A stretch of DNA of 64,000 nucleotides, taken from contig CAVRTO010000011.1 of the NCBI GenBank assembly GCA_963724145.1, positions 6,970 to 70,969 of the forward strand. Direction: 5' to 3'. Positions 1 through 64,000 of this stretch are shown piece by piece. The notes below the pieces were generated by a model. It saw only the letters and a list, made by a program, of their open reading frames with translations, was not told the DNA's origin and made no database searches. Position 1 is the stretch's first letter; each line of letters begins with the position of its first letter. The position numbers and the translations under genes were made by a program. Source of the stretch: an uncultured Solirubrobacteraceae bacterium (lineage in GTDB: Bacteria; Actinomycetota; Thermoleophilia; Solirubrobacterales; Solirubrobacteraceae).

Positions 1-282
1 GTCCTGGACGGCGCCATGCCGGAGCTCGACGTTCGCATGCTGCTCGAGCTGGCGCCGCCCGCTGTCCCGCAGGTCGGCGGGCTTCACGCGGTCGTGCCCG
101 AGCAGTCCGCCGACGCCCTGGGAGACGGCGTTCGCCGGCCGGTCGTCGTCCACCACGAGCACCCGCTTCCTCGCCCGGCCGAGCACGAGCGCCGCGCTCA
201 GGCCCGCGGGCCCGCCGCCGACGATCACGGCGTCGTACGGTGCGCTGCGCCAAGCATCAAGGGGACGAAGCCGGTCGGTCAT
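1..282 (-). CDS. FAD/NAD(P)-binding pyridine nucleotide-disulfide oxidoreductase (thioredoxin-reductase-like), N-terminal part; gene continues beyond the window start
   Basis: Reverse translation from ATG (complement of 280-282) gives MTDRLRPLDAWRSAPYDAVIVGGGPAGLSAALVLGRARKRVLVVDD..., a GxGxxG Rossmann dinucleotide-binding motif followed by an acidic residue. Confidence 0.6.
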   Translation of the reverse strand, partial: MTDRLRPLDAWRSAPYDAVIVGGGPAGLSAALVLGRARKRVLVVDDDRPANAVSQGVGGLLGHDRVKPADLRDSGRRQLEQHANVELRHGAVQD

Positions 283-299
283 CACACATCAGACGCCGC

Positions 300-339
300 A
301 ACCCCCGGATTCATCCCCCTGCCGGGAGATCCGGGGGTT
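300..339 (-). terminator. Hairpin (11-bp perfect stem AACCCCCGGAT/ATCCGGGGGTT) just downstream of the FHA gene stop
   Basis: Perfect inverted repeat read directly; lies between the stop of the 392-901 gene and the start of the next minus-strand gene. Confidence 0.35.
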
Positions 340-391
340 AGCCGCACCTCGACCAGCGCGCCCGAGCGGCGTCGGCGGCGGGGCCGGGACG

Positions 392-901
392 TCACATCAG
401 CTGCACGAGGCAGGCCCCGAGCACCACGGCGTCGCCCGGAACGACGGGCTCGGCGCGTTCGACCGGCCTTCCATCCACCCACGTCCCGTTGCTCGATCCC
501 AGGTCGCGGACGTACCAGCCGTCCGCCGTTCGCCGAAGCGCCGCGTGCGACCGCGAGACGGTGGCATGCCTGAGCACGACATCGCAGGACCGGCTCCGGC
601 CGAGCACCACCGCGCGAGCTCCGACCAGCTCGAGCGGCAGGCGAACCCCTTCCGTGGGAACCGGGAGCGGCGGGGCACGACGGCCGACCCGCCATTGCTT
701 GAAGCGACCGGCGATGCCGACCGCGGGCAGGTCCGCCGTCAGCCCGGCGAGCTGCTCGACGTGCTTCGCGCGATACACGTCCCCGAGTCGGCGCTCGAAG
801 GTGTCGAAGCTCAGATACCCCTCGTCACAGCGCCGCCGCAGCAGGTCTGCGGCACGCTCGCGCGCTCGTTCCGACGCCCGCATGCCTGCATCCTGCAACA
901 T
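392..901 (-). CDS. DUF1707-like N-terminal domain plus FHA domain protein
   Basis: ORF track 169 aa. The N-terminus RASERARERAADLLRRRCDEGYLSFDTFERRL resembles DUF1707. The C-terminus LGRSRSCDVVLRHATVSRSHAAL...GWYVRDLGSSNGTWVDGRPV is a typical FHA core. Confidence 0.8.
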   Translation of the reverse strand: MLQDAGMRASERARERAADLLRRRCDEGYLSFDTFERRLGDVYRAKHVEQLAGLTADLPAVGIAGRFKQWRVGRRAPPLPVPTEGVRLPLELVGARAVVLGRSRSCDVVLRHATVSRSHAALRRTADGWYVRDLGSSNGTWVDGRPVERAEPVVPGDAVVLGACLVQLM

Positions 902-934
902 CGGCGCGCGCCGGTCCAGCGAGCCGGCATCGGC

Positions 935-1495
935 CTACGGGACTCGGACCGGGGTGCTCGCGAGCAAGGCTGCGCCCATGCCCGCGAACGCCGCGGCGCG
1001 AACGCCGGCCGCGATCAGCTGAACGCCCTCGCCGGCGCCCTGGGTCGCGGCGACGAGGACCACGCCGAGGGCCAGCAGCCAGCCGGTCCACGCCGGCAGC
1101 ACGGCAGCTCGCACGACGGCCACGCCGAAGCCGATCCCGCTGACGACCATCAGGATCCCCGGGACGGTCAGCCAGAGCCCGAGGTCGTCGCTCAACGTGT
1201 CGTAGTCGGGTGAGCTGTCCACGAGCGCGTAGATCACCGTTCCCGTGAAGGCCACGTAGACGAGCGCATACACCACGGCGCTCCACAGCCCGAGGCGCCC
1301 GATGCGCGGCAGCTGGCAGCGGTACAGACCCCAGACGAAGAACGGGACCGCCGCCTCGGCGATCAGCGTCAGGACCAGCTGCCAGTCGGAGAATCCCCCC
1401 TGCGCCGCCTCGACGACGTCGCTGGCGAAGTAGAGCACCGAGAAGAACAGCGCGGCAGCACCGGTCACCGTCGCCAGGTCGCGGTCACGCGGCAC
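935..1495 (-). CDS. Hypothetical integral membrane protein (about 5-6 predicted TM helices)
   Basis: 186-aa ORF with alternating hydrophobic stretches (FFSVLYFASDVV, LVLTLIAEAAVPFFVWGLY, LWSAVVYALVYVAFTGTVIYAL, etc.). Protein-like composition, unlike the overlapping frames. Confidence 0.6.
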   Translation of the reverse strand: MPRDRDLATVTGAAALFFSVLYFASDVVEAAQGGFSDWQLVLTLIAEAAVPFFVWGLYRCQLPRIGRLGLWSAVVYALVYVAFTGTVIYALVDSSPDYDTLSDDLGLWLTVPGILMVVSGIGFGVAVVRAAVLPAWTGWLLALGVVLVAATQGAGEGVQLIAAGVRAAAFAGMGAALLASTPVRVP

Positions 1496-1564
1496 GGCGA
1501 CAACCTATCCGCAGCCGCCGGACGGCGTGGTCCAGCCCGGTGCGGGCCGGACCACGCCTGCCCG

Positions 1565-1885
1565 TCAGCCTGCCGTGACGGCGTCGGAGAAGAACCGGTA
1601 GGACCCGACCACGGTCCCCGGCCCGACGACCGGCGGCTCGGCGTACCACCCGGGAAGGCGGTCGTAGAACTCCTGCGCCTCCGGCAGGCCGGGGAGCGGG
1701 TTCTCCACGCCGTCCTCGAGCTCCAGCAGGGCCAGGAACGTCACGCCGTCGCCGAGCTTGACCGACGCGTAGCGGATTCCCTCGAGCCCTTCGCGCTCGA
1801 TCGCCGCGAACATCCGCTTCACCGCCGCCTCGGCCTCCGCGACGTGCTCTTCCTTCAGCGTGGCTCGCACCGTGAGTACGTTCAT
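1565..1885 (-). CDS. Small ABM/dimeric alpha-beta-barrel-like protein (putative monooxygenase superfamily)
   Basis: 106-aa ORF MNVLTVRATLKEEHVAEAEAAVKRMFAAIERE...; the size and pattern resemble ABM-domain proteins. Assignment is by resemblance only. Confidence 0.5.
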   Translation of the reverse strand: MNVLTVRATLKEEHVAEAEAAVKRMFAAIEREGLEGIRYASVKLGDGVTFLALLELEDGVENPLPGLPEAQEFYDRLPGWYAEPPVVGPGTVVGSYRFFSDAVTAG

Positions 1886-1980
1886 CGAACGTCACTCCTT
1901 TCAGGTCGTTTCAAGACACCTGACCGGGCGCGGCGCCGCGCTGTGACACCTCGCAGCTGGCCGTGCGGGGGCGGCCGACG

Positions 1981-4953
1981 TCAGACGGTGGCGTCGAGCC
2001 CGAGCCGGTGCGCGACGCCCGCGGCCTCGGTCCGCGAGCGCACGTCGAGCTTGGCGAGGATCCGCGACACGTGGACGCTCGCGGTCTTCTCGGCCATGTA
2101 GAGCTGGCGGCCGATCTCGCGGTTCGTCGCGCCGGCGGCGACCAGCGCGAGCACCTGGCGCTCGCGCGGCGTGAGGCCGAACGGATCCTCGTCCTCGGTG
2201 TCGTCGGTGCCCTCCGCGCCCGCGCTGCCGTCGCCGGCCAGCCGTAGCCGCGCACGCGCCGCGAGGCTCTGGACCTCGCCCTCGAGCCATGCGGCGCCGA
2301 GCCGCTCGGCGGTCTCGACGGCCTCCGACGCCGGCGCGGCCGCGGCCTCGCGGTCGCCCTCGGCGACGAGCGCCTCGGCCTGGCGCCAGCGCGCGCCCGC
2401 CGCGAGGTAGGGCCGGTCGAGCGCCGCCCAGCTCGCCGCCGCCGCGTCCCAGCGCGCCGCCTGGTCGGAGCCGACGGCGCGGCAGTGGTCGGCCTCGGCA
2501 TGGGCGAGGTAGGCGAGCTCGAGCGCCCCGCCGTCCTCCGCGCACGCGCGCACCCGCGCCACCAGGAGGTCGGCGTGCGTGACCGCGAGGTCGGCCGCGG
2601 CCACGTCGCCGACGTCGCGCGCCTGCTGCGCCGCGGTCGCCTCGGCCGCGAGCCCGGCGGTGCTGACCATCGCCATGCGCAGCGCGTCGTCGGAGCAGAA
2701 CTCGATCCGGTCGAGCGCCTCGTCGACCGCCGCGCGCGCGGCCGCGGTGTCGCCGGCGCGCGCCGCGAGCTCCGTCTGGAGCGCGCCGAGCACGCCCAGG
2801 TACTGCGGCTCGCGCGAGTCGACGGCGACCTCGGCGGCACGGGCGAGCTGCGCCCGCGCCTCCTCGCACTCGTCGCGCGCGAGCGCCAGCTCGGCCCGCC
2901 GCAGCGCGACCTCCAGCTCCCAGTTGCCGCCGGTCAGCCGCCGCCGCGCGACCTCGGCGAGCGCGGCGTCCGCCGCCTCCCAGTCGCCCGAGTCGAACGA
3001 CTGCTGCGCGATCAGCAGCGACAGCCAGCCCTGTCGCGTCGGCAGCGAGGCGAGCTCGGCGTGGCCGGCGCGGGCCACGTCGAGCGCCTCCGCCGTCCGG
3101 CCCGCCAGGTGCAGCGCGTCGCTCATGTTCACCGAGGTGGAGGCGATGTCCTGCAGGTGCCCGCGCTCGCGCGCCATCGCGAGCGCGCGGCCCAGCGTCT
3201 CGGCGCCCTCGTCGACCGCGCCGATCGCCATCTGCGAGACGCCGAGCGCGTTGAGCGCGCCGATCTCGTCGACGAAGTAGCCGTCCGGGTCGGTCAGCGC
3301 CGCGTGCTCCTCCAGCGCGCGGCGCGCCTCGCGCACGGCGCGGTGGTAGCGCGACTGCAGCGTCAGCGTCTTCGCGTGACGGGCGAGCAGCCCGGCGCGC
3401 TGCGGCGACGGCTCGTCCTCGGCCACCAGCGCGAGCCCCTGCTCGAGCTCCTCCATCGCCTCGTCCTGGCGCAGCAGCGTCCACAGCGACCGGTGCAGGA
3501 GCCCGTGGATCCAGGCCACGCGGCGCGGGGCCTGCTCGGGGTCGACGAGCTTCAGCGCGCGCCGCGCGAGCGTGACCGCGCGGCCCGGGTCGTCCGCGTA
3601 GACGTGGCAGCCGGCGGCGCGCTCGAGCAGGTCGACCTGGTCGCTGCCGGTCAGCCCGGCCGCGTCCGGCACGCGGTCCCACAGCTCGAGCGCGCGCTCG
3701 AACAGCGTCGCCCCCTCGCCGAAGGCCTGGACGTCCATCGCCGCCATGCCCGCGCGCACGGCGGCGGCCAGCGCCGCCGGCTGGTCGCCGGCGGCCAGAT
3801 AGTGGTGGGCGATCGCCGCGGCGCGCTGGGCGCCGGTCTCCGGGCCGTCGGATCCCGACAGCGCGGCCGCGAGCGCCCGGTGCAGCTCGGCGCGCTCGCC
3901 GGGCAGCAGGTCGTCGTGGACGGCCTCGGCCATCAGCGCGTGGCGCAGCGTGTAGCGCTCGCCGTGGAGCACGACGATGTGCGCCGCCATCGCCTCGCGC
4001 AGCCCGTCGCGGAGCGCCCGCCGGTCGAGCCCGCTGACCTCGGCGAGCAGCGCGTCGTCGAGCACGCCGCCGGCGGAGAGCACCCGGACGACCTCCTGCG
4101 CGTCGTCGCCGAGCCGGTCGATCCGCAGCGCGAGCGCGGCCGCGAGGCTCGGCGGGAGCGAGCCGCGCCCGTCGGTCCCGGCGGCCAGCAGCTCCTCGGT
4201 GAACAGCGGGTTGCCCTCGCTGCGCGCGTACAGCCGCTCGACGAGCGCCGCGTCGGGCGCGGCGCCGAGGATGTCGCCGAGCTGCTCGGCGAGCTCGTCG
4301 CGGCTGAGCCCCGCGAGGTCGATCCGCACTGCGCGGACCCGCTCCAGCTCCGCGAGCAGCGGCCGCAGCGGGTGCCGCCGGTGCAGCTCGTCCGGCCGGT
4401 AGGTCGCGACGATCAGCAGCGGCTCGGTCGAGAGCGTCGCGGCGAGGAAGCGGAGGAACGCGCGCGTCGACGCGTCGGCCCAGTGGAGGTCCTCGATCAC
4501 CAGCAGCACCGGGGTCTCGCGCGCGAGCCCGTCGAGCACCGCGAGCAGCGCCTCGAAGACGCGCGCCTGGTCGCCCGCGCCGCGCTCGTGCCCGCGGACC
4601 GTGGCGGCGAGCCCGGGCAGCAGCGTGGCCAGCTCGGCGCGGATGTCGTCCGGCAGCGCGTCGAGCACCGGGTCGGCATCGCGCACCAGCGGGCGCAGCG
4701 CGGTCACCAGCGGGGCGTAGGCCAGCTCGCCCTCGCCGAGCTCGACGCACTCGCCGCTCAGCACGCGCGTGCCGTCGGCGGTCGCGCGCGTCTCGAGCTC
4801 GGCGACGAGCCGGCTCTTGCCGACGCCCGACTCGCCGACCACGAAGGCGAGCGACGGCTGCCCGCCCGCCGCGTCGGCGAGCGCGGCCTGGAGCTGCGCG
4901 AGCTCCAGCGCGCGGCCCACGATCCGTTGCGAGGTGACGCCGGTGGCCATCAC
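1981..4953 (-). CDS. Large ATP-binding LuxR-family regulator (LAL/MalT-like: N-terminal AAA P-loop, TPR-like middle, C-terminal LuxR HTH)
   Basis: 990-aa ORF with Walker A VVGESGVGKSRL, Walker B LLVIEDLHWAD and the C-terminal LTPRERQVLALVAAGATNREIGRQLYMAEKTASVHVSRILAKL. Confidence 0.85.
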   Translation of the reverse strand: MMATGVTSQRIVGRALELAQLQAALADAAGGQPSLAFVVGESGVGKSRLVAELETRATADGTRVLSGECVELGEGELAYAPLVTALRPLVRDADPVLDALPDDIRAELATLLPGLAATVRGHERGAGDQARVFEALLAVLDGLARETPVLLVIEDLHWADASTRAFLRFLAATLSTEPLLIVATYRPDELHRRHPLRPLLAELERVRAVRIDLAGLSRDELAEQLGDILGAAPDAALVERLYARSEGNPLFTEELLAAGTDGRGSLPPSLAAALALRIDRLGDDAQEVVRVLSAGGVLDDALLAEVSGLDRRALRDGLREAMAAHIVVLHGERYTLRHALMAEAVHDDLLPGERAELHRALAAALSGSDGPETGAQRAAAIAHHYLAAGDQPAALAAAVRAGMAAMDVQAFGEGATLFERALELWDRVPDAAGLTGSDQVDLLERAAGCHVYADDPGRAVTLARRALKLVDPEQAPRRVAWIHGLLHRSLWTLLRQDEAMEELEQGLALVAEDEPSPQRAGLLARHAKTLTLQSRYHRAVREARRALEEHAALTDPDGYFVDEIGALNALGVSQMAIGAVDEGAETLGRALAMARERGHLQDIASTSVNMSDALHLAGRTAEALDVARAGHAELASLPTRQGWLSLLIAQQSFDSGDWEAADAALAEVARRRLTGGNWELEVALRRAELALARDECEEARAQLARAAEVAVDSREPQYLGVLGALQTELAARAGDTAAARAAVDEALDRIEFCSDDALRMAMVSTAGLAAEATAAQQARDVGDVAAADLAVTHADLLVARVRACAEDGGALELAYLAHAEADHCRAVGSDQAARWDAAAASWAALDRPYLAAGARWRQAEALVAEGDREAAAAPASEAVETAERLGAAWLEGEVQSLAARARLRLAGDGSAGAEGTDDTEDEDPFGLTPRERQVLALVAAGATNREIGRQLYMAEKTASVHVSRILAKLDVRSRTEAAGVAHRLGLDATV

Positions 4954-4990
4954 GACGGAGGATCGCAGAGCGCGCGGGCGGCGCCCGGCG

Positions 4991-5752
4991 TCAGGCGGCG
5001 GCGCGCGGCCGCCGGTGCTCGGCGGCCTGGACGATCCGCAGGACCTCGCTGACGCTGTCCGTCACGAGCAGCGTGTCGACGTCGGCGGGGACGATGTTGC
5101 CGGCCCGCGCGACGGTCTGGCGGAGCCAGCCCACGAGCCCCTCCCAGTAGGCGGAGCCGAACAGGACGATCGGGAAGTGCCGGATCTTGCCGGTCTGGCG
5201 CAGGGTCGCGGCCTCGAACAGCTCGTCGAGCGTGCCGAACCCGCCGGGGAAGACGACGAACGCGCTCGCGTAGCGGACGAACATCACCTTGCGCGCGAAG
5301 AAGTAGTGGAAGCTGAGGCCGATGTCGACGAAGTGGTTCTCGAACTGCTCGTGCGGCAGCTCGATGTCGAGGCCGATCGAGATCGCGCCGGCCTCGCGCG
5401 CGCCGTGGTTGCCGGCCTCCATGATCCCCGGGCCGCCGCCGGTGATGATCGAGAAGCCCGCGCGCCCGAGCACGGCGGCGGTCTCGCGCGCCTTCGCGTA
5501 CATCGGGTCGGTCCGCGCCGTGCGGGCCGAGCCGAAGATCGAGACCGCCGGCCCGATGTGCGAGAGCGCCGCGAATCCCTGCCGCAGCTCCTCCTGGATC
5601 CGCCGCGTGCGGGCCTCGTCGTCGAGCTGGGAGACGATCGCCGCGGTGTCGGCCTCCAGCAGCTCCTCGTCGGCGGACGTCGGCGGGCGCGGGTGCGTCC
5701 GGCGATACTCCTCCTCGTCCGCGGGGGTCCAGCCGTCGCCATCCATGGGCAT
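4991..5752 (-). CDS. LOG family protein (TIGR00730-type, cytokinin riboside 5'-monophosphate phosphoribohydrolase-like)
   Basis: C-terminal 253 aa of the 4991-6634 ORF, starting at MPMDGDGW. Motifs GGGPGIMEA and PGGFGTLDELFE (PGGxGTxxE). The upstream part of that ORF is a shadow of the FKBP gene region. Confidence 0.85.
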   Translation of the reverse strand: MPMDGDGWTPADEEEYRRTHPRPPTSADEELLEADTAAIVSQLDDEARTRRIQEELRQGFAALSHIGPAVSIFGSARTARTDPMYAKARETAAVLGRAGFSIITGGGPGIMEAGNHGAREAGAISIGLDIELPHEQFENHFVDIGLSFHYFFARKVMFVRYASAFVVFPGGFGTLDELFEAATLRQTGKIRHFPIVLFGSAYWEGLVGWLRQTVARAGNIVPADVDTLLVTDSVSEVLRIVQAAEHRRPRAAA

Positions 5753-5892
5753 CAAGGGTATTGCGCGCTCAGCCGCGCCGGTCGGCGAGCACGTGGGCGC
5801 CGATCCCGCCGGCGAGCGGCCGGCGGCGGTGAGCAGGGGGAGCGCGGAGCATGCGGGGACGCGCGAGCGTACCCGAGCCCGCGGCGCGGGTG

Positions 5893-6423
5893 CTAGTGGA
5901 TGCCCTTCAGGTCGACGACGAAGACCAGCGTCTCGCCCGGGCCGATGTCCGGGCTCGGGCTCTGGTCGCCGTAGGCGAGCTCGCTCGGGATGACGAGCAG
6001 CCGGCGGCCGCCCTCCTTCATGCCGGCGACGCCCTGGTCCCAGCCCGGGATGACCTGGCCGGCGCCGAGCGGGAACGTGAACGGCTGGGTCCCGCGGTCC
6101 CACGAGGCGTCGAACTGCTTGCCCGTCGACCACGAGTTGCCGACGTACTGGACGTCGACGATGTCGCCCTTCTTCGCGGCCTTGCCCTTGCCCTTGACGA
6201 TGTCGGCCGTCTCGAGCTCGGCCGGCGGGTCGCCCGACGGCGTCGCGATCGCGGGCTTCTCGGTGAGGTCGGTGCTGACGTCCTTCGCGAGGTCGGCGGC
6301 GGTCGTCGCCGCGGGCGGGGCGGTCGCCGCCGGGGTCGCGCTCTGCTCGTCCGAGCCGTCGCCGCAGGCGGCGGCACCGACGGCGAGGAGGCAGCAGGCG
6401 AGGAGGATCGGCAGACGTCGCAT
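5893..6423 (-). CDS. FKBP-type peptidyl-prolyl cis-trans isomerase, probable lipoprotein
   Basis: MRRLPILLACCLLAVGAAACG lipobox-like signal; C-terminal FKBP core DASWDRGTQPFTFPLGAGQVIPGWDQGVAGMKEGGRRLLVIPSELAYG. Start placed at the second Met of the ORF. Confidence 0.85.
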   Translation of the reverse strand: MRRLPILLACCLLAVGAAACGDGSDEQSATPAATAPPAATTAADLAKDVSTDLTEKPAIATPSGDPPAELETADIVKGKGKAAKKGDIVDVQYVGNSWSTGKQFDASWDRGTQPFTFPLGAGQVIPGWDQGVAGMKEGGRRLLVIPSELAYGDQSPSPDIGPGETLVFVVDLKGIH

Positions 6424-6479
6424 GCGCGGCCAGGGTAGAAGGTTCAAGCCGCGGTCCCGCGCGGACGATATGCACTCCG

Positions 6480-8774
6480 ATGGCCGTATCGACGGGGTCC
6501 CGGCATGCCGACACCTCCGCGCTGGAGGCGTTGGTCAACGCCGCGGCGGGGATCCTCGCGGCGGATTCGCTCTCCGACACGCTCGGGCGCATCGCGCACC
6601 ACCTCGGCGTGCTGCTCGACTTCGACGAGATCACGCTCTACGAGGTCGATCGCACCGCCGGGATGCTGCGCCCCGTGTTCGCGCTCGGCGCCTACGCGGA
6701 CGAGGTGATGGCCGACGCGTTCCCGATCGGCGAGGGCGTCACCGGCTGGGTGGTCGCCAACCGCCGCACGCGCAACGTCGAGCGCGCCGACCACGATCCG
6801 ATCGTCGCCGTCGTCGAGGGGACCGAGCTCGAGCCGGAGTCGCTCGTCTCCGTGCCGCTGATCGTCGGCGACCGCGTCGTCGCCGTGCTCAACGTCTACC
6901 GGCTCGGCGTCGGCCGCGCGTTCACCGAGGCCGAGGTCGAGCAGGTCGAGCAGTTCGCCACGATGGCGGCGCTCGCCTTCGACTCGGCGCGGCGGCGCGA
7001 GACGCTGCGCGAGCAGGCCCGCTCCGACGGCCTGACCGGATTGCTCAACCACCGCGCCTGCCACGAGCGGCTGGGGGAGGAGGTCGCGCGCGCCACGGCC
7101 GCGGACCGGCCGCTGAGCGTGGTCGTCGTCGACCTCGACCACTTCAAGACCGTCAACGACGCGTTCGGCCACGCCGAGGGCGACAAGGTGCTCGTCGCGG
7201 CGGCGGACCGGCTGCGCTCGATCGTGCGCGAGGACGACGTCGTCGCCCGGCTCGGCGGCGAGGAGTTCGCGCTGATCCTCCCGGGCGTCGACGGCGACCA
7301 CGCCGGCGAGGCCGCCGAGCGCGCCCGCGCCGCGATCGCCACCGTCGAGGTCGGCGGCCGCCCGCTGTCGTGCTCGGCCGGCGTCGCCTCGTTCCCCGCC
7401 GACGCCGGCGAGGCCGGCCGCCTGCTCGAGCTGGCCGACGGCGCGATGTACTGGGCCAAGCGCTCGGGCCGCGACCAGAGCCGCCGCTACGACCGCCGGC
7501 TCGCGGGCGATCTGTCGGGCGACGGGCAGCGCGCCGAGGTCGAGGCGCTGCTCGCGAACGAGGGATCGATCGTCCCCGTCTTCCAGCCCGTGCTCGAGCT
7601 CGCCACCGGCCGCGTCGCCGGCTACGAGGCGCTCGCGCGGATGCCCGACGGACCGTTCCGGCCGCCCGACCAGTGGTTCGCACAGGCCCACCGCGCCGGT
7701 CTCGGCGCAGCGCTGGAGGCGGCCGCTCTGCGTGCCGCGTTCCGCGCCGGCGGGCGGCCGGAACGCACCTTCCTCGCGCTCAACGTGAGTCCCGGCGCGC
7801 TGCTCTCGCCCGAGGTCCGCGACGCGCTCCCCGACGACCTGAGCGGGATCGTGATCGAGCTGACCGAGCACGAGCTGTTCTCGGCCGACGCGTCGCTCGA
7901 CCGCGAGATCGGCCGGCTGCGCGCCCGCGGCGCGCGGATCGCGCTCGACGACGCGGGCAACGGCTACGCCGGGCTCCAGCAGATCATCCGCATCGCCCCC
8001 GACGTGCTCAAGCTCGACCGCTCGCTCGTGGACGGGATCCACGACGACCCGCACCGCTTCGCGCTGCTCGAGGCGCTGATCTCGTTCGCGTCGACCACGC
8101 GCGCGGCGATCTGCGCGGAGGGTGTCGAGGCGCTCGAGGACCTCGCGGTGCTCGCGGGCCTCGACGTGACCTACGCGCAGGGCTGGGCGCTCGCGCGGCC
8201 CGACGCGCCGTGGGCGGTGCTCTCACCGGGCGCCGCGGCGGCCGCCTCCGCGGATCTGCGGCGCGGCCTGCGCGTCGCGCGCGAGACGAGCGAGGAGCGC
8301 GCGCCGACGCTCGGCGACGTGATCGCGCTGCTCGCGGGCGTGAGCTGCGTCGACGACATCCGCGCGGTGGCGGAGATGATCCCCGCGGTGCTCGGCGGCG
8401 ACGACGCGGCGGTCTCGCGCGTCGTGCCCGGCGAGGACTGCGTCGAGGACATCAGCCGCCACGGCTGGTCGCAGCCGGGCCAGCGCTACGCGCTCGCGGA
8501 CTACCCGTCGACCGCCTACGTCCTGAGCACCCGGATCGCCGGGCAGGTCCTGACCGGCGACCCCGCCTCCGACCCCGCCGAGGTGGCGGTGCTCGAGCAG
8601 GCCGGCTTCCAGGCCGTGCTGCTCGTCCCGCTCGTGTTCGGCGGGCAGGACGTCGGGCTGCTCGAGCTCTACCGCCGCCACGCGATCCCCTGGAGCACGC
8701 GCGAGATCGAGCGCGCCCAGCTGCTGGCCCATCAGCTCGGGGCCGTGCTCGATCTGCTGGCCCGTAACGCCTGA
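6480..8774 (+). CDS. GAF-GGDEF-EAL-GAF multidomain c-di-GMP turnover protein
   Basis: 764-aa uninterrupted ORF. GGDEF region DGLTGLLNHR...RLGGEEFALIL. EAL region GYEALARM, IVIELTEHE, ALDDAGNGYAGLQ, LKLDRSLV. GAF-like segments flank it at both ends. Confidence 0.85.
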   Translation: MAVSTGSRHADTSALEALVNAAAGILAADSLSDTLGRIAHHLGVLLDFDEITLYEVDRTAGMLRPVFALGAYADEVMADAFPIGEGVTGWVVANRRTRNVERADHDPIVAVVEGTELEPESLVSVPLIVGDRVVAVLNVYRLGVGRAFTEAEVEQVEQFATMAALAFDSARRRETLREQARSDGLTGLLNHRACHERLGEEVARATAADRPLSVVVVDLDHFKTVNDAFGHAEGDKVLVAAADRLRSIVREDDVVARLGGEEFALILPGVDGDHAGEAAERARAAIATVEVGGRPLSCSAGVASFPADAGEAGRLLELADGAMYWAKRSGRDQSRRYDRRLAGDLSGDGQRAEVEALLANEGSIVPVFQPVLELATGRVAGYEALARMPDGPFRPPDQWFAQAHRAGLGAALEAAALRAAFRAGGRPERTFLALNVSPGALLSPEVRDALPDDLSGIVIELTEHELFSADASLDREIGRLRARGARIALDDAGNGYAGLQQIIRIAPDVLKLDRSLVDGIHDDPHRFALLEALISFASTTRAAICAEGVEALEDLAVLAGLDVTYAQGWALARPDAPWAVLSPGAAAAASADLRRGLRVARETSEERAPTLGDVIALLAGVSCVDDIRAVAEMIPAVLGGDDAAVSRVVPGEDCVEDISRHGWSQPGQRYALADYPSTAYVLSTRIAGQVLTGDPASDPAEVAVLEQAGFQAVLLVPLVFGGQDVGLLELYRRHAIPWSTREIERAQLLAHQLGAVLDLLARNA

Positions 8775-8795
8775 GCCGCCACACTGGTCGCCGCG

Positions 8796-9629
8796 ATGGC
8801 GATCCTGGTCGACGAGCTGCGCGAGTACCCGGACGTGGCGCTGCCGTTCACGACCTGGTGCCACATGGCCACCGACGGCGAGCTCGACGAGCTGCACGCG
8901 TTCGCCGCGCGGCTCGGGCTCCGGCGGCGCTGGTTCCAGCGCGATCACTACGACCTCCCGCCGCACGGGCGCCGCGCCGCGGTCGCGCTGGGCGCGGAGG
9001 AGGTCGGGACCGGCGAGCTGCTGCGCCGGATGACCGGGCCGCGCGGTGACCGGGCGCGGCGGCGCGCGCTCGCACCGGCCGGCGTCGCGTGGCTGCGCGG
9101 CGACGACGGCCCCGCGGTACTGCGCTATCCGGCGGGCGCCCTCGTCGCGATCGGGGGGCCGCCCGGCGCCGGCAAGTCGACGCTCGCCGCGCGCGTGGTC
9201 GACGCCGGGCGGGTGCCGGTGCTCGACCCCGACGACCTGCGCGACGGCCGCGACTGGCCCGCCGCGCTCGCGGCCTGGCGGTCGGCGCTCGCCGCCGCGC
9301 TCGACGCGGGCGGCGCGGTGGCCGTGACGACCGCGCTGCGCGAGGGGCATCGGCTCGGGCTGGCGAAGACCGCCGCGGCGGCGGGGGCGCCCGCGCACCT
9401 GATCCTGCTCGACGCCGACCCCGGGACCTGCCGGGCAGGGCGCGCCGCGCAGGGCGCGCCGCGGATCTCCGACGGGCTGTTCGAGCACCTGCTGGCGGAG
9501 TGGGCCGCCTATCGCCGCGCGCTGGGGGAGCTCGGCGATCCGGCACCGTTCGCCTCGATCACCGTGCTCGACCGGCCGGCTGCCGACCGCGTGCGCCGCA
9601 TCGCTATCTCACCCTCTGGTCGAGGGTGA
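8796..9629 (+). CDS. DUF4031-like domain fused to a P-loop (AAA_33-type) kinase-like domain
   Basis: N-terminus MAILVDELREYP...WCHMATDGELDELHAFAARLGLRRRWFQRDHYDLP resembles DUF4031. Walker A GGPPGAGKSTLAARV follows in the second half. Confidence 0.7.
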   Translation: MAILVDELREYPDVALPFTTWCHMATDGELDELHAFAARLGLRRRWFQRDHYDLPPHGRRAAVALGAEEVGTGELLRRMTGPRGDRARRRALAPAGVAWLRGDDGPAVLRYPAGALVAIGGPPGAGKSTLAARVVDAGRVPVLDPDDLRDGRDWPAALAAWRSALAAALDAGGAVAVTTALREGHRLGLAKTAAAAGAPAHLILLDADPGTCRAGRAAQGAPRISDGLFEHLLAEWAAYRRALGELGDPAPFASITVLDRPAADRVRRIAISPSGRG

Positions 9630-9635
9630 GAGAGG

Positions 9636-9708
9636 AGCCGGAGAGGGGACTCGAACCCCTGCGCTCTCGCTTACAAGGCGAGTGCTCTACCAACTGAGCT
9701 ACTCCGGC
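9636..9708 (-). tRNA. tRNA-Thr (anticodon UGU); CCA not encoded
   Basis: Reverse complement GCCGGAGTAGCTCAGTTGGTAGAGCACTCGCCTTGTAAGCGAGAGCGCAGGGGTTCGAGTCCCCTCTCCGGCT. It shows a 7-bp acceptor stem, D-loop AGCTCAGTTGGTAGAGC, anticodon loop CTTGTAA and T-arm GGTTCGAGTCC. Confidence 0.9.
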
Positions 9709-9758
9709 ACGCGCAGCCCGGAGTCTAGGGCGGGCCCGGCGGCGCCGATACCCGCGGC

Positions 9759-10392
9759 ATGACGCGCGCGCACGCGAGGACGCCGCTCTGGGTCAAGGCC
9801 GGCGCGGCCGCGGCGCTGCTCGCCGCTGCTCGCGTGGTGGGGCGCGACGTGGCACGACACGCGCGCCAACGAGCGCCGGCTCGGCGCGATCGCCTCGCAG
9901 ATCGCCGGGCGCACGGTCGCGGTCCACTGCCCCGGGCCGGTCGGCCGGCTGATCGGGTGGGACATCGTCGAGGGCAGCGTCCGCTTCGCCGCCGACGGCA
10001 CGCCGGACGACGAGACGAAGCTCCGGGAGACGGCGTGCGCCGAGCTCGACGCGCTGGCCGAGGGCCGCCGCGGCGCGGAGCTCGCCTGCACCGAGCGGGC
10101 GGGGATCGCCTGCGGCCGGCACGGGCGCGCGACCGCGATGGCGGTCGACGTGCTCGCCCACGAGTCCTGGCACCTGCGCGGGGTGATCGACGAGGGCGAG
10201 ACCGAGTGCCGCTCGCTGCAGACGATGGCGTGGACCGCCGCGCAGCTCGGCGCGACGCCCGCCCAGGGCGCGGCGCTGGCGCGCGCGCAGCTCGAGGGCG
10301 GCTACCTCGACCTGCCCGAGCGCTACCGCGACCCGCGCTGCGCCGACGGCGGGCCGCTCGACCTGCGGCCGGACGACCCGGCGTTCCCCTGA
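9759..10392 (+). CDS. Hypothetical membrane-anchored/secreted HExxH protein (putative metallopeptidase-like); apparent 1-nt frame disruption near 9825-9835
   Basis: ATG at 9759 encodes MTRAHARTPLWVKAGAAAALLAAA (signal/anchor). The protein-like sequence continues one frame on: WWGATWHDTRANERRLGAIASQIAGRTVAVHCPG...AVDVLAHESWHLRG. The track only shows its ATG-limited tail at 10138-10392. Confidence 0.5.
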
Positions 10393-10393
10393 G

Positions 10394-11329
10394 TCACTCG
10401 TGGACCGCGCCGCCGGCGCGGCCCGCGCGGATCTCCTCGCGCCACCACGCGACGGTGTCGGCCAGCGTCCGCTCGAGCGGGAGCTCGGGCGCCCACCCGG
10501 TCGCGTCGTGCAGCAGCGCGGCGCTCCCGCGGACCTCCATCACCTCGTGCGCGCGCACGAGCGACGGGTCGACGACGTGGTCGATGACGGCGCCGGTCGC
10601 GCGGCCGAGCCCGTCGAGCAGCTCGCGCGCCGACGCGGTCCGCCCCGAGCACACGTTGACGGCGCCGCAGATGCCGGCCTCCGCGATCAGCCGGTAGGCG
10701 CGCACCACGTCGCGCACATCCGTGTAGTCGCGGCGTGCGTCGGGGTTGCCGGTGGCGACGCGCACGGTCGCGTCGCCGGCCTCGAGCCCGGCGGCCACCT
10801 GGCGCGCGAACGAGGCGAGCGCGTAGAGCGGCGGCTGCCCCGGCCCGGCGTGGTTGAAGGCGCGCGGCCGCGCGACCCGGAGCCCGTGCGCGTCGGCGTA
10901 GAAGCCGGCGAGCAGGTCGCCGGCCGCCTTCGAGACCGCGTACGGGTTCTGCGGCCGCAGCGGCGCGGTCTCGTCGACCGGCAGCGACGCCGGCGGGCCG
11001 TAGACCTCGCCGGAGGAGACGGCGACGACCATCGCCTCGGGCGCCTCCACCCGGACCGCCTCCAGCACGTTCAGGTCGATCGCGCCGTTGTCGGCCAGCG
11101 TGGCGGCCGGATCGCCCCACGAGCGGCCGACGTGGGCCAGCGCCGCCAGGTGGAAGACGACCGCGGGCGCGGCGCCGGCGATCGCCGCGCGCGTCGCGGC
11201 GGCGTTGCGCAGGTCGACCCCGGCACTGCGCGACAGGGCGACGACGTCGTCCCCGGCGGCGCTGCACGCGGCGGCCAGGTGCGCGCCCGCGAAGCCCGAC
11301 GCGCCGGTGATGACGACGCGCCGGCTCAG
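10394..11329 (-). CDS. NAD-dependent epimerase/dehydratase (extended SDR; GDP-sugar dehydratase/reductase-like)
   Basis: VVITGASGFAGAHLAAAC Rossmann motif, YAVSKAAGDLL (YxxxK) and DVRDVVRAY. The only start-like codon near the Rossmann motif is a CTG overlapping the upstream stop (CTGA), so the start is uncertain. Confidence 0.75.
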   Translation of the reverse strand: MSRRVVITGASGFAGAHLAAACSAAGDDVVALSRSAGVDLRNAAATRAAIAGAAPAVVFHLAALAHVGRSWGDPAATLADNGAIDLNVLEAVRVEAPEAMVVAVSSGEVYGPPASLPVDETAPLRPQNPYAVSKAAGDLLAGFYADAHGLRVARPRAFNHAGPGQPPLYALASFARQVAAGLEAGDATVRVATGNPDARRDYTDVRDVVRAYRLIAEAGICGAVNVCSGRTASARELLDGLGRATGAVIDHVVDPSLVRAHEVMEVRGSAALLHDATGWAPELPLERTLADTVAWWREEIRAGRAGGAVHE

Positions 11330-11859
11330 GCGGCCGGTCCCGGCGCGACGAGGTGCTCGGCTGAGCCGTGGCCGTTCGAGGCCGCGACGTCGTCGTCGAC
11401 CGCGGCCGGCTCCTCGTCCGGCGGGTTGAGCCGGCGCTCGAGCTCGCCCAGGACGAGCCCGAACAGCACGTGGCGCCAGGTCGACTGCGCGAACGCGCGG
11501 CCCGAGCCCCACAGCTGCGGCAGGTCGGCCGGGTGGACGCGCGGGAGGACCGCGGTCCCCGGCCACGTGGCGAGGTGCTCGGCCAGCCCGGCGAGCGGCC
11601 CGCGCAGTACCGTCGGGACCGGCAGCGACGGGGCGACGTTCGCGTAGGCGGCCCCGAACAGGGCGCCGTTGGCGAGGTGCAGCGCGATCCCGGCGGGCTG
11701 CCAGCCGCCGCCCTTCGGAACCAGCCAGCGACCGAGCAGCTCGGTGTCGTCGTAGGGGTGTCCGAAGACGCGCCGGTCGAGCGGTTGCTGGGCCGCCCAG
11801 ACCCCCGCGGCGGCCGCGCCGGCGAGCGCGCCGCGCAGGGTTCGGGTGGCCATCGACAT
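11326..11859 (-). CDS. Hypothetical protein
   Basis: Start placed at MSMATRTLRGALAGAAAAGVWAAQQPLDRRVFGHPYDD... inside the 11326-11955 ORF. Protein-like composition; no family recognised. Confidence 0.45.
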   Translation of the reverse strand: MSMATRTLRGALAGAAAAGVWAAQQPLDRRVFGHPYDDTELLGRWLVPKGGGWQPAGIALHLANGALFGAAYANVAPSLPVPTVLRGPLAGLAEHLATWPGTAVLPRVHPADLPQLWGSGRAFAQSTWRHVLFGLVLGELERRLNPPDEEPAAVDDDVAASNGHGSAEHLVAPGPAA

Positions 11860-13399
11860 GGGGCGGACTGTAACGAGCCGGGCCCTGCCGGGTACCCCTG
11901 ACGTGACCGGCGAACCCGCCTCCGGCGCCGCCCTGGACGGCTTCCACAGCCGCACGCGCGTACGCGGGGTGAACCCGATCGTCTACTGGCTGGCGCGCGC
12001 GGTGCTGCAGCCGTTCTTCCACCTCTACTTCCGCCTGTCGCGGATCGGACGCGAGCACGTGCCGACGGACGGCCCGGTCATCTACTGCGCCAACCACCGC
12101 TCGTTCCTCGACCCGTTCGTGATCGGGACGATCGCGCGGCGGCCGATGTACTACGTCGCCAAGTCCGAGCTCTTCCGCTACCGGATCGTCGCGTGGTTCC
12201 TGAGCGCGCTCGGCGCGTTCCCGGTCAACCGCGGCCAGGGCGACCAGGACTTCCTCGAGACCGCGAAGGCGATCCTCGCGCGCGGCGACTCCGTGCTCAT
12301 GTTCGCCGAGGGGACCCGGATCCGGCCCGGCGCGCTCGGGCGCCCCAAGCGCGGCGTCGGGCGGCTCGCGCTCGAGACCGGCGTCCCGGTGGTGCCCGTG
12401 GCGATCATCGGCACCGAGCGCGTGCGCAAGGGCATCCTCGTCCGCCCGCACAAGGTGCGCGTCCGGATCGGCAGCCCGCTGCGCTTCCCGCGCGTCGCGC
12501 ACGCCTCGCCGCAGCTCGCCGCCGCGGTCACCGACCGGATCTGGCCCAACGTGATGCTGCAGTGGGAGTGGCTCGGCGGCCTGCCGCCGCTCCGCCGCGC
12601 CGCGGTGATCGGCGACGGCCCGTGGGCCACGGCGGTCAGCGCGATGCTCGGCCGCGCCGGGCTGGAGGTCGACCACGGCCCCGGGCTCGAGCTCTCGCGC
12701 CACGACCTCGTCTGCTTCGCCACGCCCGCCGACCGGCTGCCCGCCGCGGTCGCCGAGCACGGCGCCCGGATCCCCAGCCGCGCCGGCGTGCTCGTCCTCG
12801 CGCGCGGGATGGTGCCGCCGCTGGGCACGCTGCCCGCCGCCTACGTGGCCGAGCGGACGCCCGCGTGGGCGACCGGCGTGCTCTCCGGCCCGCCCGATCC
12901 CGCCGCCGGCGGCTCCTACGTGGTGGCCGCCGCCGACCCGGCCTTCCGGCGCCAGGTCGCGGACGCCCTCTCCGCGGCGCGCTTCGACGTCACCGCCACC
13001 GCCGACGTGACCGGCGTCGAGCTCGCCGGCTGCGCCACCGGCGCCGCCGCCCTGGCCGCCGCGGTCGCCGGCCCGCAGCTCGCCGGCAGCGCGGCCGGCA
13101 AGGTCTTCGCCGAGGTCGAGCGCTACGCGCGGACCGCGGGCGCGGAGCCCGGCACGTTCGCCGGCCTCGCGGGCGCCGGCGACCTCGTCGCCACCGTCCT
13201 CGGGCGCTCCACGGGCGCCGACACGCAGCTCCAGATCCCGCTCCTGGCCGAACAGGTCCGCACCGCCGGCGTCGAGGCCCCGGTGCTGGCCGGGCTCGCG
13301 GACGTCGTGACCGGCCGCGCCGGCGCCGAGCGCTGGGTCGCATCGCTGACCGTCCCGCGTCCCGCCCAGGCCCGTCCCGCGCACGCCCGGGTCGCCTGA
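11846..13399 (+). CDS. 1-acyl-sn-glycerol-3-phosphate acyltransferase (PlsC-type) fused to a glycerol-3-phosphate dehydrogenase (GpsA)-like domain
   Basis: Acyltransferase motifs CANHRSFLDP (HX4D), FAEGTR and VPVVPVAI. The C-terminal half has a GpsA-like skeleton: AAVIGDGPWATAVSAMLG, DVTGVELAGCATGAAAL, GLAGAGDLVATV. The start is uncertain because it overlaps the divergent gene. Confidence 0.75.
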   Translation: MAIDMGRTVTSRALPGTPDVTGEPASGAALDGFHSRTRVRGVNPIVYWLARAVLQPFFHLYFRLSRIGREHVPTDGPVIYCANHRSFLDPFVIGTIARRPMYYVAKSELFRYRIVAWFLSALGAFPVNRGQGDQDFLETAKAILARGDSVLMFAEGTRIRPGALGRPKRGVGRLALETGVPVVPVAIIGTERVRKGILVRPHKVRVRIGSPLRFPRVAHASPQLAAAVTDRIWPNVMLQWEWLGGLPPLRRAAVIGDGPWATAVSAMLGRAGLEVDHGPGLELSRHDLVCFATPADRLPAAVAEHGARIPSRAGVLVLARGMVPPLGTLPAAYVAERTPAWATGVLSGPPDPAAGGSYVVAAADPAFRRQVADALSAARFDVTATADVTGVELAGCATGAAALAAAVAGPQLAGSAAGKVFAEVERYARTAGAEPGTFAGLAGAGDLVATVLGRSTGADTQLQIPLLAEQVRTAGVEAPVLAGLADVVTGRAGAERWVASLTVPRPAQARPAHARVA

Positions 13400-13422
13400 G
13401 GGAATAGCCTTGTCGGTAACGC

Positions 13423-13974
13423 ATGGCCGCGACGGAACCGACCGACAAGGCCTCGCTCGACGAGGCCTTCTCGCAGCTCTACCGCGCGCATCTGCGCGAC
13501 GTGTACTCGTACTCGTACTACCGCGTCGGCAACCACCACGACGCGGAGGACCTCACGGAGCAGACGTTCCTGCAGGCCTACCGTCACTTCGAGCGTGCCC
13601 AGCGCGAGTCGGAGGGCCGGCCGCTGCGACCGTGGCTGATCCGGATCGCCCACAACCTGGCGGCGAACTACTACCGCGACCGCTCGCGCCGCCCCCAGAC
13701 GCCGATCGACGACGCCGGCCCGCTCTCCGCGCCGCACACGACCGAGGCGCTCGTGGAGGACCGCGACGACCTCAAGCGGATCCTGACCGGCGTCCAGAAG
13801 CTGCCGGACGACCGCCGCGAGGCGCTGATCATGCGCTTCGCGCTGGGGATGGACAACCGCGAGATCGCGCGCGCGCTCGGGCGCACGGACGGCGCCACGA
13901 AGGTGCTGCTGCATCGCGCCATCCGGCAGCTCGAGGAGATCGTGAAGCAGGACGAGGGTACGACTGAGCCATGA
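13423..13974 (+). CDS. ECF-type RNA polymerase sigma-70 family factor
   Basis: Region 2 DAEDLTEQTFLQAYRHF...WLIRIAHNLAANYYRDR; region 4 LPDDRREALIMRFALGMDNREIARALGRTDGATKVLLHRAIRQL. Confidence 0.85.
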   Translation: MAATEPTDKASLDEAFSQLYRAHLRDVYSYSYYRVGNHHDAEDLTEQTFLQAYRHFERAQRESEGRPLRPWLIRIAHNLAANYYRDRSRRPQTPIDDAGPLSAPHTTEALVEDRDDLKRILTGVQKLPDDRREALIMRFALGMDNREIARALGRTDGATKVLLHRAIRQLEEIVKQDEGTTEP

Positions 13975-14333
13975 GCGACCAACCCGCCGAATTCGAGCTG
14001 AAGCTCAAGCGGGCGCTCTCGCCCGTCGATCCGCCGCGCGAGCTGGAGGCGCGGCTGGAGCGGACGCTCGGCTCGCTCGTCGACATGGCCGCCGAGGAGC
14101 TCGAGGCGTGGGAGCTCTCGACGTTCCGCGACCCGCGCAACTGGAGCCGCATCGCGCGGCCGGTCGCCGCGGCGGCGATCGGCTCGAGTGCGGCGGTCGG
14201 GCTCGTGCTCATCCGGACCCAGCGCAAGCGGCATCGCCGGCGCAACGAGGCGGCATCCGCCGTCGATCTCGTCGGGCGCACCGTGCGCGATCTCGCGCGC
14301 GAAGCCCGGCGCGTTGCCGACGACGTGTTCTGA
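13971..14333 (+). CDS. Hypothetical single-pass membrane protein, translationally coupled to the ECF sigma gene (possible anti-sigma factor)
   Basis: ATGA overlap with the sigma gene stop; one TM segment IARPVAAAAIGSSAAVGLVLI; no recognisable anti-sigma motif. Confidence 0.45.
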   Translation: MSDQPAEFELKLKRALSPVDPPRELEARLERTLGSLVDMAAEELEAWELSTFRDPRNWSRIARPVAAAAIGSSAAVGLVLIRTQRKRHRRRNEAASAVDLVGRTVRDLAREARRVADDVF

Positions 14334-14347
14334 TCCGGGAACGGGCG

Positions 14348-14950
14348 ATGGCGCGTAGGAACGAGCCGACGATGCCCGATGATCTCCGCGCCCTGGCCGA
14401 CGAGGACCTGATGCAGTTCATGCGCCGCGGCGAGGCGCGCGCGTTCGAGGTGCTCTACGAGCGCCACAGCCAGGCGGCCTTCTCGCTCGCCTACCGGATG
14501 GCCGGCTCGCGCGGGCTCGCGGAGGACGTCGTGCAGGAGGCGTTCGTGAGCCTGTGGCGCTCCGGCGCGCGCTACGAGCGCGCCCGCGGCTCGGTCCGCA
14601 CCTGGGTGCTGGGGATCGTGCACCACCGCGCGATCGACGCGCTGCGCCGCTCCCAGGTCCACGAGAAGCGGCGCACGAGCGACGAGGGCCTCGAGGAGAA
14701 GCTGGAGACCGGCGAGCGGACCGACGCGCAGGCGGCGCGCCACGAGGAGGCCGACACGCTGCGCGGCGCGCTCGAGCAGCTCCCGGCCGAGCAGAGCCGG
14801 GTGATCGAGCTCGCGTACTTCGGCGGCTTCACGCACACGGAGATCGCCACCATGCTGGAGATGCCCGTCGGCACCGTGAAGGGGCGGATGCGACTCGGCC
14901 TCGAGAAGATGCGCCACGCGCTCGGCGCGGGGCAGGTGAGCCTGGGATGA
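14348..14950 (+). CDS. ECF sigma factor (SigK/SigE-like)
   Basis: MARRNEPT...DEDLMQFMRRGEARAFEVLYERH, region 2 VVQEAFVSLWR...WVLGIVHHRAIDALR, region 4 LPAEQSRVIELAYFGGFTHTEIATMLEMPVGTVKGRMRLGLEKM. Confidence 0.85.
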   Translation: MARRNEPTMPDDLRALADEDLMQFMRRGEARAFEVLYERHSQAAFSLAYRMAGSRGLAEDVVQEAFVSLWRSGARYERARGSVRTWVLGIVHHRAIDALRRSQVHEKRRTSDEGLEEKLETGERTDAQAARHEEADTLRGALEQLPAEQSRVIELAYFGGFTHTEIATMLEMPVGTVKGRMRLGLEKMRHALGAGQVSLG

Positions 14951-15678
14951 CGCGCTTCGGGCCCGATCACGAGCGCTGGGCCGACTCGGTCGGCTCGTAC
15001 CTGCTCGGCGCGATGCCGGACGACGAGCTCGGCGGCTTCGAGGCGCACCTGTCCGAGTGCCCGGCGTGCCGCGACGAGGTGGACCGCCTCCGCGTGGCCG
15101 CGGACGCGCTGCCGGTCTCCGTGCCGCTCGTCGCACCGCCGCCCGAGCTGAAGGACCGGATCATGACCGTCGTCGAGGCCGAGGCCGAGCTGCTCGCCTC
15201 CGCCGGTCCGGCGGCGCGGCCCGCCCGGCCGGAGCGGCCCGCGCGCGAGCGCCGCAGCTGGTTCGGCTGGCTGTCGCGCCCGGCCGTCGCGCTCGCCTGC
15301 GCGCTCGTGCTGCTGGTCGGCGGCGGCGTGATCGGCGGGCTGATCGCCGGCGGCGGCGAGGAGACGCGCACGCTCTCCGCCCAGACCGCGCCGGAGGGCG
15401 CCACGGTCGACCTGAAGATCGGCGACGAGGGCGCCACCCTGGTCGCGACCGGCATGCCGGCGCCGCCCGAGGGCCGCGTCTACCAGGTGTGGACGCTCAA
15501 GCCGGGCGGGAAGCCGGTCCCGACGAGCGCGCTGTGGACGCCGCGCGCCGACGGATCGGCCGACGTCGCCGTCCCGGGCTCGCTCGACGGGGTCCAGTCC
15601 GTGCTCGTCTCGGCCGAGCCGCCGGGCGGCTCGCCGGCGCCGACGACCACCCCGGTCATCGACGCGCCGACCAGTTGA
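14947..15678 (+). CDS. Anti-sigma-K factor RskA-like (zf-HC2 N-terminus, TM, extracytoplasmic RskA domain)
   Basis: ATGA overlap with the sigma gene. HLSECPACRDEV zinc-finger anti-sigma motif, TM LACALVLLVGGGVIGGLIAGG, and C-terminal YQVWTLKPGGKPVPTS...VLVSAEPPGGSPAPT typical of RskA. Confidence 0.8.
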   Translation: MTRFGPDHERWADSVGSYLLGAMPDDELGGFEAHLSECPACRDEVDRLRVAADALPVSVPLVAPPPELKDRIMTVVEAEAELLASAGPAARPARPERPARERRSWFGWLSRPAVALACALVLLVGGGVIGGLIAGGGEETRTLSAQTAPEGATVDLKIGDEGATLVATGMPAPPEGRVYQVWTLKPGGKPVPTSALWTPRADGSADVAVPGSLDGVQSVLVSAEPPGGSPAPTTTPVIDAPTS

Positions 15679-15716
15679 TCTGACGCACAGATCCGGCTGC
15701 TAGGTTCGCCGCCCTG

Positions 15717-16550
15717 ATGGCCACCTGCTACCGCCACCCGGACCGCGAGACGGGCGTCTCCTGCTCGAACTGCGGCAAGCCGATCTGCCCGGACTGCATG
15801 ACCGCGACGCCGGTCGGGATGCGCTGCCCGGACTGCGCCGGCAAGACCCAGCGCGTGCAGTCGATGCGCTCGCTGGCCGTCGACCCGATCGTCACCTACG
15901 TGCTGATCGCGATCAACGTGCTGATGTTCCTCGGCGCGGGCGCGGGCGGCTCGATCCTCACGGGCGGCGGGAGCGGCGGCTCGCGCGTGTTCAACGACTT
16001 CGCGCTGTGGGGGCCGGCGATCGACCTCGGCCACGACTACTGGCGGCTGATCACCTCGGGCTTCCTGCACTCCGGGATCCTCCACATCGCCTTCAACATG
16101 TACATCCTCTGGTGGGTCGGGCAGATGCTCGAGCCGGCGCTCGGGCACGTGCGCTTCACCGCGCTCTACTTCGCCTCGCTGCTCGCCGGGGCGTTCGGCG
16201 CCCTGCTGTTCTCGCCGAACGCGGTCACGGTCGGCGCCTCGGGCGCGGTCTTCGGCCTGATGGGCGCGGCGTTCGTGCTCCAGCGGGCGCGCGGGATCGA
16301 CACGATGGCGTCGGGGATCGGGCCGATCATCATCCTGAACCTGGTGCTCAGCTTCGTGATCCCGAACGTCTCGATCGGCGGGCACATCGGCGGGCTGGTC
16401 GGCGGGGTGATCTGCGCGTTCGCGATGGAGCGGTTCAGCGGCCGCGGCCGCGCGGTCGCCTACTCGGTCGCGGCCTGCGTGGTCGTCGGGCTCGTCGCGG
16501 CGGTCGCCGGGATCGCCGTCTCCGGGCGCAACTCGCCGTTCACGGGCTAG
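15717..16550 (+). CDS. Rhomboid-family intramembrane serine protease with N-terminal zinc ribbon
   Basis: CYRHPDRETGVSCSNCGKPICPDCM...CPDC zinc ribbon; WRLITSGFLHSGILHIAFNMY and GASGAVFGLMGA (catalytic GxSG), with His in GGHIGGLVGG. Confidence 0.85.
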   Translation: MATCYRHPDRETGVSCSNCGKPICPDCMTATPVGMRCPDCAGKTQRVQSMRSLAVDPIVTYVLIAINVLMFLGAGAGGSILTGGGSGGSRVFNDFALWGPAIDLGHDYWRLITSGFLHSGILHIAFNMYILWWVGQMLEPALGHVRFTALYFASLLAGAFGALLFSPNAVTVGASGAVFGLMGAAFVLQRARGIDTMASGIGPIIILNLVLSFVIPNVSIGGHIGGLVGGVICAFAMERFSGRGRAVAYSVAACVVVGLVAAVAGIAVSGRNSPFTG

Positions 16551-16563
16551 GCTCCCGCGCGCC

Positions 16564-17059
16564 ATGCCGGACGACCTGGTCGCCGTCGTCGAGATCCCCA
16601 AGGGGAGCTCGAACAAGTACGAGTGGGATCCCGAGCTGGGGGCGATCAAGCTCGACCGGCTCCTGTTCTCCTCGCTCGGCTACCCGACCGACTACGGCTT
16701 CTTCCGCGACACGCTCGCGGCCGACGGCGATCCGCTCGACGCGATGATCGCCGTCTCCGAGCCGACGTTCCCGGGCTGCCTGATCGAGGTCAAGCCGGTC
16801 GCGCTGTTCCGGATGCGCGACCAGAAGGCGGAGGACAACAAGATCCTCTGCGTCCCGCACACCGACCCGAACTGGTCGCACATCGAGCGGCTCGACGACC
16901 TGCCGATGTCGCTGCGCGACGAGATCTCGCACTTCTTCTCGATCTACAAGACGCCCGAGTGGAAGGTCGTCAAGGTCGACGGCTGGTACCCGCGCGAGGA
17001 CGCGCTGGAGTCGATCGAGCGGGCCCGTCGAGCGCTGGCGCGCGACGCAGGCGGGCTAG
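16564..17059 (+). CDS. ppa: Inorganic pyrophosphatase (family I); in-frame stop missing, end placed at an out-of-frame TAG assuming one extra G in the run at 17053-17055
   Basis: VVEIPKGSSNKYEWDPELGAIKLDRLLFSSLGYPTDYGFFRDTLAADGDPLDAMI...RMRDQKAEDNKILCVP. As given, the frame stays open to 18504, antisense to two real genes. Confidence 0.8.
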
Positions 17060-17865
17060 AGGCCGAAGACCGCGCGCGCGTTCGCGCCGAGGAACGCGTC
17101 GGCCGCGGCCGGCTCGAGCCCCAGGTCGCCGAGATGCTCGAGCGCGCGCTGCGGCGCGATCATCGGCCAGTTCGTGCCGAACAGGACCTTGCGGCCGCCG
17201 TCGGCGCGCAGGTAGCGGACCAGCTCGGGCGGGTAGCGCCGCGCGGTGTAGGCCGAGGTGTCGATGTAGACGTTGGGGTACTTGCGCGCGAGCGCGACCA
17301 TCTCCTCCGTCCACGGGTAGCCGATGTGGCCGCCGACGATCGTCAGGTCGGGGAAGTCGAGCGCGACGTCGTCGAGGTAGGGGATCGGGCGGCCGGTCTC
17401 GGAGCTGCGCAGCGGCCCGGTGTGGCCGACCTGGGTGCAGAACGGGACGCCGAGCTCCACGCACTCGGCGAACAGCGGGTAGTAGCGGCGGTCGTTCGGC
17501 GGCCAGCCCCACAGCCAGGGGACGACCCGCAGGCCCTTGAAGCCCAGCCCGGTGACGCAGCGGCGCAGCTCGCGCACGGCGCGGACCGGGTCGCGGAGGT
17601 CGACCGACGCGAGGCCCGCGAGGCGGTCGGGCGCCTGCGCGACCCAGCCGGCGACCTCGTCGTTGGAGATCAGGTCGCCGTCGGGGCCGGTCCAGGCGCT
17701 GATCAGGCCGCGGTCGACGCCGCCCGCGTCCATCGCCTCGAGCGTGACCGCGAGCGGGATCTCCCCGCGCGGCGGCTCCTGGCCCGTCCAGCGCATGAGC
17801 GGGGCGAGCATCGGGTGGCGGAACAGCCGCTCGGTGGGGTGCTGCATCCAGGCGTCGACGACCAT
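17056..17865 (-). CDS. Amidohydrolase-2 (TIM-barrel metal-dependent hydrolase/decarboxylase) family protein
   Basis: 269-aa ORF MVVDAWMQHP...FKGLRVVPWLWGWPPNDRRYYPLFAECVELGVPFCTQVGHTG...IVGGHIGYPWTEE...LFGTNWP. Confidence 0.8.
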   Translation of the reverse strand: MVVDAWMQHPTERLFRHPMLAPLMRWTGQEPPRGEIPLAVTLEAMDAGGVDRGLISAWTGPDGDLISNDEVAGWVAQAPDRLAGLASVDLRDPVRAVRELRRCVTGLGFKGLRVVPWLWGWPPNDRRYYPLFAECVELGVPFCTQVGHTGPLRSSETGRPIPYLDDVALDFPDLTIVGGHIGYPWTEEMVALARKYPNVYIDTSAYTARRYPPELVRYLRADGGRKVLFGTNWPMIAPQRALEHLGDLGLEPAAADAFLGANARAVFGL

Positions 17866-17872
17866 CGGCGCG

Positions 17873-18763
17873 TCAGAGGTACAGCTCGCGCACCGCGCCG
17901 GGCGCCTCGGGCACCAGGTCGGGGTGGAGGATGTGGGCCATCAGCTCGAGCCCGTCGACCAGGCGCGGGCCCGGGCGCGAGAAGTAGGCGGAGGCGTCGA
18001 CCGCGACGACCCGCCTGGCACCGACCTCGGCGAGCTCGTCGGCGTAGGTCTCGGCCTCCTCGAGCGCGCGCTCGGCGTCGTAGCCGCACGGCATGCAGAC
18101 CACGACGTCCGGCCGCGCCTCCGCGATCTCCTCCCACGTCCGCGTCTCGGAGTGCTCGCCGGGCAGGCCGAAGAGGTCGATCCCGCCGGCGTACTCGATC
18201 AGCTGCGGCGTCCAGTGCCCGGCCACGAAGACCGGATCGAGCCACTCGAGCGCGGCGACGGAGACCGGCGCCGCGTCGCGCACCGCGAGCCGCACGCGGT
18301 CGATCCGGGCCGCCGCGTCGGCGATCAGGTCGACGCCCGCGTCCTTCGCGTCGGTCGCCTGCGCCAGCGTGCGGACGTCGCCCAGCACCTCGCCGAGCGT
18401 GCTCGGGTCGAGCGAGATCACCTCGGGCGCGGGATCCATCCGCTCGGCGATCGCGCGGACGTCGTCGTAGGACACGGCGCAGACCGCGCACAGCGCCTGC
18501 GTGACGATCAGCTCGGGCGCGAGCGACTGCAGCATGTGCTCGTCGAGCTCGTAGATCGAGCGGCCCTGCTCGGTGAGCTCGCGCACGGCGCGGTCGATCT
18601 CGTCCGCCGGCAGCCCCGGCCCGATCAGATCGCGGGTGATCTTGGGTAGGTCGAGCGCCTCCGGTGGGTAGTCGCACTCGTGGGTGACGGCGGTGACCTC
18701 GTCGCCCACGCCGAGCGCGAAGAGGAGCTCGGTGGCCGACGGAACCAGTGACACGATGCGCAC
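17873..18763 (-). CDS. BtuF/ChuT-like periplasmic-binding-fold protein (cobalamin/Fe-siderophore binding type) without an obvious signal peptide
   Basis: GTG start giving VRIVSLVPSATELLFALGVGDEVTAVTHECDYP...PELIVTQALC...RPDVVVCMPCG. The upstream part of the 17873-19018 ORF is a shadow of the PCD gene. Confidence 0.7.
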   Translation of the reverse strand: MRIVSLVPSATELLFALGVGDEVTAVTHECDYPPEALDLPKITRDLIGPGLPADEIDRAVRELTEQGRSIYELDEHMLQSLAPELIVTQALCAVCAVSYDDVRAIAERMDPAPEVISLDPSTLGEVLGDVRTLAQATDAKDAGVDLIADAAARIDRVRLAVRDAAPVSVAALEWLDPVFVAGHWTPQLIEYAGGIDLFGLPGEHSETRTWEEIAEARPDVVVCMPCGYDAERALEEAETYADELAEVGARRVVAVDASAYFSRPGPRLVDGLELMAHILHPDLVPEAPGAVRELYL

Positions 18764-18772
18764 CCGACAAGT

Positions 18773-19028
18773 ATGGAGGCACGGATGAGCCGGTGGTCCC
18801 AGCGCCCCGACGCGCTCGAGCGGGACTTCGCGTTCGACGACTTCGCGGGCGCGATCGCGTTCGTGAACCGCGTGGCGGACGTCGCCGAGGAGGCGGACCA
18901 CCACCCGGACATCCTCGTCCACGGCTGGAACAAGGTCCGGCTGACGCTGACCACGCACGACAGCGGCGGCCTGAGCGAGAAGGACCATGACGCTCGCGCG
19001 GCGGATCGACGGCGTCACCGGCGGGTAA
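18773..19028 (+). CDS. Pterin-4a-carbinolamine dehydratase (PCD/DCoH); apparent 1-nt frame disruption near 18985
   Basis: WSQRPDALERDFAFDDFAGAIAFVNRVADVAEEADHHPDILVHGWNKVRLTLTTHDSGGLSEKD. The canonical tail (M)TLARRIDGVTGG-stop appears one frame on and ends at TAA 19026-19028. Confidence 0.75.
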
Positions 19029-19141
19029 GCCCGCTGCAGTGTTCGCCCTGCCGCTTGCTACATTCGCTGCGTCGCCCTGATGAACGACGACGACTCCTCC
19101 CGAAGTAGCGGCGCGCCGTCCCGGCGCAGCCGCCGCACCGC

Positions 19142-20465
19142 ATGACCACGGCGCTCCTCCTGATCGCCGTCCTGGTGCTGGTGCTCCTCAACGGCTTCTT
19201 CGTGGCCGCGGAGTTCGCGTTCGTGCGCGCGCGCAGCGGCTACCTCGAGAAGGACGCGATCGCCGGCCGCAAGGGCGCCGCCCAGGCGGTGGCGATCATG
19301 GACGACCTCTCGCGCTACCTGTCGTCCTGCCAGCTCGGCATCACGCTGACCTCGCTCGGCATCGGCTTCCTCGGCGAGCCGGCGATCGCCTCGATCTTCG
19401 AGAGCATCATCGGCGAGAGCGTCTCGCACAACCTGTCGCTGGCGATCTCGCTCGCGCTCGCGTACCTGATCTCGACGTCGCTGCACATCACGATCGGCGA
19501 GCAGGTCCCGAAGATCTACTCGATCCAGCGCTCGGAGCGCGTGGCGCGCTTCGTGGCGCGGCCGCTCGTACATCTTCACGCGCGTCTTCCACCCGTTCAT
19601 CTCGCTGCTGAACTGGACGTCGAACGCGATCCTGCGGCTGATCGGCGTCAGGACCGCCGGCGCGCTCGAGGAGGGGGAGACGCCGGAGGAGCTCAAGGTG
19701 CTGATCCAGCAGTCGCTCACCGGCGGCAAGCTCGACGCGGGCGAGGCCGGGATGCTGACCGGCGTCTTCCACCTGCACGAGCAGGAGGCGCGCCAGATCA
19801 TGACGCCGGCGCCGGCGATCGTCACGGTCGACCTGTCCGAGGACGTCGAGACCGCGCTGCGGCGCTGCGTCTCCTCCGGCCACACCCGGCTCGTCGTCAC
19901 CGAGGACGACAACCACGACCGCGTCAAGGGGATCGTCCACGCGAACGCGCTCGCCCAGCTGCTCCTGACCGACGGCACCGGCGCGACGATCGAGGGGCTC
20001 GTGCGCGAGGCGCCGATCGTGCCGGAGACCAAGGCGCTCGACGACCTGCTGGCCGACCTCCAGCGCGAGCGCTCCTCGCTCGCGATCGTGATCGACGAGT
20101 ACGGCCGGACGGCCGGCATCGTCACCGTCGAGGACATCATCGAGGAGGTCGTCGGCGAGATCGACGACGAGACCGACCCGCTCGGCGGGGCGGTCCGGCG
20201 GCTCGGCAACGGCGACTGGTTCGTGCGCGGGCACGTGGCGATCGCCGACCTCGCCGACTACGGGCTCGAGCTGCCGGTCGACTCCGACGCCTACAACTCC
20301 GTCGGCGGCTTCGTGTTCGGCGAGTTGGGGCGGTTGCCCAAACGCGGCGACACGATCCGCCACAACGGCTACTCGATCCGCGTCGAATCGGTGCGCGAGA
20401 ACCGGATCGAGGCGGTCCGGATCCGCGAGCGCCCTGCGCCCGCCGCCGCGTCGCAAGCGGACTGA
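19142..20465 (+). CDS. CNNM/TlyC/CorC-family transporter-associated protein (DUF21-CBS pair-CorC_HlyC); apparent 1-nt frame disruption near 19568
   Basis: N-terminal DUF21 LLNGFFVAAEFAFVRAR...CQLGITLTSLGIGFLGEP. After the shift: YIFTRVFHPFISLLNWTSNAILRLIG, CBS region and C-terminal CorC domain GDWFVRGHVAIADL...GGFVFGELGRLPKRGDTI (track ORF 19698-20465). Confidence 0.8.
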
Positions 20466-20574
20466 TCGCGTGTTCAGTAGCGGCACGCGAATTCGTCCGC
20501 GCGGCGGCCTAACAGCGGTAGCGAAAAACTACCTGAGTGACGGATTGCACAAACGGGCAACCTGCGCTACCTTG

Positions 20575-20700
20575 CCCGCCACACCGACGAGACCGCTTCG
20601 GCGGTTGAGGAGGAGAGAGGGAGATCCTGGGGAGGATCGACCGAGAGAAACACATAAGGCCGCCGGACTCAGGGGAGCGAGTCCGGCGGCCTTAGTGTTT
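20575..20700. ncRNA. Candidate small RNA in a lower-GC convergent intergenic region (three hairpins); strand unresolved
   Basis: Plus strand: TTGCAC (20545-20550), 17-nt spacer, TACCTT (20568-20573), then hairpins 20593-20604 (UUCG loop), 20623-20638 and a 15-bp perfect stem at 20656-20693 followed by TAGTGTTTCT. On the minus strand the two larger hairpins have C-rich loops (GCTCCCCT, TCCCCA), reminiscent of 6C RNA. Confidence 0.3.
20656..20693. terminator. Strong bidirectional-looking terminator hairpin (AAGGCCGCCGGACTC-loop-GAGTCCGGCGGCCTT)
   Basis: 15-bp perfect inverted repeat with an 8-nt loop, T-rich on both distal sides, between convergent genes. Confidence 0.55.
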
Positions 20701-20818
20701 CTGGAGGAGGGGTTGCGATGAGGGGTACGTTCGTCGCAGTGGGCATGCTCCCAACGTCACCTCAATCTGCCCTAAACATTCCGAGGCCGTTCTCAATGAA
20801 CGGCCCGGGCGCCGCTCC

Positions 20819-21602
20819 TCAGTACGCGTAGAAGCCGCGCCCGGCCTTCTTGCCGAGGTCGCCGGCGGCGATCATCGCCTCGACGCGCGCGGGCACCGGG
20901 CACCCGATCGAGCGGGCGATCGCGGCCGACACGTCGAGCCCGACGTAGTCGAGCAGCGCGAGCGGGCCCATCGGGTGGCCCGCGCCCATCCGCATGCAGT
21001 CGTCGACCGCCTGCGGCTCCAGCCCGGTCTCGTCGAGCAGCCGCCACGGCGTCGAAGAGGAACGGGAAGAGCAGCCGGTTGACGACGAAGCCGGGCGTGT
21101 CGGGGACCTCGACGGCGACCTTGCCGAGCGCCGCGCACAGCGCGCGGGCGCGGTCGCGGGTCTCGGCGTCCGCGGCGGCGGGGAAGACGAGCTCGACCAG
21201 GTCCATCTTCGCGACGGGGTTGAACACGTGCAGCCCGACGAAGCGGCCGGGCCGGCCCGTCGCCTCGGCGAGCGCGCTCACCGACAGCGCCGACGTCGTC
21301 GTCGCGAGGATCGTCCCGTTCGTCGCGGCGCCGCCCAGCCGGCGCAGCAGCGCGAGCTTGGCGTCATGCTCCTCGGCGATGGCCTCGACCACGAACGTCG
21401 CATCGAGCAGGGAGTCGAGGTCGTCGGAGACCGATACGTTGCCGGCGCCCAGGCCCCCGCGCTTCTCGATCAGGCGCTCGACCTTCGCGGTCGCGGCGTC
21501 AGGGCGGCGCGCCCAGAGCACGACCTGGCCGTGCTCGGCGGCGACGCAGGCGAGGCCGGAGGCGATGGCGCCTCCACCGGCGATGCCGATCCTTTCTGAC
21601 AC
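20819..21602 (-). CDS. 3-hydroxyacyl/3-hydroxybutyryl-CoA dehydrogenase; apparent 1-nt frame disruption near 21044
   Basis: GTG start VSERIGIAGGGAIASG (NAD fold)...LHVFNPVAKMDLVELV...PGFVVNRLLFPFLFDAV. One frame on: RLLDETGLEPQAVDDCMRMGAGHPMGPLALLDYVGLDV...GKKAGRGFYAY-stop (TGA at 20819-20821). Confidence 0.8.
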
Positions 21603-21617
21603 TGTGTCGATCTCCCG

Positions 21618-21647
21618 GTTGACTGACGAGTCAACGCCTACACTAAT
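21618..21647 (+). promoter_or_regulatory. Candidate promoter (TTGACT-17 nt-ACTAAT) overlapped by an 18-bp operator-like palindrome GTTGACTGACGAGTCAAC
   Basis: Read directly in the 81-bp divergent region between hbd (start 21602, minus) and thiolase (start 21684, plus). 7-bp arms with a 4-bp centre. Confidence 0.35.
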
Positions 21648-21683
21648 CAGCCCTACCTTGAGCATGCGGAGGTTCCCCGAGCA

Positions 21684-22850
21684 ATGGATTCCGGTCGTGA
21701 AGTCGTCATCGTCGAAGCCGTCCGCACGCCGGTCGGGCGCGGCCATCGCGAGAAGGGCTACTACAAGGACACGCACCCGAACGAGCTGCTCGGGAAGACG
21801 TTCACGGAGGTGATCGACCGCGCCGGGATCGATCCCGGCGCCGTCGAGGACGTGATCGGCGGCTGCGTCCAGCAGTACGGCGAGCAGATGTTCAACGTCA
21901 CGCGCAACGCGTGGCTGCAGGCCGGGCTGCCGGTCGAGACGCCGGCGACGACCGTCGACCGCCAGTGCGGCTCGGCCCAGCAGGCGGTCAACTTCGGCGC
22001 GGCGCTGATCGCCGCGGGCGTCCACGACGTCGTGATCGGCGGCGGCGTCGAGCACATGGGGCACATCCCGATGGGGATCGGCTTCAAGTGGGTCGACGAC
22101 GTCGGCACGCCGTACCCGCCGGAGATCATGGCCCGCTACGACCTCGTCCCGCAGGGGCTGTCGGCCGAGATGATCGCCGACCAGTGGGAGATCCCGCGCG
22201 CGGAGATGGACGAGCTGGCGGTCCGCTCGCACCAGCTCGCGGCGCGCGCGACCGAGGAGGGGCGCTTCGAGCGCGAGATCGTGCCCTTCCAGGTCAACGG
22301 CGACACCCACGTGGCCGACCAGGGGATCCGGCCCGACACGAGCCTCGAGGCGCTCGCCGGCCTCAAGCCGGCGTTCAAGCCGGACGGCAAGATCACCGCC
22401 GGCAACTCGTCGCAGATCTCCGACGGCGCCGCCGCGGTGCTGCTGATGTCGGCCGACAAGGCGAAGGAGCTGGGGCTGAAGCCGCGCGCGCGGATCGTCG
22501 ACCAGACGACGGTCGGGGTGGACCCGGTGATCATGCTCACCGGCCCGATCCCGGCGACGCGCAAGCTGCTCGAGCGCAACGGGATGACGATCGACGACAT
22601 CGACCTGTTCGAGGTCAACGAGGCGTTCGCGCCGGTCGTCCTGGCCTGGAAGCGCGAGCTGCGGCCCGACATGGACCGCGTCAACGTCAACGGCGGCGCG
22701 ATGGCGCTCGGGCACCCGCTCGGGTCGACCGGCGCGCGGCTGCTGACCACGCTGCTGCACGAGCTCGAGCGCTCCGACAAGGAGACCGGCATGGTGACGA
22801 TGTGCTGCGGCGGCGGCCTCGGCACCGGCACCATCATCCAGCGCGTCTGA
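21684..22850 (+). CDS. Acetyl-CoA C-acetyltransferase (thiolase II family)
   Basis: 388-aa ORF with VDRQCGSAQQAV (active-site Cys), NEAFA, and the C-terminal GHPLGSTGARL and CCGGGLGTG thiolase signatures. Confidence 0.9.
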   Translation: MDSGREVVIVEAVRTPVGRGHREKGYYKDTHPNELLGKTFTEVIDRAGIDPGAVEDVIGGCVQQYGEQMFNVTRNAWLQAGLPVETPATTVDRQCGSAQQAVNFGAALIAAGVHDVVIGGGVEHMGHIPMGIGFKWVDDVGTPYPPEIMARYDLVPQGLSAEMIADQWEIPRAEMDELAVRSHQLAARATEEGRFEREIVPFQVNGDTHVADQGIRPDTSLEALAGLKPAFKPDGKITAGNSSQISDGAAAVLLMSADKAKELGLKPRARIVDQTTVGVDPVIMLTGPIPATRKLLERNGMTIDDIDLFEVNEAFAPVVLAWKRELRPDMDRVNVNGGAMALGHPLGSTGARLLTTLLHELERSDKETGMVTMCCGGGLGTGTIIQRV

Positions 22851-22863
22851 TCCGTCCGGCGCG

Positions 22864-22886
22864 GCGGGGCGGCCAGGCCGCCCCGC
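22864..22886 (+). terminator. GC-rich palindrome GCGGGGCGGCC-A-GGCCGCCCCGC just after the thiolase stop
   Basis: Perfect 11+11 palindrome 14 nt downstream of the stop; no U-tract, which is common in GC-rich actinobacteria. Confidence 0.35.
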
Positions 22887-22958
22887 GCGCTGCGCGCGGC
22901 CGGCGATCCGTCCGGAATCCCTGCAGGCGGCCGCGGGGAACCGTAGAATCGCGCGGAT

Positions 22959-23618
22959 ATGAGCGAGCTCTACGGAACGTCGTATCGCGAGGAAGCGCGG
23001 CCCGCCGCGATCAGCGCGACCAAGCTGCTGGGCCAGGTCATGTTCCTCGTCGCCATCGCGCTGGCGTTCGCCGCGCTCGGGACGTGGCTCGGGCGCGATC
23101 TCGCGGTCGGCACCGCCCGGATCCTCTCCTTCGCCGGGTTCGGGATGCTGCTGGTCTCGTCGTTCGCCGGCGAGCGGTTCCGGATCGGCTCGTTCGCGAT
23201 GTTCTGGCTGTTCGCGACCGCGCTGGTGATCGGGCTCGGGCTCGGGCCGGTGATCGCCTACTTCGCGACCGTCCAGACCTCGGCGCTCACGCAGGCCTTC
23301 GCGGGCACCGCCGCGACCGTCGCGGGCGCGGGCGCGCTCGGGTTCTTCATGTCGAAGGACCTCGCGCCGTGGATGCGGCCGCTGTCGCTGGTCGTCTTCG
23401 CCGCGTGCTGCGGCACGGTCGTCGTCACGCTGATCGCCGGCTCCATCAGCCCCTGGATCAGCGCGGGCATCTACCTGCTGTCGGCGGCGCTGATCGTGGT
23501 CGACTTCAACTACATCCGCAAGCACGGGACCGAGGCGGACGCGGTCTGGCTCGCGACCGGCATCTTCGTCTCGGTCGTGAACATCTTCGTCTCGCTGCTG
23601 AACATCTTCTCCCGTTGA
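22959..23618 (+). CDS. Bax inhibitor-1/YccA family membrane protein
   Basis: 219-aa ORF with about 7 hydrophobic segments and a family-typical C-terminus (...YIRKHGTEADAVWLATGIFVSVVNIFVSLLNIFSR). TAGAAT at 22944-22949 lies 9 nt before the ATG, suggesting a near-leaderless transcript. Confidence 0.75.
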   Translation: MSELYGTSYREEARPAAISATKLLGQVMFLVAIALAFAALGTWLGRDLAVGTARILSFAGFGMLLVSSFAGERFRIGSFAMFWLFATALVIGLGLGPVIAYFATVQTSALTQAFAGTAATVAGAGALGFFMSKDLAPWMRPLSLVVFAACCGTVVVTLIAGSISPWISAGIYLLSAALIVVDFNYIRKHGTEADAVWLATGIFVSVVNIFVSLLNIFSR

Positions 23619-24442
23619 TGGACACGCCGCTCGCCCTCGACCTCGCCACGCCCGACGACCTCGACGCCCGCCGCGAGGCGGAGAAGCGCGGGGATCCGTT
23701 CCTGCTGCTGCGCGACGACGGCGGCGCGCAGCTGATCGTCGAGCTGGACGACGCCGCGGGCTCGGTGACGATCGGCCGCCGCACCGAGGCCGACGTCCCG
23801 CTCGGCTGGGATCCGGAGGTCTCGCGGCTGCACGCCGAGCTCGAGTTCAAGGCGGGCGAGTGGACGCTCTGCGACGACGGCTTCTCGCAGAACGGGACCT
23901 ACGTGAACGGGCTGCGGATCCACGGCCGCCGGCGGCTGATGGACGGCGACCTGATGCGGATCGGCCAGACCTCGATCGCGTTCTGCGACCCGGGCGCGAG
24001 CGGGCTCGGGGTGACGCTCGCGCCGGGCGAGCTCGGGATCGCGCCGAAGTTCTCCGAGCAGCAGCAGCGGATCCTGCGCGCGCTCTGCCGGCCGCTGATG
24101 GGCGACGGCGAGGGCCTGAACGCCGGCGAGCGACGCCGAGATCGCGAAGGCGACCGGGATCGAGGAGGCGATCGTCACGACCGAGCTCGATCACCTCGGC
24201 CGCTCGTTCGGCCTCGCCGACATGCCGCAGCCGGAGCAGCGGGCCGAGGTCGCGCTGCTCGCGCTGCGCTCCGGCCTCGTCAAGGCCGACGACGGCACCG
24301 TGGCGCCGGCGACATCAACGGCGCGCCGAGACGGCACCGTCGCGACGACGCGACGGCTGCGGATCTCGGGGTCGCAGTTGGTGTCGCGCTACGACATCAA
24401 CGCCGCCCGCCGGCGTGGAACGCGGTGGCTGTCGCGCGTTGA
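23618..24442 (+). CDS. FHA domain protein with C-terminal LuxR-type HTH; apparent frame disruption near 24112-24120, 3' end uncertain
   Basis: Start overlaps the previous stop (TGATG). FHA core VTIGRRTEADVPLGWDPEVSRLHAELEFKAGEWTLCDDGFSQNGTYVNGLRI. One frame on: TPASDAEIAKATGIEEAIVTTELDHLGRSFGLADMPQPEQRAEVALLALRSGLV. Confidence 0.6.
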   Translation: MDTPLALDLATPDDLDARREAEKRGDPFLLLRDDGGAQLIVELDDAAGSVTIGRRTEADVPLGWDPEVSRLHAELEFKAGEWTLCDDGFSQNGTYVNGLRIHGRRRLMDGDLMRIGQTSIAFCDPGASGLGVTLAPGELGIAPKFSEQQQRILRALCRPLMGDGEGLNAGERRRDREGDRDRGGDRHDRARSPRPLVRPRRHAAAGAAGRGRAARAALRPRQGRRRHRGAGDINGAPRRHRRDDATAADLGVAVGVALRHQRRPPAWNAVAVAR

Positions 24443-24447
24443 TGTCG
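24392..24447. terminator. 12-bp perfect inverted repeat CGACATCAACGC...GCGTTGATGTCG (32-nt loop) between convergent gene ends
   Basis: Read directly. A third direct copy of GACATCAACG lies at 24311-24320. Confidence 0.3.
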
Positions 24448-24454
24448 TCCGGCG

Positions 24455-24679
24455 TCAGGCGCGGCCGGCTTCGAGCCGGGCGACCAGCTCGTCGAGCTTG
24501 AGCTCCTCGAGGCCACGCCCGACCGCCTCGAGCTCGCCCGCGCAGAACTCGACCAGCTTGCGGCCCTCCTGGCACAGCTCGAGCGTCTCGCGCAGGCCGG
24601 CCTCGCCGGAGTCGAGCCGGCGGATGATCTCCTCGATCCGCGCGCAGGCGGTCTCGTAGGTCAGGGTGATCTCGCTCAT
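24455..24679 (-). CDS. xseB: Exodeoxyribonuclease VII small subunit
   Basis: MSEITLTYETACARIEEIIRRLDSGEAGLRETLELCQEGRKLVEFCAGELEAV...; the ATG overlaps a TGA (ATGA) in the frame expected for the xseA stop. Confidence 0.85.
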   Translation of the reverse strand: MSEITLTYETACARIEEIIRRLDSGEAGLRETLELCQEGRKLVEFCAGELEAVGRGLEELKLDELVARLEAGRA

Positions 24680-26103
24680 GGCCAGCCCGGACAGGCTAGG
24701 ACCCGCGCCCGACGGATCCGGATCGGTCGGGTCGGGCGGACGGGCAGCAGCGCCGTCGGCGAGGCGGAGCACCAGGCGGGCGCGCGCTCGGGCCTCGGCG
24801 ACGCTCGCCAGCGGCGTGCCGTGCTCGTCCTCGACGAGGGCGTAGCCGCGCTCGAGGGTGCGCTGCGGGTCGTGCGCGTCGAGCGCGAGCCGGAGCCGCT
24901 CGAGCGTCTCCGCGCGGCGCGCGAGCGCGACGGCGCGGCCGTGGTCGAGCGCGGCGGCGTCGGCGTGCGCGCGGGTCGCCCCGCGCGCGAGGCCGAGCTG
25001 CGCGGCGGCCGACCGTCGCTCGAGCACGGCCGCGCCGCCGGCCACCGTCCGGTGCTGCGGCGGCGAGGCCGCGGCGGGCGCTGGCGCGGAGCTCGCGCAG
25101 GTGCTGATGCAGCCGGGTGCGGTGGCGTGCGACGTGCGAGGCCGGCGCGCGCGAGAGCCGGGCGAGCGTGCGCGCGCGCTCGACGATCGCGCGCCGGCCC
25201 TGCTGCTCGAGCCGGGCCGCGAGGCCGTGGAGCTGCGCGCGGGCGGCGACGCAGTCGACCGGGACGGCGGCCTCGGCCGCGTGGGTCGGCGTCGAGCACG
25301 AGACCGCGGCGACGTCGTCGATCAGCGTCCGGTCGGTGTGGTGGCCGACGGAGGCGATGACGGGCACGCGCAGCATCGCCACGGTCCGGCACAGCGTCTC
25401 GTCGCAGAAGGCGAACAGGTCGGCGAGCGAGCCGCCGCCGCGCGCGACGATGATCGCGTCGACCTCCTCGCAGGCCGCCAGGTCCTGCAGCGCGCGGGTG
25501 ACCGCGGGAGCCGCGCGGCGGTCCTGGACCGGCGCGAACGCCCACACGACCCGCCCGGCCCAGCCGCGCCGGCGCAGCCCGGCCAGCACGTCGTCGCGCG
25601 CCTTGCCGCCCTCGCCGGTCACGACCCCGATGCAGCGCGGGAGCGCGGCGCGCGGGAGCCGCTTCTGCGGCTCGAACAGCCCCTCGGCGTGGAGCGCGCG
25701 GCGCAGCCGGTCGAGCTGCGCGAGCAGGTCGCCCTCGCCGGCGACCCGCACGTCGGTGACGGTGAAGGAGAAGGCCGGCGACGCCGCGCGCGAGCCCGGG
25801 TAGAAGTCGCAGCCGCCCGCGGCCACGACGCGCATGCCGTCGGCGAGCGGCGCCGCGAGCCGGTCGAAGTCCTCGCGCCACATCGAGCACGGCAGCGCCC
25901 CGCGCGCGTCGCGCAGCTCGAACCACACCCGCGCGCGCCCCGCCCGCAGGTTGAACACCTCGCCGAAGATCTGCACGCGCGCGAGCGCGCGCAGCCGGTC
26001 GCGCAACCGGTCGGCGTACTGGCCGACCGGCCACGGTCCGGTGAGGCTCGAGCCCGGGTATGCCGTCGGGCCGCGCGGTGCCGGCTGGGTCCTCGGGATG
26101 CAT
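24676..26103 (-). CDS. xseA: Exodeoxyribonuclease VII large subunit; needs about 3-4 single-base frame changes to read through
   Basis: OB-fold N-terminus QYADRLRDRLRALARVQIFGEVFNLRAGRARVWFELRD; catalytic region IGVVTGEGGKARDDV...IIVARGGGSLADLFAFCDE...VPVIASVGHHTDRTLIDDVA; C-terminus ...DPQRTLERGYALVEDEHG in another frame. ATG at 26103 (MHPEDPAG) is in a third frame. Confidence 0.75.
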   Translation of the reverse strand: MHPEDPAGTARPDGIPGLEPHRTVAGRPVRRPVARPAARARARADLRRGVQPAGGARAGVVRAARRARGAAVLDVARGLRPARGAARRRHARRGRGRLRLLPGLARGVAGLLLHRHRRAGRRRGRPARAARPAAPRAPRRGAVRAAEAAPARRAPALHRGRDRRGRQGARRRAGRAAPARLGRAGRVGVRAGPGPPRGSRGHPRAAGPGGLRGGRRDHRRARRRLARRPVRLLRRDAVPDRGDAARARHRLRRPPHRPDADRRRRRGLVLDADPRGRGRRPGRLRRRPRAAPRPRGPARAAGPARDRRARAHARPALARAGLARRTPPHPAASAPARAPRQRPPRPRRRSTGRWPAARPCSSDGRPPRSSASRAGRPARTPTPPRSTTAAPSRSRAARRRSSGSGSRSTRTTRSAPSSAATPSSRTSTARRWRASPRPERAPAWCSASPTALLPVRPTRPIRIRRARVLACPGWP

Positions 26104-26425
26104 GGCCGCCGACCGTACCGCGCGCGCCGGGCGGATCCGGCCGGTGTGGCACGCTTGGTGCAGATGCGTCGCGATCTCGGCACGTTCCTCGCCTGGGCGC
26201 TGCGCGCCCAGCGCGGGCGCGGTCCGCAGGCCGAGTTCGCGCGCCAGGTCGTCCTCGCGGTCCTGATCGCCCAGCTCGTCGCCGCCGGCCAGCACGACCA
26301 GCCGCCGCACGCCTCCCGGCGCGCCCCGCGCCAGACGCGCGCCCGGGGCGGGCGGATCGCCTACCGCGAGGCGCTCGCCGGCCGCCGCCCGCGCGGCTGA
26401 GCCGTCCGGACCGGGCCGCGCGGCG

Positions 26426-26737
26426 CTAGCCGTGGGTCGGGCCGTCGGCGAAGTGGGACGTCTCGTCCTCGCCGAGGCTGGGCAGCGGGCGCTGCCCGTC
26501 CTGCTCCTGCTGCCCGCGGATCTCGCCGGCGAACGCGAGCCGCTCGAGCCGCGCGATCTCGCGCTCGCCCTCGAGCCGGGCCGGGTCGCCGGGCGGCAGC
26601 GGGGCGATCAGCTTGCGGATCCGGTTGCGCAGCTGGAGCGCGAAGTGCGGCGTCGAGGCGCCCATGAGCTGGCGCACGTCCTCGACGGTCACGGTGTGCT
26701 CCGGGCGGAGGCGCGCGGGCTGCTCGGCTTCGGCCAT
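26426..26737 (-). CDS. Hypothetical protein (103 aa)
   Basis: MAEAEQPARLRPEHTVTVEDVRQLMGASTPHFALQLRNRIRKLIAPL...; protein-like, no family recognised. Confidence 0.45.
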   Translation of the reverse strand: MAEAEQPARLRPEHTVTVEDVRQLMGASTPHFALQLRNRIRKLIAPLPPGDPARLEGEREIARLERLAFAGEIRGQQEQDGQRPLPSLGEDETSHFADGPTHG

Positions 26738-26748
26738 GGCGCGGGAGT

Positions 26749-27946
26749 CTACGAGCCCTTGCCGCGGTCCACGGACTGGATCTCGAGCAGCGAGTCGATC
26801 CGCGCCTGGACGTCGACGGAGATCGCGTTCTCGTCGCCGATCATCCAGCCGTGGTTGTAGACGCCGCGGACCGGGTCCTTGTCGTAGCCGGGCTGGATGT
26901 CGAGCAGGTAGTCCTGGAGCGGCGCGGGCAGCGCGTTCCCCTCGGTGAGCAGCAGCTGCGGGCCGTAGGTGCCGGACGCCGAGAGCGGCGCGGCGGACGC
27001 GGCGTCGAGCGGCCGCTGGGTGTTGAGGAAGACGAGGCCGTGGCCGGGGTCGACGACGTTCCAGAGGTCCGGCTCGCGGGCGAAGGCGATCGCGTTGGCG
27101 ACCGGGTCCGCGCCGCTCACGCGCTTGACCTGGCCGAGCTCGCCGAGCTGCTTCTCGACCCGCGCCGAGACCGCCGCCTCCGGGCCGAGCACGTAGATCT
27201 GCGGCCGCTTGTGCGCGGTGATCGCCGCGCGCGTCGACGGCGGGATCGCGTCGCGCGTGACCCACAGCACCGGCTGGCCGGACTTCGCGGCCCAGCCGGC
27301 GGCCGGCATCGCGTAGCCCGGCTGCTCCGCCGAGGCGACGATGACGGCGCCGGTCGGCTTCCCGGCCGCCGCGGTCTGCAGCCGGTCGATCGCCTGCGCG
27401 AGCGCGGCGTAGTCCGCGCCCTCGACGGACGTCGCGCGGTAGCCCTCGGCGTCGGCGGCCTGGCCGACGCGGATGATCTGGGCGTTCCCGGCCTGCTTCG
27501 CCCCGGTCGGGATCAGCCGCCCGAGCGCCTGCTCGGTCGCGGGCGGGAGCGACCCGCCGTCGGAGAACAGCATCGGCGCGCGCAGCGGCGGCGCCATCAG
27601 CTGCGCGGTCGAGACCGCCACCCGCCAGTCGCTCGAGTCGACGAGCGCGACCGCCTCCGGGCGGGTGTCCTCGTCGCGCGACGGATAGACCGCCTGGGCG
27701 ACCGCCGCGGCGTCGGCGATCGGGATCGGCGCCGCCGACCCGCGTCGTGTTGCGGGTGGCGAAGGCGGGGAAGCCGAGATCGGTCGCGGCCTGCTCGTCG
27801 CCGCCGCCCTGACCCAGCGCCGGCGCCTGATCGCCCTCGCCGGGCGTCGGCGCCGCGTCGCCGGAGGAGTCGCCTCCGCCGCCGCAGCCTGCAAGCACGA
27901 GTGCAATGACGGCGAGCAAGCTCGCCGCTCTCAGCGGGGGGCGCAC
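26749..27946 (-). CDS. Lipoprotein with cell-wall-binding-repeat-2-like modules; apparent 1-nt frame disruption near 27720
   Basis: N-terminus MRPPLRAASLLAVIALVLAGCGGGG (lipobox) in one frame. The body in the next frame: IADAAAVAQAVYPS...AVALVDSSDWRVAVSTAQLMAPPLRAPMLFSDG...AVIVASAEQPGYAMPAAGWAAKSGQPVLWV. Confidence 0.6.
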
Positions 27947-28034
27947 GGCCAGAACGCTAGCGGCAAGCTGGACTTCCGCCCAAAATCAAGCCCCACTTGA
28001 GAAAAAAACCGCAAATTCGACAAAACTTGCCGCT

Positions 28035-28197
28035 TGCGTTCGCCGTCGGACCTTGTACAGTGCCCGGCCAAGCCGAACCCCCGGATGGATCCCGGGGGAC
28101 GGGGGAACCAATTTGTTGGGGCTAACCGCGACCTGAGCGTCGCGGGGCGCAGGCTCTTTCAGCGCCAGCCCGTCAGCTAACCCCGCAGGCCGACGAA
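28035..28197 (+). promoter_or_regulatory. c-di-AMP riboswitch (ydaO/yuaA class) in the 5' leader of the NlpC/P60 gene
   Basis: Pseudo-twofold pattern read directly: CCGAACCC...GGGGGACGGGGGAACCAA...GGGGCUAACC and CCAGCCCGUCAGCUAACCCCGCAGGC, closed by GCCGUCGG/CCGACG. It ends 9 nt before the SD-like AAAGAGG and the ATG at 28206. Confidence 0.8.
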
Positions 28198-28205
28198 AGA
28201 GGCTT

Positions 28206-28835
28206 ATGTCGTTGTCACTGCGGGGCGTCGCCCCCATCTTCATCGTGCTGTTGTGCGTCATCGTCCCGAGCGGGGCGTATGCGCAGTCGCCCGCCACGGG
28301 CGGCGCCGCCTATGAAGAGGAGCCCCCGCCGCCGGCCATGCTGCAGCCCGGGCTGTGGAGCGGCCAGGAAGTGCCCGGCACCAAGGCCAAGCTGCTCCCG
28401 GACGGCACCGCCGCCGCTCCGGCCGACGCGCCCGACCAGGTCAAGCAGGCGATCTGGGCCGCGAACTCGCTCCAGGACCTGCCCTACCTCTACGGCGGCG
28501 GGCACAACCTGAAGTTCAACGTCGCCAAGGGCGCCGACTGCTCCGGCACCGTCTCGTTCGCCCTCCACGGCGGCGACCTGCTGGACACGCCGCTCGACTC
28601 CGGCTCGTTCATGAAGTGGGGCGAGCGGGGCAAGGGCGCCTGGATCACCGTCTACACGAACCCCGGCCACGCCTACGCCGTGATCGCCGGGCTCCGGCTC
28701 GACACGAGCGTCGCCGGCATGTCGCGCACGCGGAAGACGAAGGCCGCCGTCAAGGCGTTCGAGTCCGGCCCGCGCTGGCGCCCGATGCCGCGCTCCGGGC
28801 GCGGGTTCGTGAAGCGCCACCCCACGTCCTTCTAA
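28206..28835 (+). CDS. Secreted NlpC/P60 (C40)-like cell-wall hydrolase
   Basis: Signal peptide MSLSLRGVAPIFIVLLCVIVPSGAYAQ; LPYLYGGGHN...GADCSGTVSFAL (catalytic Cys context) and NPGHAYAVIAG (His). Confidence 0.75.
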   Translation: MSLSLRGVAPIFIVLLCVIVPSGAYAQSPATGGAAYEEEPPPPAMLQPGLWSGQEVPGTKAKLLPDGTAAAPADAPDQVKQAIWAANSLQDLPYLYGGGHNLKFNVAKGADCSGTVSFALHGGDLLDTPLDSGSFMKWGERGKGAWITVYTNPGHAYAVIAGLRLDTSVAGMSRTRKTKAAVKAFESGPRWRPMPRSGRGFVKRHPTSF

Positions 28836-29011
28836 CGGCCGGCGCGGAGGTCGTGCAGCTGCCCGCCGCTCGGCGGGCGGCTCGCTGACGTCAGCTGCAC
28901 GCCGAGCACCGGCGACGATCTCCGCGGGTCGCCGCCCACCGGCGAATCGAGGCGGGTACGCTTGATGCAGACCCCGACCCGGAGGTAGCCGTGCCCGGAC
29001 TGGGCGGACGC

Positions 29012-29779
29012 ATGTCCACCGTCATCAAGGCGAAGATCAACAAGATGCTCGACAAGGCGGAGGATCCGTCCGAGACGCTCGAGTACTCCTATGCCAAGCA
29101 GATGGAGCTGCTCCAGAACGTCAAGAAGGGGATCGCCGACGTCGTCACCGCGAAGAAGCGGCTCCAGCTCCAGCAGCAGAAGCTCGAGCAGCAGGTCGTC
29201 AAGCTCGACACCCAGGCGCGCCAGGCGCTCTCCCAGGGTCGCGAGGACCTCGCGCGCACCGCGCTCGAGCGCAAGCAGTTCGCGCAGACCGAGCTCCAGA
29301 CCCTCGACCAGCAGGTCGTCGAGCTCGAGCAGCAGCAGCAGGGGCTGATCGACAAGGAGCAGAAGCTCCGCACGAAGCTCGAGCAGTTCCGCACCAAGAA
29401 GGAGGTCATCAAGGCCCAGTACTCGGCGGCCGAGGCGCAGGTGAAGATCTCCGAGGCCGCCACCGGCGTGGGCGAGGAGATGGCCGACGTCGGGCTGGCG
29501 ATGCAGCGTGCGGTCGACAAGACCGAGGGCATGCGCGCCCGCGCGAGCGCGATGGACGAGCTCGAGGCCGCCGGCGCCTTCGACGACAACCTGACGCTCA
29601 CCGAGGGTCAGGACGACATCGACCGCCAGCTCTCCGAGCTCACCTCGGGCAGCCAGGTCGACGACGACCTCGCCAAGATGAAGGCCGAGCTGGGCCAGGG
29701 CAGCGCGCCGTCGCCCGCCCTCGAGGAGGGCGCGCCGGCCGCCGACCAGCCGCAGCAGAGCCAGGGCGGCCAGGCGTGA
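29012..29779 (+). CDS. pspA: PspA/IM30 family protein (phage shock protein A-like)
   Basis: MSTVIKAKINKMLDKAEDPSETLEYSYAKQMELLQNVKKGIADVVTAKKRLQLQ..., a long heptad coiled coil typical of PspA. Start placed at the internal Met of the 28991 ORF. Confidence 0.85.
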   Translation: MSTVIKAKINKMLDKAEDPSETLEYSYAKQMELLQNVKKGIADVVTAKKRLQLQQQKLEQQVVKLDTQARQALSQGREDLARTALERKQFAQTELQTLDQQVVELEQQQQGLIDKEQKLRTKLEQFRTKKEVIKAQYSAAEAQVKISEAATGVGEEMADVGLAMQRAVDKTEGMRARASAMDELEAAGAFDDNLTLTEGQDDIDRQLSELTSGSQVDDDLAKMKAELGQGSAPSPALEEGAPAADQPQQSQGGQA

Positions 29780-30054
29780 TCGTCCGGATCGCGACGGAGG
29801 ACCAGTACCGCCTGCCGGACGAGGACGCCGAGCGCCTCAACGCGCTCGACAACGACGCGGTCGCGGCGGTCGAGGCCGACGACGAGGACCGCTTCCACGC
29901 GATCTTCGAGGAGATGCTCCAGCTCGTCCGCACCGACGGCCACCGCCTCGGCGACGACGAGCTGGAGGAGTCCGACGTGATCATCCCGCCGCCGGACCTC
30001 TCGTTCTCCGAGGCCCACCACGAGTTCAACGGCGAGGGCCTGATCCCGGACTAG
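29776..30054 (+). CDS. Small acidic PspA-associated protein (PspAA-like)
   Basis: GTGA overlap with the pspA stop. 92 aa: MIVRIATEDQYRLPDEDAERLNALDNDAVAAVEADDEDRFHAIFEEMLQLVRTDGHRL... Position and size match the PspA-associated family described in Actinobacteria. Confidence 0.65.
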   Translation: MIVRIATEDQYRLPDEDAERLNALDNDAVAAVEADDEDRFHAIFEEMLQLVRTDGHRLGDDELEESDVIIPPPDLSFSEAHHEFNGEGLIPD

Positions 30055-30130
30055 GACGCTCCGCGGGTCATCCGGACCGCGTTCTGATGGCGACGCCGGA
30101 CATCCGTGTCCGGTCGAGACCGCCTGTCGG

Positions 30131-30703
30131 CTAGATCGGGATGCCCCAGAGCGGGAACCAGCGCTCGAGCTCCGGCTCGATCGGCAGCTCGTGGCCGATC
30201 TGGGCCTTGAGGCGCAGCTCCCGCTCGGAGTCGCGGCGCTGGTCGCCGCCGGCGGGGACGAACGGGTAGTACGACCCGCGCTTGTAGTTGTAGATCCAGT
30301 AGACGGGGTTGTCGTGCGCGTCGCGGAACGCGAACACCGCGCACAGGATGCGCTCGCCGTAGCCGCCGTCCTGGAGCGCCTGGGAGACGACGTTGATGCC
30401 GACCACCAGGTCCTCGAACTCCTCGTCGGACAGGACCATCCAGCGGTAGCCGAAGTCGTCGTCGGTCCGGTCCACGCCGGTGCCGGTGTCCTCGCCGGTC
30501 CCGCGCAGGACCTCCTCCATGTCGGAGACGATCGACGAGAAGTCGGCCGTCGCGAGCGGCTGGAAGACGATCGCCGCCTTGCCCGACGACTTGAGCTCGA
30601 GCGTCATCTCGAGGCTCACGGCCGCCGTCGACATGGCGAACAGCCGGCTCTCCGCCGGCTGCTTGACCTTCCGCCTGCCGGTGAGGATGTCGAACAGGCC
30701 CAT
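30131..30703 (-). CDS. Conserved hypothetical protein translationally coupled to htpX
   Basis: 190-aa ORF MGLFDILTGRRKVKQPAESRLFAMSTAAVSLEMTLELKSSGKAAIVFQPL...YWIYNYKRGSYYPFVPAG. Its ATG shares one base with the htpX stop (TGATG). Confidence 0.6.
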   Translation of the reverse strand: MGLFDILTGRRKVKQPAESRLFAMSTAAVSLEMTLELKSSGKAAIVFQPLATADFSSIVSDMEEVLRGTGEDTGTGVDRTDDDFGYRWMVLSDEEFEDLVVGINVVSQALQDGGYGERILCAVFAFRDAHDNPVYWIYNYKRGSYYPFVPAGGDQRRDSERELRLKAQIGHELPIEPELERWFPLWGIPI

Positions 30704-31615
30704 CAGGCGGCGACGCCCTGCAGCTGGCGCTCCAGCCGCTCGAGCGCCGCGATCCGCTTCTCCATCGGCGGATGTGTCGAGAAGAGGCTGCCGATCGCCT
30801 TGCCGGCGCCGGGCGGGAAGATGTAGAACGCCGCGAGCTCGCTACTGGGCGCGCAGGTCCTTCTGCGGGATCCGGTCCATGCCGCTCGAGATCCGCGTCA
30901 GCGCCGAGGCCAGCGCGCTCGGGCGCCCGGTGATCAGCGCCGCGCCGCGGTCGGCCGCGTACTCGCGGTAGCGCGACAGCGCCTGCATGAGGAAGAACGA
31001 GACGACGTACACGGCGATCGAGACGAGGAACAGGACCATCGCGCTCGGGTTGTCGTCGTCGTCGCTCATGCCGCCGCCGAACAGGAAGCCGAACTGGACG
31101 ATGTAGGCGGCGATCGTCGCGAAGAAGGCGGCGAGCGTCATCACGATCACGTCGCGGTTGGCGACGTGCGTCAGCTCGTGGGCCATGACGCCCTCGAGCT
31201 CGGCGGGGGAGAGCAGCTCCATGATCCCGGTGGTCGCGCAGACCGTCGCGTTCTTCGGCGAGCGGCCGAGCGCGAACGCGTTCGGCATCCGCGTGTCGGC
31301 GACGGCGACCTTCGGCTTCGGCAGGTCGGCCTGGACGCACAGCCGGTCGATCATCGCGTGCAGCTCGGGCGCCTCCGCGGGCGTCACCTCGCGGGCGCCC
31401 ATCGCCCGCAGCGCGAGCTTGTCCGAGCCGAAGAGCTGGAAGATCGCGAGACCGCCCGCGATCAGCGCCACCAGGATCCCGCTGGCGCCCGCGGCGAGCA
31501 GCGCCACGATCAGCACCACGTAGACGAGGCCGAGCAGGAAGATGGTGAAGGTCATCCGGAGCTGGAGCCCGGTGTCCTTCCCGAATGAGGTGGGTCGCGC
31601 CATGGTCCGCATCAT
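30703..31615 (-). CDS. htpX: HtpX-type M48 zinc metalloprotease; apparent frame disruption near 30842
   Basis: TM N-terminus, MAHELTHVANRD (HExxH), EYAADRGAALITG. After a premature TAG, the normal tail SELAAFYIFPPGAGKAIGSLFSTHPPMEKRIAALERLERQLQG continues one frame on. Confidence 0.8.
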
Positions 31616-31744
31616 TCTGGCACCGACCGGGTGTCGTTGAGCGAGGTTTTAGGAGTCCCTGACGTGCAGGGTTCCTTGCAGTTCGGCCGCGGCAGGGGAT
31701 CTTGCGCGCCGAGCGGGGGAGGCCGCCCTAGCATCTCGCGCCGG

Positions 31745-32917
31745 ATGACCCGCCTGCGTCTGCTCGCGGCCGCACTCGCGACCCCGCTCGTCCTGTGGCT
31801 CTTCGTGCCCGTCCTGTCGGACGGCCAGTCGATCGGCACCAAGATCGAGCGCAAGCAGTCCCAGATCCAGGAGAAGAAGCAGCAGGAGGGGGTCCTGACC
31901 TCGACGATCCAGGGCTACTCGCAGCGCATCGGCGCGCTCCAGGGCGACATCGACACGCTGACCACGCGCCAGGTGCGGGTCGAGACCGACCTCGCCGCGA
32001 AGCGCGAGGAGCTCCAGAAGCTGCAGGACGAGCTGCGGCGCGAGCGGATCCGGCTGACCCAGCTGCGCGCCCGGCTCGCCGAGTCGCGGGCGGTGCTCAG
32101 CGACCGGCTCGTCGCGCTCTACAAGGCGGACAAGCCCGACGTCGTCACGGTGATCCTCGAGTCCGACGGCTTCGCCGACCTGCTCGAGCGCGCGGAGTTC
32201 ATGGAGCGCGTCTCCGACCAGGACGGGCGGATCATCAACGACGTCCGCGAGGCGAAGCAGGAGTCGGTCGCGGCGGAGAAGCGGCTCGACGGGCTCGAGG
32301 CCAGGCAGAGCGAGGTCACCGCGATCGTGGCGAAGCGCGCCGCGGAGATCCGCGAGATCAAGGACGGCCTCGTCAGCCGCCAGAACGGGCTGCAGGAGGT
32401 GCGCGCGGACAAGCACCAGACGCTCGTCTCCGTCCGCTCCGACCGCCACGAGCTCGAGACCAACCTGGCCTCGCTCGAGAAGGAGCAGGCGAAGATCGCC
32501 GCGCGGCTCGCCGGCGTCAACGTCCAGCCCGCCGGCTCCGTGCGGCACGGCTCGGGCCGCTTCATCTGGCCGGTCAACGGCACGTTCACCTCGCCGTTCG
32601 GCTACCGCTGGGGGCGGCTCCACGCCGGCATCGACATCGCCGTTCCCGAGGGCACCCCGATCCGCGCCGCCGACGGCGGCACCGTCGCGATCGCCGGCTG
32701 GACCGGCGGCTACGGCAACTACACCTGCATCAACCACGGCGGCGGCGTCTCCACGTGCTACGGCCACCAGTCGCGGATCGCGGTCTCGGTCGGCCAGAGC
32801 GTCAGCCAGGGCCAGGTCATCGGCTACTCCGGCAACACCGGCAACTCGACCGGCCCGCACCTCCACTTCGAGGTCCGGATCGGCGGCAATCCGGTCGACC
32901 CGATGGGGTACCTCTAG
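31745..32917 (+). CDS. Coiled-coil M23 (LytM/EnvC-like) peptidoglycan metalloendopeptidase
   Basis: Signal/anchor MTRLRLLAAALATPLVLWLFVP, then about 250 aa of coiled coil. M23 core GRLHAGIDIAVPEGTPIRAADGG...NHGGGVSTCYGHQS...GNTGNSTGPHLHFEVR. Confidence 0.85.
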   Translation: MTRLRLLAAALATPLVLWLFVPVLSDGQSIGTKIERKQSQIQEKKQQEGVLTSTIQGYSQRIGALQGDIDTLTTRQVRVETDLAAKREELQKLQDELRRERIRLTQLRARLAESRAVLSDRLVALYKADKPDVVTVILESDGFADLLERAEFMERVSDQDGRIINDVREAKQESVAAEKRLDGLEARQSEVTAIVAKRAAEIREIKDGLVSRQNGLQEVRADKHQTLVSVRSDRHELETNLASLEKEQAKIAARLAGVNVQPAGSVRHGSGRFIWPVNGTFTSPFGYRWGRLHAGIDIAVPEGTPIRAADGGTVAIAGWTGGYGNYTCINHGGGVSTCYGHQSRIAVSVGQSVSQGQVIGYSGNTGNSTGPHLHFEVRIGGNPVDPMGYL

Positions 32918-32938
32918 CCGCGCCGTACCCTCTAGGGA

Positions 32939-33697
32939 ATGCAGCCTGAGATCCACCTCGGCCCGCTGACCCTGCAGAGCTTCGGGCTGATGATGGGGCT
33001 GGGCTTCGTCGTCGCGGGGCTGCTCACCGCCAAGCGCCTGAAGGAGATCGGGCGCCCGCCCGACTGGGCCTACGAGATGGTCTTCGCCGCGCTGATCGGC
33101 GGCATCGTCGGCGCCCGGCTGTGGTCGATCGTCGAGAACTGGGACGACGCGAAGAACGACCTCGTCGGCTCGATCTTCTCCGGCACCGGGCTGGTCTTCT
33201 ACGGCGGGCTGCTGGGCGGCGCGATCGCGGTGCTCGGCTGGGCGAAGTGGCGCGGGACGCTCGACGCGATGCTCGTCGACTCCGTCGCGCCCGGCCTGGC
33301 GGCCGCGTACGCGATCGGCCGGATCGGCTGCCAGCTCGCCGGCGACGGCGACTACGGCAAGCCGTGGGACGGGCCGTGGGCGATGGCCTACCCCGACGGC
33401 ACCGTGCCGACGACCGAGACGGTCCATCCGACCCCGGTGTACGAGACGCTCGCGATGGGCGGCGTCGCCTGGTACCTGTGGCACATACGCGATCGCGTGC
33501 GCCCGGGCGGGCTGTTCGCGCTCTACCTCGTGCTGGCGGGCGCCGAGCGCTTCCTCGTCGAGTTCCTGCGCCGCAACGACCGCGTCGTGGCGGGGCTCAC
33601 CGTGCCGCAGCTGGTCGCGCTCGGGATGATGCTCGGCGGCGGCGCCTGGCTGTTGTACCTGCGCAGCAGCAGCGTGCCGGCGCCGGCGCGCTCCTGA
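32939..33697 (+). CDS. lgt: Prolipoprotein diacylglyceryl transferase
   Basis: GPLTLQSFGLMMGLGFVVAG...ALIGGIVGARLW...AYAIGRIGCQLAGDGDYGKP...HPTPVYETL...ALYLVLAGAERFLVEFLR. Confidence 0.8.
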   Translation: MQPEIHLGPLTLQSFGLMMGLGFVVAGLLTAKRLKEIGRPPDWAYEMVFAALIGGIVGARLWSIVENWDDAKNDLVGSIFSGTGLVFYGGLLGGAIAVLGWAKWRGTLDAMLVDSVAPGLAAAYAIGRIGCQLAGDGDYGKPWDGPWAMAYPDGTVPTTETVHPTPVYETLAMGGVAWYLWHIRDRVRPGGLFALYLVLAGAERFLVEFLRRNDRVVAGLTVPQLVALGMMLGGGAWLLYLRSSSVPAPARS

Positions 33698-33738
33698 GTC
33701 CCCCGCGCGGCCCGGTGCGTCATGCTTCCGCACCGATC

Positions 33739-34996
33739 ATGGCCGTGACCAGCCCGTCCGTGTACCCCGAGGCCGCCTCCGTGCAGGACGGGCGGCTGCT
33801 GATCGGCGGCTGCGACGCCGCCGGGCTCGCGCGCGACTTCGGCACGCCGGCCTACGTCATGGCGGAGGACGACCTGCGCGCCCGGGCGCGGGCGTTCCGC
33901 GGCGCGCTGGCCGCCCACCACGACGGCCCCGGCGAGGTGATCTTCGCGTCGAAGGCGTGTCCCGTCACCGCGGTCCTGCGCGTGTTCGCGGAGGAGGGGC
34001 TGGGCTGCGACGTGGCCTCGGGCGGTGAGCTGCACCTGGCGCTCAAGGCCGGGTTCGAGCCCGCCCGGCTGTACCTGCACGGCAACGCGAAGGGCGAGGA
34101 CGAGCTGGCCGCCGCGATCGCGGCCGGCGTCGGGACCGTGGTGGTCGACAACCTCGAGGACGTCGCCAAGCTGGCGCGCGTGCTGCCGCGCGGGCGCCCG
34201 CCAGGCCGTGCTGCTGCGCGTGCGGCCGGGGATCGACGCCGACACGCACGCCGCGATCCTCACCGGCCACGCCGAGTCGAAGTTCGGGCTGGACCCGCGC
34301 GAGGCGCGCGCGCTCGCCGACGACCCGCCCGCGCACCTCGACGTCCGCGGGTTCCACTTCCACCTCGGCTCGCAGCTCAACGATCCGACGCCCTACCGCG
34401 CCGCGGTCTCGGTGCTGGCGGGGCTCGGGCGACGCGCCGTCTACAGCCTCGGCGGCGGGTACGCGGTCGCCTACACCGCCGACGACCGGCCGCCCGCGAT
34501 CGAGGAGGCGGTCGCGGCCGTGGTCGAGGCCGCGCACGACCTGCTCGGCCCCGGCCGCGAGCTCGTGCTCGAGCCGGGCCGCGCGCTGGTCGCCAACGCC
34601 GGCGTGACGCTCTACACCGTCGAGTCCGTCAAGCGGCTGCCGGGCGGGGCGCGGCTCGTCGCCGTCGACGGCGGGATGTCCGACAACCCGCGCCCGATGC
34701 TCTACGACGCCGTCTACGAGGCGAGCGTCGCCGACCGCTTCGGCGCGCCGGGCGAGCCCGCCACGGTGGTCGGCAAGCACTGCGAGTCCGGCGACGTGCT
34801 GATCCGGCGGACGCGGCTGCCCGAGGTCGATCCCGGCGACGTCCTCGTCACGCCGGTCACCGGCGCCTACGGCCACGCGATGGCGTCGAACTACAACGGC
34901 GTCCGGCGGCCGCCGGTCGTCTTCTGCGCCGGCGGCGAGGCGCGCGCCGTCGTGCGCCGCGAGACCTACGAGGACCTCGGTGCCCGCGACCTTTAG
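33739..34996 (+). CDS. lysA: Diaminopimelate decarboxylase; apparent 1-nt frame disruption near 34190-34200
   Basis: FGTPAYVMAEDDLRARARAF...IFASKACPV...CDVASGGELHLAL, then one frame on AVLLRVRPGIDADTHAAILTGHAESKFGL...FHFHLGSQ...LGGGYAV...EPGRALVANAG...GKHCESGDVL...TGAYGHAMASNYN. Confidence 0.85.
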
Positions 34997-36203
34997 GGTC
35001 GGCCTCCTCGGCCACGGGACGGTCGGCTCCGCGTTCGCGGAGCTGCTGGCCGAGCGCGCGGACGCGGTCGCCGCGGTCACCGGCATGCGCCCGGAGCTCA
35101 CGGGCGTCCTCACCCGCTCGCGCGGCGACTTCGAGGCGATCCTCGACGGGTCGGACCTGATCGTCGAGGTGATCGGCGGGGTCGAGCCGGCGCGCGACTA
35201 CGTGCTGCGGGCGATGCGCGCCGGCAAGCACGTGGTCTCCGCCAACAAGCTGCTGCTCTCCCAGTACGGGGAGGAGCTCTGGGCGTGCGCGCGGGAGCAC
35301 GGCGTCCAGCTGCGCTTCGAGGCGGCGGTCGCGGGCGTCGTGCCGGTCATCCGCGTCCTCCAGGAGTCGCTCGCCGCGGCGCACGTCGAGCGGATCCACG
35401 GGATCGTCAACGGGACGACCAACTTCATCCTCAGCGAGATGGCGCGGTCCGGGATGAGCTACGAGCAGGCGCTCGCGCTGGCGCAGGAGCTCGGCTACGC
35501 CGAGGCCGACCCGACCGCCGACGTCAGCGGGCTCGACGCCGCGGCCAAGATGGCGATCCTCGCCCGGCTCGCGTTCGACACCCCGGTCCATCTCGACCAG
35601 GTCCGCTACGAGGGGATCGAGCACCTCACCCAGGACGACATCGCCTACGCGCAGCAGCTCGGCCTCGGGCTGAAGCTGATCGGGACCGCCGAGCGCGTCG
35701 ACGGCGGCCTCAGCGTGCGCGTCCATCCCGCGTTCCTCTACGGCGGCCATCCGCTCGCGTCGGTCAACGGGCCGTTCAACGCGGTCACCGTCGAGTCGGA
35801 CGCGATCACCGAGATCACGATGTCGGGCCCGGGGGCCGGCGGGCCGCAGACCGCCTCGGCGGTGCTCGGCGACGTGATCAGCGCGATGATCCCGCCCGCG
35901 ACGACGCCGGAGACCACCCAGTCGCTGCCGATCGTCAACGACGTCGAGAACGCGTTCTACCTGCACATGGAGGTCGACGACCGGCCCGGCGTGCTCGCCC
36001 AGGTGGCGGAGCTGCTCGGCATGCAGGGCGCGTCGATCAAGTCGGTCGTCCAGCGCGGGCTCGGCGACAACGCCTCGCTCGTGATGGTCCTCCATCCGCT
36101 GCTGGAGTCGCGCTTCTACGGCGCGGTGCAGCTGATCGGGCGGCTCGACTTCATCCGCTCCGCCCCGCGCGCGATCCGCGTGATCGAGGAGGAGTTCACG
36201 TAG
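34980..36203 (+). CDS. hom: Homoserine dehydrogenase (with C-terminal ACT domain)
   Basis: RVGLLGHGTVGSAF...VSANK...FEAAVAGVVPVIR...GIVNGTTNFILS...YAEADPTADVSGLDAAAKMAIL...ACT-like HMEVDDRPGVLAQVAELLG. Confidence 0.9.
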   Translation: MPATFRVGLLGHGTVGSAFAELLAERADAVAAVTGMRPELTGVLTRSRGDFEAILDGSDLIVEVIGGVEPARDYVLRAMRAGKHVVSANKLLLSQYGEELWACAREHGVQLRFEAAVAGVVPVIRVLQESLAAAHVERIHGIVNGTTNFILSEMARSGMSYEQALALAQELGYAEADPTADVSGLDAAAKMAILARLAFDTPVHLDQVRYEGIEHLTQDDIAYAQQLGLGLKLIGTAERVDGGLSVRVHPAFLYGGHPLASVNGPFNAVTVESDAITEITMSGPGAGGPQTASAVLGDVISAMIPPATTPETTQSLPIVNDVENAFYLHMEVDDRPGVLAQVAELLGMQGASIKSVVQRGLGDNASLVMVLHPLLESRFYGAVQLIGRLDFIRSAPRAIRVIEEEFT

Positions 36204-37217
36204 ATGGTCGGGCTGATCGAGCGCTATCGCGACCGGCTGCCGTTCGAACCCACCGACCCCGTCGTCTCGCTCCAGGAGGGCTCGACGCCGCTCGTGCTCG
36301 CCGAGCGGGTCTCCGAGCGGGTCGGGGCCGAGGTCTGGCTCAAGCTCGAGGGCGCCAACCCGACCGGCTCGTTCAAGGACCGCGGGATGACGTGCGCGGT
36401 CTCCGCCGCCGTGCGGGAGGGCGCCCAGGCGGTGATCTGCGCCTCGACCGGCAACACCGCGGCGAGCGCCGCCGCCTACGCCGCGCGGGCCGGGCTGACC
36501 GGCGCGGTGATCGTGCCCGAGGGCAAGATCGCCACCGGCAAGCTCGCCCAGGCGCTGATGCACGGCGCCCGGGTGGTCGCGCTGCGGGGGAACTTCGACG
36601 AGGCGCTGGCGCTGGTGCGCGAGCTGGCCCGGCGCCATCCGATCGCGCTGGTCAACTCGGTCAACCCGTTCCGGCTCGAGGGGCAGAAGACGGCGGCCTT
36701 CGAGCTCGTCGACGACCTCGGGCTCGAGCTCGACGCGCTCTGCATCCCGGTCGGCAACGCCGGCAACATCACCGCCTACTGGAAGGGCTTCGAGGAGGCC
36801 GGCGCGAGCCCGCGGATGCTCGGCTGGCAGGCCGAGGGCGCCGCGCCGCTGGTCCACGGCGCGCCGGTCGAGCACCCCGAGACGGTCGCCAGCGCGATCC
36901 GGATCGGCAACCCGGCGCGCTGGGAGGAGGCGATGGGCGCGATGTCGGCCTCGCACGGCGCGATCCGGGCGGTCAGCGACGCCGAGATCCTCGACGCGTA
37001 CCGCTTCCTGGCCGCGCACGAGGGCGTGTTCTGCGAGCCGGCCTCGGCCGCGGGCGTGGCCGGGCTGCTCAAGCACGGGGCCGAGGGCGCGCGGCGGGTC
37101 GCGTGCGTGCTGACCGGGCACGGGCTGAAGGACCCGCAGACCGCGCTCGGCAACGCCGGCTCGGTCGTGCCGTGCGAGCCGGAGCTCGCCGCCGTCGAGC
37201 ACGCCGTGCTGGGGTGA
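36204..37217 (+). CDS. thrC: Threonine synthase
   Basis: EGSTPLV...[19 protein letters not shown] (PLP lysine motif)...[16 protein letters not shown]...[15 protein letters not shown]. Confidence 0.9.
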
Positions 37218-38092
37218 GCGAAGCGGTGACGAGGCCGCAGGCCGAGGCAAGACGGCTCGTCCGGGTCCCGGCCTCGTCGGCCAACCTCGGGCCCGGCTTC
37301 GACGTGCTGGCCTGCGCGCTCGGGCTCCACGTCGAGCTCGAGGTGGTCGAGACCGGCACGTTCGGCGTCGTGACCGACCTGCCGATCGCCACCGACCGGC
37401 GCAACCTCGCCGTGCGGGCGTTCGAGACGCTCGCCCCGGTCGACGGGATCGAGTTCCGGATCCGCTCGGACGTGCCGCTGTCGGGCGGCCTGGGCACGAG
37501 CGCGGCGGCGATCGTGGCCGGGCTCGTCGCCGCCGACTCGCTCTACGAGCTCGACGCCGACGTGCTCGGCCACGCGATCGCGCTCGAGGGCCATCCGGAC
37601 AACGTCGCCGCCGCGCTGCTCGGCGGGTTCGTGCTGTGCGCGGACGGCCGCGCCGAGCGCTTCGACGTCCCCGCCGGGCTCGAGGCCGTCGTCGTCGTCC
37701 CGGACGAGCCGGTGCGGACCGCCGCCGCGCGGGCCGCGCTCCCGCCCGAGGTGCCGATGGCGGACGCCGTCTTCAACGTCGCCCACGCCGGGCTGCTGCT
37801 GCTCGGGCTCCAGCGCGGCGACTGGGACCTCGTCGCCCGCGGGCTGGCGGACCGGCTCCACCAGCCGCGCCGCGAGCACCTCTACCCGCGCTCGATGGCG
37901 CTCGTCCGCCGCGCGCCGGAGCTGGGCGCGCTCGGCGCGACGATCAGCGGCGCGGGCCCGACCGTGCTCGTCTGGTGCGCGTACGAGGCGACGGGCGCGG
38001 TCGTCGAGCGGCTCACGGACGAGTGCGCGGGCTGGGCCGCGGTCCGCCACGTGGCGTTCGAGCCGCGCGGCGCCGACGTCGTCTCGCTCTGA
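37214..38092 (+). CDS. thrB: Homoserine kinase
   Basis: GTGA overlap with the thrC stop. [21 protein letters not shown]...[17 protein letters not shown] (GHMP motif)...[12 protein letters not shown]...ISGAGPTV. Confidence 0.85.
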
Positions 38093-38106
38093 AGCCCGGA
38101 TCCGGG

Positions 38107-38889
38107 CTAGGCCGCGTCGAGCAGCGGCGTCAGCTTGCGCCGCCAGCCGTTCAGGCCCGTGCGCGCGAGCACCTCGCCGGCGAGCTCGAGGTAGTCGCGG
38201 CCGAGATCCGGCCGCGTGTCGAGGATCGAGCGGCCCGAGCCGGCCGACTCCGCGTAGGCGATCGAGGAGCGGATGACCGTCTCGAAGACCTTGTCGCCGA
38301 AGTGCTCCTTGAGCGCGTCGTAGGCCTCGCGCGAGTGCACCGTGCGCATGTCGGCGATGTTCATCAGCACGCCGAGGAACTCGAGGTCCTCGTTGTAGAA
38401 GTCCTTCGCCTGGTCGACCACCTCGAGCGCCCCGCTCACGCCCTGCAGCGCGAAGTACTGCGCCTCGGAGGAGATCATCGCCCAGTCGGCGGCGACGAGC
38501 CCGTTGATCGTCAGCAGGCCGAGCGCCGGCGGGCAGTCGATCAGGATGATGTCGTGCTGCTTGCGCGCGTCCTTGAGCGCCTTGCGCAGGACGAGCTCGC
38601 GGCCGATCTTCCCGCTCAGCCCGCGCTCCACCTCGGCCAGGATCGGCGTCGCGGGGATGATCCCGTCGTGCGTCGCCGCCTTGGCCTTGGCGTCGCCGGA
38701 GAGCAGGTCGGCGACCGTCGGGGTCGCGTCCGCGGGCACGTCGAAGTAGTCCGACAGGTTGCCCTGCGGATCGAGGTCCACGCAGAGGACGTCGAGCCCG
38801 ATCCGGCGGAAGACGTCGGCCAGCGTGCGGACCGCGGTGGTCTTGCCCGTGCCGCCCTTGAGCGACAGGACCGCGATGGTCTCGGCCAT
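38107..38889 (-). CDS. ParA/Soj/MinD-family ATPase (orphan ParA-like)
   Basis: Deviant Walker A LSLKGGTGKTT; VDLDPQGNLS; ILIDCPPALGLLTINGL. Confidence 0.85.
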   Translation of the reverse strand: MAETIAVLSLKGGTGKTTAVRTLADVFRRIGLDVLCVDLDPQGNLSDYFDVPADATPTVADLLSGDAKAKAATHDGIIPATPILAEVERGLSGKIGRELVLRKALKDARKQHDIILIDCPPALGLLTINGLVAADWAMISSEAQYFALQGVSGALEVVDQAKDFYNEDLEFLGVLMNIADMRTVHSREAYDALKEHFGDKVFETVIRSSIAYAESAGSGRSILDTRPDLGRDYLELAGEVLARTGLNGWRRKLTPLLDAA

Positions 38890-38941
38890 GGGGCACGAGA
38901 CTAGCGGGCGCCGGGCGGCGCCCGCAGACCCGCGGGTGTGC

Positions 38942-39427
38942 CTACTCGGCGACGGTGGCCGGAGGCGCCTCGGGCAACGGCGCGCCGGGCACGCCGGTGT
39001 CCATGAAGTGGATCGTGTGGCGCCCGACGACGATCTCGTCGCCGTCGACGAGCGGCGACCACTCGACCCGCCGGCCGTTGACGTAGACGCCGTTGAGCGA
39101 GCGGTCGTCGAGCACGCGTACCCCGTCCGCCTGGGCGACGATCAGGGCATGACGGCGCGACACGGTGGCGTCGTCGAAGCGGACGTCGGCGGCCAGCGAG
39201 CGGCCGATCCGGGTCCATTCGCGCGCGACCGCGATGACCACGCGGCGGCTGCCGTCCTCGTAGGCCAGGTACTTCCCGGGTGCTTCCAGGGCCGAGCGCG
39301 CCTCGTCGATCCAGTCCGCGTGCGCAGGGGCGACCGGCTCCGTGGCGGACGTGAGAGGGACGGCGCCCTCGCCGGCGACCGGCAAGGTTCCCGTCGCCTC
39401 GATATCGGCTGGCGATCGTGGGTCCAT
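38942..39427 (-). CDS. FHA domain protein, immediately upstream of and co-oriented with the ParA-like gene
   Basis: Start placed at MDPRSPADIE... (161 aa). FHA core WTRIGRSLAADVRFDDATVSRRHALIVAQADGVRVLDDRSLNGVYVNGRRV. Confidence 0.8.
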   Translation of the reverse strand: MDPRSPADIEATGTLPVAGEGAVPLTSATEPVAPAHADWIDEARSALEAPGKYLAYEDGSRRVVIAVAREWTRIGRSLAADVRFDDATVSRRHALIVAQADGVRVLDDRSLNGVYVNGRRVEWSPLVDGDEIVVGRHTIHFMDTGVPGAPLPEAPPATVAE

Positions 39428-39572
39428 GTACGTCTCTCCTTTGGCACGGGTGGCGCGTGCCGGTGGTGCGACCCTTCCCTCCATCGGGGATTGTACGGAA
39501 ACGGTCAATGGGGCCGGCACCCGGTCCCGCCGGGGAAGGCATCCTGTGCCCTGCGTCGAAGCAGTGCAAACC

Positions 39573-39866
39573 ATGCCGACGCTCACGCTCCGCCGGTCCC
39601 ACGCCCGCTCGCGGCCCAAGCTGGAGGACGCGCTGCTGCGCCGGAGCCTCGGCGAGCACGAGGCGCATCGCCACCGCTGCGTGCACTGCGACCGGACCCC
39701 GCTCACGGGCGAGGCGGTGCACGTGTACGCGACCGTCTCCGGCGAGCGGCTGGTGTGCGATCTCTGCCGTCCGCTGCGGCGCGAGGCGCCGCTGCGATCC
39801 GAGCTGATGCACGCGCCTGAGCACGAGCGCGCGGTGCGCGTCCAGGCGCGCCGCAGCGCAGCCTGA
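39573..39866 (+). CDS. Small hypothetical Cys-pair (zinc-ribbon-like) protein
   Basis: MPTLTLRRSHARSRPKLEDALLRRSLGEHEAHRHRCVHCDRTPLTGEAVHVYATVSGERLVCDLCRPL... has CxxC...CxxC. Basic and short, so support is weak. Confidence 0.35.
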   Translation: MPTLTLRRSHARSRPKLEDALLRRSLGEHEAHRHRCVHCDRTPLTGEAVHVYATVSGERLVCDLCRPLRREAPLRSELMHAPEHERAVRVQARRSAA

Positions 39867-39898
39867 TCGCGGGACGTTCCACTAGGCTTCCGGGCCCC

Positions 39899-40396
39899 GT
39901 GGACACCGTCACGCTGGACATCACGATCGACCGCCCCCGCGAGGAGGTCTTCGCCTACCTGTCGGACGTGGCGAACCACCCGGAGTTCTCGGATCACTAC
40001 CTCACGGACTGGCACCTCACGCGCGAGGACTCCGAGGGCCGCGGCGCGGGCGCGCGCTACAAGCAGGACGGCCGCTTCGACCGCTTCGGCTACTACGACC
40101 TCAGCCTGGCGGAGCTCGAGGCGCCGTGGCGGATCATCGCCGTCGGCCGCGGCGGCAAGTACAACCGGATCAAGACGTTCCACCAGTGGACGCTCGAGCC
40201 GGACGCCGCCGGGACGCGGCTGGAGTACGTCTACGAGACCGAGCCGCCGCTGCCGACGGACCGGCTCGTGGAGAAGCTGAGCGGCCGCCACCGCTGGTTC
40301 AAGCGCAACGCGGGGAAGGCCCTGCGGCGCATGCGCAGCATCCTCGAGGAGAACCGCGATCGCGGCGCGCGGGCGACCGTCGCCGGATTAGACTGA
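39899..40396 (+). CDS. SRPBCC (START/polyketide cyclase-like) superfamily protein
   Basis: GTG start; VTLDITIDRPREEVFAYLSDVANHPEFSDHYLTDWHL..., a typical SRPBCC N-terminal pattern. Confidence 0.7.
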   Translation: MDTVTLDITIDRPREEVFAYLSDVANHPEFSDHYLTDWHLTREDSEGRGAGARYKQDGRFDRFGYYDLSLAELEAPWRIIAVGRGGKYNRIKTFHQWTLEPDAAGTRLEYVYETEPPLPTDRLVEKLSGRHRWFKRNAGKALRRMRSILEENRDRGARATVAGLD

Positions 40397-40406
40397 CCGC
40401 CGCCGC

Positions 40407-40967
40407 ATGCGCCGTCTCGCCCGCATCACGCTCCTCGCCGTCTGCGCGCTCGCCGCGCTGGTCGCGGCCGGCTGCAACAAGGAGGAGCAGGTCCATCTGG
40501 CCGCGACCGAGGGCATCTACGTCACGGTCGACGACCTCAAGTACCAGATCCAGATCTCGCGCATCCTCAACCCGGCGGCGCCCGACGACGAGGCGTATCT
40601 GAACGGGCTCCCCACGAGCGAGACGCTCCAGCCCGACGAGGTCTGGTACGGGATCTTCATGCGGGTCGAGAACGACACCGACGAGCCGCACGAGATGGCG
40701 TCGCAGATGACCATCACCGACACGCAGGGCAACACGTTCGAGCCGATCCAGCTCGACCCGGCGATCAGCGAGTTCGGCTACCAGCCGACCGAGCTCGGGC
40801 CCAACTCGCTCTACCCGCCGCTCGACACGCCCGCGTCCGACAACACGATCCGCGGCGGCCTGGTGCTCTTCAAGGTGAAGACCGAGTCGCTCTACAACCG
40901 CCCGCTGGTGCTCCACATCGAGAGCCCGAGCGGCGGCCAGGGCGCCGAGATCGACATCGACGTCTGA
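40407..40967 (+). CDS. Lipoprotein (DUF4352-like beta-sandwich)
   Basis: MRRLARITLLAVCALAALVAAGCNKEE lipobox; protein-like body with lower local GC. Confidence 0.7.
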   Translation: MRRLARITLLAVCALAALVAAGCNKEEQVHLAATEGIYVTVDDLKYQIQISRILNPAAPDDEAYLNGLPTSETLQPDEVWYGIFMRVENDTDEPHEMASQMTITDTQGNTFEPIQLDPAISEFGYQPTELGPNSLYPPLDTPASDNTIRGGLVLFKVKTESLYNRPLVLHIESPSGGQGAEIDIDV

Positions 40968-40971
40968 CGAC

Positions 40972-42630
40972 CTAGAGCGCTGCTTCGAGCACGGCGCGCG
41001 CGACCGGCGCGGCCGTGTCGCCGCCGGCGCCCGCGCCGACGAGCATGACCGCGACCGCGACCTTCGGCTTGCGCATCGGCGCGTAGGCCGCGAACCAGGC
41101 GTTCGTGTCGGCCGCGGGGTCCGCCGGCGCCGGGCTGGCGGGGTCCGGATCGGTGTTCGTCGTGTCGCGCAGCTCCGCGGTGCCGGTCTTGCCGGCCACG
41201 CGGACGCCGGGGATGTCCGCCGCGACGCCGGTGCCCGAGGTCACGACGGCGCGCATGTACTTCCCGACCGTCCGCGCCACGCCCTCGGGCGCCATCCGCG
41301 TCCGCTTCGCCGCGGCGCCCTTGCGCAGCGTCGGCACCACGCCCATCCCCTTCTCGGCGATCGCGCCCGCCACCCCGGCGAACAGGAGCGGCGTGGCGAG
41401 GACCTTGCCCTGGCCGATCGCCGTCGAGCCGAGCGCGAGGTCGTCGCCGATCTGGGACGCGGCGGGGATCGTCGAGCGGGCCGCGCCCGCCAGCGCGGGC
41501 TCCTGGTTGAAGCCGTACTGCTCGGCGGTCTTGACCAGCCTCTGGGCCCCGATCTCCGCGCCCATCGGCGCGAAGACCGAGTTGCAGGAGTGCGCGAAGG
41601 CGGTCTTGAGCGAGCCGCCGCAGGACTCGCCGTTGGCGTTCTCGAGCCGCACGCCCTCCAGGGTCGCGGCGGTCTCGACCGGGTACTCGTTCGACGGCTT
41701 CGCGTCGCCCGACTCCAGCCCCGCGGTGAGCGTGACGATCTTGAACACGGACCCCGGCGGCTGCGGCGCCGAGTACGCGATCCCGGCGAGCGCGAGCACC
41801 TCGCCGTCGTTCGGCCGGATCACCGCGACGCCGCCGAGCCGACCCGCGAGCGCGGTGACGGCGGCGCGCTGGACGTCGGGGTCGATCGTCGTCCGGACGG
41901 CGTGGCCCGCCTCGGGCTGCACGTTCGCGAGCACCCGGTCGCCCGCGAGCAGGCGGCCGCCGGCCGTCCCGGCGAGCTCGGCGTCGAACTGTCGCTCGAG
42001 CCCGGTCAGGCCGACGGGGGCGCCGTCGGGGACGCCGCGGCGCTCGAGCTCGGCGGCGCGCTCGGGCGGCGCGGGGCCGACGCGTCCGGCGATCTCCGCC
42101 GCGAGCGGGCCGAGGTCGGAGAGCCGGTCCTCGCCCTCGGCGAGCGGCGTGCCGTCGCGCGCGAGGATCGCGGCGCGCGGCGGCAGCTCGGTCCGGCGGC
42201 TCAGCCGCTCGCCGCGGCGCAGGCCGGGCTGGACGAGGTTGCGCTGCCAGGCGATCGCGGCGCCGTCGTCCTGCTCGACGACCGGCAGGGCGAGCTGCCC
42301 GCGCAGCGTGCCGAAGATCCGCGTCCGCATCGCCACGGGCACGCTCACGCTGCCGTCGACGGGCTCGGCCGCCTTCCCGGCGACCACGCGGTCCAGCGTG
42401 CTCGTCCTGGCGGCGTCGCGGTAGGCGGCGGCGAAGCGCTCCAGCGGGACGCGCTGCTGCGCCTCCGGCGTCAGCAGCGCGTGCATGGCCGCGTAGTCGC
42501 CGCGGCTCCAGGCGTCGGCGAAGCGCTGGGCGACGTCCTGGCGCGGGTCCTTGCTGCCGGCGCCGACCGCGATCCCGACGGCGAACGCGGCCACCGCGGC
42601 GAGCACGAGCGGTGCGAACCGGGACGCCAT
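40972..42630 (-). CDS. Class B penicillin-binding protein (transpeptidase) with NTF2-like (MecA_N-type) N-terminal domain
   Basis: SxxK (GSVFKIVT), SxN (HSCNSVF) and KTG (GKTGTAEL) motifs. TM MASRFAPLVLAAVAAFAVGIAVG. An alternative start 26 codons upstream at 42708 (MATPTRS...) is possible. Confidence 0.85.
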   Translation of the reverse strand: MASRFAPLVLAAVAAFAVGIAVGAGSKDPRQDVAQRFADAWSRGDYAAMHALLTPEAQQRVPLERFAAAYRDAARTSTLDRVVAGKAAEPVDGSVSVPVAMRTRIFGTLRGQLALPVVEQDDGAAIAWQRNLVQPGLRRGERLSRRTELPPRAAILARDGTPLAEGEDRLSDLGPLAAEIAGRVGPAPPERAAELERRGVPDGAPVGLTGLERQFDAELAGTAGGRLLAGDRVLANVQPEAGHAVRTTIDPDVQRAAVTALAGRLGGVAVIRPNDGEVLALAGIAYSAPQPPGSVFKIVTLTAGLESGDAKPSNEYPVETAATLEGVRLENANGESCGGSLKTAFAHSCNSVFAPMGAEIGAQRLVKTAEQYGFNQEPALAGAARSTIPAASQIGDDLALGSTAIGQGKVLATPLLFAGVAGAIAEKGMGVVPTLRKGAAAKRTRMAPEGVARTVGKYMRAVVTSGTGVAADIPGVRVAGKTGTAELRDTTNTDPDPASPAPADPAADTNAWFAAYAPMRKPKVAVAVMLVGAGAGGDTAAPVARAVLEAAL

Positions 42631-42807
42631 GCGACGACGCCGGCCGGGACGGCGGCGGGGCGGGGGAGGGGCGGGGGACCGGGGAGCCGAGCGTGTGGGC
42701 GTGGCCATGCTCGCCGCACATTGTGACGCGCGCGTCGTACGTACCGGCAAAGTTCTGACAACCGGGTCCGAACCGGGCGCGATCGGCACCTCGATACGCT
42801 CGGTCGG

Positions 42808-43953
42808 TTGACGGGCGTCGACTGGATCATCGTCGGGCTGGTTCTGCTGCTGGCGCTCTTCGGGTGGGCCCAGGGCTTCGTGTCCGGCGTGCTCGCGTTC
42901 GCCGGGCTCGCGCTCGGCGCGTGGATCGGGACGCGGGTCGGGCCGCTCGTCCTGTCCGAGGGCGAGCACTCGCCGTGGGCGCCCGCGTTCGGCCTGATCG
43001 GCGCGCTGCTCGTCGGCGCGATGCTGGCCGCGCTGTTCGAGGCGTTCGGGACGCCGGTCCGGCGCGGGTTGCGGCGGATCCCCGGCTTCGGCGCCGCGGA
43101 CGGGGTCCTCGGCGCCGTCCTGGTCGCGTGCGCGGGACTCGGCGTCGTCTGGATCCTCGGCGCGCTCGCGATCCAGAACGGCAGCTACCGGATCCGGATG
43201 GAGGTCCAGCGCTCCGCGATCCTCCAGCGGCTCAACACCGTCCTGCCGCCGTCCGGCCCGCTGCTGAACTCGCTGCGCCGGCTCGATCCGTTCCCGCGGA
43301 TCGAGGGACCCGAGGCCGGCGTCGCGCCGCCGCGAGCGGGCATCGCGCGCGATCCCGACGTCCAGGAGGCGGCCGCGGGCGTGGTGAAGGTGCTCGGCAG
43401 CGCCTGCGGGCTCGGCGTGGCCGGCTCCGGCTGGGTCGCCGCACCGGGCCTGGTGGTCACGAACGCGCACGTCGTGGCCGGTGAGCGCGACACCACGGTC
43501 CTGCTCGGCGGCCGCGAGCCGGGGCGGGCCGCGCAGGCGGTGTTCTTCGACCCGCGCAACGACATCGCGATCCTGCGCGTCCCGGGGCTCGAGGCCGACC
43601 CGCTCCCGATCGCCGGCAACACGGAGTCCGGCACCTCGGCCGCGATCCTCGGCTTCCCGCTCAACGGGCCGTTCGACGTCCGGCCCGGGCGCGTGGGGAC
43701 GACGCGCCGGGTGACCTCCTCCGACGCGTACGGCCGCGGTCCGGTCGACCGCTCGATGACCGCGCTGCGCGGGCTCGTCCGGCCCGGGAACTCGGGCGGG
43801 CCGATGGTCGACGGGGAGGGCCGGGTGGTCACGACGGTGTTCGCGGCGACCACCCGCGGGCCGCGCGGCGGGTACGGCGTTCCCAACGCGATCGTCAAGC
43901 GCGCGCTGCAGGACACGGGGAGCCCGGTCTCGACGGGGCCGTGCGCGGGGTAG
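42808..43953 (+). CDS. MarP-like membrane serine protease (CvpA membrane domain plus trypsin-like domain)
   Basis: TTG start; four TM helices (IIVGLVLLLALFGWAQGFVSGVLAF...). Protease triad contexts VVTNAHVVAG, RNDIAILRV, RPGNSGGPMVD. Confidence 0.85.
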   Translation: MTGVDWIIVGLVLLLALFGWAQGFVSGVLAFAGLALGAWIGTRVGPLVLSEGEHSPWAPAFGLIGALLVGAMLAALFEAFGTPVRRGLRRIPGFGAADGVLGAVLVACAGLGVVWILGALAIQNGSYRIRMEVQRSAILQRLNTVLPPSGPLLNSLRRLDPFPRIEGPEAGVAPPRAGIARDPDVQEAAAGVVKVLGSACGLGVAGSGWVAAPGLVVTNAHVVAGERDTTVLLGGREPGRAAQAVFFDPRNDIAILRVPGLEADPLPIAGNTESGTSAAILGFPLNGPFDVRPGRVGTTRRVTSSDAYGRGPVDRSMTALRGLVRPGNSGGPMVDGEGRVVTTVFAATTRGPRGGYGVPNAIVKRALQDTGSPVSTGPCAG

Positions 43954-43969
43954 CTAACCTGCGGCGGCT

Positions 43970-46221
43970 ATGGGCAAGACCCTCGTCATCGCAGAGAAGC
44001 CGTCCGTCGGCCGCGACCTGTCGCGCGTGCTCCCGGGCACGTTCCAGAAGCACGAGGGGTACCTGGAGTCCGACGACCACATCATGACGTGGGCCGTCGG
44101 GCACCTCGTCCAGCTGGCCGAGCCCGACGAGTACGACCCCAAGTACAAGAAGTGGCGGATGGCGGACCTGCCGATCGTGCCGGACGAGTTCCGGCTGGTC
44201 GTGCGCGACGAGCGCTCGAAGAAGCAGATGAGCGTCATCACCAAGCTGCTCAGGCGCGCCGACGTCGACCGCGTGGTGAACGCCTGCGACGCGGGGCGCG
44301 AGGGCGAGCTGATCTTCGCCTGGACGTTCGAGAAGGCCGGCGCGGACAAGCCGGTCGACCGGCTGTGGCTGTCCTCGATGACCACGGCGGCGATCCGCTC
44401 GGCGCTCGGCGACCTGCACCCCGCGTCCGACTACGCGCGGCTGGAGGAGGCGGCGCGGTCGCGCTCCGAGGCCGACTGGATCGTGGGCATGAACGCGACG
44501 CGGGCGGCGACGATCCGGCTGCGCTCGTCGTTCGACGGCGCGGTCTCGCTGGGCCGGGTCCAGACCCCGACGCTGGCGCTGATCGCGCGCCGCGAGGAGG
44601 AGATCCGCGCGTTCAAGCCGGAGGCCTACTGGCTCGTCGACGCGCGCTTCGAGCCCACCGACGGCGAGCCCGGCCGCGCGTACGCCGGCCGCTTCCACGC
44701 CGGCGCGCAGCCGCGCCTGAAGACCGCGGCCGAGGCGGAGGCGATCGTCAGCCGCCGTCCGCGGCCAGGCGGGCACGATCACGAAGCTCGAGAAGACGAC
44801 GAAGAAGGAGCGCGCGCCGCTCCTCTACGACCTGACCACGCTCCAGCGCGAGGCGAACAACCGCTTCGGCTTCTCCGCCCGGCGCACGCTCGCCGCCGCC
44901 CAGCGGCTCTACGAGGAGCACAAGGCGCTCACGTACCCGCGGACGAACTCGCGCTTCCTGACCGGCGACATGGCCGGCGAGATCAAGCCGACCGCGGAGC
45001 TCGTCGGGCACAACAAGGAGTACGCGCGCGGCGCCGCCTACGTCACCGGGCTCGACACGCTCCCGCTCGGGCCGCGTGATCAACGACGCGAAGGTCACCG
45101 ACCACCACGCGATCATCCCGACGAAGGCCGAGCACCGCGATCGACAAGATGTCCGACGACGACCGGCGCATCTACGACATGGTCGCGCGCCGCTTCCTCG
45201 CCGATCTTCCACCCCGAGGCCGTGTTCGAGAACACGCGGCTCGAGACGACCGTGGCCGAGCACGTGTTCCGCACCCGCGGGCGCGTCCTGGTCGTGCCGG
45301 GCTGGCGCGGGGTGTACGGCGAGGGCTTCGAGGACCGCTCGCGCTCCGACGAGGACGAGGGCGACGACCAGACGCTGCCGAAGGTCGAGCAGGGCGAGGC
45401 GACGCGGACGCTCGAGGTCGGCTCCGAGGAGAAGGAGACCAAGCCGCCGCGGCGCTACTCCGACGCGTCGCTGCTGGCGGCGATGGAGACCGCGGGCAAG
45501 CTCGTGGACGACGACGAGCTGCGCGAGGCGATGAAGGACTCGGGGATCGGCACGCCGGCCACGCGGGCCGCCATCATCGAGCGGCTGATCGACGTCGCCT
45601 ACGTCGAGCGCGACGGGCGCGCGCTCGTCTGCACCGAGAAGGGCCTGAACGTGGTCCGGCTGCTCGACGGGCACCCGCTGACCTCGCCCGGGCTGACCGG
45701 CGAGTGGGAGCACCGGCTCGGGCGGATGGAGACCGGCGCGGAGACGCGCGAGAAGTTCATGCACGACATCGCGGACTTCGCGCGCGGGACCGTCGGCGAG
45801 CTCGACGCGAAGCTCAAGGAGGTCCGGATCCCGCGGGCCAACCTCGGGCCGTGCCCCGTCTGCGGCCAGGACATCGTCGAGAACCGCAAGGGCTTCTCGT
45901 GCTGGTCGCGCGAGGATCCGGGCTGCGGGTTCGTGATCTGGAAGAGCAAGGCCGGCAAGACGCTGCCGCATGGCGGTCGCGAAGGAGCTGATCGCCACGG
46001 GGCGGACCGCGCGCCCGGTCACCGGCTTCAAGGGCCGCTCGGGGAAGTCGTTCCGGGCGCGGCTCGCGCTGCAGCAGGCCGAGGACGGCAAGTGGCGCGT
46101 CGAGTTCGACGAGCCGTGGGCGCGCTCCGGCGCGCGGCCGCCGGAGTCGGACGACCCGGCGGCGGGCGGCGGCGGCGACGCCGAGACGCCCGCGACGGCG
46201 GCGGCGGTCGAAGCGGCCTAG
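43970..46221 (+). CDS. topB: DNA topoisomerase III-like type IA topoisomerase; five apparent single-base frame disruptions (about 44752, 45072, 45138, 45198, 45968)
   Basis: TOPRIM LVIAEKPSVGRDL...VNACDAGREGELIF; active-site ALTYPRTNSRFL; VINDAKVTDHHAIIPT; zinc ribbon CPVCGQDIVENRKGFSCW; C-terminal repeat GRTARPVTGFKGRSGKSFRARLAL. The pieces lie in successive frames (track ORFs 43970, 44970, 45076, 45149, 45970). Confidence 0.8.
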
Positions 46222-46502
46222 GCGGCGCGCTCGCGCGGGTGCGCCGGGCGGACCGGCGTGGCGGCGTCGCGCGGCGGGCGGTTGCGCAGCGCGGCCCACA
46301 GCTCGCGCAGCGCGCGCATCAGCAACGTGCCGGCGCGGACCTGGGGCTCGCGCAGGACGGCGGGGATCGCCGGCGTGGCCGGGCCCTGGGACGCCGTCCA
46401 CGTGACGTAGAGCTCGGCGCTGTCGACCAGCTCCGCGATCAGGCCGGCCAGGATCAGGTCGGCTTCGTCGTGCTGCGCGGGCAGGTACAGCTGGGCGGCC
46501 AT
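46218..46502 (-). CDS. Hypothetical small protein (94 aa)
   Basis: ATG preceded by GGAGGAG at proper spacing. MAAQLYLPAQHDEADLILAGLIAELVDSAELYVTWTASQG...; no family recognised. Confidence 0.45.
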   Translation of the reverse strand: MAAQLYLPAQHDEADLILAGLIAELVDSAELYVTWTASQGPATPAIPAVLREPQVRAGTLLMRALRELWAALRNRPPRDAATPVRPAHPRERAA

Positions 46503-46605
46503 CGTGGCTCCTCCGTGGACAGGGCTCCAGCACGGATAACGGCACATCCCGTGCGTCGCTTGAGTGCCGATTGTCACGAATCTGCGCAAAGAGCGGAAGT
46601 TTTCT

Positions 46606-46911
46606 GCGGACGGCCGTGCCGGGACGAACTTCGGGCATTGAGGGGAGGGTCGGACGGGGCGGTCGTCCGCGGGCGCAGAACGTCGACATCGCGCGCGCTC
46701 TCCGCCTCCGCTCGACGTTCGGCGGCTATGCGGCGCACAACGTCGATCGCGCGGCGGATCGGCGCGTGATCTCGACGTTATCCACCGTATGCGTGCAAAA
46801 CGTCGAGCGCGCTCGCGATCGGCCCGCGATATCGACGTTGTGCGGCCTCGCGGCACTCCGTCCTTCCCCTCGATGCCAGAAGTTCGTCCCGGCGCCACAA
46901 AGACCGTCCGC
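46606..46911. repeat. Nested palindromic element: long imperfect inverted repeat enclosing three 41-nt units (AACGTCGA-N25-TCGACGTT) at an exact 60-bp period
   Basis: Units at 46679-46719, 46739-46779 and 46799-46839. Outer arms 46619-46657 versus 46858-46892 (about 32 complementary positions) plus GCGGACGG 46606-46613 versus CCGTCCGC 46904-46911. Ends 24 nt before the addB start. Confidence 0.7.
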
Positions 46912-46934
46912 CACGCGCGCCACCCTGGAAGCCC

Positions 46935-49867
46935 GTGCCGCTGACGCTCATCACCGGGCCCGCCAACGCCGCCAAGGTCGGCGCCGTCCTCGAGCGCCTG
47001 CGCGCCGCGCGCCCGCGCGACCCGCTGCTGGTGGTCCCCACCGCGGCCGACGTCTCCCACTACCAGCGCGAGCTCGCGAGCTCGAACATCGTCTTCGGCG
47101 CGGAGGTGCTCACCTTCGCGCGCCTGATCCGCGAGATCGCGCGCCGCACGAAGCTGCGCGCGCGGCCGCTCGGGTGGACCGCGCGCGACCGCGTCGTCCG
47201 CGCGGCGGTCGCCGGCGTCCCGCTGCGGGAGCTGGCCGCGTCCGCCGGCACGCCCGGGTTCGCCGACGCGGCGGGGCGGCTGTTCGCCGAGCTCGAGCGC
47301 GGCCGCGTCGAGCCGGCGCGGTTCACCGCGGCGCTGCGCACCTGGGCGGCCGGCGGCTCGCGCTCGGCGTACGCCGGCGAGCTCGGCGCGCTCTACTCGG
47401 CCTACCGCCGCACGCTCGAGGAGCTCGGCCGCCCGTCGCTCGAGGGCTACGCCTGGGCGGCGCTCGACGCGCTGCGCGCCGACCCGGCGGTCTGGGCGCG
47501 GCGCCCGGTGTTCCTGTACGGATTCGACGACCTCACGCCGACCGAGCGCGACGCCGTCGAGACGCTGAGCGGGCACGCCGAGGCCGACGTCTGCCTCGCG
47601 CTGCCCTACGAGCCGGGCCGGGTCGCGTTCGCCGGCCGCGCCGCGACCGTCGAGGAGCTGCGGCCGGTCGCCGCCGAGGTCGTCCACCTGCCGGAGCGCT
47701 CCGAGCACTACGCCCCGAGCGCCCGCCGCGCGCTGCACCACCTCGAGCGCTCGCTGTTCGAGCCGGCGCCCGACCGGCGCCCGCCGAACGGCGCCGTGCG
47801 GCTGCTCGAGGCCGGCGGCGAGCGCGCGGAGGCCGAGCTCGTCGGCGCCGAGGTGCTCGAGCTGATGCGGCAGGGCATCGCCGCGCCGGACATCGCGGTG
47901 CTGCTGCGCGGCGACGCGGGCGTGACCGCGCTGTTCGCCCAGGTCCTGGCCGGCTACGGGATCCCGGTGAGCCACGACCGGCGCGTCCCGCTCGGCCGCA
48001 CGCGGCTCGGCGCGGGCGTCCTCGCGGGGGCGAGGGCGGCGCTCGAGCGCGGCACCGCCGCCGAGCTGCTGACCTGGCTCCGCACGCCCGGCAGGCTGCC
48101 CGACCCCGAGCCCGCCGACCGGCTGGAGGCGCACGTCCGCCGCAACGGGATCACGCAGCGCGCGGGTCGCCCGCGAGGTGTGGGAGACGCGGCTCGGGCA
48201 GCCGGAGCTGACCGCGCTCGACCGGCTCGCCGCGGCCGCCGGCGAGGGCGCCGAGGCGCTGCTCGCCGCGATCGAGGCGGAGGCGCAGGCGATCTGGACG
48301 GCGCCGCACCGGCGCCGCGCCGAGGTGCTCGCCCCGGAGGACCTGGCCGACGCGCGGGTGGCGCGCGACCTGCGCTCCGCCTGCTCCGAGCTGCGCGGGC
48401 TGGCCGCCGCCGACCCCGACCTGCTCGGGCCGCCGGGCGACGTGATCGACGGGCTCGCGCCGGTGCGGGTGCGCGAGCCGTCCGCGCTGTCGGGCAGCGA
48501 GCCCGGCGTGCTGCTCGCCGATCCGCTCGCGATCCGCGCGCGGCGGTTCCGCGCGGTGTTCGTCTGCGGGCTGCAGGACGGCGAGGTGCCGCGCCGCCCC
48601 GAGCCGGAGCCGTTCCTGTCGGACGACGATCGCCGCGCGCTCGCCGTCGCCACCGGCCTGCGGCTGCCGCCGCACGAGGACGTGCTCGACCGCGAGCGGT
48701 CGCTGTTCTACGCCGCGGTGTCGCGCCCCGAGGACGTGCTCTTCCTCTCCTGGCGCTCGTCGGACGAGGAGGGCAACCCGGCCGCGCCGTCCGTCTTCGT
48801 CGACGACGTGCGGGCGCTGTTCGACGACTCGCTCTGGGAGCAGCGCGGGACGCGGCTGCTCGCCGACGTGACCTGGACGCCGCGCGACGCGCCGACGCCG
48901 CACGAGCTGCGGCGCGCCTACGCCGCGGCGCGCAGCGAGCCGGATCCCGACCCGCTCGGCGCGCCCGAGACCGAGGCGCTGCTGGCGATCCTCGCGGCGC
49001 GCGACACCGAGCCGGCGCGCGGGCTGGAGGCGTTCGCGGCCTGCGGCGTCCGCTGGCTGATCGAGCAGTTCCTCCACCCGGAGCGGATCGAGCCCGATCC
49101 CGAGCCGATGCAGCGCGGCTCGCTCGCGCACGCCGTGCTCGAGCGGACGCTCGCGCTGCTGCGCGAGCGCACCGGCTCGGCCGCGATCGTCCCCGAGCGG
49201 CTGGACGACGCGCTCGCGGCGCTGCGGGACGCGCTCGACGAGCGCATCGGCGGCCGCGGCCGCGCGCGGCGCCGTGCGCTGCTGCGCGGGCTCGAGGCCG
49301 ACCTGGAGCGCTACCTGCGCACGGAGGCCGAGCACGGCGCCGGCTACGAGCCGGAGGCGCTGGAGTGGTCGTTCGGCCGCCCCGAGGACCCGCACGGGCC
49401 GCTCCCGCTCGGCGCGGGCGCCGGCGCGGTGACCGGCCGGGTCGACCGGATCGACCGCGGCCCGGGCGGCGCCGCGATCGTGCGCGACTACAAGGGCCGC
49501 ACGGCGGTCGGCGGCGCGAAGTGGGAGGACGACCTGCAGCTGCAGGTGCCGCTCTACCTGCTCGCCGTGCGCGAGCTGCTCGGGCGCGAGCCGGTCGCCG
49601 GGCTCTACCAGCCGCTCGCCGGCCGCAAGCTCGACGCCCGCGGCCTCGTCCGCGACGACGTCCCCGGCGACTACGTCCGCACCGACAAGGTCGACGCCGC
49701 CGGCTTCGACGACGCGCTCGAGGCCGTCCGCGCGCTCGCGGCGCGGACCGCCGCCGAGCTGCACGCCGGGCGGATCCGGCCGTGTCCCGGAGCGCTGCTC
49801 GAACCGCGGCTGCCGGTATCCCGCGATCTGCCGCGCGGGCGAGCCGCGCAACGAGCCGCCGGCATGA
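46935..49867 (+). CDS. addB: AddB-type helicase-nuclease subunit (degenerate P-loop N-terminus, C-terminal PD-(D/E)XK nuclease with Cys cluster); frame disruptions near 48160 and 49795
   Basis: GTG start MPLTLITGPANAAKVGAVLERL...; second frame ...LFLSWRSSDEEGNPAAPSVFVDDV...RGSLAHAVLE...VTGRVDRIDRG...AAIVRDYKGR; third frame RCSNRGCRYPAICR then a TGA overlapping the addA ATG (ATGA). Confidence 0.75.
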
Positions 49868-52800
49868 GGGGCACGCCCGAGCAGCGCGCGGCGATCGCCG
49901 ATCGCGAGGGGTCGTCGCTGCTGGCGGCGGGGGCCGGCTCCGGCAAGACCGCGGTGATGGTCGAGCGGTTCGCGGAGGCGGTGCTCGAGGACGGCGTCGC
50001 CGTCGGCGCGATCCTGACGCTGACCTTCACCGAGAAGGCGGCCGCCGAGCTGCGCGAGCGGATCCGGCGCCGCTTCGCCGAGCTGGGCGAGATGGAGCAC
50101 GTGCGCGCGGTCGACGCCGCCTGGATCGGGACGATCCACGGCTTCTGCGCCCGGGTCCTGCGCAGCCGCCCGCTGGCCGCGGGGCTCGACCCGCGCTTCG
50201 GCGTGCTCGACGAGGCCGCCCAGCGGCGGCTCGCCGCGGAGGCGTTCGAGGCGGCGCTGGAGACGTGGATCGCGCGCCAGGGCAACCCGGCCGTCGACCT
50301 CGCCGCGGCCTACGGCCGCGAGCTGGAGCCGATGGTCACCGGCGCGCACGCCACGCTCCGCAGCCGCGGGGCGGCCCATCCGCGGCTGCCCGTGCCGCCG
50401 CCCCAGCCGCCGCCCGACCCCGCGCCGCTGGCCACGGCCGCCGCGGTGGCCGCCGCCGCGCTCGCGACCGCCGGGGCCGGCGTCCGCGTCGGCCAGGCGC
50501 GCGACGGCGCTGGAGGCCGCCGAGCGGATCGCGACCGCCGGCGGTGAGCCGCCGCTGCCCGGTGCGCTCGACGCGGCGAAGCTCGGCAGCGGCGCGAAGG
50601 CGCTCGAGGATCCCGCCTGCGGCGCCTACCGCGAGGTCTGGGCCGCGTACCGCGAGGCGTGCGCGTCGTACCACGCGCAGCCCGCGCTCGCCCTGCTCGA
50701 CGCGCTGCTCGACGCGTTCGGCACGGCGTACGCGGCGGCCAAGGCGGCGCGCGCCGCGGTCGACTTCGACGATCTCGAGCTGCGCGTCCGCGACCTGCTC
50801 GCGGATCCCGCCCAGCGCACCCGCTGGGCCGAGCGCTTCGCGCTGATCATGGTCGACGAGTTCCAGGACACGAACCGGCTCCAGCTCGACGTGCTCGAGG
50901 CGCTGGAGCGCGACAACCTGTTCGCGGTCGGCGACGAGGCGCAGTCGATCTACGGCTTCCGCCACGCGGACGTGCGCATCTTCCGGGCGCGGCGCGCCGC
51001 GCTCGACGCGTCACGCGTGCGCAGCCTCACCGTCAACTTCAGGTCGAGACAAGAGATCCTGGCGGTGGTCAACGCCGCGATCGGGCCGCTGCTCGGCAGC
51101 GGCTTCACGCCGCTCGTCCCGGGCCGCGCGCCGGAGGTGCTGCGGCTGTTCGAGCCCGACCCGCCCGGCCCGCCGGCGGTCGAGCTGCTGGCCGTCGAGA
51201 CCGCCGGCTGGGACCAGCGCGCGGCCGACCTCGGGCTCGGCACGCTCGCCGCGCAGCCATGGCGCCGCGCGGAGGCCCGCGCGGTCGCAGCCCGGCTGCG
51301 CGAGGAGGTCGACGCCGGCCGCCCGCAGCGCGACGTCGTCGTGCTCGTCCGCGCGACGAGCTCGCTGCGGCTCTACGAGCAGGCGCTGGAGGAGGAGGGC
51401 CTGAGCACCTACGTGGTCGGCGGCCGCGGCTACTGGGCGCAGGAGCAGGTCCGCGACGGCATCGCCTACCTGTCGCTGCTCGCCAACCCGCACGAGGAGG
51501 GCGCGCTCTACGCGGTGCTGTCATCGCCGTTCTGCGGCGTCGGCACCGATGCGCTCGCGCTGCTGGCCGACGCGGCCCGCCGCGAGGGCGAGCGCGCGTG
51601 GCCCGCGCTGCGGCGCGCGGTCGCCGAGCGCCCGCCGTGGTTCGAGGCGCTGCCCGGGGACGCGGCGGCCCGGCTCGCCGGCTTCGCCCGCTTCGCGGCG
51701 GGCGAGCGGCTGCGCGGCGAGCGGCTGCCGGTCGAGGTGCTGCTCGAGCGCGCGATCGCCCACACCGGCTACGACCTCGCGATCCTCGCCCGCGCCGGCG
51801 GCGACCGCCGGCTCGCGAACCTGCGCAAGCTGATGCGGCTCGCGCGCGAGTACGAGCGCGCGGAGGGCCGCGACCTGCGCGGCTTCCTCGGCTACGCCGT
51901 CGGCCAGGATCTCGCCGAGGCGCGCGAGGGGGAGGCGGCGCTCGAGTCCGAAGGCCTCGACGCCGTGCGGCTGATGACGATCCACCGCGCCAAGGGGCTC
52001 GAGTTCCCGGTCGTCTGCGTGGCCGACCTCGGGCGCACCGGCGCGCTGGGCCGCGACCGGCTGCTGATCGGCGAGGACGGCGACGCCGGGCTGCGGCTGC
52101 TCACGCTCGCCGGCGGGGAGCCGGTGCCGGCGCTCGGGTGGGAGCGGATCGCCGCCGCGCTGGCCGAGGCCGAGGCGGCCGAGGAGCGGCGCCTGCTCTA
52201 CGTCGCCGCCACCCGCGCGGAGGAGCGGCTGATCCTCTCGGGCGGCATCGACACCGCGAAGTGGCCCGTCCCGCGCGGCGGCGCGCCGCCGATCGACTGG
52301 CTCGCGCCCGCCCTGCTCGGCGGCAGCGGGCCGATCCCGGCCGACGCGACGGTCCCGTGCGGCGACGGGGCGGTCGCCGTCCGGCTGCTCGCGGCCGAGG
52401 ACGGCATCCCCGCGCCCGCCCCGCGCGAGCGTCGCAGCTCGCCGGGCACCGCGCTGCCCGCCGAGCCGAAGGTGATCCCGGTGCCCGCGCGCCCCGCGCC
52501 GGCCCAGCGCCGGCTCTCGTACTCGTCGCTCACCGACTACGCCCGCTGCGGCTACCGCTTCTACCTCACGCGCGAGCTCGGGCTGCCGCGCGTCACCCCG
52601 CCGGGCGAGATCGTGCCCGCCGCCGACGAGCCTGCGGACGCCGAGCCCGACGTCCGAGGCGGTCACCGGCGAGCCGCCGCCGCTCGACAAGCTCGTCCGC
52701 GGCTCGCTCGTCCACGCGCTGCTCGAGGACCTCGACTTCGCCCGCCCGGAGCCGCCCGACGACGCCACGGTGCTCGCGCTCGGCGAGCGCGCCGGGCTCG

Positions 52801-53402
52801 AGCTCGCGCCGGCGCACGTCGCCGACGTCCAGGAGCAGGTCGCGGCCTTCGCCGCCTCGCCGCTGTGCGCCCGGCTGGCCGCCGCGACCGACGTCCGCCG
52901 CGAGGCCGGCTTCGTCTACGCGCTCGAGCCCGGCGGCGGCGGGCCGCTGCTGAGCGGCTACCTCGACGTCCTCGCGCGCGAGCCGGACGGCGGCGTCCTG
53001 ATCGTCGACTACAAGACCGACAAGCTCGGCGAGGAGGAGACCCCGGCCGAGCTGATCGACCGCTCCTACGCCACCCAGCGCCGCGTCTACGCGCTCGCCG
53101 CGCTGCAGGACGGCGCGCCGCGCGTCGAGGTCGCCTACGCGCTGCTCGAGCGCCCCGCCGAGCCCGTCCTCGCCGCGTTCGGACCGCACGACGCGCCCGC
53201 GCTCGCGGACGCGCTGCTCGCGCTCGCCGAGGGCGTGCTCGCCGAGCGCTGGCCGGTCGCCGAGATCCCGCACCGCGAGCTGTGCGGCGAGTGCCCGGGC
53301 CGGGCGTCGCTGTGCTCGTGGCCGGAGCGGATGACGCTGCGGACGCCCGAGGAGGCCTACGAGTCGGCCGGCACCTTGGCCGGCAGCGGCGGGCCGTCGT
53401 AG
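49864..53402 (+). CDS. addA: AddA-type UvrD/Rep helicase with C-terminal RecB-family nuclease; frame disruptions near 50505 and 52660
   Basis: LLAAGAGSGKTAVMVERF (Walker A), TFTEKAAAELRERI, IMVDEFQDTNRLQ, VGDEAQSIYGFRHAD, TIHRAKGLEFPVV, YVAATRAEERL. Nuclease end GYLDVLAREPDGGVLIVDYKTDKL...C..CPGRASLC. Confidence 0.8.
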
Positions 53403-54274
53403 CCCTCCGGCAGCTCCGGCGACCGGCGCAGGTCGATCACCGCGTTCAGCTCCGCGCCGAACAGCAGCACGACGTTCGCCAGCCAGAGCCAGATCAGCAG
53501 GATCACCGCGCCGGCGAACGCGCCGTAGGTCGCCGAGTACGACGAGAAGTTCGAGACGTAGAAGAAGAACGCGCCCGAGGCGACGATCGTCACCAGGACG
53601 CCGAAGATCGGCGCCCGGGGTGAGCCAGCGGAAGCGCGGCACGTCGACGTTGGGGGCGGCGTAGTAGAGGATCGCGTAGATCGTCATCACCCCGAGCAGC
53701 GCCAGCGGCCAGCGCACGATCGACCAGACGGTCCCGAACTCGGAGCCGAGGCCGATCGCGTCGAAGATGTCGGTCGCGAGGCCGCCGCCGAGGAACAGCA
53801 GCACGAACGTCACCAGCGCCATCGCCAGCACGACCAGCGTCCAGCCGACGTTGTGCGCCTTGCGGCGGACGAACCCGCGGCCCTCCTCGACGCGCCAGAT
53901 CTTGTTGAGCGCGCGCCCGGCGGCCGCGAACGCGCCCGACGCGCCGTTGAGCGAGATCACCAGGCCGATCACGAACGCGCCGACCGCGGTGCCGCGCTGC
54001 GACTGCGCCGACTCGAGCGCGGCTGGTCACCGAGTTCACCGTCGACTCGGGCGCGCCGGCGTCCGTGAGTACGGTCCGCGGCGTCGTTGATGAGCCCCTG
54101 CTGGCCGAAGATGCCGAGCGCGGCCACCGCGAACAGCAGCGCCGGGAACAGCGACAGCAGCGAGTAGTACGTGAGCGCGGCCGCGTTGTCCGTGATCTGG
54201 TCGTCCTGGAAGCGCTTGAAGGCGGCCTTCAGGTCGCCCAGCCTGAATGCGCTGCCCTGACGCCGTTCGGACAT
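53357..54274 (-). CDS. YihY/BrkB (ribonuclease BN-like) family membrane protein; three apparent frame disruptions (about 54068, 54022, 53613)
   Basis: MSERRQGSAFRLGDLKAAFKRFQDDQITDNAAALTYYSLLSLFPALL..., then ...GLVISLNGASGAFAAAGRALNKIWRVEE..., then ...VASGAFFFYVSNFSSYSATYGAFAGAVILLIWLWLANVVLLFGAELN in successive frames. The 3' end overlaps addA by 46 nt. Confidence 0.7.
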
Positions 54275-54321
54275 GGTCCAGGTGCTACCCGGGCCGCCCG
54301 CGGCCAATCGCGGCCGGGCGC

Positions 54322-54927
54322 TCAGTCGCTCTTCGGCAGCAGCGCATGACCCTCGGTCACGGACAGCGCCACGTCGACCACGCGGCGGCTCTGGCTGCGG
54401 GCGTGGTCGCGCATCAGGTCGAACGCATCGCGCTCGTCCACGCCGTGGCGCTCCATCAGGATCCCCTTCGCCCGCTCGATCACGGCGCGGCGCTCGAGCG
54501 CGGACTCGAGCTGGCCGACCTTCTCCTCCAGCCGCTCGGTCTCCTCGTAGCGCCGCAGCGCGACCTCGATCGCACCCTGGACGGACTCCGGCGCCGTCGA
54601 CTCGATCCAGGCGGAGATGCCGCGCTCGGCCGCGCGGGCGACGAACTCCACGTCGCCGTCGCGCGTCTGCGCGATCACCGGGCCGGACGCGTACTCCACG
54701 CTCTCCGCGATCAGCGCGAGCGCGTGCTCGTCGTCCTGGTGGACGACGACGATCGCCAGATCGGGGTCCTCGGTCGAGATCAGCTCGACCGCCTCGGAGA
54801 CCGAGACGACGTAGGGCGCGACCTCGTGGCCGAGCCCCTCGAGCACGTCGGCGAGCGAGTGGAGCGCGTCCTTGTCCTCGTCGGCGATCAGCACGCGGAG
54901 GTGCCGCGTCTCGCTCATCTTGGTCAT
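54322..54927 (-). CDS. REC-ANTAR response regulator (RNA-binding antiterminator type)
   Basis: RVLIADEDKDALHSLADVLEGLGHEV... receiver fold. ANTAR core LESALERRAVIERAKGILMERHGVDERDAFDLMRDHARSQSRRVVDVA. Confidence 0.85.
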   Translation of the reverse strand: MTKMSETRHLRVLIADEDKDALHSLADVLEGLGHEVAPYVVSVSEAVELISTEDPDLAIVVVHQDDEHALALIAESVEYASGPVIAQTRDGDVEFVARAAERGISAWIESTAPESVQGAIEVALRRYEETERLEEKVGQLESALERRAVIERAKGILMERHGVDERDAFDLMRDHARSQSRRVVDVALSVTEGHALLPKSD

Positions 54928-55032
54928 GTCACGGACGCAGTAGAATGTGGCGCAGTCGAGCCCAGCCACCCGCTCGACCCCATCCCGCGCCCCAACGCCC
55001 CGGCGCGCACAAGCCGAACGAGCTGCGTGACC

Positions 55033-55860
55033 ATGGGCGTGGAGAGCATCGAGAATCGTTACGAGGACAGTCGCCGGAACGGCGGTGTCCCACAATACCC
55101 CGCGGCAGGAGACCGGGCGACGCGCGCGGACGAGGACCGCCGGCTGCTGGTGCGCTACCACCGCGAGGGGGACGCTGCCGCGCGCGAGGCGCTCGTCGAG
55201 CGGTTCCTCCCGCTGGCACGCCAGCTCGCCCGCCGCTACCAGCGCGGCGGCGAGCAGCTCGACGACCTCGTCCAGGTCGCGTCGCTCGGGCTGCTGAAGG
55301 CGATCGATCGCTTCGACCCGGCCCGTGAGACGGCGTTCTCGTCGTTCGCGGTGCCGACGATCCTCGGCGAGATCAAGCGCCACTTCCGCGACAAGGGCTG
55401 GGCGGTCCGCGTCCCGCGCGACCTCCAGGAGCTGTCGGTCAAGGTCGACCGGGTCGCGGACGAGATGGCGCGCGAGCTGGGCCGTGCGCCCACGCCGGCG
55501 GAGATCGCCGAGCGCACCGGGAGCTCGCTCGAGCAGGTGCTCGAGGCGCGCGAGGCGTCCGGCGCCTACCGTGCGGTCTCGCTCGACCGGCCGCGCACGG
55601 ACGACGAGGACGACGGGGACTCCTACGCCGACGCCGTCGGCGCCGACGACCCCGGCTATCGCGTCGCCGAGGCGGCCGCGACCGTCGACCGCCTGATGCG
55701 CGTGCTCACCGACCGCGAGCGCGAGGTCCTGCGGCTCCGGTTCGAGGAGGACCTGACCCAGTCGGAGATCGGCACCCGCGTCGGCGTCTCGCAGATGCAC
55801 GTCTCGCGACTCATCCGCCAGTCGATCGCGCGCCTGCGCGACGAGGCGGAGCTGCCCTAG
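55033..55860 (+). CDS. SigB/SigF-type (group 3) RNA polymerase sigma factor, copy 1
   Basis: DDLVQVASLGLLKAIDRFDPARETAFSSFAVPTILGEIKRHFRDKGWAVRVPR (region 2); LTQSEIGTRVGVSQMHVSRLIRQSIARL (region 4). TAGAAT at 54941-54946 is a possible -10. Confidence 0.85.
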   Translation: MGVESIENRYEDSRRNGGVPQYPAAGDRATRADEDRRLLVRYHREGDAAAREALVERFLPLARQLARRYQRGGEQLDDLVQVASLGLLKAIDRFDPARETAFSSFAVPTILGEIKRHFRDKGWAVRVPRDLQELSVKVDRVADEMARELGRAPTPAEIAERTGSSLEQVLEAREASGAYRAVSLDRPRTDDEDDGDSYADAVGADDPGYRVAEAAATVDRLMRVLTDREREVLRLRFEEDLTQSEIGTRVGVSQMHVSRLIRQSIARLRDEAELP

Positions 55861-55865
55861 CCCGG

Positions 55866-56772
55866 CTAGCGCCAGCGCCGGCGGGCCGCCGCCCCAGCGC
55901 CGCCGGTGGCGCCGCTTGCCGCGCCGGCGCCGCTCGACGCCCTGCAGGCGGTCGATCACCTCGCCGCTCCACTCGTGCGTGCGCAGCAGCTCGTAGCGCG
56001 CGCCGACGAACCGCATGTACGCGTCGCCCTCGCTCTCCGCGGAGCGGATGAAGCCGCCGGCCCGCAGCGCGTCCACCACGGGCACGAACTCCTCCTCGAA
56101 CCAGAGCCGCGCCACCTCCTCGCGGTCCATGTACTCGCGCCGCTCCTGCGTGACGCGGAAGCCCCAGGCCTCGACGTTCTCGGCGAGCCGGCCCCAGTCC
56201 CAGGGGTCCGTCGGCCGGACGCGGGCGTGCTGCTCGCGGTCGAGCGGCACGCGCTCGCCGAACAGCCGCTCGTGGTCCTTGAGCGGGAGGTCGGCCAGCC
56301 GCAGCGCCTCGCCGGTCCCGATCCGGGTGCGCACGTCGGTCACGTAGGCGTCGATGTCCTCGCGCCCGAGCGACTTGGCGACCGACACGCGGTGGTGGCC
56401 GTCGCGGACGAAGTGCAGGTCGCCGATCCGGAAGACGGAGATCGGCGGGAACGCCTCGCCGCGGCGCTGGGCGGCGGCGATCCGCTGCCAGCGGCCGCGG
56501 ACGCGCGGCGTGGTGGGGCGGAAGCCGCGATCGAAGTCGCGCGTGCGGTCGACGGTGCCGACGACGGAGTCGAGCGGGATCGTCTGCAGCCCGAGCTGCG
56601 TCTCGCCGACCATCCCGAGCGCGTCGACGACCTCGTCGAACGGGAGGATCAGCCCGACGTCGTCGGGCTCCCGCCGCAGCCGCCGGCCGAGGTCGGCCAG
56701 GATCTGCGAGCGCCGGGCCCGGGTGAAGTCGTCCTGCGCGTCCGCGCCGGGGAAGCCGGTGCCGCCGTCCAC
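55866..56772 (-). CDS. ParB/Srx-fold (ParB-like nuclease domain) protein; no in-frame stop, 3' end inferred from an out-of-frame TAG
   Basis: PPISVFRIGDLHFVRDGHHRVSVAKSLGREDIDAYV (DGHHR ParBc-type motif). As given, the frame runs on antisense through the sigma gene into the ANTAR gene (816-aa track ORF). Confidence 0.6.
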
Positions 56773-56782
56773 CCCGTGAAGG

Positions 56783-57146
56783 CTACGCGGCCTCGGTCTC
56801 CTCGCTCAGCGCGGCCTCGGCGGAGTCGACGATCGTGAAGACCGAGTCCAGGCCCGTGATGCGGAAGGTCTTGACGATCGGCTCCGTGGTGCAGGCCACG
56901 ATCAGCCGCCCGCCGCGCGACTTCAGCCGCCGGTGGGCGCCGATCAGCGCCCCGAGGCTCGACGAGTCGATGAACGTGGTCTCGGTCAGGTCGACGATCA
57001 CGAGGTCGACGCCCGCCGCGATCGGCGCCATCACGCGCTGCTTGAACTCCGGCGCGGTGAAGAGGTCGACCTCGCCGCTGACCGCGACGACGTGCGCCTT
57101 GCCGCCGTCGACGCGGCGATCCTCGATCGCGAACTCGATCGGCCAT
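56783..57146 (-). CDS. STAS-domain anti-sigma-factor antagonist; apparent frame disruption just after the ATG (about 57140)
   Basis: ATG at 57146, then one frame on EFAIEDRRVDGGKAHVVAVSGEVDLFTAPEFKQRVMAPIAAGVDLVIVDLTETTFIDSSSLGALIGAHRRLKSRGGRLIVA. Confidence 0.7.
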
Positions 57147-57148
57147 CG

Positions 57149-57535
57149 TCAGGGGGTTCCGTCGTACGCGAGCCGCACGTGGAGGAACTCCTGCCCGTCC
57201 CGCGTCTCGATGTCGAGGCCGTCGGCGAGCTGCTCGATCACGTTCCCGACGCCCGGCACGGCGGCGTCGACGACGAGCGCGCGGCCGCCGCCGCTGCGGA
57301 GCGGCCCGACCCTGAGCTCGAGCGACCGCGAGCCGGAGCTGAGCTCGACGTCGACGGTCGTGTCCGTCACGTGCGAGGGCGCACGCGCGGCGACCAGGTC
57401 GGCGACCAGGACGGCGTCGTCGAGCCGGTCGAGCGGCAGGTCGGCGCGGGCGGCGAACATCCCCACGACGCGGCGGAGCACAGGCCCGACGAGCGGGCCT
57501 GCGGCGATCGACACCTGCGTCGGGGGCTCGCTCAC
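57149..57535 (-). CDS. Hypothetical protein resembling a degenerate RsbW/HATPase-like anti-sigma factor
   Basis: 128 aa. PLDRLDDAVLVADLVAARAPSH parallels the VDDMRLAVTEACTNVVRHAY segment of the adjacent RsbW, but the E/N/H positions are missing and no G-boxes are seen. 4-nt overlap with the upstream gene. Confidence 0.5.
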   Translation of the reverse strand: MSEPPTQVSIAAGPLVGPVLRRVVGMFAARADLPLDRLDDAVLVADLVAARAPSHVTDTTVDVELSSGSRSLELRVGPLRSGGGRALVVDAAVPGVGNVIEQLADGLDIETRDGQEFLHVRLAYDGTP

Positions 57536-57966
57536 GCCATGCCCATGCTAGGGGTCCGGCGCCGGAAGCTCATCACCAGCCGGCTGCCCGCGTGATCCGA
57601 GCGCTCGACCTCGAAGGAATGCGTGAGGGCCTCGATCAGCGCCAGCCCCAGGCCGGGCCCGGCGGTGTCGGGGCTCGGGTCGAGCCCGCGCCCCTCATCG
57701 GTGACGACCACCTCGAGCAGCTCGCCCCGCGGTCGCACGACCACGTCGATCGTCCCCTCCCTGCCGCCGTACGCGTGCCGGACGACGTTCGTGCACGCCT
57801 CGGTGACGGCGAGCCGCATGTCGTCGACGACGGCGCGATCGAGGTTCAGGGCCTCGGCGAGCGCGCCGAGCACGTGGCGGACCACCGCGACGTTCTCGGC
57901 GCGTGCGGGCAGGGTCAGGCGGATGTCGGTGTCCCGGGGCGGGACGGAGGAGCTCGGGGAGGGCAT
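57532..57966 (-). CDS. rsbW: Anti-sigma factor serine kinase (RsbW/SpoIIAB-like HATPase_c)
   Basis: N-box TEACTNVVRHAY, G1 VTDEGRGL, G2 GPGLGLALIEAL. Confidence 0.8.
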   Translation of the reverse strand: MPSPSSSVPPRDTDIRLTLPARAENVAVVRHVLGALAEALNLDRAVVDDMRLAVTEACTNVVRHAYGGREGTIDVVVRPRGELLEVVVTDEGRGLDPSPDTAGPGLGLALIEALTHSFEVERSDHAGSRLVMSFRRRTPSMGMA

Positions 57967-57979
57967 GGCTCCCGATGCT

Positions 57980-58005
57980 GTACCCGGGCATTTGGAGGGG
58001 CTAAC
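57980..58005 (-). promoter_or_regulatory. Candidate SigB/F-type promoter GTTA-N16-GGGTAC upstream of rsbW
   Basis: Minus strand reads GTTAGCCCCTCCAAATGCCCGGGTAC, 13 nt before the rsbW ATG. Compared with the general GTTT-N15-17-GGGTA pattern of SigB/SigF promoters. Confidence 0.3.
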
Positions 58006-58100
58006 GCGCTGGAAGCATGGTTTTCGACCCTTGCAAGCGAGCGGTCATGGGGCCGACCATCACGCTCACTGGACTTGCCGCCTCACCGATTCGTATCCTC

Positions 58101-58517
58101 ATGCACCGCATGGACGATGCGAGGGAACAGCCGCGCGTGGACGCTCACGGGATCCGCCCCCCGGACGCCTACGCGATCGAGTTGCGCGAGGCCGCCGACG
58201 GCGTCGCGCTCGTCGTGCTCGAGGGCGAGCTGGACCTCGCCGCCGTGCCGGAGCTGCGCGAGCGGCTCGCGGAGGCCGGCGGCGCCGGCCCGCGCGGGGT
58301 GGTGCTCGACATGGCCGAGGTGACCTTCGTCGACTCGTCCGCGCTGCGCGAGCTGCTGCGGGCCCACTCCGCGGTCCGCGACGCCGGCGCCGAGCTCGTG
58401 CTCGCGGGCGTCGGCCCTGCGGTCGCCCGCCTGTTCGAGCTGACCCGCACGACCGGGATGCTGGCGCTGACGCCGACCGTCGAGCAGGCGCTCAAGCGGC
58501 TCGGCGCGCGGCCCTGA
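58101..58517 (+). CDS. STAS-domain anti-sigma-factor antagonist (second copy)
   Basis: ALVVLEGELDLAAVPELRERLAEA...VVLDMAEVTFVDSSALRELLRAHSAVRDAGAELVLAGV. Start placed at an internal Met of the 58017 ORF, so it is uncertain. Confidence 0.75.
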   Translation: MHRMDDAREQPRVDAHGIRPPDAYAIELREAADGVALVVLEGELDLAAVPELRERLAEAGGAGPRGVVLDMAEVTFVDSSALRELLRAHSAVRDAGAELVLAGVGPAVARLFELTRTTGMLALTPTVEQALKRLGARP

Positions 58518-59001
58518 GCTCCTCGAGCTCCTCGCCGGCCCGCGCCTGGTCGCCCTGCGCGGCGTTCGTCTTCGCGCAGAGCAGCGAGAACCCGGTCTGG
58601 AGGAGGTCGTTGCCGGCCGAGGCGGCGAGCACCGCGGTCACGGCCCGGCCGGCCGGCGGCGCGTGCAGCCGCAGCGCGACGAGCGCGAGGGCGCCCCACG
58701 CGCCGGTGCAGCGCGTGCAGTTGAGCAGCTCGCCGACGGCGTAGCGCAGCCGCCGGCCGCGCGGCCGCTTGGCGCCCTGCCGCTCCTCGAGGAACGGCTC
58801 GCGCAGCCATGACTCCGCCTTCTCGTGCACGACGAGCTTCGACAGCGCGAAGGTCGCCGCCGCGAGCGGGACGAGCTCGGCGCGCTCGAGCGGCTCGCGT
58901 CCGCGCGCGATCGCGGCGACGCCCGCGAGCAACCCGCCGTAGACCGCGGTCAGCGCCGCGTAGTCGAGCGCCTCGGTCGGCGTCTCCGAGACCGGCCTCA
59001 C
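58492..59001 (-). CDS. DUF1360-like membrane protein
   Basis: GTG start; LAAATFALSKLVVHEKAESWLREPF...GELLNCTRCTGAWGALALVAL. Confidence 0.6.
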   Translation of the reverse strand: MRPVSETPTEALDYAALTAVYGGLLAGVAAIARGREPLERAELVPLAAATFALSKLVVHEKAESWLREPFLEERQGAKRPRGRRLRYAVGELLNCTRCTGAWGALALVALRLHAPPAGRAVTAVLAASAGNDLLQTGFSLLCAKTNAAQGDQARAGEELEELRAARRAA

Positions 59002-59005
59002 GGAC

Positions 59006-59125
59006 TCAGATCGGCAGCGGGTTGGGGTCGGGCGGCAGCGGCTGCGGGTCGGGCCCGGGCGTGGGCGGCGCCGGGTCGGGACCCGGGTCGGGCCCGGGGA
59101 TGGGCGGCAGCGGGTGAGGAGTCAT
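59006..59125 (-). CDS. Possible 39-codon proline-rich micro-ORF immediately upstream of the DUF1360 gene
   Basis: ATG...TGA reads MTPHPLPPIPGPDPGPDPAPPTPGPDPQPLPPDPNPLPI. No clear SD. It could simply be a GC-rich frame artefact. Confidence 0.15.
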   Translation of the reverse strand: MTPHPLPPIPGPDPGPDPAPPTPGPDPQPLPPDPNPLPI

Positions 59126-59164
59126 CGCACGGGTGGACTACCCCCGCGTCCGGCCCCGAAACGA

Positions 59165-59192
59165 GCCGAGGCGCCCGGTCGGGCGCCTCGGC
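59165..59192 (-). terminator. Terminator hairpin GCCGAGGCGCCC-GGTC-GGGCGCCTCGGC downstream of the 59339-59668 gene
   Basis: 12-bp perfect stem with a 4-nt loop; on the minus strand it is followed by TCGTTTCGG. Confidence 0.45.
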
Positions 59193-59338
59193 CATGAGGA
59201 GGAGGGTGTGCGTCATTCCGGGTGGTGGAGGGCGCCCGGGCACTGACGACGCGACGTGGCACTAATCCCCTGCACAGTCGCACGCCAAACACGAGAACGC
59301 AAGCTCTCCTCAATCTGGGCTCAACAGGCGCGTGGCCG

Positions 59339-59668
59339 CTAGGCGTCGCGGTCGCGATCCGGCGGCGTGCCGGTGCGGATCCGCTGCTCGCCCTCGGCCT
59401 CGCCGGTGCGGGCGACGTCCGGCTGGTCCGGCTCGATCCGCCGGAACCCGGTCCGCTCCGGGTCGTCGGCCGTCTCGCCCTCCGGGGTCTGCTCGCCGGC
59501 GTGCTGTGTCGTGTCGCCGAGCGGAGTGTCGTCCGCGCCGATCCCGGGTGCGCCCTCCCGCGGCGTGTCGGCCGCGGGGCTGCTCTTGCGGGTCGCATTG
59601 AGGACCATGAAGATCACGAATCCGGCGACGATGAGGACGACGACGACGCCGACGATCGCGTAAGCCAT
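59339..59668 (-). CDS. Small membrane-anchored protein with an acidic disordered tail
   Basis: MAYAIVGVVVVLIVAGFVIFMVLNATRK then a D/E/P/T-rich tail. Confidence 0.5.
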   Translation of the reverse strand: MAYAIVGVVVVLIVAGFVIFMVLNATRKSSPAADTPREGAPGIGADDTPLGDTTQHAGEQTPEGETADDPERTGFRRIEPDQPDVARTGEAEGEQRIRTGTPPDRDRDA

Positions 59669-59782
59669 GCGGGGCGGCTACCCCTGGCCGTCAGCGGACA
59701 AACGAGGCGGCCCGCCCGCGTTTGCCGGGCCGCTTCCGGGTCAACCCCAACAGTGAGGACCCTCCGATCCGAAAGGAGCGAC

Positions 59783-60356
59783 ATGGCTGACATCCAGGGC
59801 AAGACCGTCGCGTTCCTGGCCACCGACGGCGTGGAGCAGGTCGAGCTGACCGACCCGTGGAAGGCGGTCGAGGAGGCCGGCGGCACCCCCGAGCTGATCT
59901 CGCTCGAGGACGGCGTCGTCCAGGGCTTCAACCATCTCGACAAGGCCGACACGTTCAGCGTCGACCGCACCGCGCGAGGAGGCGGACGCCTCGGAGTACG
60001 ACGCGCTCGTGCTGCCGGGCGGCGTCGCGAACCCGGACGCGCTGCGCACCGATCCGGACGCGGTCGCCTTCGTGCGCGCCTTCTTCGACCAGGGCAAGCC
60101 GGTGGCGGCGATCTGCCACGCGCCGTGGACCCTGATCGACGCCGAGGTCGTGCGCGGGCGCACGCTGACCTCCTGGCCGTCGCTGCAGACCGACCTCCGC
60201 AACGCCGGGGCGACCTGGGTCGACGAGGAGGTCCACGTCGACCAGGGCCTCGTCACCTCGCGCCGGCCGGACGACCTGCCGGCGTTCTGCGCCAAGCTCG
60301 TCGAGGAGATCGCCGAGGGCGTCCACGAGGGCCAGCGCACGGGCGCGCGCGCCTGA
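59783..60356 (+). CDS. DJ-1/PfpI family protein (class I glutamine amidotransferase-like); apparent 1-nt frame disruption near 59965
   Basis: SD GAAAGGAG; [29 protein letters not shown]..., then one frame on [17 protein letters not shown]...[15 protein letters not shown] (nucleophile elbow Cys-His). Confidence 0.8.
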
Positions 60357-60446
60357 GCCCGGGGGCGGCCGGCGGCGGGGCCTCGCGCCCCGTCGCCGCG
60401 CCGCGCTCCTCGTGGGCGGAGTCGCCGACTGCTAAACATCAGTTCG

Positions 60447-61280
60447 GTGACCGCCCCGACACGGCCGCCCACGCCACGAGTGCAGCCCACCCCCCACGAG
60501 AGCCCGAGCGGCGCCGCGCCCGAGGACGTCCCCGTCTCGCGCGCCGCGGAGGATCGGCGGCTCCTCATCCGCTACCACCGCCACGGCGACGAGGCCGCCC
60601 GCGAGGCGCTCGTCGAGCGACTGCTCCCGCTCGCGCGCCGGATGGCCCGCCGCTACCGGCGCTCCGACGAGCCGCTCGACGACCTCGTCCAGGTCGCGAC
60701 GCTCGGCCTGATCAAGGCGATCGACCGCTTCGACCCGGCGCGCGAGACCGCCTTCTCCTCCTACGCGGTCCCGACGATGCTCGGCGAGCTCAAGCGCTAC
60801 TTCCGCGACAACGGCTGGGCGGTGCACGTCCCGCGCGGGATGCAGGAGCGCGTGATGCAGGTCGACAACGCGGTCAAGGACCTGTCGCGCCGGATGGGCC
60901 GTTCGCCGTCGGCTGCCGAGGTCGCCGAGACGCTCCAGCTGAGCGTGGAGCAGGTGCTCGAGGCGATGGAGGCGGCCGGCGCCTACGACGCCGTCTCGCT
61001 CGAGTCGTACCGCTTCGGCGACGAGGGCGACGGCGAGACGTACGCCGAGTCGATCGGCGTCGAGGACGGGCGCTTCGAGCTCGTCGAGTACGGCGCCACG
61101 ATCGCGCCGACCCTCGCGGCGCTGCCGCCGCGCGACCGGATCGTGCTCCACCTGCGCTTCGTCGAGGATCTGACCCAGGCCGAGATCGCCGAACGCGTCG
61201 GCGTCTCGCAGATGCACGTGTCGCGGCTCATCCGGCGGGCGCTGGAGCGCCTGCGGACGGTCGCCGAGCACAGCGGCTGA
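60447..61280 (+). CDS. SigB/SigF-type (group 3) sigma factor, copy 2 (paralog of 55033-55860)
   Basis: DDLVQVATLGLIKAIDRFDPARETAFSSYAVPTMLGELKRYFRDNGWAVHVPR; LTQAEIAERVGVSQMHVSRLIRRALERL. Long stretches are near-identical to copy 1. Confidence 0.85.
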   Translation: MTAPTRPPTPRVQPTPHESPSGAAPEDVPVSRAAEDRRLLIRYHRHGDEAAREALVERLLPLARRMARRYRRSDEPLDDLVQVATLGLIKAIDRFDPARETAFSSYAVPTMLGELKRYFRDNGWAVHVPRGMQERVMQVDNAVKDLSRRMGRSPSAAEVAETLQLSVEQVLEAMEAAGAYDAVSLESYRFGDEGDGETYAESIGVEDGRFELVEYGATIAPTLAALPPRDRIVLHLRFVEDLTQAEIAERVGVSQMHVSRLIRRALERLRTVAEHSG

Positions 61281-61339
61281 CGCGTCGGCGTCGTGACCGG
61301 CGCCGTTTCCCGCGCGCGCCCTCCCGGTACGACCCACGT

Positions 61340-61507
61340 ATGGGAATCACCGACAAGATCAGCGGCAAGGTCAAGCAGGCCGTGGGCGACGCGACCGACA
61401 ACCCGGACACGCGCCGCGAGGGCGAGCTCGAGGAGCGCAAGGCCGAGGCGAAGGACGAGCGCGCCCGCGCCGAGGAGCGCGTCGAGAACCTCGAAGAGCG
61501 CACCTGA
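61340..61507 (+). CDS. csbD: CsbD-family general stress protein
   Basis: MGITDKISGKVKQAVGDATDNPDTRREGELEERKAEAKDE... Preceded by GTTT-N17-GGTAC (61305-61330), only 9 nt before the ATG. Confidence 0.8.
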   Translation: MGITDKISGKVKQAVGDATDNPDTRREGELEERKAEAKDERARAEERVENLEERT

Positions 61508-61509
61508 GC

Positions 61510-61686
61510 ATGAGCAGCGAGCCGTTCGACCAGCCCGATTCCGGCTATCCGGAGGAGGGCCCGCCGGGCGCCGCGCCCGACGACGCGTCCGAAGGCGACG
61601 AGTCGGCGGTGCGCGAGCAGTCCCGCACGGGCGGCGAGCCGCCCGGCAGCGAGGACGACAAGGCCACCGGCAACCCCAACACCTGA
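61510..61686 (+). CDS. Possible small acidic disordered protein (58 aa) just after csbD
   Basis: ATG 2 nt after the csbD stop. MSSEPFDQPDSGYPEEGPPGAAPDDASEGDESAVREQSRTGGEPPGSEDDKATGNPNT. Low complexity, so support is weak. Confidence 0.3.
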   Translation: MSSEPFDQPDSGYPEEGPPGAAPDDASEGDESAVREQSRTGGEPPGSEDDKATGNPNT

Positions 61687-61722
61687 CAGCGAGCGGCCCG
61701 CCCCCGGCGGGCCGTTTCGCGT

Positions 61723-63660
61723 CTAGCCCCGCGCCCGCAGCGCGAGCACGGCGATGTCGTCGCGCGGCGGCGCGGGCTCGCCGCGGAGCGCGGCCGCGAC
61801 CAGCCCGTCGGCCAGCGCCTGCGCCGAGCCGTCCGGGAGCGCGCCGAGGACCGCGTGCAGGTCGTCCGGGTCGAGCATGTGCTCGGGCGCCCGCGCCTCG
61901 GTCACGCCGTCCGTGTAGAGCAGCAGCGTGTCGCCCGCACCCATCTCCGCCATGCGGTCCTCGATCGCCGGATCGGCGACGAGGCCGAGCAGCGTGCCCG
62001 GGGCGCCGAGGTCCTCGACCTCGCCGCCTGCGCGCCGCAGCAGGGCGGGCGGGTGGCCGCCGCACGCCACCGCGAGCCGGATCCGCGGGCGCGACGTGTC
62101 GATGTGCACGCAGGCGATGGTGCAGAAGCGGCCGTCGCGGTCCTGGCGCAGCATCGCGTCGTTGAGCCAGCGCAGGATCGCGCCCGGCGAGCGCCGCCGC
62201 ACCGCCGCGCGTCCGGATCGTGTAGCGGGCCAGCGCGGTCACGGCCGCGGCCTCGGCGCCCTTGCCGCAGACGTCGCCGATGACCGCGATCCACTCGTCC
62301 TCGGCGACGGTGAAGAGGTCGTAGAAGTCGCCGCCGACGCCGTGCCGTCGCCGGCCGGGCGGTAGACGGCGCCGGCGTCGAGGCCGGTGATCTCCGGCAG
62401 CACCGGCGGCAGCAGCGAGTTCTGCAGCGTGCGCGCGATCGCCGAGCGCTGGCGGTACTGCTGCGCGCTGTCGATCGCGACGGCCGCCCGTCGCCCGAGC
62501 TCCTCGAGGACCCCCAGCTGCTCGGCGCCCAGGACGCGGCCGGACGTCGTGATCACCAGCGTCATGGCGCCCAGCGGCCGCCCGCGGACGGACAGCGGCA
62601 CGTTCGCCGAGCTGCGCACGCCGAGCTGCGTGACCAGCTCGCGGTGGCGCGGATCGACCGCGGCGCGCCGCAGGTGGGTCTCGTCGACGTGCGGATGGAG
62701 CTCGCTGCGGCCCGTGCGCGCGACCGCCGCCGGGCCCTCGGTGCCGGACACGTCGACGAGCAGGCCCTCCATGTCGCGGGCGAGCCCCGCGAGCGCCGGG
62801 TCGGCGTGGGCGACCGCCATGCGCTCGAGGCCGCGCTCGCCGATGACGTCGACCATGCACCAGTCGGCGAGCTCGGGCACGGCGAGCGACGCGACGTGGC
62901 GGAGCGTCTCCTCGTAGTCCAGCGACCCGGCCAGCGACCGGCTGGCTTCGGCCAGCAGCCGCAGCGTCGCCTCGACCTGCTTGAGGTCGGTGACGTCCTC
63001 GACGACGTTGATCGCCCGCGTCACCCGGCCGGCCGCGTCGCGCACCGGCTGTGCCTTCACGCGCATCCAGCGGGACGCACCGGTGGCGCGGACGCGGTAG
63101 CGCAGCGTCATCGGCTCGGGCGTCTCGCCCGCGAGCGCGCGCCGTCCCGGCAGGCGCTCGGCGGGGACCGGGCTCCCGTCCTCGGACAGGATCTCGAGCC
63201 GTGCGGCGATGTCGCGCGGGTTCGCGGCGAGGAGCGCCGCGCGGTCGGGGTAGCCGGACGGGATGCCGAGCAGCCGGACGGCGGCGTCGTTGACGTAGAC
63301 GAGCGTGCCGTCGGGGTCCTGGGCGAGCACGGCGTCCGCGACGCCGGCCAGGATCGCCTCGAGCTCGCGCCCGAGCCGCTCGCGCTCGTCGCGCTGCGAG
63401 CCGGGCTCGGCGCGCTCGTCCAGCGTGAGCACCGCGATCGGCGCCGCGCCGCCGGGCGGCTCGAAGCGCCCGCCCGACGCGGCCAGCATGCGCGGGCCGC
63501 GCGCGGTGTCGAGCGGGAACGGCGCGCCGCCGACCGCTGCGCCCGCGGCCACGCGCGCGTAGACGTCGCGCTCCTCCGCGACGGGGAACGCGCCGCCGGC
63601 CAGCCGGTGCGCCGCGTGGTTGGCGAACGCGACCCGCGCGGTCGCCGGGTCGATCAGCAA
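61723..63660 (-). CDS. PAS/GAF-sensor PP2C (SpoIIE/RsbU-type) serine phosphatase; two compensating frame disruptions (about 62335 and 62205), N-terminus unresolved
   Basis: PAS-like LEAILAGVADAVLAQDPDGTLVYVNDAAVRLLG; GAF-like LAVPELADWCMVDV...PLSVRGRPLGAMTLV; PP2C VGGDFYDLF...IAVIGDVCGKGAEAAAVTAL (middle frame) and FCTIACVHID...LLLYTDGVTEA. The open frame continues upstream of the TTG at 63660. Confidence 0.75.
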
Positions 63661-63746
63661 CAGCGGGGTCGGCAGGAGGTCGAGCAGCGGCCCGTAGCGG
63701 CCGCCGCTCGTCGTGGTGTCGGTCGCCGCCTCGATCGACCGGTCCC

Positions 63747-64000
63747 CTAGGCCAGGCCCTCGGCCTCGTACTCGCGCAGGTAGCCCTCGAACAGGCGGCG
63801 GTGGCCCTCCTCGTCGTGGAGGATCGCGATCACCATGTCCTGCGTCACGAAGTCGATGCCGTCGGTGAACTCGACGATGCGGTTGTAGTGCTCGATCGCG
63901 CCCGTCTCGGCCTCGATCACGCCCTTGATGACGTGCACGATGTCGGTCTGGTGCTCGGGCGGCTGCAGATAGCTGCTGCTCGGGCGGTGAAGTCCAGCGA
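63747..64000 (-). CDS. Ferritin-like/bacterioferritin-like protein, C-terminal part; runs off the window end
   Basis: ...LQPPEHQTDIVHVIKGVIEAETGAIEHYNRIVEFTDGIDFVTQDMVIAILHDEEGHRRLFEGYL, with ExxH-type di-iron ligand spacing. Confidence 0.5.
   Translation of the reverse strand, partial: AGLHRPSSSYLQPPEHQTDIVHVIKGVIEAETGAIEHYNRIVEFTDGIDFVTQDMVIAILHDEEGHRRLFEGYLREYEAEGLA

Follow-up and report, generated by a model that had tools for sequence, protein, structure and literature searches.

The window examined here, a stretch of 64,000 nt from the metagenome-assembled genome (MAG) of an uncultured Solirubrobacteraceae bacterium, carries many single-base frame breaks, which on comparative sequence evidence very probably reflect errors in the consensus of a soil metagenome assembled from long reads rather than gene decay. 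In the consensus, presumably Nanopore-only, a spurious single-base insertion would occur approximately every 1-2 kb, shifting the frame and leading gene callers to split, truncate, extend or fuse normal genes, while the actual genes of the organism would be intact. If the breaks are consensus errors, they are therefore of consequence for annotation only.

Frame disruptions in the window

An initial annotation had reported some 25-30 frame disruptions, each resembling a single extra nucleotide except at 62335. We found a real disruption at all 29 listed positions, with a base extra at 28 and missing at one (Table 1), the latter placed at 62342 and constituting the sole frame-breaking deletion in the coding region of the window. 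Sites were mapped by clustering the gaps in blastn alignments to five syntenic genomes of the same genus, together with local multiple alignments, and at the mapped sites the extra base was unique to the window among the sequences aligned. A codon-usage Viterbi path showed same-strand frame jumps at the sites with no stop codon, and the Pfam profiles of AddA, BrkB and DJ-1 carry on across the breaks. The UvrD-helicase profile, for example, covers positions 2-133 and then 168-264 across the jump at 50504..50507, PDDEXK_1 covers 1-28 and 29-243 across 52650, DJ-1 covers 1-51 and 56-165 across 59975, and BrkB covers 1-42, 70-197 and 198-258, with the 197/198 break at 53608. All but one of the disruptions (28/29) were within ~10 nt of the coordinate originally given. 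The exception was ppa, which has indeed lost its stop, though not at the G-run 17053-17055 as proposed, but through the insertion at 17030/17031, ~23 nt upstream; the ORF continues to 18504. The extra G at 18992 replaces the last 13 residues of PCD and extends the ORF, the insertion at 49785..49788 removes the Cys-rich C-terminus of AddB and fuses addB in frame with addA, and with the stop lost at 55881 the ORF extends as far as 54322, crossing a sigma-factor gene in antisense.

Beyond the original list, there were further frame-breaking extra bases at the window edge as well as five single-base differences between genes, three extra and two missing, and the density of window-private single-base differences was similar in intergenic and intragenic sequence. 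The insertions in lysA and ppa bear out the observation that essential genes are affected. The long genes described as intact (LuxR-type, 1984-4992; GGDEF-EAL, 6480-8771; hom-thrC-thrB; PBP) each follow one frame in the Viterbi path. Pfam also supported the names ppa, PCD, CorC, hbd, xseA, htpX, lysA, AddB, AddA, YihY/BrkB, STAS, DJ-1 and PP2C. The gene called topB encodes a type IA topoisomerase by Pfam, and the protein called ParB-like had zero Pfam matches.

Table 1. Single-base differences in the window. L, same-species contigs; G, related genomes.
Position	Strand	Change	Gene or location	Change absent from	Change shared with
9824..9826	+	extra base	22 codons into hypothetical 210-aa gene 9760-10392 (annotated as HExxH protein)	L115, G005, G001, G003, G010	
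17030..17031	+	extra base	ppa (inorganic pyrophosphatase), 11 codons ahead of stop	L115, five relatives	
18992	+	extra G	pterin-4a-carbinolamine dehydratase (PCD), near C-terminus	G005, G001, G003, G004	L115
19568	+	extra base	CNNM-CBS-CorC gene (frame jump at 19567/19569)	L115, five relatives	
21041	-	extra base	hbd (3-hydroxyacyl-CoA dehydrogenase), mid-gene	five relatives	L115
24119	+	extra base	FHA-domain protein gene	L115, five relatives	
24750	-	extra base	xseA (exonuclease VII large subunit)	G005, G001, G003, G010	L115
25058	-	extra base	xseA	L114, L115, G005, G003, G010	
26055..26059	-	extra base	xseA; placement ambiguous within 5 nt	L114, L115, G005	
27725	-	extra A	398-aa putative cell-wall-binding protein or lipoprotein gene	L114, five relatives	
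30841	-	extra G	htpX (peptidase M48)	L112, L113, L114, five relatives	
31711		extra base	intergenic	L112, L113, G005	L114
34188	+	extra base	lysA (diaminopimelate decarboxylase)	L112-L114, five relatives	
38894		missing base	intergenic	L112-L114, G005 (one base more)	
39532		missing base	intergenic, upstream of 97-aa gene	L112, L113, G001, G003, G010 (one base more)	L114, G005
44750	+	extra A	type IA topoisomerase, 1st of five	L112-L114, five relatives, short-contig MAGs G009, G002, G007	
45068..45071	+	extra base	topoisomerase, 2nd	as 44750	
45138	+	extra C	topoisomerase, 3rd	as 44750	
45201..45204	+	extra base	topoisomerase, 4th	as 44750	
45969	+	extra C	topoisomerase, 5th	as 44750	
48152..48154	+	extra base	addB, between ADDB_N and PDDEXK_1 parts	five relatives, G009	L136
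49785..49788	+	extra base	addB, 27 codons ahead of stop	L138, L139, L140, five relatives, G009	L136
50504..50507	+	extra base	addA, UvrD-helicase domain split	L136, L138, L139, L140, G009	
52650..52651	+	extra base	addA, PDDEXK_1 nuclease domain split	L138, L139	
53608	-	extra base	yihY/BrkB-family membrane protein gene, 1st of three	four same-species contigs	
54022	-	extra base	yihY/BrkB, 2nd	four same-species contigs, G005, G001, G003, G010	
54070..54073	-	net one extra base	yihY/BrkB, 3rd	four same-species contigs, four relatives	
55881	-	extra G	301-aa protein (annotated as ParB-like), near C-terminus	L136, L138, L139, L140; all relatives have stop here	
57140	-	extra base	STAS (anti-anti-sigma) gene, two codons past start	L138, L139, short-read-type L143, L144	long-read L136, L140
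59975..59976	+	extra base	DJ-1/PfpI gene	four same-species contigs, four relatives	
61687		extra base	intergenic	four same-species contigs	
62210	-	extra base	PAS-GAF-PP2C (SpoIIE) phosphatase gene	L138, L139, L140, five relatives	L136
62342	-	one missing base	same gene as 62210	all four same-species contigs, five relatives (one base more)	
63738		extra base	upstream of PP2C gene	four same-species contigs, G005	
63975..63982	-	two extra bases	ferritin-like gene at window edge	L138, L139, L140, G005 (+2); L136 (+1)	

Comparison with relatives and same-species assemblies

At every coding site, the extra bases of the window are absent from the five syntenic same-genus genomes, and G009 likewise lacks them at the clearly covered addB/addA sites 48152, 49788 and 50506. 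We also compared same-species contigs, which are 96-99% identical and come from five other ENA metagenome assemblies, and ~24 of the 31 coding events are absent from these. Genes broken in the window are intact there, including ppa in L115 (164 aa), htpX and lysA in L112 (299 and 418 aa), the topoisomerase gene in L112-L114 (747-748 aa), yihY/BrkB in L136, L138 and L139 (304 aa), and DJ-1/PfpI in L136 and L138 (190 aa). The five assemblies have private single-base insertions of their own at other places (12, 4, 5, 12 and 14), while ERZ25039547 contig_48587 is essentially clean, with zero private insertions in ~30 kb and intact htpX, lysA, topoisomerase, PBP, DJ-1, STAS, PP2C and BrkB genes. 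Relative to this contig, synonymous and non-synonymous codon changes number 12:1 in lysA, 17:4 in the topoisomerase gene and 17:9 in htpX; such ratios in broken genes resemble those of intact neighbours, and the Viterbi path revealed no in-frame stops in the abutting frame pieces of broken genes. The affected genes remain under purifying selection.

Error spectrum and genome-wide extent

The genome (4.96 Mb, 40 contigs, 74% G+C) has a completeness of only 76.5%. Scanning all of it with the codon-usage Viterbi detector, whose sensitivity on known window sites is ~50%, gave 2,097 calls, or 4.2 per 10 kb, compared with 0.2 in a complete related genome and 0.4 in a 97%-complete one. The calls, 83% of which are +1, fall on 39 of the 40 contigs and include the rpoB region. 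Together with the absence of most extra bases from same-species and same-genus sequences, the differing insertions of sister assemblies and the purifying selection, this extent supports the original proposal of assembly indel errors. The errors are overdispersed along the genome, and the 4.6 kb rRNA operon contains no private insertions where ~3 were expected at the mean rate; rRNA is less G+C-rich and probably more deeply covered. The tRNA is likewise clean.

Private insertions outnumber deletions 64:11 over the five assemblies, and 28 sites to 1 among the listed coding positions of the window. Contrary to the suggestion of homopolymer-prone data, 78% of inserted bases are unlike both neighbours (40% expected), and GG→GCG plus CC→CGC make up 34% of insertions versus ~9% expected, an enrichment of about four times. 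As known from slippage, natural +1 mutations mostly lengthen existing runs, and the signature of the insertions seen here is non-biological.

The named same-genus genomes are MFD-LR MAGs, which were assembled with Flye from Nanopore reads only and given one Medaka round to reduce indel errors, with no short-read polishing in the pipeline (PMC12313526). Judging from these relatives, the present genome was most likely also built from Nanopore reads alone, and we infer low or uneven read depth as the cause of the errors.

Alternative explanations

Seven window sites (18992, 21041, 24750, 48152, 49788, 57140 and 62210) are also seen in one or two further independent assemblies, being common to L115, L136 or L140, and identical insertions also occur in the pairs L113/L114 (three sites) and L136/L140 (two sites). 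The likelihood of random errors coinciding by chance is negligible. Random error alone does not predict this recurrence, and thus either systematic context-dependent miscalling or real alleles are needed. Accordingly, the breaks could be mostly artefactual with the recurrent sites being genuine frameshift alleles in the species, candidates being the start-proximal shift in STAS, the changed C-terminus of PCD and the fusion of addB with addA. Owing to their position at the ends of genes, the shifts at 57140 and 18992 could be tolerated. However, we consider such alleles unlikely, as the 57140 base occurs in long-read contigs only and is lacking from two short-read-type and two other long-read contigs, the shared sites 21041, 48152 and 62210 are mid-gene, and the shift at 49788 deletes part of AddB. 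The shared bases are also missing from all same-genus genomes, and from G009 at 48152 and 49788, while recurrent context-dependent consensus errors explain the pattern equally well.

A merger of two co-occurring strains during assembly, with both SNP alleles placed next to each other in the consensus, is a very improbable source of the insertions. Several strains of the species, 98-99% identical, do exist across samples, and the insertions are clustered and not neighbour copies, but mismatches to same-species contigs within ±4 nt of insertions amount to 0-1.8% against a background of 0.8-1.5%, and the flanks of the insertion sites are otherwise identical.

Massive pseudogenisation of a decaying genome, the alternative initially entertained, is less credible still. 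Reductive decay is known from Mycobacterium leprae and recent endosymbionts, and the window resembles it in that many conserved genes have interrupted frames. In its favour, the disruptions physically exist in the sequence as deposited, neither the rRNA operon nor the tRNA is affected, and a few sites are found in more than one assembly. However, decay would imply ~4,000 frameshifts genome-wide, with core genes such as ppa, lysA and rpoB among those hit, yet nonsense codons and large deletions are absent and selection is not relaxed. The bias is toward insertion rather than deletion, the inserted bases do not copy their neighbours, and there is no sharing by descent; same-species strains have these genes intact and different sets of breaks of their own. 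The genome is also large and G+C-rich, like those of free-living soil bacteria.

Programmed +1/-1 frameshifting is known from prfB, dnaX and IS3-family transposases, with sites that are conserved among orthologues and combine a slippery motif with a stimulator. Such recoding can be dismissed here, since beyond the frame jumps themselves, which likewise spread one protein over two overlapping frames, the sites are private to one assembly, conserved in none of the orthologues compared, devoid of a common slippery motif, and present up to five times per gene and in thousands genome-wide.

Relation to known long-read errors

Watson and Warr reportedly described gene-fragmenting indel errors in long-read assemblies in 2019. 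Such errors are documented for Nanopore or PacBio assemblies and MAGs (PMC12007338, Kastor; PMC8103633). The window shares with them the single-base indels over all genes, the split, truncated and fused gene calls, the low marker-gene completeness despite high contiguity, and the clean short-read assemblies of relatives. It differs from the commonly described Nanopore homopolymer-length error in its non-homopolymer insertion bias of 6:1 to about 30:1, and from usual long-read errors in the enriched GG→GCG and CC→CGC and in having ~15-20% of events at identical positions across assemblies. It should be noted that a strong insertion bias independent of homopolymers is unlike the textbook Nanopore error profile and, along with the seven recurrent sites and the insertion-free rRNA operon, counts against an artefact.

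Frame breaks in the window are absent from its syntenic relatives
The initial annotation had listed 29 single-base frame disruptions in conserved genes of the window, and had read them as probable assembly indel errors or else massive pseudogenisation. The genome holding the window (G000, with the window at C11:6970-70969) is a 4.96-Mb assembly of 40 contigs, with 74% G+C and an estimated completeness of 76.5%. We compared the window with the syntenic regions of five same-genus genomes, one at ~93% identity (G005) and four at ~80-85% (G001, G003, G004, and G010), and called events by clustering all alignment gaps of lengths not divisible by three. Gap clustering and local alignments recovered all 29 disruptions, the window having one base too many at 28 of them and one too few at the other, with four or five relatives lacking exactly one window base at the listed coding positions. 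The sole deletion is at 62342, where all relatives are one base longer; it had been placed at 62335 and already singled out as the exception. In the local alignments, the single-base additions are clean and flanked by conserved coding sequence. A codon-usage Viterbi path that had been trained on G000 itself switches between same-strand frames at the sites without an intervening stop, while Pfam profiles carry across the frame pieces in AddA (UvrD-helicase and PDDEXK_1), YihY/BrkB, and DJ-1. The addB event at 49788 costs AddB its Cys-rich C-terminus and leaves addB and addA as one in-frame fusion, and therefore no frame change is visible at this site. The lost stop of the "ParB-like" gene was traced to one extra G at 55881, where the relatives all terminate and past which the window ORF continues antisense through a sigma-factor gene. 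The disruption of ppa is likewise a real event, but its position is 17030/31, outside the G-run 17053-55. Two further extra bases were found in a ferritin-like gene (63975/63982), giving 31 coding events, along with five intergenic single-base differences.

Same-species assemblies carry different sets of insertions
Exact-protein look-ups identified same-species contigs in five other ENA metagenome assemblies (ERZ25039547, ERZ25039586, ERZ25039588, ERZ25039536, and ERZ25039456), which are 96-99% identical to the window and jointly cover 5.7-46.2 kb and 47.5-64 kb of it. Approximately 24 of the 31 coding events are missing from every same-species contig spanning them, and all are absent from the same-genus genomes. 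The short-contig MAGs G009, G002, and G007 of the same genus have the topoisomerase gene without the extra bases, and G009 is also without those at 48152, 49788, and 50506, with addB and addA each as a single frame. The sister contigs have private single-base insertions of their own at other positions, with the exception of ERZ25039547 contig_48587 (hereafter the clean contig), which has none. The tabulated counts derive from two aligned blocks of ~30 kb in total, and a separate count gave a similar picture. The clean contig yields full-length calls for htpX (299 aa), lysA (418 aa), the topoisomerase (747 aa), a PBP (552 aa), DJ-1 (190 aa), the STAS gene that is broken at 57140 in the window (120 aa), PP2C (636 aa), and BrkB (304 aa). 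We also sought SNP-free tracts common to the window and the same-species contigs, in which indels might differ on an identical haplotype, and found none longer than ~1 kb. The frame breaks are very probably assembly consensus errors. The error reading of the initial annotation is supported by indels that are mostly assembly-private and occur genome-wide, by affected genes that remain under selection, and by an unbiological spectrum. Assembly-private indels, a spread independent of gene function, intact selection, and a spectrum common to sister assemblies are all traits shared with long-read consensus indel artefacts.

Private single-base indels in the window and same-species contigs
Sequence	Insertions	Deletions
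Window	17	2
L113	12	1
L114	4	1
L136	5	2
L139	12	2
L140	14	1
Clean contig (L112/L138)	0	2

The inserted bases have a distinctive spectrum
The private single-base indels of these assemblies comprise 64 insertions versus 11 deletions over five assemblies, and the coding positions of the window lean the same way, 28 listed insertion sites versus one deletion, with 63975/63982 likewise extra bases. The inserted base is unlike both of its neighbors in 78% of cases, compared to 40% expected of random insertion. The most common class, a complementary base between two adjacent Gs or two adjacent Cs (G[C]G or C[G]C), accounts for 34% of events versus ~9% expected; GG→GCG and CC→CGC are ~4-fold enriched, and the spectrum is common to all error-bearing contigs. 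In nature, single-base insertions come mostly from slippage and repeat an adjacent base, and the indel spectra of bacteria lean to deletion. The spectrum seen here indicates an origin in consensus building or basecalling. The suggestion that the data are uncorrected long reads fits this result, but the accompanying description of them as homopolymer-prone does not, given the 78% of inserted bases unlike their neighbors. This non-neighbor-copying signature could aid in polishing G+C-rich long-read MAGs.

As for the likely source, the named same-genus genomes are 'uncultured Solirubrobacteraceae' MAGs with MFD identifiers, G001 and G010 (MFD-LR) among them. The MFD-LR MAG paper describes deep Nanopore sequencing, assembly with Flye (--meta --nano-hq), and Medaka, all Nanopore-only (PMC12313526). 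From its relatives, we infer that G000 stems from the same Nanopore-only project.

At seven window sites, the same insertion is also present in one or two further long-read contigs (see the table of sites and features), and identical insertions are also common to other contig pairs. As identical insertions in independent contigs cannot be random error, these sites reflect either real alleles or miscalling that is systematic and context-dependent. At 57140, two short-read-type contigs (one MEGAHIT-style k141 and one JGI) have an intact 120-aa gene without the extra base, and the shifted 109-aa form is recorded only in one long-read contig; for this one site, and in a very small sample, the comparison favors systematic error. 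It is improbable, though worth stating, that some DNA modification or sequence motif of these Solirubrobacteraceae systematically perturbs the nanopore signal and gives rise to the recurrent insertions (~15-20% of events) and the GG→GCG/CC→CGC preference, or that a small number of the insertions, for example the addB-addA fusion (49788) or the STAS start shift (57140), are real segregating alleles. If the modification reading were true, the 'errors' would map an epigenetic mark. This minority of sites may be either systematic error or real polymorphism.

Sites and features in the window and related contigs
Location	Strand	Feature	Observation
18992, 21041, 24750		Recurrent insertions	Common to L115
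48152, 49788, 62210		Recurrent insertions	Common to L136
57140		Recurrent insertion	Common to L136 and L140
9636-9708	-	tRNA gene	73.7 bits, no defect visible
9709		One extra A vs L115	Adjoins the tRNA gene
24297-24735		FHA-protein gene to xseA end	>20 small indels vs L115 within 440 bp; apparently a hypervariable or poorly assembled spacer
28061-28206	+	c-di-AMP riboswitch (ydaO/yuaA type)	70 bits, upstream of gene 28218-28832
46618-46893		Intergenic element	276 bp
54328-63747		Partner-switching stress module
54964-55854, 60429-61268		SigB-like sigma factor genes	Paralogous, ~75% identical
G000:C4:1495-7625	-	rpoB region at contig end	Two Rpb2_6 matches 2.5 kb apart on one strand, ~ten frame switches
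G005:C3:44000-118000 (L009-L012)		Sister-species region, 93% identical	49 private single-base insertions in 9.8 kb (topoisomerase-addB-addA)

Affected genes remain under selection
Using the frames of the clean contig as reference, we counted codon changes between it and the window. The synonymous:non-synonymous ratios of the broken genes (lysA 12:1, topoisomerase 17:4, and htpX 17:9) match those of intact neighbors (thrB 12:1 and hom 5:0), and relaxed selection was not found in lysA, the topoisomerase, or htpX by this comparison. There are no nonsense codons between the frame jumps in the window, as the frame pieces directly abut. Window-private single-base differences number ~6 in ~6 kb of intergenic sequence versus ~31 in ~57 kb of genic sequence, a similar density that is unlike real frameshift mutations under selection. 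Massive pseudogenisation, the other reading initially offered for the broken frames, is contradicted by lesions that are mostly private, by same-species strains with different sets of them, and by the lack of relaxed selection. Genome decay is expected to leave mixed lesions (nonsense codons, deletions, and IS insertions) with a deletion bias that close relatives inherit, whereas the listed coding positions of the window are almost exclusively insertions. Programmed ribosomal frameshifting, which differs in having a site conserved in orthologues together with a slippery sequence, was rejected since the shift occurs in no orthologue and the sequence contexts are heterogeneous. Double-allele merging, in which both variants of a SNP would enter the consensus next to each other, was likewise rejected, as mismatches next to insertion sites are not enriched.

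Frameshift calls are dense throughout the genome
Of the 31 coding events known for the window, the codon-usage detector recovers 15, and it makes one false call there, where two genes naturally adjoin. Its false positives fall at natural overlapping gene boundaries (lgt→lysA at 33661 and addB→addA in G012), and control rates are therefore quoted. Calls are dense throughout G000, at 4.2 versus 0.2-0.4 per 10 kb in controls. After correction for sensitivity and background, these calls imply ~4,000 frameshifting errors in G000, ~0.8 per kb, or about every second gene. The sister species G005 is more error-ridden than G000.

Frameshift calls by the codon-usage detector
Sequence	Calls per 10 kb	Remarks
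G000, whole genome	4.2	2,097 calls, 83% +1, 39/40 contigs
Window	2.5
G019 (complete, 200 kb sampled)	0.2	No +1 calls
G012 (97% complete, 50 kb)	0.4
Short-contig MAG pieces (19 kb)		0-1 calls in total
G005	5.0
G003	0

The errors are moderately clustered, the variance-to-mean ratio being 1.9 (p = 0.018) for the window and 1.5 (p ~1e-11) for the whole genome. In the clean contig, a strain-variable ABC-transporter stretch (L112:1-5150) stands in place of window 24.9-30.1 kb and concentrates ten frameshift calls in its 5 kb; the following 16 kb has no real call. Error density is thus strongly local, and these ten calls in an otherwise clean contig suggest that the error rate depends upon local depth. 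Many same-strand frame switches occur in the rpoB region (C4:1.5-7.6 kb), where the paired Rpb2_6 matches may stem from two copies of rpoB or from duplication of an end of the assembly. No private single-base insertion was found in the 4.6-kb rRNA operon of G000 (C32:366500-374050, minus strand; 16S, spacer, and part of the 23S) or G005, where ~3 are expected at the nominal error rate, in contrast to protein-coding DNA. Clustering of the errors, together with the lower G+C and deeper coverage of rRNA, could account for this result, which lends no positive support to an artefact.

As biology, the frame breaks are no real feature; their value is as a warning on G000 and its sister MAGs. Approximately one third of the window genes would be mis-called as split, truncated, extended, or fused, as exemplified by the addB-addA fusion and the run-on ORFs of ppa and a 301-aa protein, and by extrapolation about half of all genes in the genome would be mis-called. 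The marker-based completeness is probably an underestimate. Apparent pseudogenes, fusions, and novel long ORFs from G000 are suspect until re-polishing, as are those from G005.

Other elements in the window
The 276-bp intergenic element has 37-nt terminal inverted repeats (89% complementary) and an interior of three 60-nt direct repeats around AACGTCGA...TCGACGTT palindromes. Sequences 70-80% identical to it occur in either orientation at numerous positions in G000 (C4, C18, C20, C22, C24, C26, and C32) and in related genomes, and it looks like a MITE-like mobile repeat. Besides its paired sigma factor genes, the stress module includes two STAS anti-anti-sigma genes, an RsbW-like HATPase_c_2 kinase, a PAS-GAF-PP2C phosphatase, an ANTAR response regulator, and CsbD, DUF1360, and ferritin-like genes.

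Follow-up and report, generated by a model that had tools for sequence, protein, structure and literature searches.

A dispersed palindromic repeat upstream of addB in Solirubrobacteraceae is probably an orphan 5′ module of DUF559 genes

In the 64-kb stretch of Solirubrobacteraceae DNA analysed here (the window), addB, whose product carries ADDB_N and PD-(D/E)XK nuclease domains in Pfam, is separated by a 432-bp intergenic region (minus-strand ATG at 46502 to addB GTG at 46935) from a small divergent open reading frame (ORF). The small ORF, which matches no Pfam family, keeps its place to the left of addB in orthologous loci, where its gene start reads CAGCTGGGCCAT, and lies outside the element described below. 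The addB reading frame shifts near 48100-48178 in the window sequence. Inserted DNA occupies ~46609 to ~46903, between ancestral upstream motifs and an addB-proximal segment (Table 1).

The ancestral DNA at 46503..46608 matches the orthologue motifs GGATAACGGC and CTTGAG... and a GAAATGTGTCCAAATTGCG-like block, with 96% identity to the related locus L088 and 92% to L015, and is the probable site of the promoter/operator region of the two divergent genes. The conserved upstream motif GAAATGTGTCCAAATTGCG was compared by eye with the LexA/Cheo-box and rejected as a poor match. The addB-proximal segment at 46904..46934 is 98% identical to L088 and may act as the core promoter for a near-leaderless addB. 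With the arm end at 46893 as the boundary of the element, 41 nt remain to the addB start; with an earlier boundary at 46911, 23 nt remain. A promoter scan returned no sigma-70-like promoter, and a terminator scan returned one weak terminator-like site, located outside the element.

Table 1. Features of the addB upstream region, in window coordinates.
Feature	Coordinates	Strand	Evidence
Small divergent ORF, 94 aa, MAAQLYLPAQHDEADL...	46218..46502	-	Translation, GC3 frame plot
Ancestral intergenic DNA outside the element	46503..46608	.	Aligns with orthologues without the element
Left terminal inverted repeat GCCGGGACGAACTTCGGGCATTGAGGGGAGGGTCGGA, containing the family core GCATTGAGGGGA	46618..46654	+	Inverted-repeat search; family consensus, 54 terminal inverted repeats
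Spacer, left terminal inverted repeat to array	46655..46678	.	Within block differing between window and L088
Unit 1, AACGTCGA-N25-TCGACGTT	46679..46719	.	Box matches, repeat search
Linker 1, 19 nt, TATGCG central	46720..46738	.	Sequence; family linker covariation
Unit 2, symmetry centre of the palindrome	46739..46779	.	Box matches, repeat search, fold
Linker 2, 19 nt, TATGCG	46780..46798	.	Sequence; family linker covariation
Unit 3	46799..46839	.	Box matches, repeat search
Spacer, array to right terminal inverted repeat	46840..46856	.	Sequence
Right terminal inverted repeat, reverse complement GCCGGGACGAACTTCTGGCATCGAGGGGAAGGACGGA	46857..46893	-	Inverted-repeat search
Ancestral addB-proximal segment CCGTCCGCC-A-CGCGCGCCACCCT-N8-GTG	46904..46934	+	Kept in all orthologues, with or without the element
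addB	46935..49800	+	Pfam, GC3 frame plot, reading frames; addA follows

The array is built from an 8-nt box, AACGTCGA, present on the plus strand at 46679, 46739 and 46799, and its reverse complement at 46712, 46772 and 46832. The repeat search reveals three 45-nt copies with spacings of 60/60, and TRF reports 2.3 copies with a period of 60; together with the box positions they bear out the three AACGTCGA-N25-TCGACGTT units at an exact 60-bp period recorded in the initial annotation. The shared context recorded with them, GCA-N-AACGTCGA and a TATGCG in both linkers, is likewise present in the sequence. The 64-kb window contains 11 box matches against 2.07 expected by chance, six of them in the array, and a count of 11 or more was reached in none of 100 shuffles. 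Unit 2 forms the centre of a ~300-bp imperfect palindrome spanning the whole region.

The long imperfect outer inverted repeat first described around the units is confirmed as two 37-nt arms (46618-46654 / 46857-46893) with 89% complementarity, and a 29-mer from one arm is found again only in the opposite arm. The outermost pair GCGGACGG/CCGTCCGC, originally counted with this structure, is real as sequence but not part of the element, because CCGTCCGC(C) belongs to the ancestral addB-proximal flank and is kept in orthologues that lack the element. The predicted RNA fold is very stable on either strand (z = -9.8 / -10.4 vs shuffles). The three-hairpin fold proposed at the outset needs correction: the 25-nt interiors are not stems, and the 19-nt linkers form hairpins. 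Hairpins closed by the 25-nt interiors were rejected, since symmetric pairing is lacking within and between units family-wide and interior shuffling barely alters the folding energy (z = -0.4). Any transcript crossing the element would acquire strong structure from its hairpins. At the gathering threshold over the window, no Rfam family matched the region; in a permissive search of the region the best hit was Ms1, which scored 9.8 bits (E = 3.6) where the gathering score is 162.

A genome scan with the pattern box-N20-30-box-N14-24-box located the array 87 times; almost all of these places are in Solirubrobacteraceae MAGs, with many per genome and at least 13 loci in MAG CAWIGP01. Within these 87 stretches, the window's included, 75 arrays are distributed as 54 of two units, 13 of three and 8 of four, with a family period of 60-61 bp. 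Terminal inverted repeats are kept on both sides of 39 family members; the consensus, built from 54 terminal inverted repeats, is GAACGGCGGGCATTGAGGGGAG, and the core GCATTGAGGGGA is often preceded by AACGTCAAC. Each family member has a ~35-40-nt terminal inverted repeat at either end and, set off from these by short spacers, 2-4 tandem units of 60-61 bp. Box types across the family are AACGTCGA, AACGTCGT, AACGTCAC and GTCAACGC. All copies are intergenic, neighbouring unrelated housekeeping genes, and most lie at gene 3′ ends, often 0-40 nt from the stop codon; the divergent-gene setting of the addB copy is the rarest (5 of 51).

Outside the terminal inverted repeats, no direct repeat is visible in the window or in 39 copies, in agreement with the early remark on the lack of a visible target-site duplication; the available empty sites have diverged too far to define the ends. 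Clustering of high-GC3 ORFs at the 87 loci returned no recurrent transposase, RAYT or cas gene in the flanks, and no terminal-inverted-repeat pair at IS-scale spacing occurs across 113 loci. With neither a visible target-site duplication nor a transposase or RAYT beside any copy, mobility is deduced from dispersal alone. The 64-kb window contains no other terminal inverted repeat or array, the plasmid collection gave no match in distant-mode blastn, and viral contigs gave none to the box pattern. Literature on Solirubrobacter MITEs, the 8-mer and DUF559 contains no description of the repeat family.

Conservation within the units resides in the inverted boxes AACGTCGA/TCGACGTT and in the pairing of the outer flanks, and the 25-26-nt interiors vary. 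The fourth box, which the search pattern did not demand, is exact in 162 of 192 cases. Interiors are ~35-40% alike between copies, without pairing, and are conserved among copies of one subfamily; repeat middles differ by ~50% inside single arrays. The stem flanks covary: positions -3/45 comprise 52 GC and 48 CG pairs and are 75% paired, compared with 47% expected. Linker positions 4/16 are 82% paired against the same expectation of 47%, and linkers across the family form hairpins whose loop is ~5 nt long. Covariation of the stems points to a role for a nucleic-acid hairpin besides, or instead of, a dsDNA-binding protein.

The addB orthologue scan covered 23 loci, 20 with upstream sequence, to which genome locus L015 was added. 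The element is found only in the closest relatives, L088 (98% aa) and L015 (~93% nt). At least 10 orthologues with 79-85% aa identity have a clean gap across the element, with no trace of boxes or terminal inverted repeats, and their intergenic regions are mostly ~120-210 bp. In L105, L106, L108 and L101, the interval between the two ancestral motifs upstream of addB holds an element whose boxes differ. This distribution, in which only the two closest relatives carry the element and the others have a clean gap or variant-box elements, indicates a lineage-specific insertion. Intact boxes are retained in the three related lineages. Between the window and L088, the flanks are 96-98% identical and the third codon positions of addB 92.6% identical; segments within 46655-46798 are 37-71% identical, and interior 1 is 32% identical.

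Restricted to L088 and L015 among the orthologues, the element lacks the distribution of a conserved addB cis-regulatory element. The initial annotation had named dispersed copies at unrelated loci as the mark of a generic repeat or MITE, and absence from addB orthologues as speaking against a specific function; the array was found at 87 places, and most orthologous addB upstream regions lack it. Both the structured leader/ncRNA for addBA and the multi-site operator, as an addB-specific feature, are refuted by these two results. Its third suggestion, a MITE-like element, is supported by the terminal inverted repeats, the 2-4 units, the intergenic location and the many copies per genome.

The array adjoins a DUF559/AbiEi_4 gene in seven of the 87 pattern-selected loci, at least five of them independent, with protein identity extending to 34%. 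The associated gene encodes AbiEi_4 and DUF559 domains, DUF559 being a Vsr-like PD-(D/E)XK domain. A second homologue sample was chosen by protein similarity alone. Here, 63 of 70 homologues with at least 21 aa of extra N-terminus translate the array, as [KQE]RR-x9-10-[LIC]DV; in these 63 of 70 sampled DUF559 gene starts, array and reading frame keep a constant register. Two units, 20 aa apart, are present in 30 of the 31 homologues with an N-terminal extension of at least 41 aa, and the DNA of L111 and L112 confirms a two-unit array at the gene start. The two-unit array is a conserved 5′ element of this very large AbiEi-type winged-helix (wHTH) + DUF559 gene family, for which the protein collection contains over 4600 close homologues.

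The gene and the repeat also share their terminal sequence. At every locus examined, codons 77-82 of the gene contain the terminal-inverted-repeat core, which tracks the repeat subfamily of the genome, as in L019 (GCAGGGTGGGGG, compared with the subfamily-b terminal inverted repeat GCTGGGTGGGGA). Homology links the terminal inverted repeat to codons ~78-88 of wHTH-DUF559 genes, which hold a LIPSMPxF motif. A second, inverted copy of the LIPSMPxF segment is positioned ~95 nt upstream of the gene-linked array, and the wHTH-DUF559 gene is the only gene found sharing the terminal-inverted-repeat sequence. No inverted repeat brackets the whole DUF559 gene at the loci examined, no inverted form of the inverted-repeat-bracketed module was seen among them, and the 64-kb window contains no DUF559 homologue. 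Promoters of AbiEi-type wHTH genes contain inverted repeats to which the encoded proteins bind (PMC7319586). Inverted repeats lie directly upstream of an AbiEi-type wHTH gene in the gene-linked copies, not in the addB copy. Since the array is a conserved 5′ element of its genes, the boxes are plausibly sites of the wHTH-DUF559 protein. The idea of an array of protein-binding sites, raised from the addB copy, thereby persists in altered form, through the gene-linked arrays at AbiEi-wHTH/DUF559 starts, and gains nothing specific to addB.

We conclude, with good confidence, that 46618-46893 is a copy of a dispersed non-coding palindromic repeat, probably an orphan 5′ module of DUF559 genes, and not a conserved regulatory device of addB. 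The repeat is non-autonomous and MITE/BIME-like, and its copy upstream of addB arose by a lineage-specific, probably recent insertion. The repeats appear to be orphan, amplified derivatives of the inverted-repeat-bracketed 5′ module of the gene family, with a putative layout of inverted repeat, array, deleted wHTH coding sequence and inverted repeat. By analogy, the boxes are putative binding sites of the wHTH-nuclease protein; at its own gene they would form an autoregulatory operator, as in AbiEi, and they may serve as a handle for mobilising or homogenising copies. The addB locus most likely tolerates the element as a passenger, which sets the upstream operator-like motifs off from the addB start by ~295 bp. 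The intact boxes retained in three lineages leave room for a local effect that it may have on addB expression.

A more far-reaching version, possible but doubtful in our judgement, is that the wHTH-DUF559 module is moved, inverted or copied by its own nuclease, that deletion derivatives have been amplified and that the arrays constitute a genome-wide set of sites. The putative specificity module would extend from the upstream inverted repeat to the in-gene inverted repeat at the domain boundary and would take in the promoter or operator array and the entire DNA-binding domain. Its amplified deletion derivatives would represent a new class of non-autonomous element, dependent on a nuclease and not on a transposase. 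Scattered arrays would tie genes such as addBA to the wHTH-DUF559 protein, with homogeneity maintained through gene conversion.

The strong 3′-end bias, often within 0-40 nt of a stop codon, the covarying stem flanks, the linker hairpins with 5-nt loops and the missing transposase would also suit a structural, REP/BIME-like repeat without a dedicated protein, acting as a terminator or 3′-end mRNA stabiliser, in which case the DUF559 link would reflect insertion preference. Structure alone, however, does not explain near-invariant 8-mers beside freely covarying stem positions, nor the array at 63 of 70 independently sampled DUF559 gene starts in constant register; homology of the terminal inverted repeat to a conserved coding motif of the DUF559 gene indicates descent and not insertion preference, and we regard this explanation as unlikely. 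That a former mobile repeat was exapted as an operator, its six boxes placing addBA under wHTH-DUF559 control as a nucleoprotein platform for repression or activation, is decidedly unlikely, given that most copies sit at gene 3′ ends, where an operator has no role, that the window has no DUF559 gene and that most orthologues lack any element. Such control would nevertheless accord with the almost invariant boxes family-wide, with the recurrence of related other-box elements at the same intergenic spot in other lineages, and with arrays that are the 5′ element of AbiEi-type wHTH genes, whose proteins autoregulate via inverted repeats (PMC7319586).

Those other-box elements of the same architecture between the same ancestral motifs (L105, L106, L108 and L101), and the clear mosaic replacement between the window and L088, could alternatively mark an ancient resident of the addB upstream region, mostly lost and repeatedly overwritten by gene conversion. 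Many independent clean losses would then be needed for the traceless orthologues (at least 10, across 79-85% identity), and carriers of AACGTCGA-type boxes are exactly the three closest relatives, making this history quite improbable. A cis-regulatory RNA for addBA, with the closing stem and three hairpins of a structured leader or small RNA controlling addB, is highly improbable: the same structure occurs at 87 unrelated places, most of them downstream of gene 3′ ends, at least 10 addB orthologue regions lack it, no Rfam family matches it (best Ms1, 9.8 bits vs 162), and two near-identical relatives differ by replacement of its inner half, a change incompatible with a tuned leader. Consistent with such an RNA are the very stable predicted fold on both strands (z ~ -10), the intact boxes kept in three related lineages and transcription with addB, which follows from the end of the element 41 nt (or 23 nt) before the start unless addB is leaderless from the proximal segment. 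A miniature CRISPR-like array, with 35-nt palindromic repeats TCGACGTT-N19-AACGTCGA and 25-nt spacers, would share the regular period, the fixed-length variable interiors and the palindromic 'repeat', and its probability is close to nil. A CRISPR array was rejected on its differing repeat middles (by about half within one array) and the lack of cas genes in any flank; the arrays also have just 2-4 units, are bracketed by terminal inverted repeats in many dispersed copies, and conserve their interiors between copies of one subfamily.

For addB itself, the outcome is sobering: a passenger repeat and not a new DNA-damage control element. Annotators of Solirubrobacteraceae genomes should mask the repeat and not model it as an RNA gene. 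The repeat family is apparently undescribed and is abundant in a major, poorly studied soil lineage, and its terminal repeats and box arrays are traceable to the 5′ region of the DUF559 genes, a huge 'very short patch repair endonuclease-like' family. DUF559 proteins gain a testable DNA target, AACGTCGA-N25-TCGACGTT, and the repeat may explain their prominence in surveys of inverted repeats within coding sequences. A nuclease-linked counterpart to the REP-RAYT pairing would follow.

MITEs, such as Correia/CREE of Neisseria, are ~200-400 bp long and non-coding, have terminal inverted repeats and can change the expression of neighbouring genes. The Solirubrobacteraceae repeat is likewise small and non-coding, with terminal inverted repeats and many dispersed copies close to genes at unrelated loci. 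It differs in its internal tandem hairpin array, unusual for MITEs, and in that no target-site duplication is visible in the window or in 39 copies; neither the 113 loci nor the 87-locus ORF clusters yielded a transposase-encoding parent that shares the terminal inverted repeats. The pneumococcal BOX (boxA-boxBn-boxC) is a modular non-coding intergenic repeat with complementary ends, variable internal modules and a stable hairpin, without a transposase. Shared with BOX are the complementary end modules, the variable number of internal tandem modules, the dispersal and the lack of an encoded transposase. The correspondence, with 2, 3 or 4 units between conserved ends, is one of architecture only: BOX belongs to a different phylum and is presumably unrelated in sequence to the Solirubrobacteraceae repeat, whose units keep just the two 8-nt boxes, the spacing and the stem pairing and which has a nameable cognate gene family.

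The REP/BIME repeats of Proteobacteria consist of alternating imperfect palindromes with fixed linkers and a 3′-end bias, and RAYT (TnpA-REP) genes are flanked by repeats. In REPs the hairpin base is conserved, with covariation elsewhere. The Solirubrobacteraceae repeat has the same palindrome-array form, comprising alternating imperfect palindromes in intergenic DNA with a 3′-end bias and repeats beside a presumed partner gene. The partner, however, is a wHTH + DUF559 protein and not an IS200/IS605-type Y1 transposase, and no RAYT (Y1 transposase) gene flanked by repeats is present in any flank of the 87 loci. REPs lack long terminal inverted repeats, whereas the Solirubrobacteraceae repeat has them, apparently descended from a coding segment of its partner gene.

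A survey of gene-altering programmed inversions found DUF559 proteins enriched among predicted targets, with an odds ratio of 14.3 (PMC9881135). Its predicted targets are genes with one inverted repeat in the coding sequence and the partner outside, and it gives no detail on DUF559 (PMC9881135). The inverted-repeat pair at the DUF559 genes, with an upstream copy and an in-gene copy, has the same geometry; the Solirubrobacteraceae loci examined differ in having neither an inverted form nor an adjacent recombinase. AbiEi and Rv2827c possess an N-terminal winged-helix and autoregulate through one or two inverted-repeat sets in their own promoters (PMC7319586). The gene-linked two-unit arrays share this operator layout. 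In the Solirubrobacteraceae protein, the C-terminal domain is a DUF559 nuclease and not an antitoxicity domain, no DUF1814 toxin gene accompanies it, the half-site spacing is 25 and 19 bp, and the operator-like arrays are copied around the genome.

The palindromic element before addB, composed of three AACGTCGA-N25-TCGACGTT units enclosed by an inverted repeat, is present as a single copy in the 64-kb window, which has a G+C content of 74%. The description of 46606-46911 in the initial annotation matches the sequence, and the arrangement is non-random. AACGTCGA occurs 11 times in the window against 2.07 expected, a repeat search confirmed the exact 60-bp spacing of the three units (period 60 in TRF), and the enclosing arms (46618-46654/46857-46893) span 37 nt with 89% complementarity. 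The region forms an imperfect ~300-bp palindrome centered on unit 2, with a predicted RNA fold ~10 standard deviations better than shuffles on either strand. TATG lies in the linker loops at 46727-46732 and 46788-46793 and is frequent in linker loops family-wide. An Rfam search of the whole window gave no above-threshold match in the element region, its only such matches being a c-di-AMP riboswitch and a tRNA; Ms1, returned by a permissive search of the region at 9.8 bits vs a gathering score of 162, is a meaningless identification. The upstream topoisomerase gene (43970-46221) carries several reading-frame changes with GC3 near 1.0 throughout, and addB (~48100-48178) and addA (~50400-50470) carry one each, GC3 again staying near 1.0. 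These look like long-read assembly indel errors, not real pseudogenes; many related MAGs (MFD series) behave likewise.

Features of the window and of related loci retrieved by the genome and metagenome scans (L-numbers)
Feature	Coordinates	Strand	Remarks
AACGTCGA boxes of the array	46679, 46712(-), 46739, 46772(-), 46799, 46832(-)		6 of 11 window matches
Small divergent ORF	46218-46502	minus	Left neighbor of the element region; no Pfam family
addB			Right neighbor of the element region; product matches ADDB_N and PD-(D/E)XK nuclease domain (Pfam); addA next
c-di-AMP (ydaO/yuaA) riboswitch	28061-28206	+	Rfam, 70 bits
tRNA	9636-9708	-	Rfam
Other-box elements of the same build at the addB site	L105 ~2050-2360; L106 ~2790-3000; L108 ~1-200; L101 ~2700-2860		Between the same two ancestral blocks
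~1-kb DUF559 unit copies	L017 1478-2481; L043 6485-7488; L039 5481-6391		CAWIGP01; C-terminal ends differ among copies
Layout in L111 and L112 (protein-selected)			DNA: upstream inverted repeat GAACTGCGCATTGAGAGAG; ~95 nt spacer; two-unit AACGTCGA array; gene start

Scanning 185,579 species, each represented by one genome, with AACGTCGA-N20-30-TCGACGTT-N14-24-AACGTCGA retrieved 87 matching stretches, all from Solirubrobacteraceae MAGs except a handful of single, chance-like matches in other phyla. Individual MAGs hold many loci (at least 13 in CAWIGP01, 9 in DATHJG01, and 7 each in CAWHOS01 and CAWHAP01). The initial annotation favored addB-specific regulation, through a leader RNA or ncRNA, a multi-site operator, or a nucleoprotein platform, and itself took dispersed copies or absence from orthologous loci to speak against this; the 87 stretches and the absence from most addB orthologues refute these readings. 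Its third option, a MITE-like element, was right: the copies form a dispersed family with terminal inverted repeats.

With one mismatch tolerated per box and the window's array included, the 75 arrays comprise two (54), three (13), or four units (8) at a period of 60-61. A conserved terminal inverted repeat brackets the arrays at both sides, with a consensus over 54 ends of GAACGGCGG-GCATTGAGGGGA-GGGG, often preceded by (CCGGCG)AACGTCAAC; the window arms are a normal member of this first subfamily, and a second (subfamily b) has GCTGGGTGGGGAAG cores and 42-nt units. Copies are intergenic throughout, neighboring unrelated housekeeping genes such as ABC transporters, acyl-CoA dehydrogenases, clpP-clpX, and LysR/LacI regulators, and no recurrent transposase was found among the flanking genes. 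Their sides adjoin gene 3' ends in 74 cases vs 5' ends in 51, frequently 0-40 nt from a stop codon, and only 5 of the 51 resolved cases share the divergent setting of addB, fewer than any other. The 3'-end bias suggests that many copies serve as terminator-like hairpins or are tolerated in that role. L080 (429-880) contains two complete elements in tandem with the same 27-nt flank before each, and L083 (~540-640) and L018 (~4351-4410) have duplicated terminal inverted repeats, suggesting local duplication or nested insertion. GTAG or CTAG lies a few bases outside the terminal inverted repeat in many copies (GTAGCGCCGGCGAACGTCAAC; e.g., L008, L014, L030, L055, and L085) and may represent either the TAG stop codons of neighbors or an element end or target.

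Within the 133 units of 41 nt, both boxes are essentially invariant. Three boxes were imposed by the search pattern; the fourth, which it left free, matches exactly in 162 of 192 cases, compared with 11 exact matches in 5000 background trials. Five or six positions outward of the boxes covary as a stem, positions -3/45 showing 52 GC and 48 CG pairs (75% paired vs 47% expected), and the 19-nt linker forms a hairpin with a ~5-nt loop (e.g., TATAG, CTCTA, or TATGC), its positions 4/16 being 82% paired vs 47% expected. Variant boxes keep their pairing (AACGTCGT...ACGACGTT in L048; AACGTCAC...GTGACGTT in L006, L009, and L065). No pairing was found within or between the 25-nt interiors, shuffling of which shifts the folding energy by merely z = -0.4. 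The unit is thus a sequence-specific box pair at fixed spacing, set in pairing-constrained stems, and the stem covariation leads us to infer that a folded single strand matters too, whether as RNA or as DNA in replication or mobilization.

A metagenome scan using the AddB N-terminus identified 23 orthologous loci, and the element occupies the same addB site only in L088 (98% aa identity) and in L015, a locus from the genome scan with ~93% nt identity. At least 10 orthologues (79-85% aa identity), with intergenic regions of mostly ~120-210 bp, show one clean gap spanning the whole element in the multiple alignment. In these element-free loci, the left ancestral block (GGATAACGGC ... CTTGAGCTTTAG ... 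GAAATGTGTCCAAATTGCG-like) almost abuts the right block (CCGTCCGCC-N-CGCGCGCGACCCT-N8-ATG), delimiting the inserted DNA to ~46609-46903. The outermost partner CCGTCCGC, initially assigned to the element, therefore belongs to the ancestral flank. The insertion places ~295 bp between the upstream conserved motifs and the addB start codon, and addB transcription may either cross it or begin at the conserved proximal block. In L105, L106, L108, and L101, the same interval is occupied by similarly built elements with different palindromic boxes, such as GTCAACGC/GCGTTGAC, GAACGTCC..., GAACGTCCA/TGGACGTTC, and GTCAACGTC/GACGTTGAC, marking the addB site as a preferred target or hot spot, or as an old, overwritten insertion. 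L096, L104, and L107 carry a different small palindromic repeat, GGTTTCGCCTGCCAGGCGAG, just upstream of addB, single or in tandem (3x in L104). All orthologues retain the left blocks in their divergent intergenic region (window 46540-46608; L089-L107), and the right block stands directly before addB. This right block, CCGTCCGCC-N-CGCGCGCGACCCT-N8-ATG, could be the core promoter of a near-leaderless addB, and the GAAAT...TTGCG block, by eye only a poor match to the Cheo/LexA box, could be an operator.

The window and L088 are 96-98% identical in the flanks and 92.6% at addB third codon positions, and 85-95% in unit 3 and the two terminal inverted repeats, whereas segments within 46655-46798 are only 37-71% identical (interior 1, 32%). 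Copies thus do get overwritten, and recombination or gene conversion involving a further copy is the best explanation of this mosaic.

The only gene family recurring beside the arrays encodes a ~260-aa protein, composed of an N-terminal AbiEi_4 winged helix (wHTH) and a C-terminal DUF559/MTES_1575 Vsr-like nuclease domain. At seven loci selected by pattern, of which at least five are independent and whose proteins share as little as 34% identity, a two-unit array directly abuts the gene start, with a TTG or GTG start codon within the outer stem flank. A protein-based search, removing ascertainment by DNA pattern, returned at least 4608 homologues at E <= 1e-10. In those whose N-termini were extended upstream by gene callers, the array is readable as [KQE]RR-x9-10-[LIC]DV with a period of 20 aa (60 nt). 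Of the 70 proteins with 21 or more extra residues, 63 show this translation, and 30 of the 31 with 41 or more show two units. The seven proteins lacking it are the most distant homologues; the one exception examined (L113) has a different hairpin, ACGTTGACCCC-aataat-CGGGGTCAACGT. Box codons carry A/T at third positions vs a genome GC3 of ~95%, so the box sequence is constrained at the nucleic-acid level. At every locus examined, codons 77-82 of the gene hold a further, inversely oriented occurrence of the terminal-inverted-repeat core, which there encodes the LIPSMP(P/Q)F motif, shared family-wide and located where the wHTH domain ends. L019 comes from a genome that carries subfamily-b repeats, and its in-gene segment resembles the subfamily-b terminal inverted repeat. 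Linker and flank subtypes are genome-specific and common to gene-linked arrays and orphan repeats of the same genome. Since conservation of the coding motif reaches well outside the repeat-bearing genomes, descent runs from gene to repeat. CAWIGP01 holds three or more copies (92-96% identity) of a ~1-kb unit made up of the DUF559 gene, the array, and the upstream inverted repeat, making the gene multi-copy and possibly mobile. The linker-loop ATG of gene-linked arrays is in frame with the protein (e.g., MGAKRR... and MAAQRR...); translation of the second unit may thereby give the protein a variable, basic tail at its N terminus.

This physical and sequence link, of which no description was found in the literature searched, is the main new lead and the part worth following up. 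The 5' module of wHTH-DUF559 genes, bracketed by inverted repeats, would have given rise to the orphan repeats by deletion and amplification. AbiEi-type wHTH proteins autoregulate via one or two inverted-repeat sets in their own promoters (PMC7319586), and by analogy the boxes are predicted sites of the wHTH domain. Spread and homogenization might proceed via the wHTH-DUF559 protein, which bears a nuclease domain, or via recombination between copies. An independent survey (PMC9881135, table) reported DUF559 proteins as enriched among genes whose coding sequence contains one inverted repeat and has the partner outside it, the same geometry as at the wHTH-DUF559 loci here. No target duplication is visible in the repeat family, and neither a parent transposase, as expected for a MITE, nor a RAYT gene, as expected for REPs, was found at the loci scanned. 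By architecture, the family is closest to BOX, BIME, and MITE repeats and is classed as a variant within this general kind.
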